64,000 nucleotides of DNA, taken from NCBI GenBank assembly GCA_051362555.1, contig CM120647.1, positions 744,001 to 808,000 of the forward strand, given 5' to 3'. Below are positions 1 to 64,000 of this stretch, in pieces; position 1 is the first letter of the stretch; each line of letters starts with the position of its first letter. The notes beneath the pieces are model-generated. The model was given only the letters and a program-made list of their open reading frames with translations. It ran no database searches and was not told where the DNA came from. This stretch comes from Lingula anatina. Taxonomy: Eukaryota > Animalia > Brachiopoda. The position numbers and the translations under genes are program-made.

Positions 1-2300
1 GACCCAATCACGCTGATTTTCGAACTTGACCTGCGTATTATGAATATTCATCAGTTCTGTAAGTTTCAAGCCAAAAGGTAAAATGGTTTTCCACTTATCG
101 TGTTATCGGTGCTGCATATATGCTGAAAAAAGTGAAACAAGGCAGCAAAGCTGTCAAATGTACAGACAAAAAAAACAGAAAATAAAGATGCAAATAAGTG
201 AAAAATTAAATTTTCACAAAAAACTGTTAAATTGCCAGAAAATTTTACCAAACAGACTGCGTTGCCTATTGAAGCTGTATGTTAGACCCATGTTTCTTTC
301 CTGTAAGTTTGAGAACAGTAAGTGACATGATTTCCCTTACATGGTCATCATAGGAGCAGTGCACAAAATAGGGGTTTCTTCAAATTTTGATGCAACATTA
401 CATAATGTTTAACAGCATAATGACAATCAAATGTTATTAATAAAATATTAGTAACATGGACATTCAGAAAATGTGACAAGCAAAAGTCTTCAAGATCATG
501 CAACTTTAAAGTCACACCTTGTAAATGCCAATATGTGAAAAATTAAATTTTCACAAAAAACTGTTTAACTGCCAAAAAAAAAAAAAAAAAAAACCAAACA
601 GACTGCATTGCCTACTGAAGCTGTATTTTAGTCCCATGTTTCTTTCCTGTAAGTTTGAGAACAGTAAGTGACATGATTTTCCTTAAATGGTCAGCATGGA
701 AGCAGTGCCCAAAATAGGGGTTTCTTAAAATTTTGATGCAATATTACATAATGTTTAACAGCTTAATGACCATCAATTTTTAATTATAAAATATTTGTAT
801 CACAGATATTCAGAAAATGTGACTAGCAAAGGTCTTCAGGCCCATGGAACTTCAAAGTCACACCTTGAAAATGTAAACAAGACAGCACTGTTCTGAAATG
901 GGTTTATTTCCATTTTAACACTTTTTAAACATAAAACAAAATAAACATTTTACTGCCATTTTTATATGACCAACTAAGAAAATTGATGAGATGGGAAAAG
1001 TATCAATAGAACATAGAACAGTGTTAAATGTCCAATTTCCTCCATTCTGAGATTCTGAACATAGTGGATGATTGAATCTGAAAAACTGCAATGATATGAG
1101 TTTATTTCCATTTTTGACACTTTATTACACAATACATGATGACAAGTTTACCATGTTTTTTACATAATCAACTAACAATGCTGTAAAGATGCAGGAAATA
1201 TCAAACAAACACTTTTAGGCATCTTATTAGTTAAATAATGAGACTGTTAACATGCCTAATATTTGAATCTGAGGAAATGTGAAAAAACAGTATAACTTCT
1301 AAAATAATGGCCCGATTATGCTGATTTTCGAATTCAACCTGCGTTTTAGTAAGATTGACCACTCCTGTGAGTATAATTACAATTGGCCAATCCGTTTTTC
1401 TTATATTGTGTTATCAGTGTTGCATTTATATTGAAAATAGTGAAAAAAACAGCATAAATTCCCTAAAAAAGGCCCAATCATGCTGATTTTCGAATTTGAC
1501 CTGCGTATTATGAATATTCATCAGTTCTGTAAGTTTCAAGTCAAAAGGTAAAATGCTTTTCCACTTATCGTGTTATCGGTGCTGCATATATGCTGAAAAA
1601 AGTGAAAAAACAGCATAAATTCCCTAAAAATGGCCCAATCATGCTGATTTTTTAACTTGACCTGCATATTATGAATATTCATCAGTTCTGTAAGTTACAA
1701 GTCAAAAGGTAAAATGGTTTTCCACTTATCGTGTTATCGGTGCTGCATATATGCTGAAAAGTGAAAAAACAGCATAAATTCCCTAAAAGTGACCCAATCA
1801 TGCTGATTTTCGAACTTGACCTGCGTATTATGAATATTCATCAGTTCTGTAAGTTTCAAGTCAAAATGTAAATGGTTTTCCACTTATCGTGTTATCGGTG
1901 CTGTATATATGCTGAAAAAAGTGAAAAAACAGCATAAATTCCCTAAAAGTGACCCGATCATGCTGATTTTCAAACTTGACCTGCATATTATGAATATTCA
2001 TCAGTTCTGTAAGTTACAAGTCAAAAGGTAAAATGGTTTTCCACTTATTGTGTTATCGGTGCTGCATATATGCTGAAAAGTGAAAAAACAGCTTAAATTC
2101 CCTGTAAGTGACCCGATCATGCTGATTTTCGAACTCGACCTGCGTATTACGAATATTCATCAGTTCTGTAAGTTTCAAGCCAAAAGAAAAAACAGTTTTC
2201 CACTTATCGTGTTATCAATAAAAGTGCACGGCGACGACGGCGACGACGACAGACACAGATGATGGCTATATGTACAGACACATCTGTGTCTGTACATAAA
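1..2300. mobile_element. Helitron/Helentron-like non-autonomous element with internal ~160-bp tandem repeats
   Basis: Unit gacccaatcatgctgattttcgaacttgacctgcg... occurs about 5 times at 1470-2220 and again at 1-135. The element ends in (GAC)n, a perfect 14-bp hairpin TATGTACAGACACA-tc-TGTGTCTGTACATA (2269-2298) and an A-run. Confidence 0.65.
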
Positions 2301-2303
2301 AAA

Positions 2304-2413
2304 CCCTGGATTAACTTTGAATGCAGGAATGGGGTCGTTGACCATTGGTAAGTACTGAAAATTGCCGTTTTTTCCAGGAAAATTTTTGGCCAAAACGAAG
2401 AGTTATTATGACT
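2304..2413. mobile_element. Right end of a Kolobok-like element (same family as 27138-27787)
   Basis: Near-identical to 27673-27787; ends ...gagttattatgact followed by TTAA. Confidence 0.7.
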
Positions 2414-2476
2414 TTAATGATTTATAAAAAGACTAGAGTAATACATGTATGTACTATATACAACATTGATACTTAC

Positions 2477-2907
2477 CCACTCCTGGGATGTTTACTGGGA
2501 CTGACTCCGATACTGAATCTTTCCTCTTCCTGTGTCGTCTTTTAAAACTGGTTGCTGTTAAAACTGGATGATAGGGGAACGAATCATCTTTTCTCTGTTC
2601 TGGTATGGGTTTGTCATCAACAGATGTTTCATCTCCTTCTCCTTTGACATCCATGAACTCCCATTCTTCTCCATCTGATGAGGTTTCATCACTGGTGTCA
2701 CTTTCAGAAAATTCAAAGTAATCTGGTCCTGCAGCACGTGCTGTAATCTTGGAGTATGCTATGTTGTTGTCTGCATCTTGCTGGTCTTTCTGTTGCTTCA
2801 GATATGCCATGGAGAAGACCTCACAGTTGTAAGGAGGCAGGTAAGTCAGCTCTTCATCCTGGGTCTCACTAGGTATCATGGCCTTTATGGCAATTTCTAC
2901 ATTGTAC
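2477..2907 (-). CDS. Exon: acidic low-complexity segment with basic cluster; gene continues off the window
   Basis: Phase-2 acceptor fits the previous exon. Contains ESDTSDETSSDGEEWE and KRRHRKRK. Strong donor G|GTAAGT at 2477; no downstream exon found in 1-2476. Confidence 0.8.
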
Positions 2908-5111
2908 CTGCAATATATCAATACATACAATACGCAGGTTACAATTTATTTTTAACATTATTGGTACTTTTAAAGGTTCTTTGCTTAAGTACAGTAACTA
3001 ATGACTATATAAAGTACCCCATGTATGTGTTTTATAAGTCACCCATTTCTTTTAAAAGTGAAGAGGTTAAGGTCCTCAGTTAATGCATATCTTATCAATG
3101 GAATAAGCCAGGATGTTTAGAGGGTGGATAGGTATGGGTAGGGGTGGATTGTTGCTGTTTTTCTTTGAGGACCCCCATGAGCTAAAAAAACTTGTGTCAA
3201 ATGGTTGATTTTGGGAATTGCATCATATGTTCATGCATTACATGTAAATTACTGTGGACCTCATTGAGTCTTGTTTCCACATCTTGGGTGGAAAAGAGAC
3301 CTTAGTCCGCCATTTTGAAAATAACTTATACCTGAAGTCCAAATCCTGGGTACTCTCTTCATAGTCTGTTCCCTGTGTCATGGTTTTTATGATGTCATCA
3401 ATGGAGGGTGTCTCTTTATCCTTTAATGCTCCCAGCAGTTTGAACTTGTCTGGCAGCTGACGAAATGTTTCAGCATCTGCTATTGCCTCTCTGATGTCAT
3501 GAACTAAGTTAGAAAGTTTACTTCTACTCTGATGCTTTTCTTTTTCCATGAGCTGTTTCAATCTTGTGAGAAACCTTTTCATACTGCAAAACTCTGATAG
3601 ACCTTGCTTTTTCAAGTCTGCACACAAAGCTTCTGACAGATGTTTGCGGAACTGGTTGATGTGGTCCAGTATCTCCTCTGTAAGCTCTGATGCTTCTGGT
3701 ATTGCAAATCTGTGTCTGAACAGCTCCAGGTGCGTGATTCTCTGTCTCCAGATGTCTACAATAAACCGTGTCGAGAAGTGCTTTGGTTGGAAGGTGAGCA
3801 TCAAGTAGAGAGCTAACATATTTCCCTCATCTTGAGGCAGGACGGTCATCCCATTGATAAACCCCACAGACGGTTTCCAGTTGATAAAATTGTGAGCAAC
3901 AGCCAGATATGTTCGCTGATCTAGATCACATGCTGAGGCAAATGGTGCACGCCAATCTGGATACCCAGTACATGGATACTCCCTCTGTTCAGGACTCATC
4001 ATGTCTGTCCCTCTAATACTTAGCACAGACCAGTGGATACGGTAAGGATGCATTGGCTGCTCTAAAGTAATCAGTCTTTTTTCACCTGGGAAGATGATGC
4101 TTTGGCGTCCTTCACTAAACTTGAAGAGGCTATGGGCATCTTTCGTGATGTCATGAAATATTTTAGACTCCCCTGGCCCTGCTCCTGTATAATGAATGAA
4201 AATTGATCCCTTTTCTGCTGGTTTCAGTTCTGGCAATGTTTGATGGGAAAAGATGCACAGTTTTGCCAGCTCTTTCATTGCTCTAAGTTTGCATTCATTA
4301 TTTATGCCATGCATTGCAGATTTTGCTGGGACATATATTGTACGCTCCATGTCCATCTTATTTGCCTTCATTTTTGTCTTCAAATTTGTATACTCCTTGA
4401 AGGGGTAGACATCTGTTTTGACATAATGGAGCTTGTTCATGGTTTCACCAACAAGAAATGCTGGGTGTAGAGCTGCCAGAAGCAATGCCTTCAGATCAAG
4501 TTGGGCAGAACTGATGAAGAGTTCTGAGGGATGGAAGAAATCTGTTTGGCTGGTAACACGAGGGTTGTCAACTTCCCTTGTGTCAGAAATAAAGAAAACC
4601 AAAGCACGGATCTTGCAGGCAATGCTCTGATCTGATACATATTTCAGAACTGAACTTGCCAAACGTGTTATCAAGCTTTCATAGGCATTTAATCTGCTCA
4701 AACTGACAGCATTATTCTCGCAGAATTCCTTTTTAATATCCCAAATGGATACTGTATCCACAATCATCCTACCCTTTTCATCATAGATCCACTCTAACCA
4801 TTTCTTGAATAAGTTCAGTAATGCAATTGGCTCTGAGCATGCACCCCCATCAAACTTGCGTCTGGACTTCTCTGACCTACGAAGGGATTTGACAAATTCC
4901 TTTGTGTTCTTTATGACTTTCTTAGTGGGCATCATGAAGGGATCCTTTGATGCTAGCGCTGCCGCTAGAATGATACCTTCCACTGGGCATCCAAACAGAA
5001 TGCCGTACAGAACCAACCTGGACAGTTTCAGATCCACTGGAAGCTGCATCGCAAGGTGACCCAGCATAGTGATGCTGGACCTATCAGAGTTTTCTAAAAT
5101 AATAATAATAA

Positions 5112-5146
<35 letters not shown>

Positions 5147-8100
5147 AAAAGGAAAAGATAAATCTAAAATTTTAATTGAATTCAATAATATGTATGCAAA
5201 ATGTTAATATCAAAGCTCAAAAGTAGGTTAAATCCAAGGTCGCATTGAAAATTCCCAATATGTGACTTCCTATTCAAGTTCAACAATTACTATTTGAAGA
5301 GCGCATCTCTGCTGCATTTGGAGATACAATAGATAGAAAAAGTGAAGTTCATGGCAAAACGTTAATCAAAGGTAAAATTTAAGGTCAAATTAGATTCCCA
5401 TTTTATGAGTCATCATTAAAGTTCTTCCTTTTGGAGATAAAATGATTTGAATAATTGTAAAGTGCAGTTCTTGGCAAATCATTTTCACATAGAGATTACA
5501 AATATTTCAGTTCCTACATAAGTTCAAAATTAACTGTTTGTATTTCTGCTAGGTTTGGAGATATAAGGGCTACAAACTTTGCAAAGTTCAGTTTATGGTG
5601 AAAAGGTGAAAAGTAGGTCAAAGGTCAAGTTCAAGGTTAGAATAAGATTGGGAATACTTGATTTGCTATTCATGATTCAAGGTAACTGTGGCTGTGTCTC
5701 TGCTAGTTTTTGAGCATTTCAACTTTAATTTTGAAAATTTTTACCATTGAACATAGCCAAGTTGTACATGCACGTGTACTTTTTGAAATAGTGCAACTCC
5801 TAAACTGCATGAAAGAAAATCAGACTCAACACTTGGTTTTCCGCTTGACAAGCTCTACAAAATGCAAGAACAAAAAGTTCTCGAGCATTTAGGATCCTAG
5901 AATTAGAGAAATTCTCAGTTTCATTATCTAACGGCTGTTTCTCATGGGAAAATGCATTGGTTACTCTCAAACTCACAAATAGAGAGAACAAAAGTGGAAA
6001 TCCTCACCATAATGTAAAAGCTTAGGTCTATGCAGTTCTCAAAAGCAGCAAAAACAAATATAATGCAAATGAAATTAATTTTTGGCATATCTGACCTTGA
6101 AATAGGGGTCAAAGCTCAAATCCAAGGACATATCTGAAATATTTACCCAGCGGGCACTCAACGTTGATTCAACATTGAGGATAGGTTGAGATGATGTTGA
6201 TCCATCAATATTGATAGATCAACAAGATCTCAACATTGAATCAACCTTTTCTTGTCAACCAATTTTCAATGTTGATAGATCAACAGGATTTCAACATTGA
6301 ATCAACCTTTTCTTGTCAACCAATTGTCAATGTTGATAGATCAACAGGGTCTCAACATTGATTTTACCTTTCTTTGTCAATCAGTTTTCAATGTTGATAG
6401 ATCAACAGGATTTCAACATTGAATCAACCTGTGTTTGTAAACCCTTTGTCAATGTTAACATATCAACTGGATCTCAACATTGGGCCAACCTTAACTGTAT
6501 AACCTTAATCATAACCTTGATAATAGTTTTAAATGATTATCTCACTAGGGAGGTATGCATAGGGGTAATTACCCCTCATAAAACGCTTGTTTTACCCCTT
6601 TTTCATTAAAATTAATTTTGTGAAAAAAGCGGTCGTCAGTTTTTTTCAAATTTTCCACAGGTTATCTTTAAGAAAAAGAAAAAAACATAGGGTCACCAGC
6701 CTTACTTTATGGCAAATTGACAAAATTTTACTCAAGGTTGAAGAAAAAGCTTGAAAAGGCCAAAAATGCCTGTTTTTCTGGAAATTTAAGTTAGCTGTGA
6801 GAAAAAAATTAGACTGGTGACCCTTTGTTTTTGTATTCTTCAAATTATCTTAACTACCTGATGTGACGTTATAATTATTTTAGTAAAGCTAATTTGTTGT
6901 TTAATTTTTATGAGTTATTACTGTATGTGCCTGCACACTTGTATAATGTAAATGAAGTGTGGGACTGTTATTAAGTGCGAGACTCCGGATAACATGAACT
7001 GATGCAACACGTGAGTGTGGACAGTGTGTAACACTTTTACAGTACAAAAACTGTACTTTATTAACAGTACCTTGTGAGGCCACACTATCAGGGGGATCGT
7101 TCAACAGATAAGGACATGGAAAACGGTGACATTGCGTCTTCAAAACTCCACACTAATACTATCAGAAGGATCGTTCAACAGATAAGGACATGGAAAACGG
7201 TGACATTGCGTCTTCAAAACCACACATTATCAGGAGGAACGTTTAACAGAAAAGAACTCGTAAAACTGTGACATTGCGTCTTCAAAACTTAACTGTCTAC
7301 AAATCTGTTAGAATTTAATTGTATTTGACAAATGTTAAAGTTTATGCAACATGATAGTATTACATTTAGTTAGTTTATGTAGTGTATGTTCATTGTCTGT
7401 AATATATTATATTCATAGTTAAGTTAGTTGTTGTTTGTGTTTTTTTATGTTCGGGCTGTTTTGGTCCGTAACACTGAGCATCACACTGGAAAGTTTAAAA
7501 AGAATCTGAAGACCCATAGGTGGATACAGGGGCCGGTCCCGGGGTCTGGACCCCCCTTTTCTTCCGAAATTACCTTTTTTTGTAGGTAATCTTCCTAATT
7601 CCCCCCCCCCCCCTTTTCAGATCTGAGTCTTTTTATTTCAAGAAATGCTTGATATCTTGGAGAACACCTTCAGCCATCAGGCATATTTCAATCAAATATC
7701 GTGATAGCCTAATTGATATATCAACGTTGATTCAATTTTCAAATTCAACTTTATTTCAACATTGATTCAACATTGAGGTATCAATGTTGATTCAACATTG
7801 ATACTTCAAGGTTGTTTCAACCTTGTTGGTTCAAGGTTGATTCAACCTTGATGGTTCAAGGTTGATTCAACCTTGATGGTTCAACGTTGATTCAACTTTC
7901 ATAGTCAACGTCATATCAACATAGTTTCAACCTTGACTGCCAACGTTGATTCAACATTGATGGTTCAACGTTGAATCAACTTTCATAGTCAACGTCATAT
8001 CAACATAGTTTCAACGTTGACCATCAACGTTGATTCAACATTGATACCTCAAGGTTGATTCAACCTTGATGGTTCAACGTTGAGTCAACTTTCATAGTCA

Positions 8101-11100
8101 ATGTCATATCAACATAGTTTAAACATTGACCATCAACGTTGATTCAACATTGATTCAATGTTGATTTGCCCGCTGGGTACATGACTTTCGGTCAAACTTT
8201 TAAAGTAACTTTTCAAATATTTACTTCCGTTTGGAAGATATTTGGCATTTATTTTCCAAAACAAATGACAAGGGTGCATTGCAACAAGCATCTAGGCAGA
8301 TTCACAAATAGAGCCCAAAATCTAGGTTGATTTATTTGAGATTATATGTGACCCAATTCCAAGAGACGAGGTCACAGGTCCTTGTGCTCAAGGAGGACAA
8401 GCAGTAATGGTTACTTGATTCTGCTGATATGACACAGACCCTGCAGAAGCCAGAGTAGGATGAGGCAGAAGGAAAGTACCACCAGGGTTCACGCTGCTAA
8501 TACTAATAATGTCAAACTCACAGATTCACCTTTAAGTCACACCTATCACATTCACACCTATCTGGCACATCACTCCCTAGGGATTGTAATTCTGCAAATG
8601 AGGGTCTGTTTAGACAAGACACTTTGTTAAGTGAAGCAATGCATTTCAGTATGCCATTTCTTTACCTGTGAAAGCTCCATTCTCCCATAAAACTTTAATT
8701 CCATCATCAATATTCGAGATGTCTGGTGGTTCTATTGTGTCCTGAAGTATTTCCTTTGATCTCAAATCAGGGAAAGCATTTGTTGCAGCCTGTCTGGCTT
8801 TGAGCACCACCTTCTCCAGAGGAGCAGTCTGGATGTCTGGCTTGTCAAAGTTCTCCAACTCTCTGTAAAGCTTTCTGGTGTACAGCCTAATAACAAGGTT
8901 GCCTTCCTCAAACACTCTACCAGTACGGCCTGTAAAGGATAATAGTCAGAAAACTTGGTAAGTAATAGCAGTAATTATTTATTTGGTAATTCATCGTAGA
9001 ATTGAACTATTCAATAAATTAAACCACATTAGCATCTGTATTTGTGAAATTTTTTCTTGCATTCCAACAATTCAGTTTGAACATGCATATAAAAATTCAG
9101 ACTAAGTATTGAAGAAAAAGTAAATGAAAACAAAGAACTTCATAAATTGACAGCCTTAATGCCTTTGCAACAAATCAATGAACCTCCAACAGTAAGCTAC
9201 TCAAATCGACAGAAAATATAACAAACTGTAAGACCTCGATTGTTGATGACTGCGCTATGCCTGACACTTACAGGAGATTGCTTCTACACATGTGCTCAAT
9301 AATCTACTTTAAATGATTCATAAAAACAGCATATCCCATTTGGTGCCTTTTGCCATATATTAGCAATATTAAACTCCAACTTCCAAATGTTTTCCGTTAT
9401 TTGAAACATTTAACTAGTAGTTTCAACTGTTTTAACAGGTATGGTGTTATACCTTTCCTCTGTTTGGCAGATGCCTTAGAGATATGTGTACGCTGTAGAG
9501 TGGTCAGTCTGCTCGTCACATCATACACTGGCTGTCTCTTCCACCCTAGGTCAATTACCACACGTACTTGGGGCACTGTCACAGCATTCTCAGCTATGTT
9601 GGTTGTCAGGACAACATGGCCGCAATTGGCTTCTGGTGCTTTGAATGCATCTCCCTGATCTTCTGGTGGGATCTATAACAGAAATTAATAAAGGACATGA
9701 CTGGAATGAAAAAACATAGAAAAAAGGCTTCTTACCAATATCAATGCACATATAACATACAAATTATTTCATTTGTATCAAAATATACAAATTAAAGCCT
9801 GCATATCTGTTTGATACTAAAGAAATAAACCTGATAGACATTTAAAGATCTATTCAATGCTGGATGAAGCATATTAAATGAGTGTTAGATATCACTGAGT
9901 GTGTTGTGAGGCAGGATTCATCACATGATCAGGTTTTGATAAAATGAATTTGACAACATTACCTGTGAATGCAATACAATCACCCTCAGATGGTCCACAG
10001 GCCACTCCGCAGGGGGATTTGGCTCAAACTCTCCAAGTGCATCCCCCAACTTTTCAATACTTAACATACCTAAAACATACATAACACTTAAAAAAACTAT
10101 TTTTTTGAGTGAAATGTGTCACAAATATACGTACCTAAGATGACAGGGTAACCTTAAAAGGTGAATAACAATGTGTTAGGTATGACAGTGAGGTGTGAAT
10201 GTGTTAGATGTGACAGTGAGGTGTGAATGTGTTAGATGTGACAGTGAGGTGTGAATGTGTTAGATGTGACAGTGAGGTGTGAATGTGTTAGATGTGACAG
10301 TGAGGTGTGAATGTGTTAGATGTGACAGTGAGGTGTGAATGTGTTAGGTGTGACAGTGAGGTGTGAATGTGTTAGATGTGACAGTGAGGTGTGAATGTGT
10401 TAGGTGTGACAGTGAGGTGTGAATGTGTTAGATGTGACAGTGAGGTGTGAATGTGTTAGATGTGACAGTGAGGTGTGAATGTGTTAGATGTGACAGTGAG
10501 GTGTGAATGTGTTAGATGTGACAGTGAGATGTGAATGTGTTAGGTGTGACAGTGAGGTGTGAATGTGTTAGATGTGACAGTGAGATGTGAATGTGTTAGG
10601 TGTGACAGTGAGGTGTGAATGTGTTAGATGTGACAGTGAGGTGTGAATGTGTTAGATGTGACAGTAAGGTGTGAATGTGTTAGATAAGACAGTAAGGTGT
10701 GAATGTGCTAGATGTGACAGTGAGGTGTGAATGTGTTAGATGTGACAGTGAGGAATGAATGTTTTAGCTTTGACAGTGAGCTATGAATATTTTAGGTGTG
10801 ACAGTGAGGTGTGAATGTGTTGGATGTGACAGTGAGGTGTGAATGTGTTAGATGTGACAGTGAGATGTGAATGTGTTAGATGTGACAGTGAGATGTGAAT
10901 GTGTTAGGTGTGACAGTGAAATGTGAATGTGTTAGATGTGACAGTAAGATGTGAATGTGTTAGGTGTGACAGTGAGGTGTGAATGTGTTAGGTGTGACAG
11001 TGAGATGTGAATGTGTTAGATGTGACAGTGAGGTGTGAATGTGTTAGATGTGACAGTGAGGTGTGAATGTGTTAGATGTGACAGTGAGGTTATGAATATT

Positions 11101-11823
11101 TAAGGTGTAACAGTGTGGCGTGAATGTTTTAGCTTTGAGAGTGAGATGTGAATGGGTTAGGTGTAACAGTGAAGTAAGAGAAAAAAGTAAGTTCCTTATG
11201 GAAATCTTACCATCCAAAAATACCACCAAAGTTTCTCCAGGCTTCAGGTATTCTTGTATAAGAGAAACAACTATTCGTTCCAAAGCGTAACTCCTTTTTT
11301 TCACTGCAGATTCATGAAGCTCTCCATGATCACTGAAGATCTTTTCTCTGAGGTTTGAGTATACTGCCCTAAAACCAAAACCACGCAAAAATATTAAATG
11401 AATATACTTAAAACACAACAGTCTCCGATTTGTAAATGACAAGTAATTAGACACAGAGAATGGCAGACATCACGGGATGGCTAGAGTGTCTGCATCCGGA
11501 GTGGAAGGAGTGGGTCTGACCCTCTCCTGGGTACCTTATAAATGGTACCTGCTGTCTCCTCGCTTGACACTCAGCACGTAGGGGTTGAAGCAGGGTTCCT
11601 GATCAGGCAAAGAAACATATTGTAAGCTTGGTAACATTCAGCACCTCATATGGCAGTGGGATTGAATCCTCCCTAGGGAGAAGACATCCTCAACAGATGG
11701 TAATGACCAGGTATGATACTGTTATATGTGTACCACTACCTACTATAAAGACTACAGCCTACTGAACAGATTTGGGATTTAGACTTTAAACAATAAATAT
11801 GTTTATTTGAATTTCTTTCTTTG

Positions 11824-11855
<32 letters not shown>

Positions 11856-14800
11856 TAGAGGATCAGAGAGGCGATACCGCCTCCGAATATTGTACCACCA
11901 GCTGGAGCAAGCGCATTCGTATAGACCCCCACATACACAAAATAAGGGGTGCAGCCACCAGTCTTGTGCTTGACAAGCTGTAAAAATGCAATCAACAAGA
12001 ATTTTCAAAATATGCAAAAAATATATATAACTAAAAATGGTGCAATCAAAGTTAAGTTCATTGTAAGGTAGGTCAAAGGTCAATTTCAAGGTCACAGTAA
12101 ATTGCCAGTATATGACTTCCTATCCAACTTCAATAGTAACTATGGACCTATCTCTGCCAGTTTTGGAGATAAAAGGGAAGCAAAATTTGCAAAGTTCAGT
12201 TCATGGTGAAAAGTAGGTCAAAGGTCAATTTCAAGGTCACAGTAAGATTGCCAGTATATGACTTCCTATTCAACTTCAATAGTAACTATGGACCTATCTC
12301 TGCCAGTTTTGGAGATAAAAGGGAAGCAAAATTTGCAAAGTTCAGTTCATGGTGAAAAGTAGGTCAAAGGTCAATTTCAAGGTCACATTTAGATTGCCAG
12401 TATATGACTTCCTATTCAACTTCAATAGTAACTATGGACCTATCTCTGCCAGTTTTGGAGATAAAAGGGAAGCAAAATTTGCAAAGTTCAGTTCATGGTG
12501 AAAAGAAGGTCAAAGGTCAATTTCAAGGTCACAGTAAAATTGCCAGTATATGACTTCCTATGCAAGTTCAATAGTAACTATGGACCTATCTCTGCCAGTT
12601 TTGGAGATAAAAGGGAAGCAAATTTTGCAAAGTTCAGTTCAAGGTGAAAAGTAGGTCAAAGGTCAATTTCAAGGTCACAGTAAAATTGCCAGTATATGAC
12701 TTCCTATTCAAGTTCAATAGTAACTATGGACCTATCTCTGCCAGTTTTGGAGATAAAAGGGAAGCAAAATTTGCAAAGTTCAGTTCATGGTGATAAGTAG
12801 GTCAAAGGTCAATTTCAAGGTCACAGTAAGATTGCCAGTATATGACTTCCTATTCAACTTCAATAGTAACTATGGACCTATCTCTGCCAGTTTTGGAGAT
12901 AAAAGGGAAGCAAAATTTGCAAAGTTAAGTTCATGGTGAAAAGTAGGTCAAAGGTCAATGTCAAGGTCACAGTAAGATTGCCAGTATATGACTTCCTATT
13001 CAACTTCAATAGTAACTATGGACCTATCTCTGCCAGTTTTGGAGATATAAGGGACTAAATGTTATAATTTTGGAGTTACCATAATGTGCCATAAATTTCC
13101 TACAGAAAAAATTAATTAAAATAAAGAAAAGGTCATTTTGGTCAAAGTTCTTGAAATGGGAGGTTCTCTGAAGTTGCAGAAGTTTAAATTTGATAAAATA
13201 ATGTCATTTTTGACCACAAGTTGTCTGCTTTGCCAAGCATTATGTTTTATTTTTCCGGAGTTCAAAATTTATTATCCATTACCGTACTGCACATTTTTAC
13301 GGAAGCCGACTGGTGCCATATGTTGAAAAAAAAAATTATCTCGAAATTTCGAGATAGCATTTTTTTTGTTCAAATTTCAAAATACTATCTCGAAATTTCG
13401 AGATAAATTTTTTTGCTCAAATATCAAAATGCTATCTCGAAATTTCGAGATAATTTTTTTTTTTGTTCAAATTTCAAAATGCTATCTCGAAATTTCGAGA
13501 TAAAAATTTTTTTTGTTCAAATTTCAAAATAGTATCTCGAAATTTCGAGATAATTTTTTTTTCTACATATGGCACCAGTCGGCTTCCGTACATTTTCCTT
13601 TCACCACCAATATGTACTTTCTGATACAGCGTAACTCGAAAACCGTATGGAATACAAAAAAACCGAGACCACCTCCAGTGTTGGGCTTTACATGCTCTAC
13701 AAAATGCAAAAAAGAATGGGTCTCTAGCATTAACGGTTCCCGAATTAGAGACAGTTTTCAGTTTCGGTATCTTATGGCCGCTACTCCTGTGAAAATGCAC
13801 CGATTGACCCCAAATTCACGGAGATGAAAGATGACCTGAAGGGTAACACTTTCCAATAATATTATTGGTTAAGTCTGTGTGGCGTCTGAATAACAGGGCA
13901 AAAAAATTTTTTTTCGTAAAAAATTTCATTTTTTTGAAAATTTTGACCCATTTGACCTTGAAGTAAAGGTCAAAGGTCAAATCCGAGGGTATATTTGAAA
14001 TCTACACATATGACTTTTGGAAAGCCGTCTATAGAAATTTTTCCCGTAACTCCTTCTGTAGGGTAGATAATTAGCATTTAATTTTGCCATTTTTAGACAA
14101 GGGTGCATTGCAATGAGTGCCACACCCAGACCCCAATACCGACAAAGCCCAAATTTTACGTGGAACGAGTTGAGATTATAGGTGACCTAAATCCATGAGA
14201 TGGGTACGGGGGCCCTTACCGTCTAGGAGGAGAAGCGGTAACGGTAACATGGCGGCGGAGCCGGCGGAACGGACCGGACGGGACCGAAACCATGTGTACC
14301 GCCAGCGCTAACGCTGGTGGTAAATTTTTTTGTTCAAATTTCAAAATAGTATCTCGAAATTTCGAGATAATTTTTTTTTCTACATATGGCACCAGTGGGC
14401 TTCCGTACATTTTCCTTTCACCACCAATATGTACTTTTTGATACAGCGTAACTCGAAAACCGTATGGAATACAAAAAAACCGAGACCAATTTCAGTGTTG
14501 GGCTTTACATGCTCTACAAAATGCAAAAAAGAATGGGTCTCTAGCATTAACGGTTCCCGAATTAGAGACAGTTTTCAGTTTCGGTATCTTATGGCCGCTA
14601 CTCCTGTGAAAATGCACCGATTGACGCCAAATTCACGGAGATGAAAGATGACCTGAAGGGTAACACTTTCCAATAATATTATTGGTTAAGTCTGTGTGGT
14701 GTCTGAATAACAGGGCAAAAAATTTTTTTTTCGTAAAAAATTTCATTTTTTTGAAAATTTTGGCCCATTTGACCTTGAAGTAAAGGTCAAAGGTCAAATC

Positions 14801-17800
14801 CGAGGGTATATTTGAAATCTACACATATGACTTTTGGAAAGCCGTCTGTAGAAAATTTTCCCGTAACTCCTTCCGTAGGGTAGATAATTAGCATTTAATT
14901 TTGCCATTTTTGGACAAGGGTGCATTGCAATGAGTGCCACACCCAGACCCCAATACCGACAAAGCCCAAATTTTACGTGGAACGAGTTGAGATTATAGGT
15001 GACCTAAATCCATGAGATGGGTATGGGGGGCCTTACCGTCTAGGAGGAGAAGCGGTAACGGTAGCCGTCCGGCGGAGCCGGCGGAGCCGGCGGAACGATC
15101 CGGACGAGACCGAAACCATGTGTACCGCCAGCGCTAACGCTGGTGGTACAATAATAATTATTATTATTATTATTATTACTGTTATTATTATCATCAAAGA
15201 AAGAAATTCAAACTGAAACTGTACAAGCCAGACTTTGGCCTGTTTTATTAAGAAGTTACCAGCCAAATATTCAAAGTAGAGGCCATGTGGTAATAACTGA
15301 TGATTGAGATGTTATCAGGTACCAATGCTGCATAGTTAGTTGTAAGTCAGATGCAAATAAAGATAAAATTAAAAACTGTTTTGATAAATCGTTTTACTCG
15401 TCGCTTTACTCATTTTAAAATTTAGGCTCTAGAAGTACTTGTTTCAAGATACATATTTCAAGAACGTTAAAAATATGCTTTGGGTCAGAAAGCTCAGACA
15501 GTTAGCTTGCATCAGTTCGTTTCTGCTTTGATTTTGTTTACACATCACTTGAGGCTGATTCTGAGATGATCTCAGTCTCTTCTATGGGACCTTCGTAATT
15601 TTCAAATCTGCTCCATGATCAATTTGCACGCTTTCTCAAGGAAGTATCGACTGTGCATTATCCCAAGACGTACTTCGTCAAACTTCGTCGCTAAAACGAA
15701 GGCTAAGGGCTTTCAAAATCGACAGTGAGACTGTGAATACGTCACTACAGAATTCCTCAACATCAACTAATCACGATTATTACTTATGAAAGTAAAAACG
15801 GGGTTAGCAGTTAGGGGAATTCCCTGAACTTCCCCGTAAATATTGGCACGTCAATCGGACTTTTACTGAGTCTAAATTTTGCCGATACACTTAATATAGA
15901 AAGTTGACATAAATATACTCGCCAAAATGGCGACTTGCACCATAAATTTCACACACCAGATTTAATTTTTACTCGCATTTGGCGTGTATCAAATGCTGAA
16001 TAATGATGCCCAAATAAGGTTATTTGGTCATTTTTTAAGTATTTTACATATAAAAGGGCATCATCACCGCAAATTTGTCATTATGTACTACTAGCACAGG
16101 GCTTTAAAAAAACTGCATAAGATTAAGAAAAAAATTCAATATGGTTGGCATTTGAAGGTGAGCGCGTTTTAGCTTTTTGAATTATTGAAAGTTTGAGAGT
16201 AACTTTTGTACTATAACACATATCTGTGCATTTCTGAGTGGCTGCCTGTTGATTAAATGTTATACATACTAGTATATACATAAGCTACACCAAAGGTGGG
16301 TACCTTTCCTTCTCCAGGTTTCCATCATCTGTTTCTGACTCTTCTTCGTCTGTATCCAACTCCTCTCCTTCTTTATCCACCTCTGGTCCGTCTGTTTTGA
16401 CATTTTCCTCCAAGAAAGTATCTACAGATTTTATGAAATCACTGACATCCCAGCCATTACATTTGGCAATCTTTTTGACATAATATCTCCTCACATCCTC
16501 TGATAATGTCCACACGTGGTCACTGATGTCCTCTAGGTAAACCTCTGTCACTGGGTGCTGATGGACACCAACAAATATGGGGGCAGAATCCCAGGAAGAC
16601 AAGTCTTGGAAATATCTGTAAGGACAGAAAAAAATCACATTTCATCGGGGTCATCTGGTCTGTAGATTCAAAAGGGCTGAGCTGTTTCAGCTCACAACAC
16701 AAGGTATATAAATAGTAGTTGCTGCTGTAAAACAGTCACCTGTTGCAACATTGGATTATATGTATCTGATTTTCACAATTATTGTGGGTAACAGCAATGG
16801 GTTATCATCTTTGAAAGTATGTCAAAATATTCCTTTATGTTGGATTACAATGGGGGTTCTTTCATGTGAAAGGGGATGGATTTGTCTTATTACAACAAAC
16901 AATTTTGTGTTTCCAAACATTGCTGTGCATTTTAAACTTTGTAATTCTTAGCCAAAAATGACACTAAAACAGCACTTAAATCTGGGACACAGACATACCA
17001 GTCTGTTTTGCATCTGTGCTGTATGGAAAAGAAAACTTTCAGAATAGTATTGTCATGTTTTTGGTCATCTCAGGGATCATTTATGGGACACAAACTACAG
17101 AAGAAAAACACAATTGAATATCGTTGCACATTTTGTTGTGCATTACCATTGTTTCAGTTTTTAACTTCAGTACTTCAGTATTATCTCCTATAAATGTAAG
17201 CTATACAAATCATTCAATTTCGGGATTTAAATACCTGAAATACACTCTGCTTTTCATAAAACAACGATGTGTAATAAATCATGTTATCACAGTTGTTATG
17301 TTTCGTTTCCTTCAGACTCGCATGACAGTGAAACCACAGCTAGCTTGTAGTATTGTTTCCAGATTTAGATTCAGCCCAGGGACTTAAAGCGTAAATAGTG
17401 ATTTTCATTGATGACATAATGATTGGGTCACATGAATATTAAATGATGACTAATTAAATTAGCTTTATCTGGTACCCACTTTTAAGCATGAAATGTTATG
17501 TCATTGGTATTTAACCGCCGATTCAGGATCGCAGCATGCTTTCACAACTCTGTAAAGTTAAGTGTACCCATTCCTGATAATTTTTGTATGTGTTTAATCT
17601 TACAGTACATTTACCAAAGTTTACGAATATAAAGCAAAATACAATGCATATTCTAAGCAGAATCACTCTTGACTCTCAGTTGAAATTAAACTACACAGCA
17701 AAGCTGACAAATATACAGACACCATACCAGAAACAAGGCAGCAAATCTGTCAAAAGTTCAGACATTACACAAGCAAAAAATGGCATACTCACTCTTACCC

Positions 17801-20800
17801 TCTTACATTATGCACTACAGGTAACATGAACATGGAAAAATTAGCAAGTGATTCAATTCCATGTGAGATAAAAGCCAATGAAAATACTAATGTGTGAAAA
17901 ATGAAATTTTCACATATAAAAAAACAAAATAATTACCATAAATGTAAACTGATAAATGCGGATTTTCAAAAGCAAACAAATCCACTTAGTAAATTTAAAG
18001 TAAAAGTAAAACAAAAATATGGTTTGGCAGTTATGGAAATAATGACACAAAAATTGTGCAAAAACCAGAATAATTACTCCAAATGTATAACAATCAAGCC
18101 TATTTTAAAAAGCAACCTACCTCTTTACCAAACACATCCACTCGGTAAATTTAAAGTAAAACAAAATTACTGATTGGCAGTTATGGGACGAACATCATCA
18201 AAATTGTGCAAAAATAAAACAGAGTAATTACTATTATGAAAACTGAATGTGACAATTTTTCCAAAAAAAAAAAAAAAAAATAATAATAATAATAATAATA
18301 AATAAATAAATAAAATAAAAAAAAATAAAAAAAGACCTAGAGGACCAGAGAGGCGCCTCTGGATATTGTACCACCAGCTTGAGTAAGGACATTTCTAGGA
18401 CCCCCCACCCACCTCCACCCAGGAAAAAAAGGACACACCACCAGTATGGGCGGCGGTTTATACAAAAATTCAAAACACGATTAGTCGTCATCGTTATCAG
18501 ATCAGTCAAAATGAAAACACGATTAGTCGTCGTCGTTATCAGATCAGAAGGCAAAATAGGACTAGTAGTCGTCAAAACGCAACTAGTCATCAAGACGCAA
18601 CTAGTCATCAAGACGCAACTTATCGTGTACTCCAAATGTATACCAATCAAGCCTATTTTAAAAAGCAACCTACCTCTTTACCAAACACATCCACTCGGTA
18701 AATTTAAAGTAAAACAAAATTACTGATTGGCAGATGGCGCCCATTGTACGAAAATCTAGGCCAAGTCACATGATCCACAGTGATCAAAATGGCGGACATT
18801 ATTGAAGCAGCATTATCATATTCCTCACTCGAACTCGAGAATTGTCTCTTCGCGTACAATCTAATAATGATATTATATATATAATAATATATCAGACTCG
18901 AGATAATTCGAGGAATATGATAATGCTGCTTCAATAACGTCCGCCATTTTGATCACTGTGTACCACCAGCTAGATTTTCGTACAATGGGCGCCATCTGGC
19001 GTCAAATCACGTTTTGATGACTAGTTGGGTTTTGATGACTAGTTGCATCTTGATGACTAGTTGCGTTTTGATGACTAGTTGCGTTTTGACGACTACTAGT
19101 CGTATTTTGCCTTCTGATCTGATAACGACGACGACTAATCGTGTTTTCATTTCGACTGATCTGATAACAATGACGACTAATCGTGTTTTGAATTTTTGTA
19201 TAAACCGCCGCCCATACACCAGTTCATTCAGTTTATTCCTTGGCATGACAAATTTATTTGAGACGTATAAGAAAATATTAAATAATAGAAGTGGTTAACA
19301 TGCATTACTGGCAATTCATGCTCCACAGAATATTTGTATCTTTAATGAATTTTTTTTAAAATCCTTAAAGCATACTAGAATTCATTTGCAATTGTAATTA
19401 CTTATGTCATTCCTGAAGCACTGTCAAAGTGTCTTTTAAAAATCTTTAGGGAATTTTTTTACAGAAATCTTGACAAAACAAACAAACCAACATAAAACAA
19501 ACACCTGTGCTGGTGGTAGCGAAAACTTCTGGCCATGTGCTGACCATGTTCCACTACACGCTGACAGTGCCCAAGCAAGTCTGGAATAATCATTTTAAAT
19601 CATAACATGACCAAGCTGGTAAATATACTCAGAACTAAAAGTTATGAATACATATACATACCTTACATAAATATCTTCCTGCATGGTTGCTGACATTAAA
19701 ACAAGTTTGGTGTTGTTTGGCACAGAAGTCATCAGTTTTCTGATCATCCAAAGCAGTAAATCAAACTCCATTCTCCTTTCATGCACCTCATCCAATATGA
19801 TATGTGTGTACTTGGTAAAGTGACTGGGTCTGTGTATCAGGTTCTGAAATATGTATGAACTGTCAGAATATGAAAAGTAGCAAGGCTGTCAAATGTACAG
19901 AATTATAACAGACACCATAAAATAAAGCAGAAAATAGAGATATTTGAACAAGATATTTGCCAATTTTGATTACATCCTTACATATTGTTAAAAAGCATAA
20001 TCAAATCAATATTATACTATGTACTACACAGGGCATTTAGAAAATTAAACTTACACAGGGCTTCAGCCCATTGGATTTCAATGTCACATTATGTCAATAA
20101 CAGTGTTCATGCTCCTTGATGAACAATCATTTTGCTTGGGCAGGCCAGTAGCCATCAACTTGAAAGGGGGATGTTGGCAAAAGCAGTCCTTTTACCTTGA
20201 AATCTTTGTGTACTTAGATCAAATTTTAACCCTGAGCAGACTTTTTCCTCTTCAGAAATACACTGCACTTCCAAATAAGGTCTTGGTTTTCTTAACCATT
20301 TACAAGAGCCAGTGAAAGCGTAAAAATTGACAAAGAGACGCAGCATTCAGCATTGCAACATTCACTGGATTGAAACTCATCAAGCCTTGCTGACAACATG
20401 GTTAAATGATCAGAACAAGAAAAATATTGTATTGCAAAAATTTGACTTCTGTTGTAAGTGTTTGGGTCAAGAAAAAATAATAGTAGAAAATAAATATCTG
20501 GTTGGATATTTGTATGGTTATCTTACACTTCCAGTGCTAGGAAAATTATCAAAATCTGAGTTTATTTATTAATAAATGCACCAAGAAAATGAAAAATATA
20601 AAAACACAACAATTTACCTCTAGTAGAGCTCCAGTAGTAACAAATGTTATTTTTGTATCCTTGGAGATCTCTCTCTTGTCCCCTGCACTGTACCCTACTG
20701 TGCAGCCAACATTTGGATCACCCTGTTCCTTGGATACACGTTCCGCTAGCGTCACAGCAGCCAGCTGTCTCGGCTCTGCGACAAGAATTCTTACTTTTTT

Positions 20801-23680
20801 CATTCTAATCAAAAAAGAAATAATATTTGTTGAATCACGCAATTTTGAAGAAAACATTAACAGCAGAAATATTTGATTCAACTGAAATGAGACACAAAAT
20901 ATTTTACTCTGTATCCTATGCCCCTATCTTCACATCTTTAAATCCAAGATCAACTCAAGACTTACATATAATACAGTACATACAGGAGCTGGTATGCCAG
21001 TGTTTTCATTGAGTTTGAGTGACTTGAAAAAGTTTTTTAAACTAAAATCTACCTTCTTTTCACACAGTCAGCCAGGATGTACTGGGGCACCTGTGTTGAC
21101 TTCCCGGACCCCGTCTCTCCGGTGATGAATGTCACCACATTATCTTGAATTTGGCTCACTATCTGTTCCCGGTGACTTGTTATTGGAAGAGAGTCTTGTC
21201 TTGGTTGCTCTAAATAAAAATTCACACCCTCATCAGCTTCGTAGTCTCCAATACAGGTGCTGTCAGCGTCTAATTCTGTTGTGAGGCGTGACCCAGTGTG
21301 GTAGCCAGATTCTGAAGCTGAATACTCGCTCCCAATGTCTCCCTTCTCTACATTCCAAGCCACAAGTTCTTGAGGAACATCTTCACCTGAGAGAAATAAC
21401 AAACAGTGACCACATAATATTTATTTTTACATATTTACAGCAGCGAAGAGCTAGTGGTATGATATTTATTAAATATATTTATACACAAAGAAAGAAATCT
21501 TCCACATAGATAAACATATCATGCATGGAATACAACAATTCACCATAATTCATTCTCAAATTTTAAAATCTACACTGTTTACAAGTAGCTGTCACAATGA
21601 AGTTGTGCTACTTAAGTATGCAGATACAAGAGTCTGAGGTCAAATTGTGAACTTTTCCTTGTTAAATTACACATTAATCATCAAAAAATGAACTTTTGCA
21701 GTACTTTGGAAAGATTCTTTTAATAAATCAGTCAACAGCCAGATTAATCAAAGGAAGGAGAAACAAACTAACCAAAATATACTTCTACTTATTTTTATCT
21801 GACACAATTGATGAAAATAATAAACACTGAAAATACAAAATATCTGACCTGTCAATCTTAAAGTTTGTGAGCCGATGTTGATGGTCATCACCCCCAGTTC
21901 ACGGAGGTCATCTTTGGGTAAATCCTGGATATTGTCTTCAATGTGACCCACATGATGAGGTTGTATGCCATAACATATGACAGCCCAATACCCAGGGCTG
22001 CCATAGTCCCACCATTTGATCAGAATGTCTTCTTTACGTAGAGTGAAAGCTGCCATCAGGGCTTGACGTATGCTGTATATAGTCTGCTCTGCACTGCCAT
22101 ATGGACCTTTACGTACTGTCATCTTCAAGTCTTCGTAAATCATTGCTATAATGTGTTGAAACAAAAGTAAAGGGATTTTAAACATAAATACTATGATCTT
22201 TAATCATAATTTATCATGACTTCATAACTTATTCATTAAACCTGTTGCTGATTTAAAAAAATACTTTAAATTTACTATGAGAGTGCCTGTGTGTTTGTTT
22301 GAGTGTGTGTGTGGGAGGTTGTTTACTAAATAGCTTAATCATAAATTAAAAAAAATAATAATAAAAAAAATAAAAGCTCAACTACAGAGAGTATGACATT
22401 ATACTATAGAGCAAGCAGAAAAGTATAAATGACAAAGGAGTATCTCTTATCTGATATCATATACATACATAAATTTTCAGGGTAAGATTTAAAAAATAGA
22501 CACCTTTCAACTTTGTCTTTTCCTTTATGTATTTCCTACATTCATTGTAATCATCTTCATCCATTTCAACCCACAGATTAATGTCGCTGCGGCTCAGGCC
22601 CAAATCCTCAAGGGTCTTCATGCCGACAAAACTTTCCTCTACAGCAGCCTGTAGCTCACCGCAGCGATAACTTTGCCACAGCTGGTCCAATGAGTGCACT
22701 GATGGACAAACCAAGCGAAGGATAAAACACTGGCGCTTTGTATCATAAATCATTGCACGATAATCTTTCATGTATTCCATAGCTTTTCCAATATCTTCAA
22801 ATTTTGTAACCAAGGACATTATAGCCTCATTCATTTTCATGAGGTGTACGTCTCTAGCTTCACACAGGGGGGTGGTAAGTTCTGAAAGAGGTACTTCAGC
22901 TGAGGTAGTTGGTTCATCAGAATTTTTTAAGTTCCCTTTCTCAGAAATGACCTTTCTTGCCTCATCCAGATGAGGTGATATACCAGTGATCTGGTCTGTG
23001 TTGCTCCCAGCACCTGTCACTGAGGGTAAGGCTTCCCTGTCTGGCTGAGTGTCCTCTGGACTTGGTGTCTTCTGACTACTGGAGGAGATGGCTGATGATT
23101 TGACTGCTTCCATTCCTGAAGGACTGATTTTCATATGGATATCAAGATCCACTGAGCCTGGAATTTGACATTTTAGGCGCAAAGTAAATTATGACATACA
23201 AGTTGCAGAACTTTTTCCCTACTTCACAATATGAATGTATTCTTTTTGGCCAGTGGTGTGTGGAAGCATTCAACAGAAGTGTAACAAAGCAAGCTGCCTG
23301 GTGAAATCTTTCACCTGCAATATCTAAAGTTATATTTTGGACTGATACACTTCATTGGTTGTTTTATCATTATATGCAAAAATAAAGTTTAAAAATTCAA
23401 AATACTTTTAGTTTGAATTTATCGCAAGACACTACCCAGTGGGCAAAATATGTTGTTTTAACATTGAAACAACGTTAAACCATAACGTTGATAAGACATT
23501 GGATAAACATTGGATTTGAAAGTTGACTCAACCTCAGATAACAACGTTGTATCAACGTCAGATAACAACATTGTATCAACCCCAGTTGTTAGACAACATT
23601 CTTGCATGAAAAGACATTGAAATGACCTGAGGGTAGGGTATAAAAGTATGGCCTTTAAGTTAAAATTTCCAAGGTTTAGA

Positions 23681-23727
<47 letters not shown>

Positions 23728-24488
23728 CAAAGTCACAGTCACCTCAACCTGTCTATGTATAACAGGTTACCAAGAACTGTTAACTTTATTAATTCACTCC
23801 ATCACATTTACAGCAACTTACTCTGAAGTATCAAATAAACGTACCGGTACGTTAATTAATTTTCCAAATTTCTTCCCGCCGGTACGCTCCATTTTCACCC
23901 AGTACGCTTATTAATTTTTCAAAAATCTTCCACCCGGTATGTTTATTAAATACATATTGTACCGGTGGGAAATTACACAAGTACAAGTCACGCTTTTTAT
24001 TTTCTTAAATTGAAGTATAATGAGAAGAAAATTGAGATCTCAACTCATTACCGACTGTTCTACCAACAGCACTGGAAAGTAGGTCAAGCGGAAGTCGCTC
24101 TCTGAACACAACAGTACATGCGTCACCTGATTTCAGTTCCTATAAATAGACGTGCTTTCCCTTCAACAGTGACAACTACTCGATCGAATGATGCAATGAC
24201 GCAAGGTGATAGGATCATATTTATAGCTAAGGAGGTCATTTCAAGTGCAGCAAAGAAGTTGTGCCTGTTTTCAAACGTCAATTATTTCATGCCGATTTAT
24301 GATTTAAACGATGTTAAATCACATTTCTATGTAAGATAAACCCTTAGGAGTTTACAGGTATGCAAAACGAACCTTATATCTGAGAATAAATTTACTATGA
24401 ATAACGTCTCCGTATGGCTCTCGGAGGCGGCTTAGGTGCGACATATCTGGGTCTTCGGCCCCTGACGATTATGAAATTTAACTCATGG

Positions 24489-24575
<87 letters not shown>

Positions 24576-26758
24576 AAATAAATTAGATATCCCGTTTTTA
24601 AGATAAATTATAATACTGAGTGAATTTTACCTGGTGAATTTTTTTTTTTTTTTTTTACAATGATCAATAGCTAGCTTTTTTCTTTCTCTTCTTCTTCTTT
24701 ACTTTTATTTATTTATTTCATTTTTTTTTTTTTTTGGGGGGGGGGGGAGTGGTGCAAAGGTTTTTTCCACCCAGTACTTTTATTCCATCCAGTACTTTTA
24801 TTAAATTTCGAGATTTTTTACACCCAGTACTTTTATTCCATCAGTACTTTTATTAAATTTTGAGATTTTTTCCACCCAGTACTTTTATTCCATCAGTTCT
24901 TTTATTCGATACTTCAGAGTAGGCTGTATTCCCAGAGCTTTTAGATCGATCTATCCCCACGGGGAGTCTCACTAGATTACTGTCAGATAATCCGGCTTAA
25001 ATGTCTGTCCTGCCTACTACAAGCTGTAAGGGGGTAATTAACTTTAGCGTGAACCCCCAGGGAGTTAGGTCGATCTAAAGTAGATTGATCTAATCTCTGG
25101 AAATGGGGTCTTATTCATCCTAGTGTTAGCTGACCTTGCAAGGAATTCAGTTTATTGGAATGTATTTCTGAATAACAAGTTAAGAAAATTCACTATTTCT
25201 CTAAAGAGACAAAACAACTGTCACTTTTACTTACTTTTTTTGATTATTTTGATAAAGTTAGTTGCAGTATTGATAAACAAAGTATCGCGTTTTCAACAAT
25301 TAATATTTTAAAATATAATCCATGTCTGCAAGGTTGTGTCAATGACCAAAATACAACGTTGAGTCAACGTCACATTATGACGGTGTTTCAACGTGGCTGG
25401 ATCAACGTTGATTCTACGTTGAATTTAGGTAGATCAACGGCAATTCAATGTATCAACCTCTTTTCAACGTTGATCCAATGCAACTATGCCTGCTGGGTAC
25501 CTGGAGTTTTCTGAAATTCTGTTGTATCTCGGTCTCTGTCACATATTGTCTGGACATTTTCTTGCATTTCTGAAAACAAAATAGAAGGTCTCAAGTTGTA
25601 TTTTATCTGCAGTGTTATGTTGCTAATATCATAATTTCAAATTCAATTACATCCAAGAAAAGGTCAGAGATGGATTTTTTTCAGAATCAGAACGTAAACC
25701 ACAAAAATTCCACTGTGCATAAATTTTACTGATATTGAAAAAAAATGTCTAAACCATAAAATGCATATGGTCATACCTTTTGTCATTTGGAGTTGCTGAC
25801 CTTGCGTTGATCTTAAAGATGCAAGTTCTCCTCTTCCTTTTTCTAGATGAAATTGGATATTCTGCGAGTCTTCTTTTTGTGCAGCTTTGACCTCTTCCAT
25901 GAACTTCTGTGTCTGCTTAAATTTGTCCTTCAGCTCTGACTGACCTATGTCCATCTGTGTGACTCTTTGAGAGATTTCCTCAAGTTTATTATGTGTATTT
26001 TGAGCGACACTGTCCATCTTCTTGAGAATAGTGTCTTCACTTCTTTTATGAACCTGTTCCACATGGTCCTGCAGCTTTGTTTCACCTTCTTTCAATTCAT
26101 GTATGACTTTTACCAGCTGATCTTTCACATCTTTGTCATAATCACACCATTCTTTCAGAATGTTCTGGTTTCTCTCCAGTAAAGCAGCATCAAGAGGTTT
26201 AGACAAGATGGCATCATAGTCCTCATCGGTGTACATACTAGAGAGAGCCAGCAAATTGGACTTGAGCCCTGAGAAATGTGCCCTGAAATCTTGATCACTA
26301 ATTGCTGCCTTGTTAGCATGACCATACACAATGTTTCGATATCTTTTAACTCGCCCAATCGTGGCTTCTCTTGATGTGTCTGAGTCAGAGGGGTTGTCCC
26401 ATGCATTCAACGGTGGTCGTGGATTCAATGTTGTGATATTTCTCAGCATAAGCACAGTCAATGTGATGTCTAAATCACCAACAGTCACTGATGAGGAGGG
26501 GTTTCCACCAGGATACAGCTGGTTTTGTTGATGTACATTAAGTACTCTGGATCGTACTAGTCTATCCAGTTTTGTTCTGACAATTCCATCACCAAGCACC
26601 CCACGTAACAACCCAGTGCTCAGGTCAAATAAATTGGGATACTTTGTTGTAAGCTCTTTCTGAAGAACATCTTGCAAAACTTTCAAGGCATTATCTACAA
26701 TTAATACAGTCATACGAAAAAAATTCTCCTGGTCAGGGTTGGAACTTGCTGTTGCCAT
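2477..26758 (-). CDS. Multi-exon gene (3' end off window): HEPN (DZIP3-type) + coiled coil + TRADD-N-like + TDRD9/Spindle-E-like DExH RNA helicase, at least 1,986 aa
   Basis: 14 exons joined by hand, all GT-AG with matching phases: 26758-25777, 25569-25501, 23157-22504, 22145-21849, 21386-21053, 20804-20618, 19843-19662, 16615-16304, 11368-11211, 10069-9963, 9672-9453, 8929-8666, 5093-3332, 2907-2477 (5,959 nt, no stop). Helicase motifs appear in order: GETGSGKST, EPRQLAA, TTGALL, DEVH, SAT, VFLDG, LHSQ, TNIAE, QRKGRTGR, then HA2. Confidence 0.85.
3332..5093 (-). CDS. Large exon: HA2 domain and long C-terminal region
   Basis: ITMLGHLAMQLPVDLKLSRLVLYGILFGCPVEGIILAAALASKDPF is an HA2 signature, TDRD9-like. 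1,762 nt open; donor AG|GTATAA. Confidence 0.9.
5150..8380. mobile_element. Older diverged copy of the Helentron-like family at 11853-15150, interrupted by the 6146-8177 insertion
   Basis: Shares aaagtaggtcaaaggtcaa units, tgaccttgaa...tcaaatcc and gacaagggtgcattgcaa with 12000-14200. Similarity resumes directly after 8179. Boundaries are approximate. Confidence 0.55.
6146..8177. mobile_element. Non-autonomous DNA transposon with CCCAG termini (EnSpm/CACTA-like)
   Basis: Perfect TIR CCCAGCGGGCA...TGCCCGCTGGG, TA duplicated on both sides, and dense subterminal TCAACGTTGA/TCAACATTGA repeats at both ends. Confidence 0.8.
8666..8929 (-). CDS. Exon: motif VI end and winged-helix region
   Basis: GRTGRVFEEGNLVIRLYT...PDIQTAPLEKVVLK...TIEPPDISNIDDGIKVLWENGAF. 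Confidence 0.93.
9453..9672 (-). CDS. Exon: helicase motif V and start of motif VI
   Basis: IPPEDQGDAF...VVLTTNIAENAVTVPQVRVVIDLG...ISKASAKQRK. Confidence 0.93.
9963..10069 (-). CDS. Exon: RecA2, motif IVa (LHSQ)
   Basis: GMLSIEKLGDALGEF...LRVIVLHSQ. Not in the ORF track; phases 1-0 fit both neighbours. Confidence 0.88.
10172..11170. repeat. 28-bp minisatellite, about 35 copies
   Basis: Unit gtgttagatgtgacagtgaggtgtgaat fills almost the whole intron 10070-11210. Confidence 0.95.
11211..11368 (-). CDS. Exon: RecA2 start, motif IV
   Basis: IVVSLIQEYLKPGETLVVFLDG; acceptor ggttttag, donor G|GTAAGA. Confidence 0.85.
11460..11740 (+). mobile_element. Degenerate tRNA-derived SINE, possibly with a Meta-type central domain
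   Basis: tRNA-like head (gatggctagagtgtctgc...ggagtgggtctgaccc) followed by aaatggtacctgctgtctcctcgcttgacactcagca, which resembles the MetaSINE core as I recall it. Confidence 0.4.
11853..15150. mobile_element. Helentron-like non-autonomous element with a 146-bp satellite array and a duplicated 3' end
   Basis: Starts ACTAGAGG within (AAT)n. Subterminal TGTACCACCAGC at ~11891. About 7 copies of a 146-bp unit at ~12045-13050. Terminal hairpin TGTACCGCCAGCG-ctaa-CGCTGGTGGTACA at ~14294 and 15121; 13502-14322 is repeated at 14323-15150. Confidence 0.7.
13300..13588. mobile_element. MITE with TA target duplication, filled with palindromic repeats
   Basis: TIR CGGAAGCCGACTGGTGCCATATG / CATATGGCACCAGTCGGCTTCCG flanked by TA. 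Interior has 5 copies of the perfect palindrome TATCTCGAAATTTCGAGATA. Confidence 0.8.
16304..16615 (-). CDS. Exon: RecA1-RecA2 junction with acidic insert
   Basis: YFQ...HPVTEVYLEDI matches the DEAH F/Y-P-V-x-x-x-Y-L-E-D motif; an acidic run follows. Phase 2-2. Confidence 0.88.
18445..19216. mobile_element. IS3EU-like non-autonomous foldback element
   Basis: Termini TATGGGCGGCGG...CCGCCGCCCATA, ~180-bp inverted arms, and a 6-bp target duplication CACCAG (18439-18444 and 19217-19222). TAY...RTA ends with a 6-bp TSD are typical of IS3EU. Confidence 0.75.
19662..19843 (-). CDS. Exon: helicase motif II (DEVH) and motif III (SAT)
   Basis: YTHIILDEVHERRMEFDLLL...KLVLMSATM. Confidence 0.95.
20618..20804 (-). 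CDS. Exon: helicase motifs Ia and Ib
   Basis: ILVAEPRQLAAVTLAERVS...VGCTVGY...TKITFVTTGALLE. Confidence 0.93.
21053..21386 (-). CDS. Exon: helicase RecA1 start, Walker A
   Basis: LPITSHREQIVSQIQDNVVTFITGETGSGKSTQVPQYIL is typical of DEAH/RHA helicases. Confidence 0.93.
21849..22145 (-). CDS. Exon: ~99-aa alpha/beta module of uncertain family
   Basis: Open frame AMIYEDLKMTVRK...LRELGVMTINIGSQTLRLT with canonical splice sites, phase 1-1. Confidence 0.75.
22504..23157 (-). CDS. Exon: Ser/Thr/Pro-rich linker + TRADD-N-like domain
   Basis: MEYMKDYRAMIYDTKRQCFILRLVCPSVHSLDQLWQSYRCGELQAAVEESFV...LEDLGLSRSDINLWVEMDEDDYNECRKYI fits the C-x-S-xx-SL-xx-LW-xx-Y-xx-G-x-L pattern of invertebrate TRADD-like N-terminal domains. 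Phase 1-1. Confidence 0.7.
23435..25497. mobile_element. Second CCCAG-terminated DNA transposon with nested insertions
   Basis: CCCAGTGGGCA...TGCCTGCTGGG with TA on both sides and subterminal CAACGTTG repeats. Confidence 0.75.
23821..24919. mobile_element. Tc1/mariner-type non-autonomous element nested in 23435-25497
   Basis: TA-CTCTGAAGTATCAAATAAA ... TTTATTCGATACTTCAGAG-TA, with subterminal ccacccagtacttttatt repeats. Confidence 0.75.
25501..25569 (-). CDS. Small linker exon (EMQENVQTICDRDRDTTEFQKTP)
   Basis: Acceptor ttttgttttcag, 69 nt, phase 1-1, open frame, donor CAG|GTACCC. Not in the ORF track. Confidence 0.6.
25777..26758 (-). CDS. Exon: DZIP3-like HEPN domain followed by a coiled coil
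   Basis: QENFFRMTVLIVD...DLDITLTVLMLRNI...WDNPSDSDTSREATIGRVKRYRNIVYGH...ISDQDF matches the HEPN_DZIP3 pattern, with an R-N-x4-H motif. A Q/E/K/L-rich helical tail follows. ATG in ACC-ATG-G context; splice acceptor at 26800; donor G|GTATGA at 25777. Confidence 0.85.
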
Positions 26759-27137
26759 GGTGACTGTCACTTCTACCAGTACATATCTTCCCGCCTTAAC
26801 TGAAATGTAAGATAGATTTTGTCATTTCCAATGAATGCATGATATTTAAAGTGTCAAAATTCAATACACCAGTTATCTATCAACAAATTACCTGAAATAG
26901 GTTAATTTTTTTTCTGAACTACTTGTAAACATTTAGCTCTGCTTTAATTCAAACTACATCAATTTATACAAGCAGAGATGATAGGATGATAATAATAGTA
27001 ATAATAATAATAATAAACTTTATGTAAAGAGGGTAAACAATATTAAGTGTATACACTTAGGGTCTATTCCCATAACTTTAGTTCGATCTATCACCGCGGG
27101 GAGTCTCACCAGACTACCGTCAGATAATCCCCCTTAA

Positions 27138-27787
27138 AGCAATAATAAGTCTTCGTTTGAGATTCAAAATTCCGCAAGAAATACATTCTAAACAACACAC
27201 GGAAATATATTATACTGCATTTCACCAGTAAAATGGCTGTTATTGTAGTAAAACTAAAAACTGTGCTTGTCAATAGGGCTTTTGGTGCCTTTCTTCCCGG
27301 TCGTCAAGGCATTCGTTGCCAAGGATTTTGGCGCATCACGCGGATTCTCGCGTGCATTCGAGACCAAAATAAAGTGGCGGGATAAGATATAGCACAATCC
27401 TCAGACGTAAGTTGCAAGTTTTTGTTCAGTAGGTCGATAACAAATAGCCCAGAACTGCACACGTTGTGGATATATGCATTCTGAGCAAGAAGACAATTAT
27501 ATCGTATGAATCTTTTTTTGTTGTAATAAAGTGTTGTTGTTGTCAGCTTTTCCGGCGGTTTTAAGTAGGTCATCAGAAAAACCCCTCTCGATATGCTATG
27601 TCAGAGAGAGCTCCGTCAGTTAAAATCTCTTAAGAGATTTTAACAAAAAACCAAGCGTTTAGGAAAAAAAAACCTGGACTAACTTTGAATGCAGGAATGG
27701 GGTCGTTGACCATTGGTGAGTACGGGAAAATTGTCGTTTACGCCAGGAAAATCCAATTTTTGGCCAAAACGAAGAGTTATTATGACT
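27138..27787. mobile_element. Kolobok-like non-autonomous DNA transposon
   Basis: TTAA-AGCAATAATAAGTCTTCGTTT ... AAACGAAGAGTTATTATGACT-TTAA. The host repeat (27060-27926) has an uninterrupted paralog at ~24922-25110 with a single TTAA. Confidence 0.8.
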
Positions 27788-28560
27788 TTAAGTGTCCGTC
27801 TCCGCCCACTACAAGCCGTAAGGGGCAATTAACTTTTGTGTCCGCACGGCTGACAGCTATTCAGTGCGAACCCCCAGGGAGTTAGGTCGATCCAAAGTAG
27901 GTCGATCTAATCTATGGAAATGGGGTGATATATTACACATCACCCAAGGATACAGGTCATACATGTAGTTGTATTTATCCTTGTAAAAGATGGTTAGACA
28001 CGAATTGTCTGATGTACATGTAGTACAGTACTAATGTAATGTGGTACAGGTACAGTGTGTAGTTATTTATACTATAACTTCACAAAAGTACTGCCCCTTA
28101 CGATAAATAGCTACTGGATCCTCAGGAAATTGGCCCATGTATGATGTAATGTGCTACAGAAGACACTACTGCTCAGATCATTAATGATCTCTCCATCTCC
28201 AGTAATCTGGACAATACCTGACTATTACCATACGTACATACAAATAACTACCGCTACCTTTAAAAATCGCAGACAGTTTATCAACAACATATAGCCCTGC
28301 TCTTATCGGTATAGTAATTAAGGCCAAAGCTTCAAAGGATAATGTTTATTTAGAAAATGGTTTCGGTGACCATTTTTGTTATCTTTTTACATATGAAATA
28401 AAGCAAATAGCTTCTCATATTTCACAATGCTTGCAGTACACACATGTATCTTGTCATTTCCGTAGTCAGAGGCGATGGGCGAGCACTTTAGTTTTTAAAC
28501 ATGTAATCACCTACCTCATTCTTCCCGTAGAAGTCCATTAGGTAAATAAAGAATACAATA

Positions 28561-28905
28561 GGTAAAATACTCAACATTAATTTTAAAAACAACGCTTCAA
28601 ACTTGTGCCATTTCTGTAAAACATTGATAATCACGAAAATCGAAGCGCGACCCGGATCAAGCACAGCAAACAGTAACAGCAAAACTATGCTTCCGGGGTT
28701 TTTATGATATAAATTTCGCAAATAATATTTTTAATTAGTACATCAAAACGTAATTAAATTTGGCAAATTGGCATAAATAAAATCAACTAAAATATCTATA
28801 GATGCCACTGAATTATGGGCACATTTTGTACAAAATATAATTTAAAATATCATGTAAAACTAAAACTCACACACGCCATAGGTCCGCATTAGTGTCCTAA
28901 TTCTC
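28561..28905. repeat. ~345-bp dispersed repeat, copy 1
   Basis: Colinear with 41102-41443 in direct orientation (ggtaaaata...aacgcttcaaacttgtgc...acacgccataggtccgca...tgtcctaattctc). Confidence 0.9.
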
Positions 28906-29258
28906 GCCCAATTTGGAACATATGATGCTGCCTCGCTTTAGGAGAAACCGGCAATCCAGGTCAGAAACGGCAAATTAGGACACAGGCAAATCAGGACAGT
29001 TGTAAATAGATGGCGCAGTAGTAGAGTATAGAGGACATTGTGCTTTTCGGTGCAAAGATGAAAGATCGCTTTCGTCGGAGACAACAATGCATTGTATTAA
29101 ATTGGATTAAATCTATTTACATTTTTCTTTTTACATTTTTCTTTCTACAGAGTTTGGAAATATTTTATATAGATATTATAAAGATATAAATTAAAGTCGT
29201 TTGGGGAAAAAGAAATGTTAGGGGCCTATCTTGAATTTTTGCAAGGGTTTAGATCTAT

Positions 29259-29617
29259 TGACCCATTAGAGCCTGCGTCATCAAAACAAACGGCAGCCAT
29301 ACTGGAGGGAGACCGGAATCGTCTGCTGCGCCTGAACAAGCCATGTCTGTAGTTCAGTTTTCGTTTTCTGTATTTTCTTTGATATTTAACCGAGCAATAT
29401 GATGAATTACTGCAGATTATTTGATCTAGAGAAGATAACTAACTTTATTAGCGTTCACAGACTGCCTGCAGTGGTAACAATCCATGGTGAAGGAACTAAA
29501 ACCATAAACGGAGGAGAGACGGCGAGGTGGCTTTGAATCAAGACTCTTCGGAAAAGTAAAGGATAAAACTAATTTATTTTATAGCAAAGAATGAAGAGCC
29601 AGCTGTGCAGATTTTAC
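29259..29617 (+). mobile_element. ISL2EU-like DNA transposon, one end with a THAP remnant, cut by the BEL LTR
   Basis: Terminus AT-TGACCCATTAG. 29399-29536 translates MMNYCRLF...SVHRLPAVVTIHGEGTKTI then, after a frameshift, TEERRR, like a THAP N-terminus. Inverted copy of 31370-31725. Confidence 0.65.
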
Positions 29618-29908
29618 TGTCAAATATTGTTATGATTGTAAGCGATTGTGTTGGATTGTGTTGGATGTGTTGTACGGTGGGTCCCCCTGGTGGTAAAAGG
29701 GGAAAAAGAGTGAGTAGTGCTTCGAGGTTGAAGAGTGCACATGTGGACTCCATGCGGAGTTCTGATATTTTTTTGGACACGTGTTTTTTTCCATGTTAGG
29801 AGTAGACTCCATGTGGAGTTGTGATACACACGTGGAATGTACTGTAAAACTGTAAAACAATAAAAAAAAAATAGAACCAGCGCAAGTTTTATTACTTTAT
29901 CTACAACA
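29618..29908 (+). repeat. BEL/Pao 5' LTR
   Basis: TGTCAAATATTG...CTACAACA with AATAAA near its end; a handful of differences from the 3' LTR. Confidence 0.93.
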
Positions 29909-29938
29909 ATTTTGGTGCCGCGAGCCGGGAGTTCATAT

Positions 29939-30704
29939 TAACCCATTACAGTGACGTCATATTTGCTCCGTAACACTAGTCCCGCGGCCATGCTGGGGGG
30001 AATGAACGACGGGGAATAGTAGCGGTAATATAGGTGAACCAAATAAAATAAAATAAACTTCATATCGCGATCGAGTACACCAAAGGGAAAAGGATATATA
30101 CAAGCTGAAGCTTCAGCTGCTCAGCAGGATCGACCAATATGAACTCAACACAGTCTATAAACATGAAATCCTACCAAATGCTACTTATCCAACATCGTGT
30201 TGTCAGAAGATAGTTCAGTTATCTTGTACTTCATTTTTCTTGTTCATTGGGTAATAACAGTTATAGTTTGAGAGAGTTTAATGTGTAATCATAAGTTTAA
30301 CCTTACATAGAAGCAACTTTTTTCATAAAGGATAGATATAAGGAGAAATTTGAGCTGATCATCAGGATAAACCCTTGTGGACTCAAGGAAGAATGTATGC
30401 AGGATTGTCATAAAGTATGACGTGAAATATTGCTGTCAGTTATGACTTATCTCTACATCGTGAGGCTGTCAGAAATTATTTCAACATTCTTGTACTTCAT
30501 ATTGGTTCATAAGAAAGTACATGTAACAAGACTGTTGTTTGAGAGAGCTTATTATTCACCATGCAACCATTCATATAAGCAACATGTTAGGATTTTATTA
30601 TTAGTTCAGTCATTCACAGAAGCAAGGCATTTTTCACACTTATGTATTTATGATGTCCAATGTTAAATAACAATAATTCAGTTCATGAATTGATCTTCAT
30701 TTCT

Positions 30705-30749
<45 letters not shown>

Positions 30750-31725
30750 ATAATTTACTTGCGCCCAATCAGTGTGGCTTGGTGGGAAATGCCAGTCAAT
30801 TTCCTAAATGTAAATTAATAGAAAGATGACAATAGTGATTTTTATTCGTATTGTAACTTACAACATTACAGTTGAAAGGAGCAGAATTTAACATTTTTAC
30901 AGAGGAAAGTGCAAATTCATTGCATGAGGTTATATGTCAATTACACCTGAGGTAGAATTTACTTGCAAAATAAAATAACTCTTATCACTACACCAAATCG
31001 AAAATTAAGCCACTAACTTCCAAATGCACCTCATACAGGTAATTGATTTAATTGGCCCAGCTCAGCTGTGTGCAGTACAAATATAGCCTTGACACTAATT
31101 GGCAATAATGCTAACCAGGTATTAAAGAGGTAGGTGACAGCCGATAAAATCTAGAGAGCACCGTAACTGATAACAAATTACACCCAAGGCAATAGGTGAC
31201 CCTTCATTATAAAAGTCGAAACCCTGCCTGGGTATTTCCACACGTTTTAACTGATTAACACACTCTCCACCCAAACTTTTTGGGCACTACTTTAAATATA
31301 TATGAAGTGTACGTGCGCCCCAAATGTACACACCTAGGTCTTTGGTTTTCTACTGTTTTTTCTTTTATGGTAAAATCTGCACCGCTGGCTCTTCATTCTT
31401 TGCTATAAAATAAATTAGTTTTATTTACTTTTCCGAAGAGTCTTGATTCAAAGCCACCTCGCCGTCTCTCCTCCGTTTATGGTTTTAGTTCCTTCACCAT
31501 GGATTGTTACCACTGCAGGCAGCCTGTGAACGCTTGTAAAGTTAGTTATCTTCTCTCGATCAAATAACCTGCAGTAATTCATCATTTTGCTCGGTTAAAT
31601 ATCAAAGAAAATACAGAAAACGAAAACTGAACTACAGACATGGCTTGTTCATGCGCAGCAGACGATTCCGGTCTCCCTCCAGAATGGCTGCCGTTTGTTT
31701 TGATGACGCAGGCTCTAATGGGTCA
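29939..31725 (-). mobile_element. ISL2EU-like non-autonomous DNA transposon inserted between the BEL PBS and gag ATG
   Basis: Imperfect TIRs TAACCCATTACAG / CTCTAATGGGTCA with AT duplicated on both sides. THAP remnant on the minus strand at the right end. Plus strand at ~30057-30200 (SYRDRVHQREKDIYKLKLQLLSRIDQYEL...ILPNATYP) and ~30327-30460 (KDRYKEKFELI) resembles the N-terminus of the second, exonuclease-type ISL2EU protein. Confidence 0.7.
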
Positions 31726-31764
31726 ATTGCAGGACTACAGCGTCACGGATTTGAACGCTTAGCC

Positions 31765-34700
31765 ATGTCAAAGGTAAAAAAATCCAGAGCCTCAGTGAGA
31801 GGTTGGGTGACTCGTTCATGTGAAAGAATCAGAGATATTTTGGAAAGTGAAGAAGAGGATATTGACATTTTAAAAGACTGTGTATCGGATTTGGAAAAGC
31901 GGATATCTAAACTTGATGAAGTTCAAATGGATGTGGAAATGGAAATTGAATCAAGTGAGGACATGGAAGCAGACCAACGGGAGGCGGCAGCTTTCAGAGA
32001 TGAGGCCAAGTCATGGTATGTTAAGGCCATGAGACGGGTACAGTCTATAAAGTCTCCACCTTCCAGTGACAGTACGCGTGAGGTGAGCAGTGCTACTAAA
32101 GATTGTACGTCTGCTAAGTTACCCAAAATAGATTTGCCAAAATTCTCAGGCAATGTCTTGGATTGGCCCGCTTTTTTCGATCAGTTTTGTGCAGTCATTG
32201 ACAATAATAAGGACATTTCCACTATTTCCAAGTTTGCTTATCTGCGCTCTTTGTTAGAGGGAGAGGCCCAGGCCACCATTGCAGGTCTAACACTCACCAA
32301 AGACAACTACGAAGTGTCAAAAAGACTATTAATAGATAGATTCGGAAATAGTGAGAAAATCATTTTCAATCACATCCAGGAAGTATTGAAAATATCTCTG
32401 CCATCCAATCCAACCATCACACAGTACTGGAAATTCTACAATGACCTAACAGCACATGTGAGGAGCTTGGAAAATTTAGGAATTCATGGGCGCCAATATG
32501 GAGTTATCCTCACGCCCTTGGTGATATCAAGGTTACCACAGACCATGAGACTGGAGTGGGCTCGTGACAGTCTGCATCGGGAGAGTGATCTGGAATGGTC
32601 CATGGATTTTTTACATCGAGAAATTCAACGTATGGAAAGGTCACAGTCATTCACAATGGGAGTTACTACATGTGGTTCAACAGGAAAGTCAAAAACATTG
32701 CCATGTACTGCAGCAGCTTTGCAGACAAGTGTGAACAGTTCAGGTAACTCATGTGCCTATTGTCATCGTACAGGTCACTCTATTGACCATTGTTTTGATA
32801 TTACTACAGTCTCACCTAATGAGAGAAAGCGCATGTTACGTCAGATAGGTGCATGTTTTAGATGTTTAGCTGTTAAGAAGGGTCACAATTTTAGTAGGTG
32901 TAGGGTTACATGTACTAAATGCAATGGTAGCCACAACAAATTACTTTGTGGTGTATTTAAATCAGTCACTGAAGCATGCCCTGTTAGATCCAACTTAGGT
33001 GTAGGTCAAGGAGATTTATCTCCTGGGTCAGGTGGTACTAACCAAGCAACTCATAGGTCAGGTGTAACTAACCATTCACTTTCTGGGAAGGGCAAGGTAC
33101 TTTTGCAAGTTGTGAAAATTCAGATTCAAGGACCCAAGGAGAGTGTTTTTGCCAATGTGTTATTTGATACAGGGTCTGATAAAACTTACATTTCCCAAGA
33201 TTTGGTGAACAGGGTTTCACCTGAATGGGTTGATCATGAATGTGTTTCTTACAGTTACTTTGGCAATGAGAATTCAACCCAAACTTCATTTAGTGATGTT
33301 TACAATGTTGTCTTGAAAGAAAATCAGGGTGTAATTTCAATCATGGCAACTGGAGTCCCAGTCATTTCAGCACCACTTTCTTGTCCATTAGTACCTCCAC
33401 ATTTTTTTAATTCCCTTGAGGGAGAAGTGGTAAATGTGGAAAATAGTCCCGGGGAGAAGGTGCCCATTGATCTCCTCATTGGCCTGGATTCATATTGGCG
33501 ATTTTTCACTGGTGAAACCGTGAAACTTTCACAACATTTGATTGCTCAGAAATCCATTTTTGGTTGGATAGTATCAGGAGTAGTGCCTGTTTCTGAGACC
33601 TCTTTTGTTTCACATTCTCATCAGCTATTCTGTTTATCAGACTTCTCTGAAAAAGCAGCCCATAGTTTTTGGGATTTAGAGAGTGTAGGGGTAGCCAAGG
33701 ATGAGTCATCCTTTTCAGATGATCATTTGATGAAACAGTTTGAAAATTCTGTGGTGCATTTAGCCAGTGGTAGATACGAAGTTTCTCTACCATGGAAAAA
33801 TGAATTTGCTAGAGGTTGTTTATTGGAAAATGAATCTCAATCCAGAAAGAGATTGAATAACACCTCTAGAAAACTGGCTAAAACACCTACGTTAGAAAAG
33901 CAGTATCATGGTGTCTTCAGTGAATACCTTGAAAATGGTTTCATTGAACAAGTTGAAGATATTCCCAATGTGTCTGAGCTGCCACACCCTGTCTATTATA
34001 TGCCTCATAGGCCTGTTATCAAAGAGGGGAGTGCCAGTACAAAAATCCGCCCTGTTTTTGATGCATCATCAAAGGGTTACAATGGAATATCTCTGAATGA
34101 TTGTTTAGAAGCTGGCCCTTCCCTGATTCCAAATCTCATTGAAATATTGATTCGTTTCAGACGTTGGCCAGTTGCTGTGTGCGCTGATATAATCGAGGCT
34201 TTTTTGCAGATTCAAGTGAAGCCAGAGGACCGTGATGTCCATCGTTTCTTATGGAATGATATGGGTACTGTGAAAACAATGAGATTTACGAGGGTTCCCT
34301 TTGGTAATAAGTGTAGCCCATTTCTGTTAAATGCCACAGTGAAACATCATTTGTCCCAATACCCTACTTCTCATGTAGTGGATGAATTGAATCAGAATTT
34401 GTATGTGGATGATCTCATTTCTGGATGTGATGATGAGATTGAAGCTTGTGCATTTATAAGAGAGGCAGACTCCATAATGCAACAAGCTAGCATGAAATTT
34501 TCAAAGTGGGTTTCAAACAGTGACACTGTGGGCGAGTTGCTCAGTCAGGAATTTAGTGACAGGTCTGTCACTGAAAAAATGCTTAAAGTCCTTGGCATAC
34601 AGTGGATGCCTACAGAGGATTGTTTTTATTTTGATGGATTAGAATTGTCTTCTGATGCTTATGTTACCAAACGTGTTATTTTGAGTTATTTAGCACGTTT

Positions 34701-37110
34701 ATTTGACCCTTTGGGGTTGTTGGCACCTTTCATTGTAGTGCTCAAGTGTTTGTTTCAGTCGCTATGGCGATTGCACTTAGACTGGGATGAGATTGTCCCA
34801 GATATCATTGCACAGCAGTTCAAGTGCTGGTTGCAGGGTTTGCATGCAGTGAGAGGGTGGAGAATACCTCGATGTTATACAGTGGGTCACTGGAATGATG
34901 TAGAGGTATATCAGCTTCATGCATTTGGTGATGCCTCTGAAAAGGCATATGGTGCCTGTGTGTATTTACGCACTTTGTCCAAGGATGGCATATGGCGTAC
35001 TTCTCTGGTGTATAGTAAGACCAGGGTGGCCCCTCTGAAGCCTATAACATTACCTAGGCTTGAATTGTTGGCAGCATTGTTAGCTGCAAAACTGCTGTCC
35101 TTTGTGAGAGACAGTTTACATTTTTCAGCAAATGTTCCTTATACTTGCTGGACTGATTCCACCATAGTTTTATCTTGGATAAAAAGTGATCCAAGAAAAT
35201 GGAAAACTTTTGTTTCAAACAGAATATCTGAAATTCAGAGTCTGACTGACCCATCTCAGTGGTTGCACTGTACAGGTAATCAGAACCCTGCAGACTTACT
35301 GAGCAGAGGTATCTCAGGTCCAGAGCTTTGTGTATCTGAAACCTGGTTACATGGACCAGTTTTCCTCCGTGAAATTAGACCAAAGATTTCTAGCATGAAA
35401 ACTGTGTCAGAATCAGATGTGAATGAAGGGGTGGTTATTTCTGAAATGAAATCAAATCCTGTATTGCTCAAGTTTGAAACCCCTGATGTTGTTTTCCAGT
35501 TTGAAAAGTGGAGTACATTTACAAAGACCCTCCGGATTATGGCTTGGGTTTTGAGATTTATTGGCAATTTGAAAGCCAGTAAAGAAGCTCATTGTACTGG
35601 AGATCTGACACTTATGGAGCTTCAGGAAGCTAAAGTGCACCTGATATCTGTTGTGCAGAGAGAAAATTTCAGTGAAGAAATAGCCTGTGTTCTTGAGAAA
35701 CAGTCTGTGTCAAAGAAATCCCCTTTATTTAAACTGTCACCTTTCATTGATGGTGATGGTTTATTAAGGGTTAAAGGCAGATTACAGTTTTCTCATCTGT
35801 CATATGAGGCAAAACATCCTATCATTCTGCCAAAGGGTCATTTTTCATTGTTACTCATTCGACATTTGCATAACACTTTGAAGCATGCAGGTGTGAACTC
35901 TTTATTGGTCAGATTGAGAGATGAATATTGGATTACTGGTGCAAGGCGCATGTGTAAACGTGTGAAAAGAGAATGCATCACATGTCAACGGTTAGATACT
36001 GCAGTTAGCAGTCAGCCGGTACCCCCACTTCCTAGTATGAGAGTGAACACTGCGCCACCTTTTTCTGTTTCAGGTTTGGACCATGGTGGTCCACTCTTTT
36101 GTTGTGATACTGGCAGCAAGAAGTTTTATATATTGCTGATCACCTGTGCTGTTACACGGGCTGTACATTTAGAGCTTGTATGTTCTCTTTCAGCAGAGGA
36201 AACTTTGAATGCAATTCGGCGTTTTGTTGCCCGTCGTGGTATGCCCTCAGTCATTATTTCAGATAATGCACGTGGATTTGTTGCAGCAAAGAAGCTTGTA
36301 TTGCAGTATTTTGGTTCAAATAGTCCTAAGTGGCAATTCATTGTTCCTTTGGCCCCTTGGTGGGGAGGATGGTGGGAGCGTTTGATGGGATCTGTGAAAT
36401 CGTCTTTGAAGAAGACTATTGGCACACGGTCTTTGACTAGAAGTGAATTAGAAATCACCCTGTTTGAGATAGAAGCCTGTATCAATTCCAGGCCACTTAC
36501 CTTTGTTGCAGATGATGTTGAGGACCGGGTTTCTTTAACCCCTTCACATTTTCTTGTAGGAAGACTGTTAACCAGTGGTCCGTTGAATGATTTGGAAGAA
36601 ATTCCTGATATGAACAATGTAGACTTGGTTGCCATGTATGATCATAGAAATCAATTGTTGAACAAATACTGGGAAAAATGGTCATCAGAATACATTCGTA
36701 ACCTTCCATCTTGTCAAAGTAGTGTTTCAGGTAGGAAAGGGTTAAACATTGGATCAGTAGTTTTAGTGAGAGACCAAAATTCTCCACGTTTATTATGGCC
36801 ATTGGGAGTAGTGCAAAGGGTTTTTCCAGGTAGAGATGGTCTAGTTAGGTCAGTTGAGGTCAAAACTAGTAAAGGGTTAATTACCAGACCAATACAAAAG
36901 TTACATGACCTTGAAATTAGTAGTGGGGTAGGTTTAGAATCTTTGCCAGTAGAACCTGAGTTAGATGATCAAGGGGTTAACATTTCTACAGGAAAGCAAC
37001 AATTTGACACTGATCATGCGCTTTCTCCCAACAACACAACTGAGACAGAAACTGCTCAATATTCAAGATATGGAAGAAAGATTAAAAAACCAACTATATT
37101 GGACTTATGA
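31765..37110 (+). CDS. BEL/Pao Gag-Pol polyprotein (Gag, Zn knuckles, protease, RT, RNase H, integrase)
   Basis: KLPKIDLPKFSG (DUF1759-type Gag), three Cys/His knuckles, LFDTGS protease, YVDD RT, LHAFGDASEKAYG RNase H, HHCC plus D/D/E (GLDH, SDNA, WWERL) integrase, WPLG tail. True start is probably gccATG at 31765, because the listed start at 31645 lies inside the inserted transposon. Confidence 0.95.
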   Translation: MSKVKKSRASVRGWVTRSCERIRDILESEEEDIDILKDCVSDLEKRISKLDEVQMDVEMEIESSEDMEADQREAAAFRDEAKSWYVKAMRRVQSIKSPPSSDSTREVSSATKDCTSAKLPKIDLPKFSGNVLDWPAFFDQFCAVIDNNKDISTISKFAYLRSLLEGEAQATIAGLTLTKDNYEVSKRLLIDRFGNSEKIIFNHIQEVLKISLPSNPTITQYWKFYNDLTAHVRSLENLGIHGRQYGVILTPLVISRLPQTMRLEWARDSLHRESDLEWSMDFLHREIQRMERSQSFTMGVTTCGSTGKSKTLPCTAAALQTSVNSSGNSCAYCHRTGHSIDHCFDITTVSPNERKRMLRQIGACFRCLAVKKGHNFSRCRVTCTKCNGSHNKLLCGVFKSVTEACPVRSNLGVGQGDLSPGSGGTNQATHRSGVTNHSLSGKGKVLLQVVKIQIQGPKESVFANVLFDTGSDKTYISQDLVNRVSPEWVDHECVSYSYFGNENSTQTSFSDVYNVVLKENQGVISIMATGVPVISAPLSCPLVPPHFFNSLEGEVVNVENSPGEKVPIDLLIGLDSYWRFFTGETVKLSQHLIAQKSIFGWIVSGVVPVSETSFVSHSHQLFCLSDFSEKAAHSFWDLESVGVAKDESSFSDDHLMKQFENSVVHLASGRYEVSLPWKNEFARGCLLENESQSRKRLNNTSRKLAKTPTLEKQYHGVFSEYLENGFIEQVEDIPNVSELPHPVYYMPHRPVIKEGSASTKIRPVFDASSKGYNGISLNDCLEAGPSLIPNLIEILIRFRRWPVAVCADIIEAFLQIQVKPEDRDVHRFLWNDMGTVKTMRFTRVPFGNKCSPFLLNATVKHHLSQYPTSHVVDELNQNLYVDDLISGCDDEIEACAFIREADSIMQQASMKFSKWVSNSDTVGELLSQEFSDRSVTEKMLKVLGIQWMPTEDCFYFDGLELSSDAYVTKRVILSYLARLFDPLGLLAPFIVVLKCLFQSLWRLHLDWDEIVPDIIAQQFKCWLQGLHAVRGWRIPRCYTVGHWNDVEVYQLHAFGDASEKAYGACVYLRTLSKDGIWRTSLVYSKTRVAPLKPITLPRLELLAALLAAKLLSFVRDSLHFSANVPYTCWTDSTIVLSWIKSDPRKWKTFVSNRISEIQSLTDPSQWLHCTGNQNPADLLSRGISGPELCVSETWLHGPVFLREIRPKISSMKTVSESDVNEGVVISEMKSNPVLLKFETPDVVFQFEKWSTFTKTLRIMAWVLRFIGNLKASKEAHCTGDLTLMELQEAKVHLISVVQRENFSEEIACVLEKQSVSKKSPLFKLSPFIDGDGLLRVKGRLQFSHLSYEAKHPIILPKGHFSLLLIRHLHNTLKHAGVNSLLVRLRDEYWITGARRMCKRVKRECITCQRLDTAVSSQPVPPLPSMRVNTAPPFSVSGLDHGGPLFCCDTGSKKFYILLITCAVTRAVHLELVCSLSAEETLNAIRRFVARRGMPSVIISDNARGFVAAKKLVLQYFGSNSPKWQFIVPLAPWWGGWWERLMGSVKSSLKKTIGTRSLTRSELEITLFEIEACINSRPLTFVADDVEDRVSLTPSHFLVGRLLTSGPLNDLEEIPDMNNVDLVAMYDHRNQLLNKYWEKWSSEYIRNLPSCQSSVSGRKGLNIGSVVLVRDQNSPRLLWPLGVVQRVFPGRDGLVRSVEVKTSKGLITRPIQKLHDLEISSGVGLESLPVEPELDDQGVNISTGKQQFDTDHALSPNNTTETETAQYSRYGRKIKKPTILDL

Positions 37111-37338
37111 ACTGTTATGATGAACTGTGGACTATCAAAGTGAACTGTGAACTATCTAAGTGAACTGTGAATGTTCAATGTGAACTGAGAATATTATTAT
37201 CATGAACTGGAATTAAGGACTGGACATGGACTTGATAATTGGCACACTATTAACCGTATTGTATTGCTAGTAATAAAGTAAGATTATTAGTATTGTAATT
37301 CATTGAAATATATGTAATATATTTCAAGGTGGGGAGAA

Positions 37339-37629
37339 TGTCAAATATTGTTATGATTGTAACCGATTGTGTTGGATTGTGTTGGATGTGTTGTACGGTG
37401 GGTCCCCCTGATGGTGAAAGGGGAAAAAGAGTGAGTAGAGCTTCGAGGTTGAAGAGTGCACATGTGGACTCCATGCGGAGTTCTGATATTTTTTTGGACA
37501 CGTGTTTTTTTCCATGTTAGGAGTAGACTCCATGCGGAGTTGTGATACACACGTGGAATGTACTGTAAAACTGTAAATAATAAAAAAAAAAAAATAGAAC
37601 CAGCGCAAGTTTATTATTTATCTACAACA
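37339..37629 (+). repeat. BEL/Pao 3' LTR
   Basis: Follows the polypurine tract; direct repeat of 29618-29908. Confidence 0.93.
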
Positions 37630-40600
37630 AATATTTTACACCTTCATATGCCAGCTTTTGATCCCACAAAAAAACTCCCATTTCTAAGGCGAGTACAAGA
37701 ATTAAAGTGGTACATGTATCTTTTCATATCCACAGGAGTGTCTGAGGTTTCAGACAAATGGAGAAGTCGGCTGATCCACTGCATCAACAGATGTGACAGC
37801 TACTTCAATCCTGAGATAGTCAAGATCTGTTCCAGTTATTTTGAAGCACTGTTTCATTAAATGTATGTGTACATTCAGGCTGTATAATTGGGGGATGAAT
37901 ATTATCTCATGAAAGTTTATTGAACTCGATTGAAATGAATTAACATCCCTTTCACCTCCTTATTACAACTTAAATTCAACATTGCTGTTTGCTTACCAAA
38001 TGAGGACTTATGTCTCGGTTTCAAAGCTTTATTTTTTACATCAGACATTTAGCAGTGCACACATGTATGGTGAAACTGATTGTAGTTACATACAAATTGA
38101 GACTATCCTTACTTTAAAATAGAAATCTATAAATTAAGAAATGTGCATAATAAGGGCAGAATTTTTACATTTAGCATGTTATGTAGAACTAAAATGGCAG
38201 TCTGGAATAACAGAATTAGAGCATTGGAAAAATGTATCTGTATAGGAAATTTTTTCCTAAAATTTTTTCATTTCCATCAACATAGGCTGCATTTGTAGTG
38301 ATAGATGCAAGTCTGCCTTGTGACTTAGCAGCCTGCAATGTCTGCTTCTGGCTGTGTACTTTTATCTCCGAGTTGACTCAGTTTTTCCTTGTTATCACTT
38401 CCCCTTCATCTATGTTTCAGTTTGCTGACTACAAAAACCACCAATCATTATAGTGTGTGATGTCTACCTCTGTCCGTTTGATGGAATCGACAACATTTTC
38501 TGCACTAGTAGGGCTGATGAAATGTGCATCCAGGACTTAACTGAAGATCTCAACTGCCAACCAGACTGCTGTAATGTCTTGTATGCTGGTTGTAGCAGTG
38601 AAGATAGCTGACTGGGATGCCTCTCTGTTCAGCCTGGAGACCTTGGACTTCTTTACCAAACAGGGAGATATATATTGTCCCAAAAGGTTGCAGAAACCTG
38701 AAACTAAATTAGAACTGTATGCTAGTGATGCACGTTTTTTAAAAGTACTAATGGCAGAGTACAACCAATTATGTCTGACTCCAGATTTTGACATATCCAA
38801 GAATATTGCTGTTTGAGAAATCCGTTTCAATACGACATCTTTATTTTTAACTATGGCTATGTAAAACATTGGCTTTTAAATGTATACTGACAGTCAATAA
38901 AATCATAGCATTTATTTATCAAATAATATTTTAAGTTCCTTTGGCACATTAAGAAAATGACAGTTTTCATGTGAAATATGACACATTATTCAGTCACACA
39001 TTTCACTCTTTTATGACCAAAAGAGAGTTGGAATCGATTCTCGTTAAAAAAAGGACAAGAAAGTTTTCTGATGCACTTTCACTGTCTGTCACCATATATT
39101 AAAGAATAATCCATAGTATAACATAAACAAGAGCTGAGAAAAAAATCGAGTATGCAGGCAAGAAAAAGTTACCATTATAATAAACTATGCAGGCAAGGAA
39201 AAGTTACCATTATTAAAAACAGGTTGAAATACTATTGTGATTAAGTTCAACCCAATATTGCATTTACACTTTAAAATAAATTAATTGCACCAATAGTATT
39301 CTATGGGTCAGATGTATGAGGCTTCAAACTGTGTGAACAGGTGCTGATATTATTTAAGGAAAATTTAAGGTGTAAAATCAAGCACTTCCAAATTAGCTAT
39401 CTTAAGTGATGGCATCAGATAACCCATGGTTTGCAGCTAAGAGTAGAAAAAAAAATTTAATAATAATAATAATAAATAAATAAAATTTAAAAAATAATAA
39501 AATAAAAAAAAATGAAATAAACAGAGGAGAAAATAACAAACTATAAAATGCTTTTAAAGATAGATGAGGCATGATGTATTACATGGAAAACAAGTAAAAA
39601 CATTTTTATATAGTTTTGGAAGTGCGTGGTATAATTAAGGCACAGGAAATAATTTATTTTTTGGATTTCTTGAACATTAGACTGAAATATTACCATGTTC
39701 AAGAGTGTATTAAACAATTGCAAAATATCTCTAAACTGAAATCATTGTATTTTCTAAATGTTTCAGCTGAAGATGCTTTATGTATTTATATCTGATTTCT
39801 CTAAATTTCACTGTTCTTATCATATACTGATGATTGATCAAAGTAGACAAGAAAACATTCCATAGAAATATAAAAATTTTATATGCAGGTCAAGAGTAAA
39901 ATTAATTTGCTATTATTGTTATTATGTATGCAGTAACAGCTGTTGTTGCTACTATAACTGATACATATTTGGAACTTTGTAATTTTGATAAAAGCCTTGA
40001 AATACTGAAATAAATATATTCTTTAACAATGTACCTTTTGAAGTTTCCTTTTGCATATTTATAGCTGCTGTATGTCAACAAAATGCTGGATGCAGCTTTT
40101 CCAGGGATTGCTCCACTAATTGTGAGATTTCAGTCACCTGAAGTAGTAAATTTACAAAAGCACTGTCAACAAATTATTTTTGTATTTGTATCATGTTTCA
40201 TTATTAATGTAAATGCATATTATCTAACGAAAAGGAATGTACTGTTCCAATTTCCATGTAATTATAAAATGTTTAATCATATAAAAATGTTCTCAAACAA
40301 AAAAAAAATGTTCAGAAAGATGGTTATTTTTATTTATTGCAACATACTAGGGTGGTGCTACTGGTTGCGTGGTGCTCTGTACGGCGAGTTGCAGCATACT
40401 GAATCTCTCTTCAAAATCATCCTATAAACAGAAAATTTACTTAAAATTTTGGAAAAAATAACTTACAACAAATACAAAATTTTAATGATAATGAATGTGA
40501 GTAGGATTCAACTTAATGAGGTGATTTAATATCGGTAGTAAAAAATTATTGGGTTGCCTTTTCCTTGGCAGGAAAATTGCTAGCAGCCTTGTATTTAGTT

Positions 40601-41101
40601 GTAAACAAAAGCATAAATATCAAATTCCCTAGTTAAGGGACAGAATTTTATTCCGACTTTTTTCAAGTATGATGTGCAGTCAAACTACAGTTCACGGCTA
40701 GTTCGGACTTATATTCCGTTGCTGTACAGATATATCATTACTTGATCACGACAGGGAAAGTAAAACTCTGCCGGCTGTCCACGTGCTTTGTGTGAGATCG
40801 CTCGATTATCGTCGATTTTATCCACATGCTGCAATCCAGCTTCGTTTAATCAAGCTAAGAGACAGACTTACCTCCAATAATGTCAACTTCGAGGCCATTA
40901 TTAATCAAATTGAACCAAAAATCTGTCAAAATGACGCTCAATTGTCTTAGCACGCCTGCTCCCCATTCACATGTAGTGCAACGAAAGTTGACCGGAAGTA
41001 AAACTACCCAACTCTCGCCCAACTCTCGTGGTCACAAGCTCATAACACAGAGGGCAATACAAATCTCGCGGGAGTTGGCATTCCATTTTCTCTACTTCTA
41101 T

Positions 41102-41443
41102 GGTAAAATATTCAACATCAATTTAAAAAACAACGCTTCAAACTTGTGCTATTTCTGTAAAACGTTGTTAATCACGAAAATCGAAGCGCGATCAAGCACA
41201 GCAAACAGTAACAGCAAAACTATGCTTCCGGGTTTTTTTTATAGTAATGATTTCGCAAATAATTATTCTTAATTAGTACATCAAAAAGCAATTTAATTTG
41301 ACAAGTTGGCATAAATAAAATTAGCTAAAATATTTATAGATGTCACTGAATAATGGGCACACTTTGTATAAAATATAATTTAAAATATCATATAAAACTA
41401 AAACCCACACACGCCATAGGTCCGCATAAATGTCCTAATTCTC
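41102..41443. repeat. ~345-bp dispersed repeat, copy 2
   Basis: Direct repeat of 28561-28905. Confidence 0.9.
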
Positions 41444-41665
41444 TGGAATGTTATCAGGACGACGAGACAAGCACAAACATTTAAGTGTGTCAGCGTCTCC
41501 CGTTCTTATCAGAAGGCCTCTGCCGAGAAGTCGATGCAATCGACAGCCGCTTGACGTCCTATTAAATTAGACTGTTCACTGCTTTTATTTGGGGGTTTAA
41601 CTAGGTCTCAGTTTAATTTCTAGGGACTATTATTTCTTTCCCGTTCTCTTGGGTGATTTTTGTCC

Positions 41666-41716
<51 letters not shown>

Positions 41717-43707
41717 ATTATTTGGGTGTAAATTTTTAGAATTGCGTTTTTCTAAATAAAACGTTCTACTAAGTGTTCAGTAGCCAGTGAAGAGATCTGC
41801 AGATTATGTAAGTAATTTACTGAACAGGATTTTCGACTTGCATTATCCTTGAGATGTGAATAAAATGTTATTTACTGGGATTTGTGATTTGATGTTTTTA
41901 TTTCCCGTGAACTGTGATTACTCCCCCCCCCCCCCCCCATGGGACCCTCTCAAAAGAGTGAGATCAATCTAAACTGCATGTGACGAACACGGAATCCCCC
42001 ACTATATAGGGCCTATATAGGCCCTATAGGCCTATAGCCTACTGTATGTACAGTACATTCGACCTACAGGTATCAGTGGCGAATTTGGGGGGTGGGGGTT
42101 CAGAGGGGTTCTGACCCCCCTCTTCGGTTTCTGGAAAAACACCACACCAATATTTCCCTCTTAATATTACAATTTGTAGAGCTGAATCATTGTTCTAAAC
42201 AGCACCAAATGGCACCGTGTTCCGCCAAAACACTTCGCACCCCACACCAAGGGGGGGCAAGGATAACCAAGGATCGGCTTTGCATCCGAGGCCTGTCATT
42301 CTTTAAAAAACTGGACCCCCTCAAACTGTTGAGAGGATGACACCCCTACCCCGCAGTTTCATTAAGACCGCTTAGCACTAACCACCGGCTAAATCCAGCA
42401 TTTAACTTAAACGACGTTAAAACCTGGTTTTTATATATAAATACCGTCTAGCCCTAACCAACAATTAAATCTTCTTCAGGGTCGGTTAAATTCATATGCT
42501 CCAAGAAGTTAGTTAATTTTTTTAAACACTAGATAATAATAGCAAACCTGCTGTGGTTTACATGTAGGCCTACTGGCCGGTGGGTGTAGGCCCCTATATG
42601 TCGTATATATGTAGTCTATGTAGTTTTTCTACCTATTCTCACGGTATGATTAGCTCAGTTTTTTTCCCTCAATATTATATCCTCATACAAGTTAAACTGT
42701 GAACTACAGTATTAGACAATGATTTTTTAATGATACTTTTAACTCTTCAAATAATTATTTCAATCAGTGGGTCTTTTGCTCTTTCTCTCCAGTCATGAAC
42801 GGTAAAATTCATTCATTTGGAACTTAAAATGTGTAATTAGCTCTAGATAATATTCTAAGACCAAATTTTACTGTTGTTGTTTCGAGTCTCTTTCAGAGAT
42901 AAATTATAAGGAGTCCCCTCGTGTCTGTCCACCTTGATTTGAACTTTATGATTGATTTTTCTGATTGATATTTTAATTGATTAAGTTTTACTTAGTACAT
43001 AAAAATCTCAATTCTGAAAAAAAGGAGAAGGTTGGATTGAAGCACTTAACGGACCTTACTGTACCGTGTAAATGTTATATAGTTTAGTAAAAGCCCGCAG
43101 TTCCGGGTTTCCAAGAGGTTTATGATAAAAGGGTTTTTATTTATACTGATTTTATAATAAGGTCTTCCACTAGATCTGCTCTTTCCTTTCGTTGTCCTTG
43201 CGATGAAGACGATGACGATGGTTTGAAATAAAACTCCTGCGCAAACTCTGTCTGTAGGCAGTTTATATGTTGTTTGTGTTGTTTTATGCTTAATATGTTA
43301 TGCATTGTCAGTTATTGTCTGGGAGAAATACGTCTACCTGTATGATGAAAATTAATTTAATGCGGGTTTCAGCTGAACCAGTACTTCTGACGGGGGCAAT
43401 AGCACTTAGCCACTTTATTAATTTAAGGCTTGACTATAAAGATTAAAATTGTGTATCTGTAGGAGAGCGATATACCATCGACGTCCAATTCATTTGCCTT
43501 TTGCTGAGTTAGCATTTATTGTCTTTGGTGCAGATCACAGTGCAGTCGCAGCCAATACTGGAAATAGATATGGCTAAGTTAGTAAGGACTGACTAAGTCA
43601 ATGATAAATGGCTAAGTCAGAGAAATTGCTCAATCAGTAGTACTCAGTGATAAACGGGTTATTCGGTAATGAACGGCTAAGTCTGTAACAAATAATAAAT
43701 AATAAAG

Positions 43708-43938
43708 GGGACCATTCAGAATGAGAAAAACCGAGGGCTAGCTAGGCCACGACCTAAATATGACGGACCCACATGAAAGGAGGACAGCTTAATCCTGTAA
43801 TGGTCTCTCCGTCTCTCACACGCCTCCTCACGGGTCGTCCTTGCAGGGACACAGTAATTAGACGTCGGCTCAATTCAACCAGTCGAGGGACGGCGCTAGC
43901 TTAGCTGGCACTCGGCACTTCTCAAAATGAATGGTCCC
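43708..43938. mobile_element. MITE with Harbinger-like GGG...CCC ends
   Basis: GGGACCATTCAGAATGAGAA ... TTCTCAAAATGAATGGTCCC. Target duplication is not clean. Confidence 0.6.
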
Positions 43939-43950
43939 AATGGCTACTCT

Positions 43951-44505
43951 TGGTGTAAAATACCACTTTGGGTATTTTATGATTGATATAAATAATTAAT
44001 TAAAATAATATTCATATCCTAAGATAAGCTTAGCAGGGGGCAGTCAATAGACATTCGGGAATGATCGTGACCGGGGCACATGGCACGAGATAAAATTTAG
44101 AAATGCCTTTGAAGGCTAGGGCGGATAATGGTGATCCAGGAAACACGGTGACTGAGTTGGGGCAAAGCCTGAGACAAAAGGACTGCGCTCAGTCAAGTGT
44201 TATTTCTTCCTGGTTATTAAAATTCCTGAATGATCTATAAAGGCTGCCCTGTTTTAAGGTGAAATCATATCGTATTTTGGCTCTGGCGATATCATTATAC
44301 ATTTTGGACTGACAGTTACTATGTAGAAGAAACTTCTGTATATTTTCCAAAAGACAGTATTAAATTTCCACTTGCATCAAATGAGAATCTTGTTGGTTTT
44401 ACTGGATCAGCTGGGCGCACAACACTAAGGCCCAAGAACCGGCGCGTTATCTAACGTGACATTATTTTCACGTTAAGTCTAACCGACGAAGATTGAGACT
44501 TAACA
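43951..44505 (+). repeat. Gypsy 5' LTR
   Basis: TGGTGTAAAATACC...GAGACTTAACA, with TATAAA at ~44236 and ATTAAA at ~44359. Confidence 0.92.
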
Positions 44506-44550
44506 ATTGGCGAGCTCTTTTCAGGACTTAATTTTTAGCGATCTAACGAA

Positions 44551-45585
44551 ATGAATCCAGATTCTCTTCAGCAGCTGTCCGCCGGAGTTGCAGCTTTGGC
44601 AGAAACAACGGTGCAGGCGCACCAGGAAGATGGACAGTGGAGAAATTTAATGCAGGAAAGATGGCGAGCGGAAGATGCTCGAAATGCGAGGATGGAACGC
44701 ATGAAAATAGAGGGTGAGCACCAGACAAAATTGGACGTACTGTGCAGGGCTATTAAACCCTGTGATGGGTCCATTCCGGACGACACGAGAGACTGGATTG
44801 ACCAAATTGAACGAACAATTCCCCGGACGGAGGAAATTGAACACGCCACAATTAAACTGGCACTGCAGACGGCACAAGGGTCAATGGCAGGTGAGATAGA
44901 TTATTTCTTAAATCAACAGCCAGAGTATTTTGGAACGGACTGGACGGTGTTACGAAACCATATTCGACGGGTCTTTCTTTCCGCCGATGAAACCAGTTGC
45001 ATTCGAGCCGAATTGGAACGAATAAAACAATCACAATTTGAGAACACGGCGTCCTATAATCGCCGCTTCAGAGACGTGGCGCGGAAAGCATACCCACTTC
45101 CGCGATCCGAGGAAGCGGAACGCCTGTTAATTAAAGCTTATACGCGGGGCCTGCATGAGATTCGCCTCGCTAGGGACATGATACGGAAGGGACGACCGTC
45201 AACGTTGCAAGAAGCTATGAGATACGTGGACAATGAAGAGGTGGGTGATCTCCTATTTCAAACCGTCTACGGAGACCGAAATAGCAACACTCAACGCCGC
45301 ATAGAGGAGCCAATGGAAATCGGGGCGACACAACCTGTGGACCAAGTACCACGATGGGCTACCGAACTAAAAGAGTCGATCTTATCTGCGTTGAAAAGCG
45401 CAGCTCAACGCGAACCACCGATGACGTCATCCAACACAAGACAGCACCCACGCAAACCGCCTCAATCGTCTAAGGACAGTAAGGGATGGACGGCAGACGG
45501 ACAGATAAAATGTTTTCATTGTGGTAAAGTAGGCCATGTAAAGGCAGAATGTTACCAACTCAAAGCTTTACGTAAGAAACAGTAA
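44551..45585 (+). CDS. Gypsy Gag with CCHC zinc knuckle
   Basis: PCDGS...WIDQIE capsid start, IKQSQFENTASYNRRF (MHR-like), EEPMEIG, CFHCGKVGHVKAEC. Starts 46 nt after the LTR. Confidence 0.92.
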   Translation: MNPDSLQQLSAGVAALAETTVQAHQEDGQWRNLMQERWRAEDARNARMERMKIEGEHQTKLDVLCRAIKPCDGSIPDDTRDWIDQIERTIPRTEEIEHATIKLALQTAQGSMAGEIDYFLNQQPEYFGTDWTVLRNHIRRVFLSADETSCIRAELERIKQSQFENTASYNRRFRDVARKAYPLPRSEEAERLLIKAYTRGLHEIRLARDMIRKGRPSTLQEAMRYVDNEEVGDLLFQTVYGDRNSNTQRRIEEPMEIGATQPVDQVPRWATELKESILSALKSAAQREPPMTSSNTRQHPRKPPQSSKDSKGWTADGQIKCFHCGKVGHVKAECYQLKALRKKQ

Positions 45586-45639
45586 CCTATTGACCATTGT
45601 AACTAGTTCAAGCAGAGAGGCGTAAGAAGGCATGTATAG

Positions 45640-45835
45640 GGGTTAGAGTATCTTTAAATGGGGAACCTTGTTTAGCATTATAGTTGACACGGGCGCTAGT
45701 AGGCCTACCCCTCTGCTTTATTACTCTGTGTTTAAGAAATTATGTTCGATGACTGGTAGACCTACATGTAGATTAGTAAAAAGTACACAACCCGTTATTA
45801 GTATGACAGATCACTTACAGTGTTAGGAACAGCTC
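45640..45835 (+). pseudogene. Degenerate aspartic protease remnant of pol
   Basis: RVSLNGEPCLAL, frameshift, then VDTGAS (45683-45700). Stops nearby and pol ends here. Confidence 0.7.
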
Positions 45836-45872
45836 AATAGAATTATGCTCCAGGGCCTTAATCACCGGGCAG

Positions 45873-46745
45873 GTGAAACATAGGCAAGCATGTGAAATAG
45901 AATTAACTAGGTATGTACAGTCGCAGGCAGTAGAGTTAGCGTTAGGGGATTACGCGCTTACCACTTCGGGGGAAACAATATATACACGGTGTCCACGGTC
46001 ACCTGCTGTGTCACATACCCTATGGCCAGGGGTTTACCTGATACATGTAAGTGACGGCTGTTCCATAACGGCCACCAACTTCACATTACCGGGTTTAAAA
46101 CAACGGATGGGCAAAGTAAGCGTTAAGGCACTCATGGTAAATGATATAAAACCTTTGCAGGTACAAAATATTATTCCGGCTAGCGTAGCTTTGCACGTCA
46201 TGAAACCTGACGAATTAACACCTTTACAACCAGTTAAACGTATATTGCTATCTCCGATCAGCGATGAACCGAATCTCTTTTCTATATTTTTTGCTAACAA
46301 ATTTAGACGACAATTAGTAATTGGAACAACCACTGGTTCCCTCCTTGTGATTGGGGTGATTCTGATGGTAATATGTGGGTATCGGCGATGTAATTGGCGG
46401 GAAATAATTAAAAAACGCCATCACGTCAATAAAAGGAAATTAGAAAGGTCTAGTGGACCTAATGAGGAATGTGATAACGCTTTATATGAACCCATGTCAA
46501 CTGATCTTGAGTTAAGTCATATTTCAGCACCGGACAGCCCTGCTCATCAGCGTACGGTAACAGCCAATAGTACTAACGACTGTGAGACCATCACTTATAT
46601 CCCGGTGGAGCTAAAAGCAACCTCGGATACGCTGACGGTTCAAGGACCTGAAGCGCAGGCGCTGAAGGCCCAAGAACAACTAGCGTTGAACGAGTCGCTT
46701 CCTGCACCTCCGTTGCATATGCTGATGGAACAACACGCGACGTAA
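45873..46745 (+). pseudogene. C-terminal fragment of an envelope (env-like, possibly F-type) glycoprotein
   Basis: Lies between the pol remnant and the 3' LTR. Cys-spaced ectodomain piece (CSRALITG..C, TRCP, DGCSITATNFT with a sequon), one transmembrane helix (LVIGTTTGSLLVIGVILMVICGY-RR), tail with YEPM and YIPV. No signal peptide or ATG. Confidence 0.65.
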
Positions 46746-47269
46746 GGGTCTGGTTTAGGCAGGGGGTTTACCTTTTGAGATTTTGATTGGTATAAGGTAA
46801 TACCGTGCAGTAATTTGTCAATTAACAGTGAAAGTTTCATTGATGATATGATCACGAAACGGAGATGCACTATTGGTGCATATATCTTAGTATTGAATTA
46901 GTATTACTACAATTCAAGGGTATACAACTGTTTGTTACTTTAATACATTTTATATATGGTTCTATGTTTATTACTTAAGGTTAAGGTGTATACTTATCTA
47001 AACGTATTATTATGTACATCATGCGATAAATAAGAAGCTATCACGTACACTCTATGATGTCATTTGCTGATGTTTTATGTTCATATAACCTTAATATAAT
47101 AATATTATGATAATATTGGGTGTTATGGTAAGAAAATCTAATTGTATTTCATGTTAACATTTGGTAAGATGGGTACTTAATAGGATAGATTTTAAAAAAA
47201 TGGACATTAGCATATTATTTTAATTCCTCATAGTTGAAATGCAAGCATTTCAACCGGTGGGTAATATAG

Positions 47270-47824
47270 TGGTGTAAAATACCACTTTGGGTATTTTATG
47301 ATTGATATAAATAATTAATTAAAATAATATTCATATCCTAAGATAAGCTTAGCAGGGGGCAGTCAATAGACATTCGGGAATGATCGTGACCGGGGCACAT
47401 GGCACGAGATAAAATTTAGAAATGCCTTTGAAGGCTAGGGCGGATAATGGTGATCCAGGAAACACGGTGACTGAGTTGGGGCAAAGCCTGAGACAAAAGG
47501 ACTGCGCTCAGTCAAGTGTTATTTCTTCCTGGTTATTAAAATTCCTGAATGATCTATAAAGGCTGCCCTGTTTTAAGGTGAAATCATATCGTATTTTGGC
47601 TCTGGCGATATCATTATACATTTTGGACTGACAGTTACTATGTAGAAGAAACTTCTGTATATTTTCCAAAAGACAGTATTAAATTTCCACTTGCATCAAA
47701 TGAGAATCTTGTTGGTTTTACTGGATCAGCTGGGCGCACAACACTAAGGCCCAAGAACCGGCGCGTTATCTAACGTGACATTATTTTCACGTTAAGTCTA
47801 ACCGACGAAGATTGAGACTTAACA
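47270..47824 (+). repeat. Gypsy 3' LTR
   Basis: Direct repeat of 43951-44505; no differences seen by eye. Confidence 0.92.
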
Positions 47825-48282
47825 TTACATGCAGTCGTATCCCATTGTACAAGGGAAGATCGTCTCGTCACATGGATTTATGATGTTAACGCACTGAGGT
47901 CTTCGTATTTCCTCTGTAAACAATTGTAATTTGTAAACATTCCTGTAAAAGGTATAGAGGAGTGATCATTACACGAGATAACTGTGCTAAATATCCATAC
48001 CAGAATACAAAACAGAAGTGACTTGAAACCGACAATGATTTGATTTTAAATCGTTTCATTTTTGCTTACATAAGCCAGGCAATTGTCGAATAGCTATTTG
48101 CGTATGAAAAAGTTCATTTTCATTTACAGATGGTTAACGTTAGGCAACAAAATCAAGAGCATAAAAAACTTACTTAGTTTCCCATTTTTGCACTCCAAAC
48201 AGTCCACTTCACCAGCTTTAGCTGTCGTCAGGAACATACATGTAATACAAGTCACAAGAACCAAAACGGCAAGAGAGCGCAT
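47825..48282 (-). CDS. Small secreted cysteine-rich peptide, two exons (48282-48174, 47913-47825), 65 aa if TAA at 47825-47827 is the stop
   Basis: Signal peptide MRSLAVLVLVTCITCMFLTTAKA, donor A|GTAAGT, acceptor tgtttacag, phase 1 matches. Mature part GEVDCLECKNGKLKEIRRPQCVNIINPCDETIFPCTMGYDCM has 6 Cys. Confidence 0.65.
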
Positions 48283-48394
48283 CCTGCTCGGCGTCTGTCC
48301 AATCACGGTCTCCACGTCACTATTAGTGGTGTCTACTAGTAACTGTGTTATTATTTATTTCAAAGCTGCGGGAGCCCACCCTGAGAGTAAAGTA

Positions 48395-48580
48395 GCGTAT
48401 TCAGAACAGAGGACTAACTGATCCGCAGATCAAATATGGCGACCCACTAAAGGAAAGAGCTTGCCGCTTAATTCAGAATTAGAGACAGTAGATTTCTTGC
48501 AAGGATTACGCAACAAGCATTCAAGTGGGTCGACCATATCTGACCCGCGGATCTGTTAGTCACCTCTTGTGAATGAGACC
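48395..48580. mobile_element. MITE, same family as 56218-56391
   Basis: attcagaacag..gacta..gatcaaa..tggcgacccact / agtgggtcgaccatatctga..ttagtc..tgaatgagacc. Imperfect long inverted repeat, just upstream of the peptide gene. Confidence 0.6.
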
Positions 48581-51232
48581 AAACGCTTGTTCACTAAATA
48601 AATAGCCTACAGTGAGAAAGACAGTGGGAGAAAAAAAAAAGAAAAAGGTCGGGTAGATACATCTGACAGCGTTGTGGCAATCATGAAAATCAAGGATCGA
48701 GAAACCCCTTGGAGATGGATCGATGCTGTTAGATCGATCTAGGTATGGAGCCCAGCCTTATTATTTTTGGCCGGCATCCACGTCCGTTTTGAATTCATTA
48801 TAATTGATAACCAGGCTGTGGCTGACAGTGGCTTAGAATTTTTGCAGAAAACCTGTAGCTTATCTACTATGAGTATTAATTTCTTAGACGCACTTCAAAA
48901 AAAAAAAAAAAAAAAACTTTCTGGTGGTTTGAAATATTCATCATTTTAATTTTAAAAAAACTAAAACTAGTTGCAGATGAAATCAATATAAATGAAACAT
49001 ACTGTAACTCCCGGAAAACTTCGAGCAGTTTTTGTTTCTTTGATTGTTTGTTGTATTTATTATTTATTAATGTACTTTATGCACACACACACAACGGGTC
49101 TTTATGTTCGATTTATAAGTTTACATTTTGTAACGAAATAACATTGTGTTTGTTGATATTTTCAGAGAAGCATTGTGTTTGGGAAATTAGTTTATAACTC
49201 TGCGTATAGATGTCACTATAAGCACAGCGCTGTGTACGAGGGACGTATTGACGCCACCCATTTCTGTGTAATTTTCCCTTAGGTGGGATGTAATGGATAA
49301 GATGGGGAATAGATGAAATATGTCACCCTCATCCATTATAAAACTTCCCTAGTAGAAACAAGAAATAAAGATAAATTTAAGATAGATGAGAAACGGAGGC
49401 ACAAACCGTCCCTCTTTGAAACTATATGTATTAAAAGACTTAAACTGGATCGCCATTCATGAAAGAATATATTTGAAAAAAGTTACAATGATAAACAAGT
49501 CTTGAAATGTTCTGACGACTTGGCACACGAGTAATTTATTTAACAAAAATTGATTTATTTTTTCAATTTTTAATGGCTCATCAGAATGATATACAATGTG
49601 AAACAAAATTGTTTAAAAAAACTTAACAAAAACAATAATAATAATAAGTCAAAATGACATTCATTTAGTTTAACTGTACACTTAAAGAATTTTCCTAAAT
49701 TATTTTATTGCGAGACATTGTTCAATGATAACAATTTGATAAGTGTGGACGTCACGTGGTCCGATGGCAGGCACAGATTTCAAAATAATTTGCTGTAACT
49801 GTCGTTTTTGTGGTCAAATAGAATATATTTTATTTCTATAAGTTGTTGACAAGTATTTATTGTATAATATATATGTATCCCATACGAAGGTTTGTCATCC
49901 ATTTACGTAAAATTTGTCTTCAGTGTCTTTATAATTACATAGCTACATGTTTTTAATTGTATATTAGTGTCTGAGTACTTCCCTATTTCTGAGGCCAATT
50001 TTTGCGACGTCAGTATGAATTTATTAATGTATTCCTTATATTTCTGTGGTGTTGGCATGTTTAAATAGAATAAATTGCGCTCTAAAACTATCAACTAAAC
50101 GTTGGTACAATAGTTCTTTACTAAGGGGGGTCACTTTTTTGTCTAAATTCATTTTTAGTCTCAAGGGCAGTGTGAAATCGTCTCACATAGTATCATGAAA
50201 AAAAGGCAAACCAACTCTATAAATAGTTCACTCCACATGCATACACCTTATCCAATCTAAATTCTTTCAAGAAGATCAGCATAAACACGCTTTAATAATA
50301 CAATTTTATAAGAATAGCAATAGATGTTAAATAGAAACATGCGCCGGTGTAACGTGACAGAGAGTACCTATGACAAAGAGGCCGCTACCCATTCATTTGT
50401 ACAGGTGATCCTTGCCCTAGATTTTGACCTACTTAGGTCAGACTAATCCTAACCATAATAACTATATGGAGGGCGGACTTTCTGTCACACGGACCCTCAG
50501 TTTTGTTACACCAGCGTTAGATATGATGCTATGCTGGCGGCACTTTAACTATACCACGTGACTTTCACCTGTACAGGTGATATCCCTGTAGGTGGCATGT
50601 TGATCAGTACACCTGGGTAATGGAATTTTAATTAAAACCTTACCTAGTCCTTGCACCTGGGTGTCAAGGTGCATTGTTAGCTTTAATTGACATCCCAGGC
50701 TAATTACGTCTTAAGTGGACATGTTTTAATTAAGTGATTTAATGCTTTGATAGTGTGTATTTAATCCATTAAGTGTACATGCTTTATTTAAATCTGAATT
50801 AAATCTCTTAATGTCTTTTTTTTTTAATTTCCTGAATCTCTGTTCAAATATAAATAAATGTAAAATAATTTGTTACAATGTGCTTCCTGACATTATTCCA
50901 CGGTTATCGAAAAGCCAAAACCCGCTAAGTCGCGTCCTCTTACATCATGTTTCAGCGCATCTCTTTTTTTCCCCCAGCAGACTATCGTGGTTTCTTTAAA
51001 TAAGTTTCTGGGTTCATGAGATGTGTGTATTACAGTGACTGACAACGAACCAATACCTGACAGCAATATCTTTGTTTACGGTTACTACCTCTGGTCGACG
51101 TGAAACACATGACTCCAAACACATACATGTTATTGAACAAGAGCATAGAAATGGCGATGTGCTACTCTGTCGACTGTACCGACAATGTTCAGCGTGCAGC
51201 GAGGCACGGAGTTGATCAAAGAGCCACAAGAT

Positions 51233-51680
51233 ACGACACCTACCTTCTGTAGCCTCACTGGGGACATCACAGAGTCCTCAGTCACGTCACCCACCTTCTG
51301 TAGCCTCACTGGGGACATCACAGAGACTCAGTCACGACACCTACCTTCTGTAGCCTCACTGGGGACATCACACACAGAGTCCTCAGTCACGACACCTACC
51401 TTCTGTAGCCTCACTGGGGACACCACAGAGTCCTCAGTCACGACACCTACCTTCTGTAGCCTAACTGGGGACATCACAGAGTCCTCAGTCACGACACCTA
51501 CCTTCTGTAGCCTCACTGGGGACATCACAGAGTCCTCAGTCACGACACCTACCTTCTGTAGCCTCACTGGGGACACCACAGAGTCCTCAGTCACGACACC
51601 TACCTTCTGTAGCCTCACTGGGGACATCACAGAGTCCTCAGTCATGACACCTACCCTCTATAGCCTCACTGGGGACACCC
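51233..51680. repeat. 51-bp minisatellite, about 8-9 copies
   Basis: Unit cacgacacctaccttctgtagcctcactggggacatcacagagtcctcagt; ends ~170 bp upstream of the ATG at 51851. Confidence 0.95.
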
Positions 51681-51850
51681 TCAGCGTCTCTCACGCATGC
51701 ACGAACACATTAGCAGAGGTGGTAGTAATTCAAGCACGCACCCTGTGTTCTCTGTTCCCTCACATACGCTCTGGAAGAGGGTCTGGGAGAGCACGCGGCA
51801 TGGAGGAACCGTCCTGTCTTAGCACTGTGGAGAGGTAGGAGCCTGCAGCC

Positions 51851-52451
51851 ATGAGGTGGGACGCCGGCCTCGGGGTCCTACTACTGATGCTAGCGGGAGT
51901 CTTATTACTGCGCTGTGCCGAGGCCACGTATTATGACAGAAGAAGGACGAGTTACGGAAATTGGTACGTACTCATTTCGTACATTTTTACTTGACTTTGA
52001 TTGTGTTTGAGTACGCATTATAGAAGTGATCATCTACCCAAACTCTTGCCAAGCTTTATATTCCAAATTTCGTTGTTTAACTCCCGTTCAGTTGCGCGAT
52101 ATTGACTTTGTTGTTGACGATTGCGGTGACCGGGATGTTATCACACAGCAGTCTGACAGATATAGTAGTAGTTGCAGTCTTAAATCGGTCTTTAGAAATT
52201 CAGAATTCCCTGTCCTATATAGTTAGTTGCGTTCCACAGAAGGTCTAATGGGTAGTAAAGATTTTATTTCGGTGGTTTAAGAAAGCAAACGAGGTGGAAT
52301 ATGACAGTGTTGACACTGTGGTCACCTGTCAGGGGAGACAGCAGGCAGGTCATGTCTGTCAGCTATATTCAGGTTGTAAAACACCATTTTTAGAACAACA
52401 TCAGTGTCTTATTAACGCAGTTGGGTAAGCGGTCTAAGCTAAGCCAAAACG

Positions 52452-52489
<38 letters not shown>

Positions 52490-55400
52490 TATTGTCTAAA
52501 TTCCATATAAAATGTTCCGTAGACTAAACGGTATCACGGGTAAAACGAACGGAATAAGATGAATAAAGTCAACAAATAAATAGACAGTAAAAATATCGAG
52601 GCGCAATTATTTTAGCTTAGTATAATTATTGAAAAAACCTTTTTTTTTTTTTTTGCTTTTCAAATCCAGTCATGGATTTAAAAAAATTAAAGCTAATGAT
52701 ATATATCTTCGTCTTGAAGAGACAGTACTTGATATTTTACACGGGCTATGACCAAACAATACCTTCTATAACTAGGTACTAAAACTGCATTAACAATAGA
52801 ATTAATTACTGGGACTATAATTTGTATATTTTGACACCGCAAGCCTTAAAGGATGTACGCGGAAGTAGCTTCACATTAAAAAATTGAGTTTTCGCTTTTT
52901 CACACACCGCGCGCGCGTGTGTGTGGGGGGGGGGGGGGGGGGCACGCGTTTTAAAATTCTTCACCATGGATGCTACAAAAGCACATCTCGAGCTGTTAAC
53001 AAAGGCAACTGCACAGACTTTACTCCAGTGAGTACAACGCTAGGTGAAATCCTTCAGCGTTCATATGCTGGAGGGAACAATGCTGGCGTTGATGTACTGG
53101 TGAGGCCACGTTATCAGGTGGTGAGTGAGAGATAGGAATCAGTAGACTGGGTGCTGTGAATGGACGCCCTTTGTTGCCTGCGAACAATGCAGGCTCCCAG
53201 TACAGCCTCAGTACAGTAGGGGGGGGGGGGACAGGGAGCACGTCCTCACCCCCCTTCCCCGCTCCTAGTACAGACTCAGTACATTTGTGGGGGGGGGGGG
53301 GGGGGGGGGCAGGGGACACGTCCTCACCCCCCCTCTCCAGCTTCAAGTAATTTTACAACGTAAGATGAGATATCGTGGATTGTGCTGAGCTTTGGAGTCG
53401 GGGTGATGAGCTCACGACACGAGATGATACAAACTACACCCTCTCACTTTAAAATGTGGTTATTGCCTCTTGTTTGAAAATGTAACAGTAAAACGCGTAC
53501 GATACAGATACAGAAGTTTATTGACAATCACCCTACATCCCGGCATGATCAAATACAAATACAAGAAGTAATCGGCAGAGTGATTACCGTAAACAGTTAG
53601 ATATACATTATTATGTCTATGAAACATAAGAATTAGCTGGTTTCTGGTGCTTCATTTAACCGTTCTGTTTTCATACAGTGCGCTTCTTGCGACAGCAACA
53701 ATGGACAATGCTTACAACAGTGATAACTTTTTTCCGCGGAATTCCGCGTTTTTTAATTCAGTTCTAAGGCCGTCCCCGTCCCCCGGCCGCATAGGTGTTG
53801 GGTAACATGATAAATGTTCAGAGTTTTTTCAAACCTAGGCTTATGTCTGTTACAATAACGCAATGAAGAACTTTTTATCCAGCTGTGAAAAGTTTCATAA
53901 ATACAGGTTTCCTAAGAAGGCGCTGGGAGAAATAGGGTGTATGAATGTGTATATATAAACACAATGTATGTTTATAGGAAGCGAATGGTTGATAAAGATG
54001 TGATAAAGCACGGCAACAAGCGCCTCCCTGTCTTTTCTGAAACATATATGTGTAGTTACAGGGTGTATAAACGACACTTACCACACTAATATTCTGACAT
54101 ATTGTCAATAGAAAATATTTTTAACTTTAAGTGATGTAGCTGGAATTTCCACGTTTAAATTGAGAATGTCAAGTTTTAAAAATAACTTGGTTTGGGTCAT
54201 TTGCGGTATATATCATCGCTTTTCTGTTCGATTAGGTTCGTTTTATCTGTGCGCGACACAACAGACTGTTATTAGGGAAGAATTCCTGAACTTTGGCTGA
54301 TTTGTAATTGCGCGTTGTGGTTAACCGTCAGTGGTAAACCACCAAATTTCAGTTTGTGAAGAGCAATTTTTAGATATCCTGTCTTTATGCTTTCATCGCC
54401 GATGAAAACATTGACTGTGGCTACTAAATCTTCATCAGACTGAGAAATGAACTAATTCATGTTTTTGATGTCTTTGCTGAAGGATGTTCACTATTCTACC
54501 TGGATCATTAAACGTAGGACCCAGAATATTGATTTTATCTCCTATCCTAGATTAAACATATTATGAGGGGCACAATGACGAAATTAAGACTTTCATTACC
54601 CCGAAGTAAGAACACAGAGACGCTATGTACTTCACTAACTTGACACAACAGTTGACTTATACTTTAGACGACTACAACAGATGATAACGATGACGTAGAA
54701 CTATCTAGCATACTTCACAAAGTGTTTCCTATTCCGTCATGGTGATCTCCCTCTCTTAATTATGACACGATGTCCACTTATAGTAGATGCTATACAATGA
54801 TAAGTCTTTCACTGATATGTGGGGACGTCTTGTTAGCCGTGAACTGTGGAGGATATCTTTACTCCATCGTTGCACCACTTATCTAACGTGATAATAATTA
54901 CTTCAATCATGATGGTTCCTTTGACCGTAAGGGACAAAAGTTTGGTTATATTTCTACTGCTTCATTGATATGTCTTCCGGGGTGCGATTATTAAAGGGCT
55001 TACAAATAAGAGTGGATGGTCTTATCACGATTGTCAATCTTTTTGAAGAACACGCCCCTTGTTTGGTGTGGTGACTTATTACAACAACGTGCGGAGAGAG
55101 TGAGCGATAGTATTGATTGATACGTTAATCATTATAATCGATTTATAGGACAGAAAACAAGAGAGAACCTAACTGGACTAAATACTATTTAATTCAAGTC
55201 TTTGTAACAGCTTATAAATGTAGAGATTTGAAAAGTCAGTTAACGATCGAAGTTATATACAAAAATGTCATTGTATCGTCGGGTCCATTTGTAAAGTAGT
55301 GCACTCCATACTGCAACATTTTCTCTCGAGCGCACACGCACAAACTAACACACACAGTCTTTTCTGTTACTCTCTGTCCCTCTCTTACTTAGAGTCCCCC

Positions 55401-58400
55401 ACAATATTTATTTCCATGGAAATTTTGTCCCTACGAAAAGATTATTTGAGCACTGCGGACTTCAGCAAATATTTGTACATCCTCTTTTAAGTATGAATTA
55501 ATTCGTATAAAATATAAATTAAATGGACATTCGTATAAAATATAGATTAAATGGACATTTGTGTCAAAGGTATATGTATACCAGTAATGCAGTCTCTCCC
55601 CTTCTCTCTCTCGCCCTCCCTGTGTATTTTCTAAAAACAAAATGTAGAATTTTAGTCGTGAGTTTCCTTTTCTACACTTGTGCATATGTACTCGTATTAA
55701 GCAAACAGCACAGAACAGGAATCCACTAATAGAAGGCTAAGTAAAACTCATTTCAAAAAGGAGTGTAATATAAAATACCATTAGCCTTTTATTTTTTGAA
55801 GCAACACGAAAGAGGTAGTTTATGTCTGTTCGTATCTGCATTGAAAAATGATAAACCCCTTTTTTATTTTAAACTGGAAATGCAAGTACTGTATATAACA
55901 GTTAATAGTTAATAGTCGAGAACATAAATATTGCTTTCTTTATTTTTCAATCTTAGACAGGGTATTGGACATTTCCAGGCTTTCTTAATTTTCTTAACCA
56001 GCAGATATCCAGCCAACAGGAACCTCGGGGTAATAATAATAATATAATAATATACAGGTTAATGATATATTTATTTCGGGTACTGCTTCTCTTATTTGTA
56101 GCATTCTGTCATAGAATTAAAAGACAAAAATAAAAAACACAACACCAGACAGTGTGACTGTGGGCTAAAGGTCCACCTTAACCCGCCTAGGATACTTGGC
56201 GTGTTCAGGATTCCAGTGGTGCCATTCAGAACAGGGGACTACCTAGTACGAGGATCAAAATGGCGACCCACTACAAAGCTTGCCGTCTAATCCGCTAACA
56301 GACACTGAATAGATATCCCATGGGGAAGTATTCAAGTGGGCCGGACATATTTGACCTTCGGACTAGTTAGTCCCTTATTCTGAATGGGACCTAGGATGAG
56401 GAGGCAAGGGCTAACGAGCACGAGTCATTCATGATAGTTTGAAATAATTACCCACCACATAGCTGGATTATCTTGACCTCATATCAGAGGGGACGTTAAC
56501 CTGTCGTCCCTTCTACACCCTTTTTTTTCGTAGAGCAGTGTGACCAAATATCTTCAAGATTTTTTTTTTTTGGGGGGGGGGAGCTTTTAATTCATAGGTT
56601 TTTCTAATTTGATTATTTTGCAAACCCTACGCTATGAGACGCGCGCACATGCGAAAAATGAAAAATTAAGTTCTTAAAATTAATTCAGTGAAGAATTTTA
56701 TCAGCGATGTTCATCACTCGATAGCTATGACGTTTTCATTACTATATATCAATTATGCATCGGCCAGTGTACTAATTACTGTCCTTAGGGCTAATCATTT
56801 CCTGGACAGTCGGTCAAATCAGTGAACATATCAACATAAATATGATCACTGACTGAGGTGAATTCCTCATTACTGGCAATCTAAATCAGAGTATAAGTCA
56901 ACACTTTGTTGCGTGTTATAATCTTTGTTTCGTGCCTTCAATAACGGCGGTCAATGACTAGCTATATAGTTTACTTTCTTACGCGAATTAATTTGGATGA
57001 CTTAAACACAAAACAGCATCTCCTTGAAGTGCAACGCTGATTGACTCATAAAAAACCTATCATGGGACCATTAGTACATCTGTTTTTCATCGAGGCAAAT
57101 TATAATAATAACAACAACAACAATAATAATAATAATAATGTTAATGTTGTTGATGATTTAGTTAATTGTATTTGTTTCTATGAGTACAGTATATGTTGAT
57201 TTGTTAAATGAAGGAGGATAACACGTAGGACCATGAACGAAGTTTGTATGTTGAAATGGACTTGTTATTAATTGTTTTGCATGGAGAATGGTCGTTTATT
57301 CCAAGAAATCTGTCATCTTTTCAAAAGTTTGTAATAATCTATTATTTCCAGCAACTATATAATAAAAATTGCACCATGGAGGCGGTAGGGTGGTGGGGGA
57401 GGGATTGGGGGGGGGGGGGGTAACGAGCTGCTCCGTTGAGGAGACTCTTTTATCGTATGTAAAAACCCCAGCAGGCTATTGAGGTGTCACTCTTTCAGAC
57501 TGGGATTAATAGAGAACGCTGGGCTTGTGAGGATAGTTTATTGGTTTATTTGTCTCTTAATTTAAGATCACTTGTTTCCAGGTTCCAGAAGCTGAAACAT
57601 GGATGTGTTTGTAGACGACCAGATACAAGAAAATCATTCGACTGTCTTGGACACAACCATTTTGGTGAGTATACACTTAATATAAGTAAGAGCAAGAATG
57701 GAAAATGCAGCTCGCAGTTGTACGGTTAACTTTACTCGGTATAACTTTGACTTGGCCATCTTAGACACTGGCCATGGGGTTTTCGTGTTTTATGATCTAT
57801 TTAAAACGTTTTCTGGACTTAGTGTGTTAAGGAACGGCTATAAGACAAAATGTATCAAGGGAGTAGAAAGAAAGAATTACTTGTAAAATACAATATCTGA
57901 TTTTTTAAACAAATGGCTAGGACAACTGAATCCTAGAGCCTGGCAGAAGCAATGTATAGACTTAAAAGCCACTCATTTCTGACCAGTAACATTCATTGTA
58001 TTAGAAAATTCTTCTATAGTCGGATGCTTTTGTCTTCGGAAAATAAAATTTTGGTCGTAACAGAAAATTTCGACTGAAAAGTCGGCTGAAAGGTTGAAGG
58101 TTAATTATATCTATAATATCTATCTGTCATTCTTTGCTAGTGGTTACAAAAAGTTGAATTTGACCGAAAATTTCAAACTTTCTCTGGGAAGCTGTAATTT
58201 TGCGATGTGATAGCTACACCATCACAGTTTATCATTTCATAAAAAGGGAAACAGCAGCTGCCCTTTTTAGGGCACACAGGAGAGTTGAACAGCTATACCC
58301 ACCAAATCCAAGACGCGTTACCCTGGGCAATATATTTTGCACAAACTAATGAAAGTCTAATGGAATGTTTTCAGTTTTAGTTTAAATCATAAGGGGGTGT

Positions 58401-61400
58401 TGTCTCAATGCTTCAAAACTGGGTTTGAAGAATTTAATCCACATTTCATAATTAATAAAAATGGTGAATATGGGGTTCACGGTTACGTTATTGACGCGGG
58501 TACAAAAACTTTTTATAATCATGTAAATAATAACAATAATTTTGCTATTATCCATACACACTTCAATCATGAGGGGCACACCACTTTCACATGCTTTTAA
58601 AATGGAATTGACAAACACAGAGGAATAATGCACATATTTTATTTACTGTAACTCTTTCACATGGGACACACACTGAACAAAGTTGATCTAAAGAATGTTC
58701 CAGATTGTAGTTTTTTATCTGAATTATAATTTTTTTATTATTATTTTAACACAATAACGTTCAGTTAAATACAAAATTTAACAAAATGAAGTTCAGTGTA
58801 ACACAAAGTTCATAATTATAACATTCTTCCTGACATATGTGGACCAATGGTGATATCTGTTCTGTGCTCACTAAGGCATCCACTCTTGGGATTCTGAAAA
58901 AATATCACACAAAGAATCTGTTAACTCTGATAACGAACAATGGATAACCTAAGGTCACAAATAGTTTATTGCTTATTCAAACAAAGTACAGTGCATTATG
59001 AGTGGCAAACACGCATATTACTGAGACACATTTTCTTCACCCATTTTCGGTGCTTCATTGCGTAACGTAAGTGTTGCTAGTAATCCATTATTGCTGTTTT
59101 TACAGACGGTTAAATTTTAAACGCACGGAAAACAGTGTAGCAGCTTAATTTAAGACAAAACTAAAAAAAAGTAATTCAATTTCGATGATTGAGTTTTCGA
59201 GAACAAGAGAACATGAATACGGTATCACCGCGTCACCATGTTCAATGTGACCTTTAGTCCCCCATGTGACACAGACGCAAAACGAATGTTCAGACGAAGT
59301 CACCCTACTTATAGAATGGTAAAAATCAATCGGTACACAAATATGTTGAAACAATTGAAGAAAAATGAAACGAAACTCATTATTTCTCACCTTCATACAA
59401 AGAAGATCCCAATAAACAATCCTGTGACGGTTAAATCGAGGGAATTACACCTGTGCCCTGCATCCTATCTCGACAGCGTCATTGCGTGACATGTTATCAG
59501 AATGGGTCACCCGCCAGTTTGAGCTGGTTTTTTTAGTGTGCAAAAGAAGCCATTCTTGTGTAAGACGTCATCAGTTAGTGAGTATGGAAGAAGATCGCTA
59601 TCGATGTATAATTTTCACGCGGCATTTTAAGTCGTCTGATAAGAATCGATCTCTGAAGTTTCAGCGTTGCGAACGTTATATTGGGACGCGGTGAAGAAAA
59701 ATCGACCTTGCTGAGCAATAAATGTGAAATTCTTAAGAAAACTGATATTATCATGGATTTCGTGACACAAACTAACCGACATACTACTTTGGACGATTGA
59801 ACAGTTTTAATACGGAAAGATAGGATTAGATGAAATTTTCATCGGGGTGGGACACCGCATGTATCGTAAGTTAAGCTAATTTTGTGATCATTTTTCAGTC
59901 ACTTCAAATAAATTTTTATTTAAATAACCATTTGCACATTCTGTTTATTATATCTTCTTGCAGTAGGTGTATTCCCTGCTTCAATAATTCATTCAAACCC
60001 TAAACAAACTGTTCCTAAATAGAGGTAGGGTCGAAATTCCACAAAAAAAGACGATATATTTTCTGCTTTTTCTCTTATTTTGCTTTTATAACAGCATCCT
60101 CCTTGCTCATGCAGCTTCTTTGATTTGTTATTGAAACATACACAACGATGTCATGAGAATTTGGTTGGCTATCTAAATTTAAATAACATTCTTGTTATGG
60201 CCCCCCTGCAGTGCACCACTAGCAAAGAATGACTGCTATATTAATTATATTAACTATTAACTACATATAGAAAACTACAGCCATCTTATATAAGTGACGT
60301 ATAATTTGGCAGTACGGGAGTTACTCTGAAAGGTAAAGAGCTGATGATGCCCCCTATCGTAATGTTTAATTCTCTGTGCTATTTCAGTGATCAAGGCAAA
60401 GGTGATGAAATCCGCTGAGAGTCGTGACGTCATCAAGCCCTCGGTTTCGTACAGACCTGCCGCTAAATACGCCGTACATATACAACATATATTCAAAGTA
60501 AGTCTTTGGCATAAAACGCCATACATAACATGGAACATATTTAATAAAAGTCTTCGTCAAAAGAATTTAATGACATAAGTCGACCAGTTAAGGCGAGGGC
60601 TGTTGCATCTCATTCGCAAACGGTTATATATCGAAATGAATAGCTCAAAAATGGGTCTCTAGATCGTAATTTTCTTATGGTTTTGGGTACGGTATTTAGT
60701 GAAAAAGGGGTGATGTTGAAAATTTTCCAGGAAATACTTTTCATTTTCTTTGCAATCTATATATGTCCACATGATATGTAGTTACTTGTTCGAAAATAAA
60801 CATTTATTGCCCTTAATTTTAGGATGTGTCTGGAAGTCTTAAGACAGGTGACAATTACGTGACGGCAAACAGATCCTCTTTCGTCTGTGATACCTATTTA
60901 ATTACGGGAGAAGAATATTTACTTAAAGGTAAGAAAGTGTGAACCTTTAATATCAGTCATATATGCATTTTTATCATTTATATCTGGGCTTAGTATGGCT
61001 GTCAACACTTAATGATATAAGGTAGGGGAGACCGGGGCTAGTTGGACCCCGGGGTAAGTTGGCCCCCCATCAAGTCTTTTTAATAAAGTTACTTTAAGAT
61101 GCTAAATTATTTCATTTGGACTCACTGCCGACGCTTTCTTAGCACTATTGGATAGGGCCACTTTACAAAATGATGTGATCAATACTTTTACCCCATGTTA
61201 CTTTGTCATAATTTGATGGGGGTGGGGTGGGGGTGGGGTGGGGGGGACTTATCCCAGGGTTCAACTAGCCCCGCTCTCCCCTAAACAATGCAGCGTCCCG
61301 TCATCTTGACTTCCCTAAGATGCTAAAAGATTTCCTCATTTTAAAAAAGGTGAAAAATTTAATTTGAAATGAAAGTCGATTAATCTCACTTTTTGATTTT

Positions 61401-63877
61401 TCATTTAGTTTTTTATTAAGAGAGTTTAACAGCTGTGACGCTAACGAGGCACTGGAAAATAAATGAATTAAAAAAAAAAGAATAATAGAAATTCATCAAA
61501 AACGGTTAGATCTTGTATCTGAAAATCATCATGATATATATGACTATATTTGGATTTAACGTTCCGGAAATGGTTGACCACAGCGACCGGAATGACCACC
61601 ACGAGGCCAATTTTAGGAACACTGGGGTCGGCGATTTATAAATAAAATAAAAAGGCATAGTATTATCAAAGGACCACAAGGTGCGAGGCACTGTTTACAT
61701 CCCGCCGTAAGGTTACTTTTATTTTAAACATAATTGTTTCTTAACTTCGTTAAATCTTCTAACACCTCTTAAAAGGATAATCAGAAAACAATTCTTTATT
61801 TTCAAAGAAGGGTCATTGAAGCAGACCCTAAATATTACAAGACAGGTTTAGGGTACTCCGTTTACAAACATCTTTTATAGGGTCTGGAGAGAGAGAGAGA
61901 GAGAGAGAGGGGGAGGGGGGGGGAGAAAGAGGTGTCCTTTCAAAACGTCGCTTCGCGGTTACACAGAGGTCCATTGGTAAACTGGACACAAACATTTCAA
62001 CTGACCAGTGTCACGCGGTGCAGTATTCTGAACATGCATTTCTTCAGGTCACACAAACAACAAAGTTATCTCTCAAAAAATTCGATCTCATCACGCTTCC
62101 ATCACGCCAAGTGCTGAGCCAATAAATTACAAATGAATACCACTCTCTGTTCTTCCGTGGCGGGACCAATCCGTCAGACAAAATCTGAGATTAACATGTC
62201 AAATTTATAGCCGGATAGAGGGTGCAGAAGAAAAGTACTGAACAAAAAGTTTACTGCAGTTTAAAAAAAGGAAACAAAAAAAAAAAAAAAAAGAAACAGA
62301 AAGATAAATATTTGAATAAACAACAACTAAAAAAAAGAAGAGGAATTTTTCTTACGAACCAGTATGTACTGGAATAATTTTACCTATGGATATAAATATA
62401 TAATAAGGAATATTAAACATTAAACAAACAAACAAATAAATAAATGAAAGGGAGAGGTGCAGAATGTGTCTATAACCCTTTAAAGGGTGGGCAGAGTAAG
62501 ACCTACCCTCACACCTAGGGCCCAGATCCTGGGTCGTATTGCATGAGGTCTGATCTTCACGACGATATACTAACAATTTCAACACCTGAAAACACTGTAC
62601 TTCTTCATCAGGGCTGATATTGATCTCGCGTTTCGGTGAATGGACTTTGTTCTCCAAGAGCACCAGTGCGCCGTTAAACTTGAAACTCTTCGAATATGAA
62701 AAATGAAACAGTGACGATAGCAAATCGTGGATTTTTGAATTTGTTACGATGTGAAGGACTAGCCTTAGTTTAATTTGACAATTTTGCATATCGCCCTCGG
62801 ACTTGTTTCATATTCAAGTCAGCCATCAACAGTTCGTCAGTGGCGGAGTTAGAGGGGGAGGGGGGTCGGGGGTCCGGCTTCGTATCCACGGACCCCCACT
62901 TCAAATAAACCTGGATCCGCCCCTGTTCGTGACACCTTCTGAGGCAAATGATCCTGAAGATATGCGTTGGTTTTGCTCTTTAAGTAGTCCAAGCTTTGTC
63001 CACAGACTTTATGACATTGTCGAATGTGTAGGTTGATAAAAAATAATATTTTCTACAGAGACTAAACGAGTTTTCCACCTATAACACATGCCATTTCGAC
63101 ATAACTGACTGTGTGTTATGTAACAATATCAGTTCCAATATTTATCATTTTTCAGGGAAATATGTGCGTGGTGAGTTGCGGCTCGGGAACATGTGTGAGT
63201 ATGGCGGTCAGTGGGACACGATACCAAGGTCAAGGACGAACTATCTCATGTCACGGGGCATTTGTTCCTTAGCCGACAGACTGCAGCTGCCATCTGGTGG
63301 CCAGTTTAAATCTAAAATCGAAACAAAATTGGATTCACACAAGAAAGTACCAAATTCAGCAAACAAGATGAAACCTAAAAATGAAATAAAATTGGACTCA
63401 TCCAAGAAATCCCCTAGTTTAGCAAGCGAGTTGAAATCTAAAAATGAAAGAAAATTGGAACCACCCAAGAAAGCTCCAAGTTTACTGAGCGAGTTTAAAT
63501 CTAAAAACGAAACAAAACTGGTATCATCCGAGATTGTTCCAAAGAAGACGTTGGGATATATCAGGTACGTACAGCCTTCGATCCGATCTTTTGTGAAAGA
63601 CAACTTATTTAGTTTTTGCTAGGACCGGTTTAGTCGATTTGTTAAGTTGATCACAACCTCCTGGTCTTAATATCTAATGACACAGAAAGCCGCTTAAAGA
63701 GCACTTCTGTCTGCCCGTCTGTCTGTCTGTTTGTCCGTCTGTTTGTCTGTCTGTCTGTCTGACTATCTCTTACCTTAGGATCACTTGTTTCTAGGTTCGA
63801 GAAGCTGAAACATGGATGTGTTTGTAGACGACCAGACACAAGAGAATCTTTCGACTGCCTTGGAAACAACCACTTTG
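51851..63877 (+). CDS. Secreted protein with repeated Cys module and Lys/Ser-rich 21-aa repeats (partial; exons 51851-51963, 57582-57664, 63156-63564, 63795-63877)
   Basis: gccATG followed by signal peptide MRWDAGLGVLLLMLAGVLLLRCAEA. All junctions are GT-AG with matching phases (2, 1, 2, 1). Exon 4 is a near-identical copy of exon 2 (F-x-KLKHGCVCRRPDTR-x-SFDCLG-x-NHF). Continues beyond the window. Confidence 0.75.
56218..56391. mobile_element. MITE, same family as 48395-48580
   Basis: GGTGCCATTCAGAACAGGGGACTA ... TAGTCCCTTATTCTGAATGGGACC. Confidence 0.6.
61023..61283. mobile_element. MITE
   Basis: TAGGGGAGACCGGGGCTAGTTG ... CAACTAGCCCCGCTCTCCCCTA. Confidence 0.7.
62838..62925. mobile_element. 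Short MITE with CAG...CTG ends
   Basis: CAGTGGCGGA ... TCCGCCCCTG, flanked by TTCGT on both sides. Confidence 0.5.
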
Positions 63878-64000
63878 GTGAGCATACAGTTAATATAAGT
63901 GAGGACAAGAATGGGAAATTGTTTGCCGTAGTATTTTCCCTGTGAGATACTTTTGTATTCGGAAAAATGAAATTAATTTGATATGCACTATTAATTTTCG

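Follow-up and report, generated by a model that had tools for sequence, protein, structure and literature searches.

HEPN RNases act as dimers, and RNase L and the bacterial sensor-HEPN abortive-infection systems are ligand-triggered, dimer-activated RNases of the HEPN type. In animals, corals and bivalves carry expansions of DZIP3-type HEPN domains. A class of TRADD-N proteins catalogued by Kaur et al. 2021 (PMC8195603) includes such a domain joined to a helicase: rows of the supplement hold two truncated Lingula models, one with HEPN, TRADD-N and SF2 helicase domains and the other with TRADD-N, SF2 and HA2. The sections of the paper on this class place it within an immune expansion, propose that its members are triggered by, and act against, RNA viruses or retroelements, and suggest retro-copying as a source of fusions.

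Here, we analysed a gene in a 64,000-nt stretch of Lingula anatina DNA (contig CM120647.1; hereafter the window), which joins these halves. RefSeq models 87-90% identical to it are themselves rows of the DEDD2-clade TRADD-N data set of Kaur et al. The sequence-only reading had called the architecture unknown from characterised genes. This held in part: the joined gene is in no database record, while its halves, the domain combination and the immune hypothesis appear in the rows and sections of the 2021 paper and supplement (PMC8195603), and the same architecture had thus largely been described. What is new here is the joined gene, the clade of its helicase, and the delimitation of a four-exon, phase-1 cassette. 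We see about an even chance that the predicted product is a single-chain immune sensor-effector, with the cassette fused to a Tudor-less DEAH/RHA-type helicase and an HEPN RNase that would be triggered by RNA.

Results

On the minus strand, 14 exons splice into 5,959 nt (1,986 codons, 0 stops), exactly the in-frame, stop-free model proposed from sequence alone. Exon borders were picked with the frame in view, so that frame continuity by itself is no independent test. All 13 introns of the fused HEPN-helicase gene have GT-AG borders, and each of the 13 junctions is spanned by RefSeq XP_013416013 or XP_013399402, with 16-25 of 25 residues matching. Paralogues indicated both exon 2, of 69 nt, and a donor at 3332; given these, earlier models of 13 exons (5,962 nt) and 14 exons (6,031 nt) were replaced.

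Three Lingula anatina RefSeq models are colinear with the gene: LOC106177707 (XP_013416013/18; 87% identity), LOC106165647 (XP_013399402; 90%) and LOC106169783 (XP_023933649; 93%). XP_013416013 covers exons 1-9 and stops after exon 9, and XP_013399402 runs from the end of exon 1, in the coiled coil, to exon 14, without HEPN. We found no single database record with the whole architecture, each RefSeq model being a part of it. The reading frame is still open at 2477 and paralogues run ~83 aa beyond the window's end; by prediction, a final coding exon follows beyond the window, which would bring the complete protein to about 2,070 aa. At the other end, the coding part of exon 1 begins at an ATG, with the frame open from the acceptor at 26799/26800, and the window has no upstream exon resembling the hydrophobic N-terminus of paralogue P0009. 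LTR elements lie 3-20 kb upstream of the gene.

The cassette comprises aa 1-667 and four exons, each ending in phase 1. Exon 1 (25777..26758), supported by Pfam, RNA depth and a read junction, encodes HEPN_DZIP3 (PF18738, aa 51-195) followed by a coiled-coil-like segment. The Pfam match (E 9.6e-41; 139.4 bits against a cut-off of 27; profile positions 4-142 of 144) and the intact R-x4-6-H motif, with N after R (R141-NIVYG-H147; RVKRYRNIVYGH at 26353-26318), bear out the HEPN assignment made from sequence. PADLOC left the HEPN domain unmatched and gave weak matches in the coiled-coil region only. A homodimer prediction for the HEPN domain, run without an alignment, scored 0.28 against a mark of 0.32 and counts neither way. 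The coiled coil is supported by the heptad score and by paralogues annotated Coiled-coil; it ends in exon 2 (25501..25569; 69 nt, phase 1-1), which was located by tblastn with paralogues and has reads at both junctions.

Exon 3 (22504..23157; phase 1-1) encodes an S/T/P-rich linker and then a TRADD-N-like domain at about 22873-22505 (aa ~451-568), over which paralogues are 70-81% identical. That domain, too, had been named from sequence, and the name is supported by an ESM Atlas match of exon 3 to TRADD-like_N clusters (0.94; 214/256 features; 10/10 best named matches agree) and by the TRADDN-DEDD2 annotation of exon-3 paralogues in rows of Kaur et al. 2021 (PMC8195603). Pfam TRADD-N had no match in exon 3 at E 0.5, and among paralogues the IIGP-type P0008 reached only E 0.039. 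Exon 4 (21849..22145; phase 1-1) encodes the last part of the cassette, a 99-aa domain without an assigned family that is 82-99% identical among RLR-, IRG- and helicase-type paralogues. An alignment of 4 rows gave a model of the TRADD-N and exon-4 domains with pLDDT 48.5. Exon 4 might conceivably encode a second, NCOA6-type TRADD-N; Pfam, PADLOC and ESM Atlas returned no match for it, and the profile comparison with exon 3 gave a probability of 0.4%. Ankyrin domains had no match in the window pieces or the cassette paralogues.

These domains could also signal without cutting, with HEPN binding RNA or acting as a scaffold and TRADD-N, on RNA binding by the helicase, recruiting immune or death partners. 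The literature, in the portions available, offers predictions rather than measured RNase activity for DZIP3-type HEPN domains, and non-catalytic RNA-receptor roles have been proposed in part of that literature for some animal HEPN expansions (PMC3710099). Paralogue P0010 has lost the motif arginine (Q for R), and one RefSeq model keeps TRADD-N and the helicase without HEPN. Against this, R141 and H147 (R-x5-H) are retained in the window gene and 5/6 paralogues, despite HEPN regions only 69-86% identical to the window's, and 194/202 pearl-oyster family members keep the motif in the reported set (PMC9646362). We regard signalling alone as rather unlikely.

In the helicase part, exon 5 (21053..21386) encodes an acidic linker and motif I (GETGSGKST, K763; 21120-21094), exon 6 (20618..20804) the RecA1 motifs Ia and Ib, and exon 7 (19662..19843) motifs II (DEVH; 19792-19781) and III (SAT, aa 892). 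Exons 5 and 6, identified by motifs, have RNA junctions on both sides; exon 7, matched by Pfam DEAD, has its 5' junction in RNA. RefSeq paralogues define exon 8 (16304..16615; the RecA1-RecA2 linker with an acidic insert), exon 9 (11211..11368; motif IV, also recognised as a motif), exon 10 (9963..10069; RecA2), exon 11 (9453..9672; motif V and the first half of motif VI, with Pfam Helicase_C) and exon 12 (8666..8929; the remainder of motif VI and the winged-helix part of HA2). Motif VI (QRKGRTGR, aa 1165) is interrupted by intron 11. Exon 13 (3332..5093) encodes the HA2 ratchet and an OB-type C-terminal domain with long insertions, as indicated by Pfam HA2_C, AlphaFold and Foldseek, and exon 14 (2477..2907) encodes an acidic tail that is 92-96% identical to paralogues.

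The two RecA domains, matched by Pfam DEAD and Helicase_C, retain intact motifs I, II, III and VI. Departures from relatives occur at motifs Ia (EPR for QPR), IV (FLDG for FLPG) and V (AENAVT for AESS[IL]T), and may lower helicase activity. HA2_C matched exon 13 with E 4e-6. The AlphaFold model of this exon had pLDDT 80, and its residues 7-512, the HA2/OB half, superpose on DHX36 688-990 with Z 22.5 and rmsd 3.1 over 283 aligned residues; the model and its searches took the frame to 3261, 24 codons beyond the 3332 donor, in a low-confidence end that leaves the matches unaffected. The earlier description of a full DExH helicase with HA2 is thus sound.

Its designation as TDRD9/Spindle-E is not. 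The helicase sits in a Tudor-less clade (support 100/100), which rooting on DHX57/DHX29 places as sister to TDRD9/Spindle-E, and a tree constrained to put it inside TDRD9/Spindle-E was rejected (AU test, p-AU 0.0002). It belongs to a separate clade and is no orthologue of TDRD9/Spindle-E deprived of its Tudor domain. Tudor (PF00567) had no match in 12 window pieces or the whole of paralogue P0162, compared with E 5e-12 for the TDRD9 control P0205, in a profile search that could miss a strongly diverged barrel in the ~220 residues of exon 13 left unaligned. Members of the Tudor-less clade come from sponges, an annelid, a hemichordate, an apusozoan, alveolates, a diatom and a jakobid; we found no description of it in the literature. 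FastTree places the window helicase with those of Owenia and Glandiceps (0.95), and we do not claim orthology with them because a more careful tree leaves that fork unsettled. Identity as a RIG-I-like receptor was also rejected, since profiles for the helical insertion and C-terminal regulatory domain (RIG-I_C, RIG-I_C-RD) had no match in the window pieces or P0162, and both match the RLR P0007.

Kinship with Spindle-E raises the alternative of small-RNA silencing, in which the helicase would remodel PIWI/Argonaute-target complexes and HEPN would destroy the released transposon RNA. The sister position fits this, as do the best solved-structure match by sequence (Spindle-E, 252 bits, vs 221 for DHX29) and the best Foldseek match of the exon 13 model, Spindle-E 9nhs_G, an entry that is itself a PIWI-piRNA-target complex. 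The absent Tudor match and the rejected placement within the TDRD9 clade speak against it, and the other partners of the cassette are innate-immune modules, not piRNA factors. We consider silencing quite unlikely.

Those partners supply the immune context that had been suggested for the gene. The cassette is 75% identical to an RLR-linked copy and 71% to an IRG-linked copy (aa 1-667/674); the RLR (P0007) carries RIG-I_C and RIG-I_C-RD, and the other copy heads the IIGP (IRG-type) GTPase P0008. CARDs hold the N-terminal place in canonical RLRs, as described in part of PMC8260672, and the Lingula RLR has the cassette there. Without the rest of the cassette, the HEPN exon stands at the head of two NACHT-CARD proteins and one CARD protein, and 5/6 matches of the HEPN-exon search are linked to immune-type modules, the sixth being the gene's own family.

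At the exon 4/5 border, identity to the RLR and IRG proteins drops: 20-21 of 30 residues are identical on the cassette side and 5 of 30 on the helicase side. Compared with its paralogues, the cassette of the window gene is a mosaic (protein-level runs test, p 0.0013, 0.022 and 0.0002). Among 288 proteins compared, cassette profiles match only Lingula proteins; derived from close paralogues, these profiles would overlook more distant cassettes. The closest annelid and hemichordate helicases, from Owenia and Glandiceps, have Walker A at aa 38 and 171 and no cassette, and we infer from this that the cassette was added to the helicase by exon shuffling in the Lingula lineage. The cassette has retained its introns and has a phase-1 intron as its boundary, which would fit shuffling at the DNA level better than retro-copying.

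RNA reads at 96% likeness, from about 6% of each of runs X1-X3, were mapped to 26950-19550, a region that holds 6 of the gene's 13 junctions. Five of these six were seen: 25777>25569 (12 reads), 25501>23157 (5 reads), 21849>21386, from cassette to helicase (11 reads), 21053>20804 (8 reads) and 20618>19843 (7 reads). The first mate was on the plus strand in all junction-spanning reads, the arrangement that minus-strand RNA gives in most stranded libraries. The junction 22504>22145 and a direct 25777>23157 skip of exon 2 are both absent from the read junctions listed for X1-X3. Of the path proposed earlier from 25777 through 23157 and 22145 to 21386, the reads thus bear out the first step, by way of exon 2, and the last, 21849>21386, and the listed junctions lack the middle one. 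Run X8 had no junction reads, and at 90% likeness the reads over 15200-29250 were swamped by intronic repeats, with no exon junction among the rows listed. Expression is low, with a mean depth per 247-nt bin over exons of 0-7 in X1-X3 and <1 in X8.

Low depth is one of several features expected of a recent exon-shuffling by-product in a fast-turnover family, weakly expressed and without a settled function; the mosaic cassette, the helicase motif departures, the upstream LTR elements and the several divergent copies or alleles of the gene in RefSeq are others. Such a by-product sits poorly with 1,986 open codons over 14 exons, with accurate intron splicing in the reads, and with three RefSeq models, 87-93% identical, whose frames are open and whose catalytic motifs are preserved as far as each model extends. 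We think it decidedly unlikely. That the HEPN and helicase parts are separate genes or transcripts joined only on paper is hardly credible: reads cover only the region of exons 1-7, lack one cassette-internal junction and, being short, cannot place both parts on one molecule, and no single database protein spans the architecture, but reads join exons 1-2-3 and 4-5-6-7, XP_013416013 runs across exons 1-9, and XP_013399402 goes from the end of exon 1 to exon 14. The HEPN cassette and the helicase belong to one real spliced gene of a Lingula-type brachiopod, as had been proposed, and this is confirmed.

Discussion

We propose that the gene encodes a sensor-effector whose helicase would bind RNA that is foreign or aberrant, its probable ligand, and RNA-loaded helicases would bring two cassettes together. 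The coiled coil could then pair the HEPN domains to form an RNase site, with TRADD-N as a putative switch or adaptor. Either the invader's RNA may be cut, or the host's own, with the cell shutting down. If this is true, RNA sensing and an RNase are directly coupled within a single chain in an animal, and one effector block is reused on several sensor types.

A more far-reaching possibility, which we offer tentatively and hold to be doubtful, is that the four phase-1 exons are a portable RNase warhead, shuffled and recombined among unrelated sensors (the RLR, the IRG GTPase and the ancient Spindle-E sister helicase). Sensing would then directly trigger RNA cleavage with no cascade of signals in between, an animal parallel to those bacterial abortive-infection systems that consist of one protein. 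The helicase marks the Tudor-less sister clade of TDRD9/Spindle-E, and this account, if true, would be the first functional pointer to that eukaryote-wide clade. The three natural fusions of one cassette also form a compact test set for whether DZIP3-type HEPN domains cut RNA and what switches them on.

Among described systems, the expansion catalogued by Kaur et al. shares with the gene a DEDD2-clade TRADD-N, variable RNA-binding or RNase partners and lineage-specific copies; unlike the present analysis, its rows and sections leave the helicase family unnamed and the exon 4 domain unannotated. Lingula XP_013399073 (HEPN-coiled coil-TRADD-N-RLR) and XP_013399072 (ending in an IRG/AIG GTPase) have the same N-terminal cassette; the C-terminus of XP_013399073 is an RLR, whereas that of the window gene is a DEAH/RHA helicase with HA2 and OB. 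Domain order is alike in the Exaiptasia protein with HEPN, TRADD-N and a DDX58-like helicase and in coral HEPN, coiled-coil and TRADD-N proteins, and the C-terminal partners differ. DZIP3/hRUL138-like HEPN proteins, including coral and bivalve HEPN-NACHT receptors, have the same Pfam family, the R-x4-6-H motif and an effector in N-terminal position; the window HEPN is fused to a helicase, whereas the partners tabulated in the relevant part of PMC3710099 are NACHT, ankyrin, TPR, CARD and death domains.

TDRD9 and Spindle-E resemble the gene in their DEVH helicase with HA2, their sister clade and the best PDB match, and differ from it in that the gene has no Tudor match, falls in a separate clade and carries the cassette. 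RNase L and the bacterial sensor-HEPN abortive-infection systems differ in that the window gene has no kinase, ankyrin module or second messenger, and they follow a logic similar to the one proposed for the gene.

Gene structure and transcript support

The gene is real, and was correctly read from the sequence alone. On the minus strand of the window, its coding sequence runs through 14 exons from an ATG at 26758 to 2477, and its 5,959 nt (1,986 codons, 0 stops) reproduce exactly the figure of the sequence-only reading; all 13 introns are GT-AG. Comparison with paralogues revealed a 69-nt exon (25569-25501), and the exon-13 donor at 3332 is the one that paralogues use. Alternative in-frame donors lie at 25801, 24 nt before the exon-1 donor, matching the 8 aa by which RefSeq isoforms X1 and X2 differ, and at 3260, 72 nt past the exon-13 donor. 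Since the frame remains open at the last donor (2477) and two paralogues continue for ~83 further residues, beyond the window sequence, the full protein would be ~2,070 aa. An acceptor precedes the ATG of the HEPN exon by 41 nt (26799-26759), with the frame open across. As the HEPN-bearing paralogue P0009 continues past this position into an N-terminal hydrophobic stretch, an additional upstream coding exon is possible; none resembling the P0009 N-terminus was found within the window.

All 13 junctions are spanned by partial Lingula anatina RefSeq models of close paralogues: XP_013416013 (exons 1-9, 87% identity), XP_013399402 (end of exon 1 to exon 14, 90%), and XP_023933649 (exons 8-14, 93%). 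These matches point to L. anatina or a near relative as the source. RNA reads from four runs under the same species label (~6% of each of X1-X3 and 26% of X8 sampled) were mapped at 96% likeness to 19550-26950 only. Here, the predicted joins were borne out at five of six junctions (12, 5, 11, 8, and 7 reads, X1-X3 combined), including the cassette-to-helicase junction 21849>21386 (11 reads), with every junction-spanning read on the strand expected for minus-strand RNA. The remaining junction, 22504>22145, was absent from the read table for X1-X3 and X8 at this likeness, with thin coverage of exon 3 there. Run X8 gave no reads across the junctions of this interval, and exon read depth was low (0-7 per bin).

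Domain anatomy

The domains named in the sequence-only reading held up. HEPN_DZIP3 covers aa 51-195 (Pfam E 9.6e-41), with an intact R141-NIVYG-H147 motif that is retained in five of six paralogues. In P0010 (LOC106172698), a HEPN-CARD-NACHT paralogue, Q replaces the motif arginine, so its HEPN is likely inactive; its near-twin P0009 keeps the arginine. A coiled-coil-like segment at about aa 210-350 was indicated by a crude heptad score (peak 242-285), and the same region is annotated Coiled-coil in paralogues. Atlas called a TRADD-N-like domain at aa ~451-568 with very high confidence, though Pfam gave no match on this exon. The exon-4 domain (aa 569-667) is conserved and matched no family in Pfam, PADLOC, or Atlas. 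The two RecA domains of the predicted full DExH helicase (aa ~730-1190) have motifs I, II, III, and VI intact and Ia, IV, and V variant. An AlphaFold model of exon 13 from a 30-row alignment (pLDDT 80) aligned with DHX36 across the HA2/OB half (Z 22.5, 283 residues, rmsd 3.1), and Spindle-E was top-ranked by Foldseek.

A cassette shared among Lingula proteins

A search of longer proteins with exon 1 produced six matches among 3,801 candidates, every one from Lingula: the gene's own family, a RIG-I-like receptor (RLR; P0007), an IIGP/IRG GTPase (P0008), two NACHT-CARD proteins, and one CARD protein. The last three have only the HEPN exon in common with the gene, while the RLR and IRG proteins share the whole cassette of exons 1-4 (aa 1-667; 75% and 71%). 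Identity to these two proteins falls across the exon 4/5 border from 20-21 of 30 residues to 5 of 30, and exons 1-4 each end in phase 1. Similarity that ends at an intron with same-phase exons is the pattern expected from exon shuffling, by which, we infer, the cassette was joined to the helicase. Sites shared by the window and one or other paralogue were clustered in the cassette in three pairs (permutation p 0.0013, 0.022, and 0.0002, at the protein level, where domain-wise rate differences could also affect these values), which suggests recombination or gene conversion between cassettes. Cassette profiles, which are narrow, matched only Lingula proteins among 288 compared.

Helicase clade

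The helicase had been described as TDRD9/Spindle-E-like, an identity that the trees did not uphold. In a search with the XP_013399402 core, proteins of Glandiceps, Owenia, protists, and sponges for the most part outranked named TDRD9/Spindle-E, DHX57, and DHX29 proteins (best 120 of 2,040). Trees were built with FastTree (77 rows) and IQ-TREE LG+C20 (37 of those rows, chosen to span groups; 533 columns). With IQ-TREE, 19 rows without a Tudor match, window included, fell on one side of a branch (100/100), 11 Tudor-bearing rows formed a separate group (100/99), and seven DHX57/DHX29-like rows a third. A constrained tree placing the window helicase inside the Tudor-bearing TDRD9/Spindle-E group was rejected (p-AU 0.0002). 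Whether the Tudor-less clade is the sister of TDRD9 depends on the DHX57/DHX29-like rooting, in an outgroup without DHX36, DHX9, and YTHDC2; a PDB sequence search agrees with that placement (Spindle-E 252 bits, DHX29 221, DHX36 213).

Clade members include Amphimedon, Owenia, Glandiceps, Thecamonas, Toxoplasma, Symbiodinium, Nitzschia, and Andalucia. In the non-Lingula members scanned, Pfam detected neither HEPN nor TRADD-N. A second Lingula protein of this helicase family, the distant P0014 (XP_013394042, LOC106161588; 30% identity, 2,439 aa), has a long, repetitive C-terminal part in a model without a 5' end. Relatives in sponges likewise carry greatly extended tails, which match WH_Egal or PAM2 weakly.

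Repeats and mobile elements

Long tandem arrays lie within introns and downstream of exon 14: 28-bp x36 (10170-11172), 146-bp x7 (12047-13054), and 159-bp x5 (1404-2216), with an 820-bp repeat pair at 13505-15148. The XP_013416013 model runs on into intron sequence and stops immediately ahead of the 28-bp array, which may be why older annotation split the gene. Within intron 2, ~760 bp between two (TA)n tracts (23727-24491) had deeper same-strand reads than the exons, carrying fixed differences from the window sequence; this is probably repeat sequence whose transcripts come from copies elsewhere, or possibly an alternative end of a short HEPN/coiled-coil transcript.

A Pao/BEL-type LTR retrotransposon (29618-37630, +) starts ~2.9 kb upstream of the ATG. 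Its 292-bp terminal repeats (29618-29909 and 37339-37630) are 96% alike, its single open 1,854-codon frame (31546-37107) carries DUF1759, RVT_1, Peptidase_A17, integrase, and DUF5641, and 29257-29617 is an inverted copy of 31370-31727. A 3.9-kb LTR element (43951-47824, +) with 100% identical 555-bp repeats appears to be a non-autonomous element that inserted very recently. Its gag-like frame (44539-45582) gave marginal or sub-threshold matches to Retrotrans_gag and zf-CCHC, and a further frame of 312 codons (45807-46742) includes a hydrophobic stretch and matched nothing in Pfam; no pol-sized frame was found in the element. Open frames of tandem repeats at 51149-51835 and 63047-63619 (+; ~51-bp and 63-bp units) had no Pfam match.

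Proposed function and comparison with known systems

We give an even chance to a one-chain sensor-effector, for which the main argument is comparative: an RLR and an IRG-type GTPase both carry the cassette as their effector end, and NACHT proteins carry its HEPN exon. RLR, IRG-type GTPase, and NACHT modules oligomerise on ligand or nucleotide. Beyond the domain anatomy we infer every step: RNA loading onto the helicase would cluster the cassettes, the coiled coil would bring two HEPN domains together to form an RNase site, and TRADD-N would gate the signal or pass it on. Signalling without RNA cleavage is an unlikely alternative to set beside the retained HEPN motif; our literature search, which covered few subscription papers, found no measured activity for the DZIP3-type HEPN family. 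A silencing role resembling Spindle-E, the top Foldseek hit yet a member of the Tudor-bearing group, appears somewhat less probable, and a near-neutral product of exon shuffling a little less so again. That the HEPN and helicase parts are separate genes, set against reads joining exons 1-2-3 and 4-5-6-7 and RefSeq models spanning all 13 junctions, is very improbable.

The sequence-only reading did not recognise the architecture from characterised genes; the class and both halves are catalogued, in the supplement rows of Kaur et al. 2021 used here, which list two truncated Lingula models as HEPN+TRADD-N+SF2 and TRADD-N+SF2+HA2, the Lingula fusions to an RLR and to a GTPase, and a HEPN+TRADD-N+DDX58-like protein from Exaiptasia; RNA invaders are the trigger and target proposed there (PMC8195603). 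The portions cited of PMC3710099, PMC8998645, PMC9646362, and PMC8260672 describe the family of DZIP3-type HEPN domains and how it has expanded, the RNase motif predicted for it, and grafting at the N-terminus of lophotrochozoan RLRs. The same literature search found no account of the joined gene or of the helicase clade. To the catalogued class and halves, the present analysis adds the gene in its joined form, the shared cassette with its exon boundaries, and the helicase clade.
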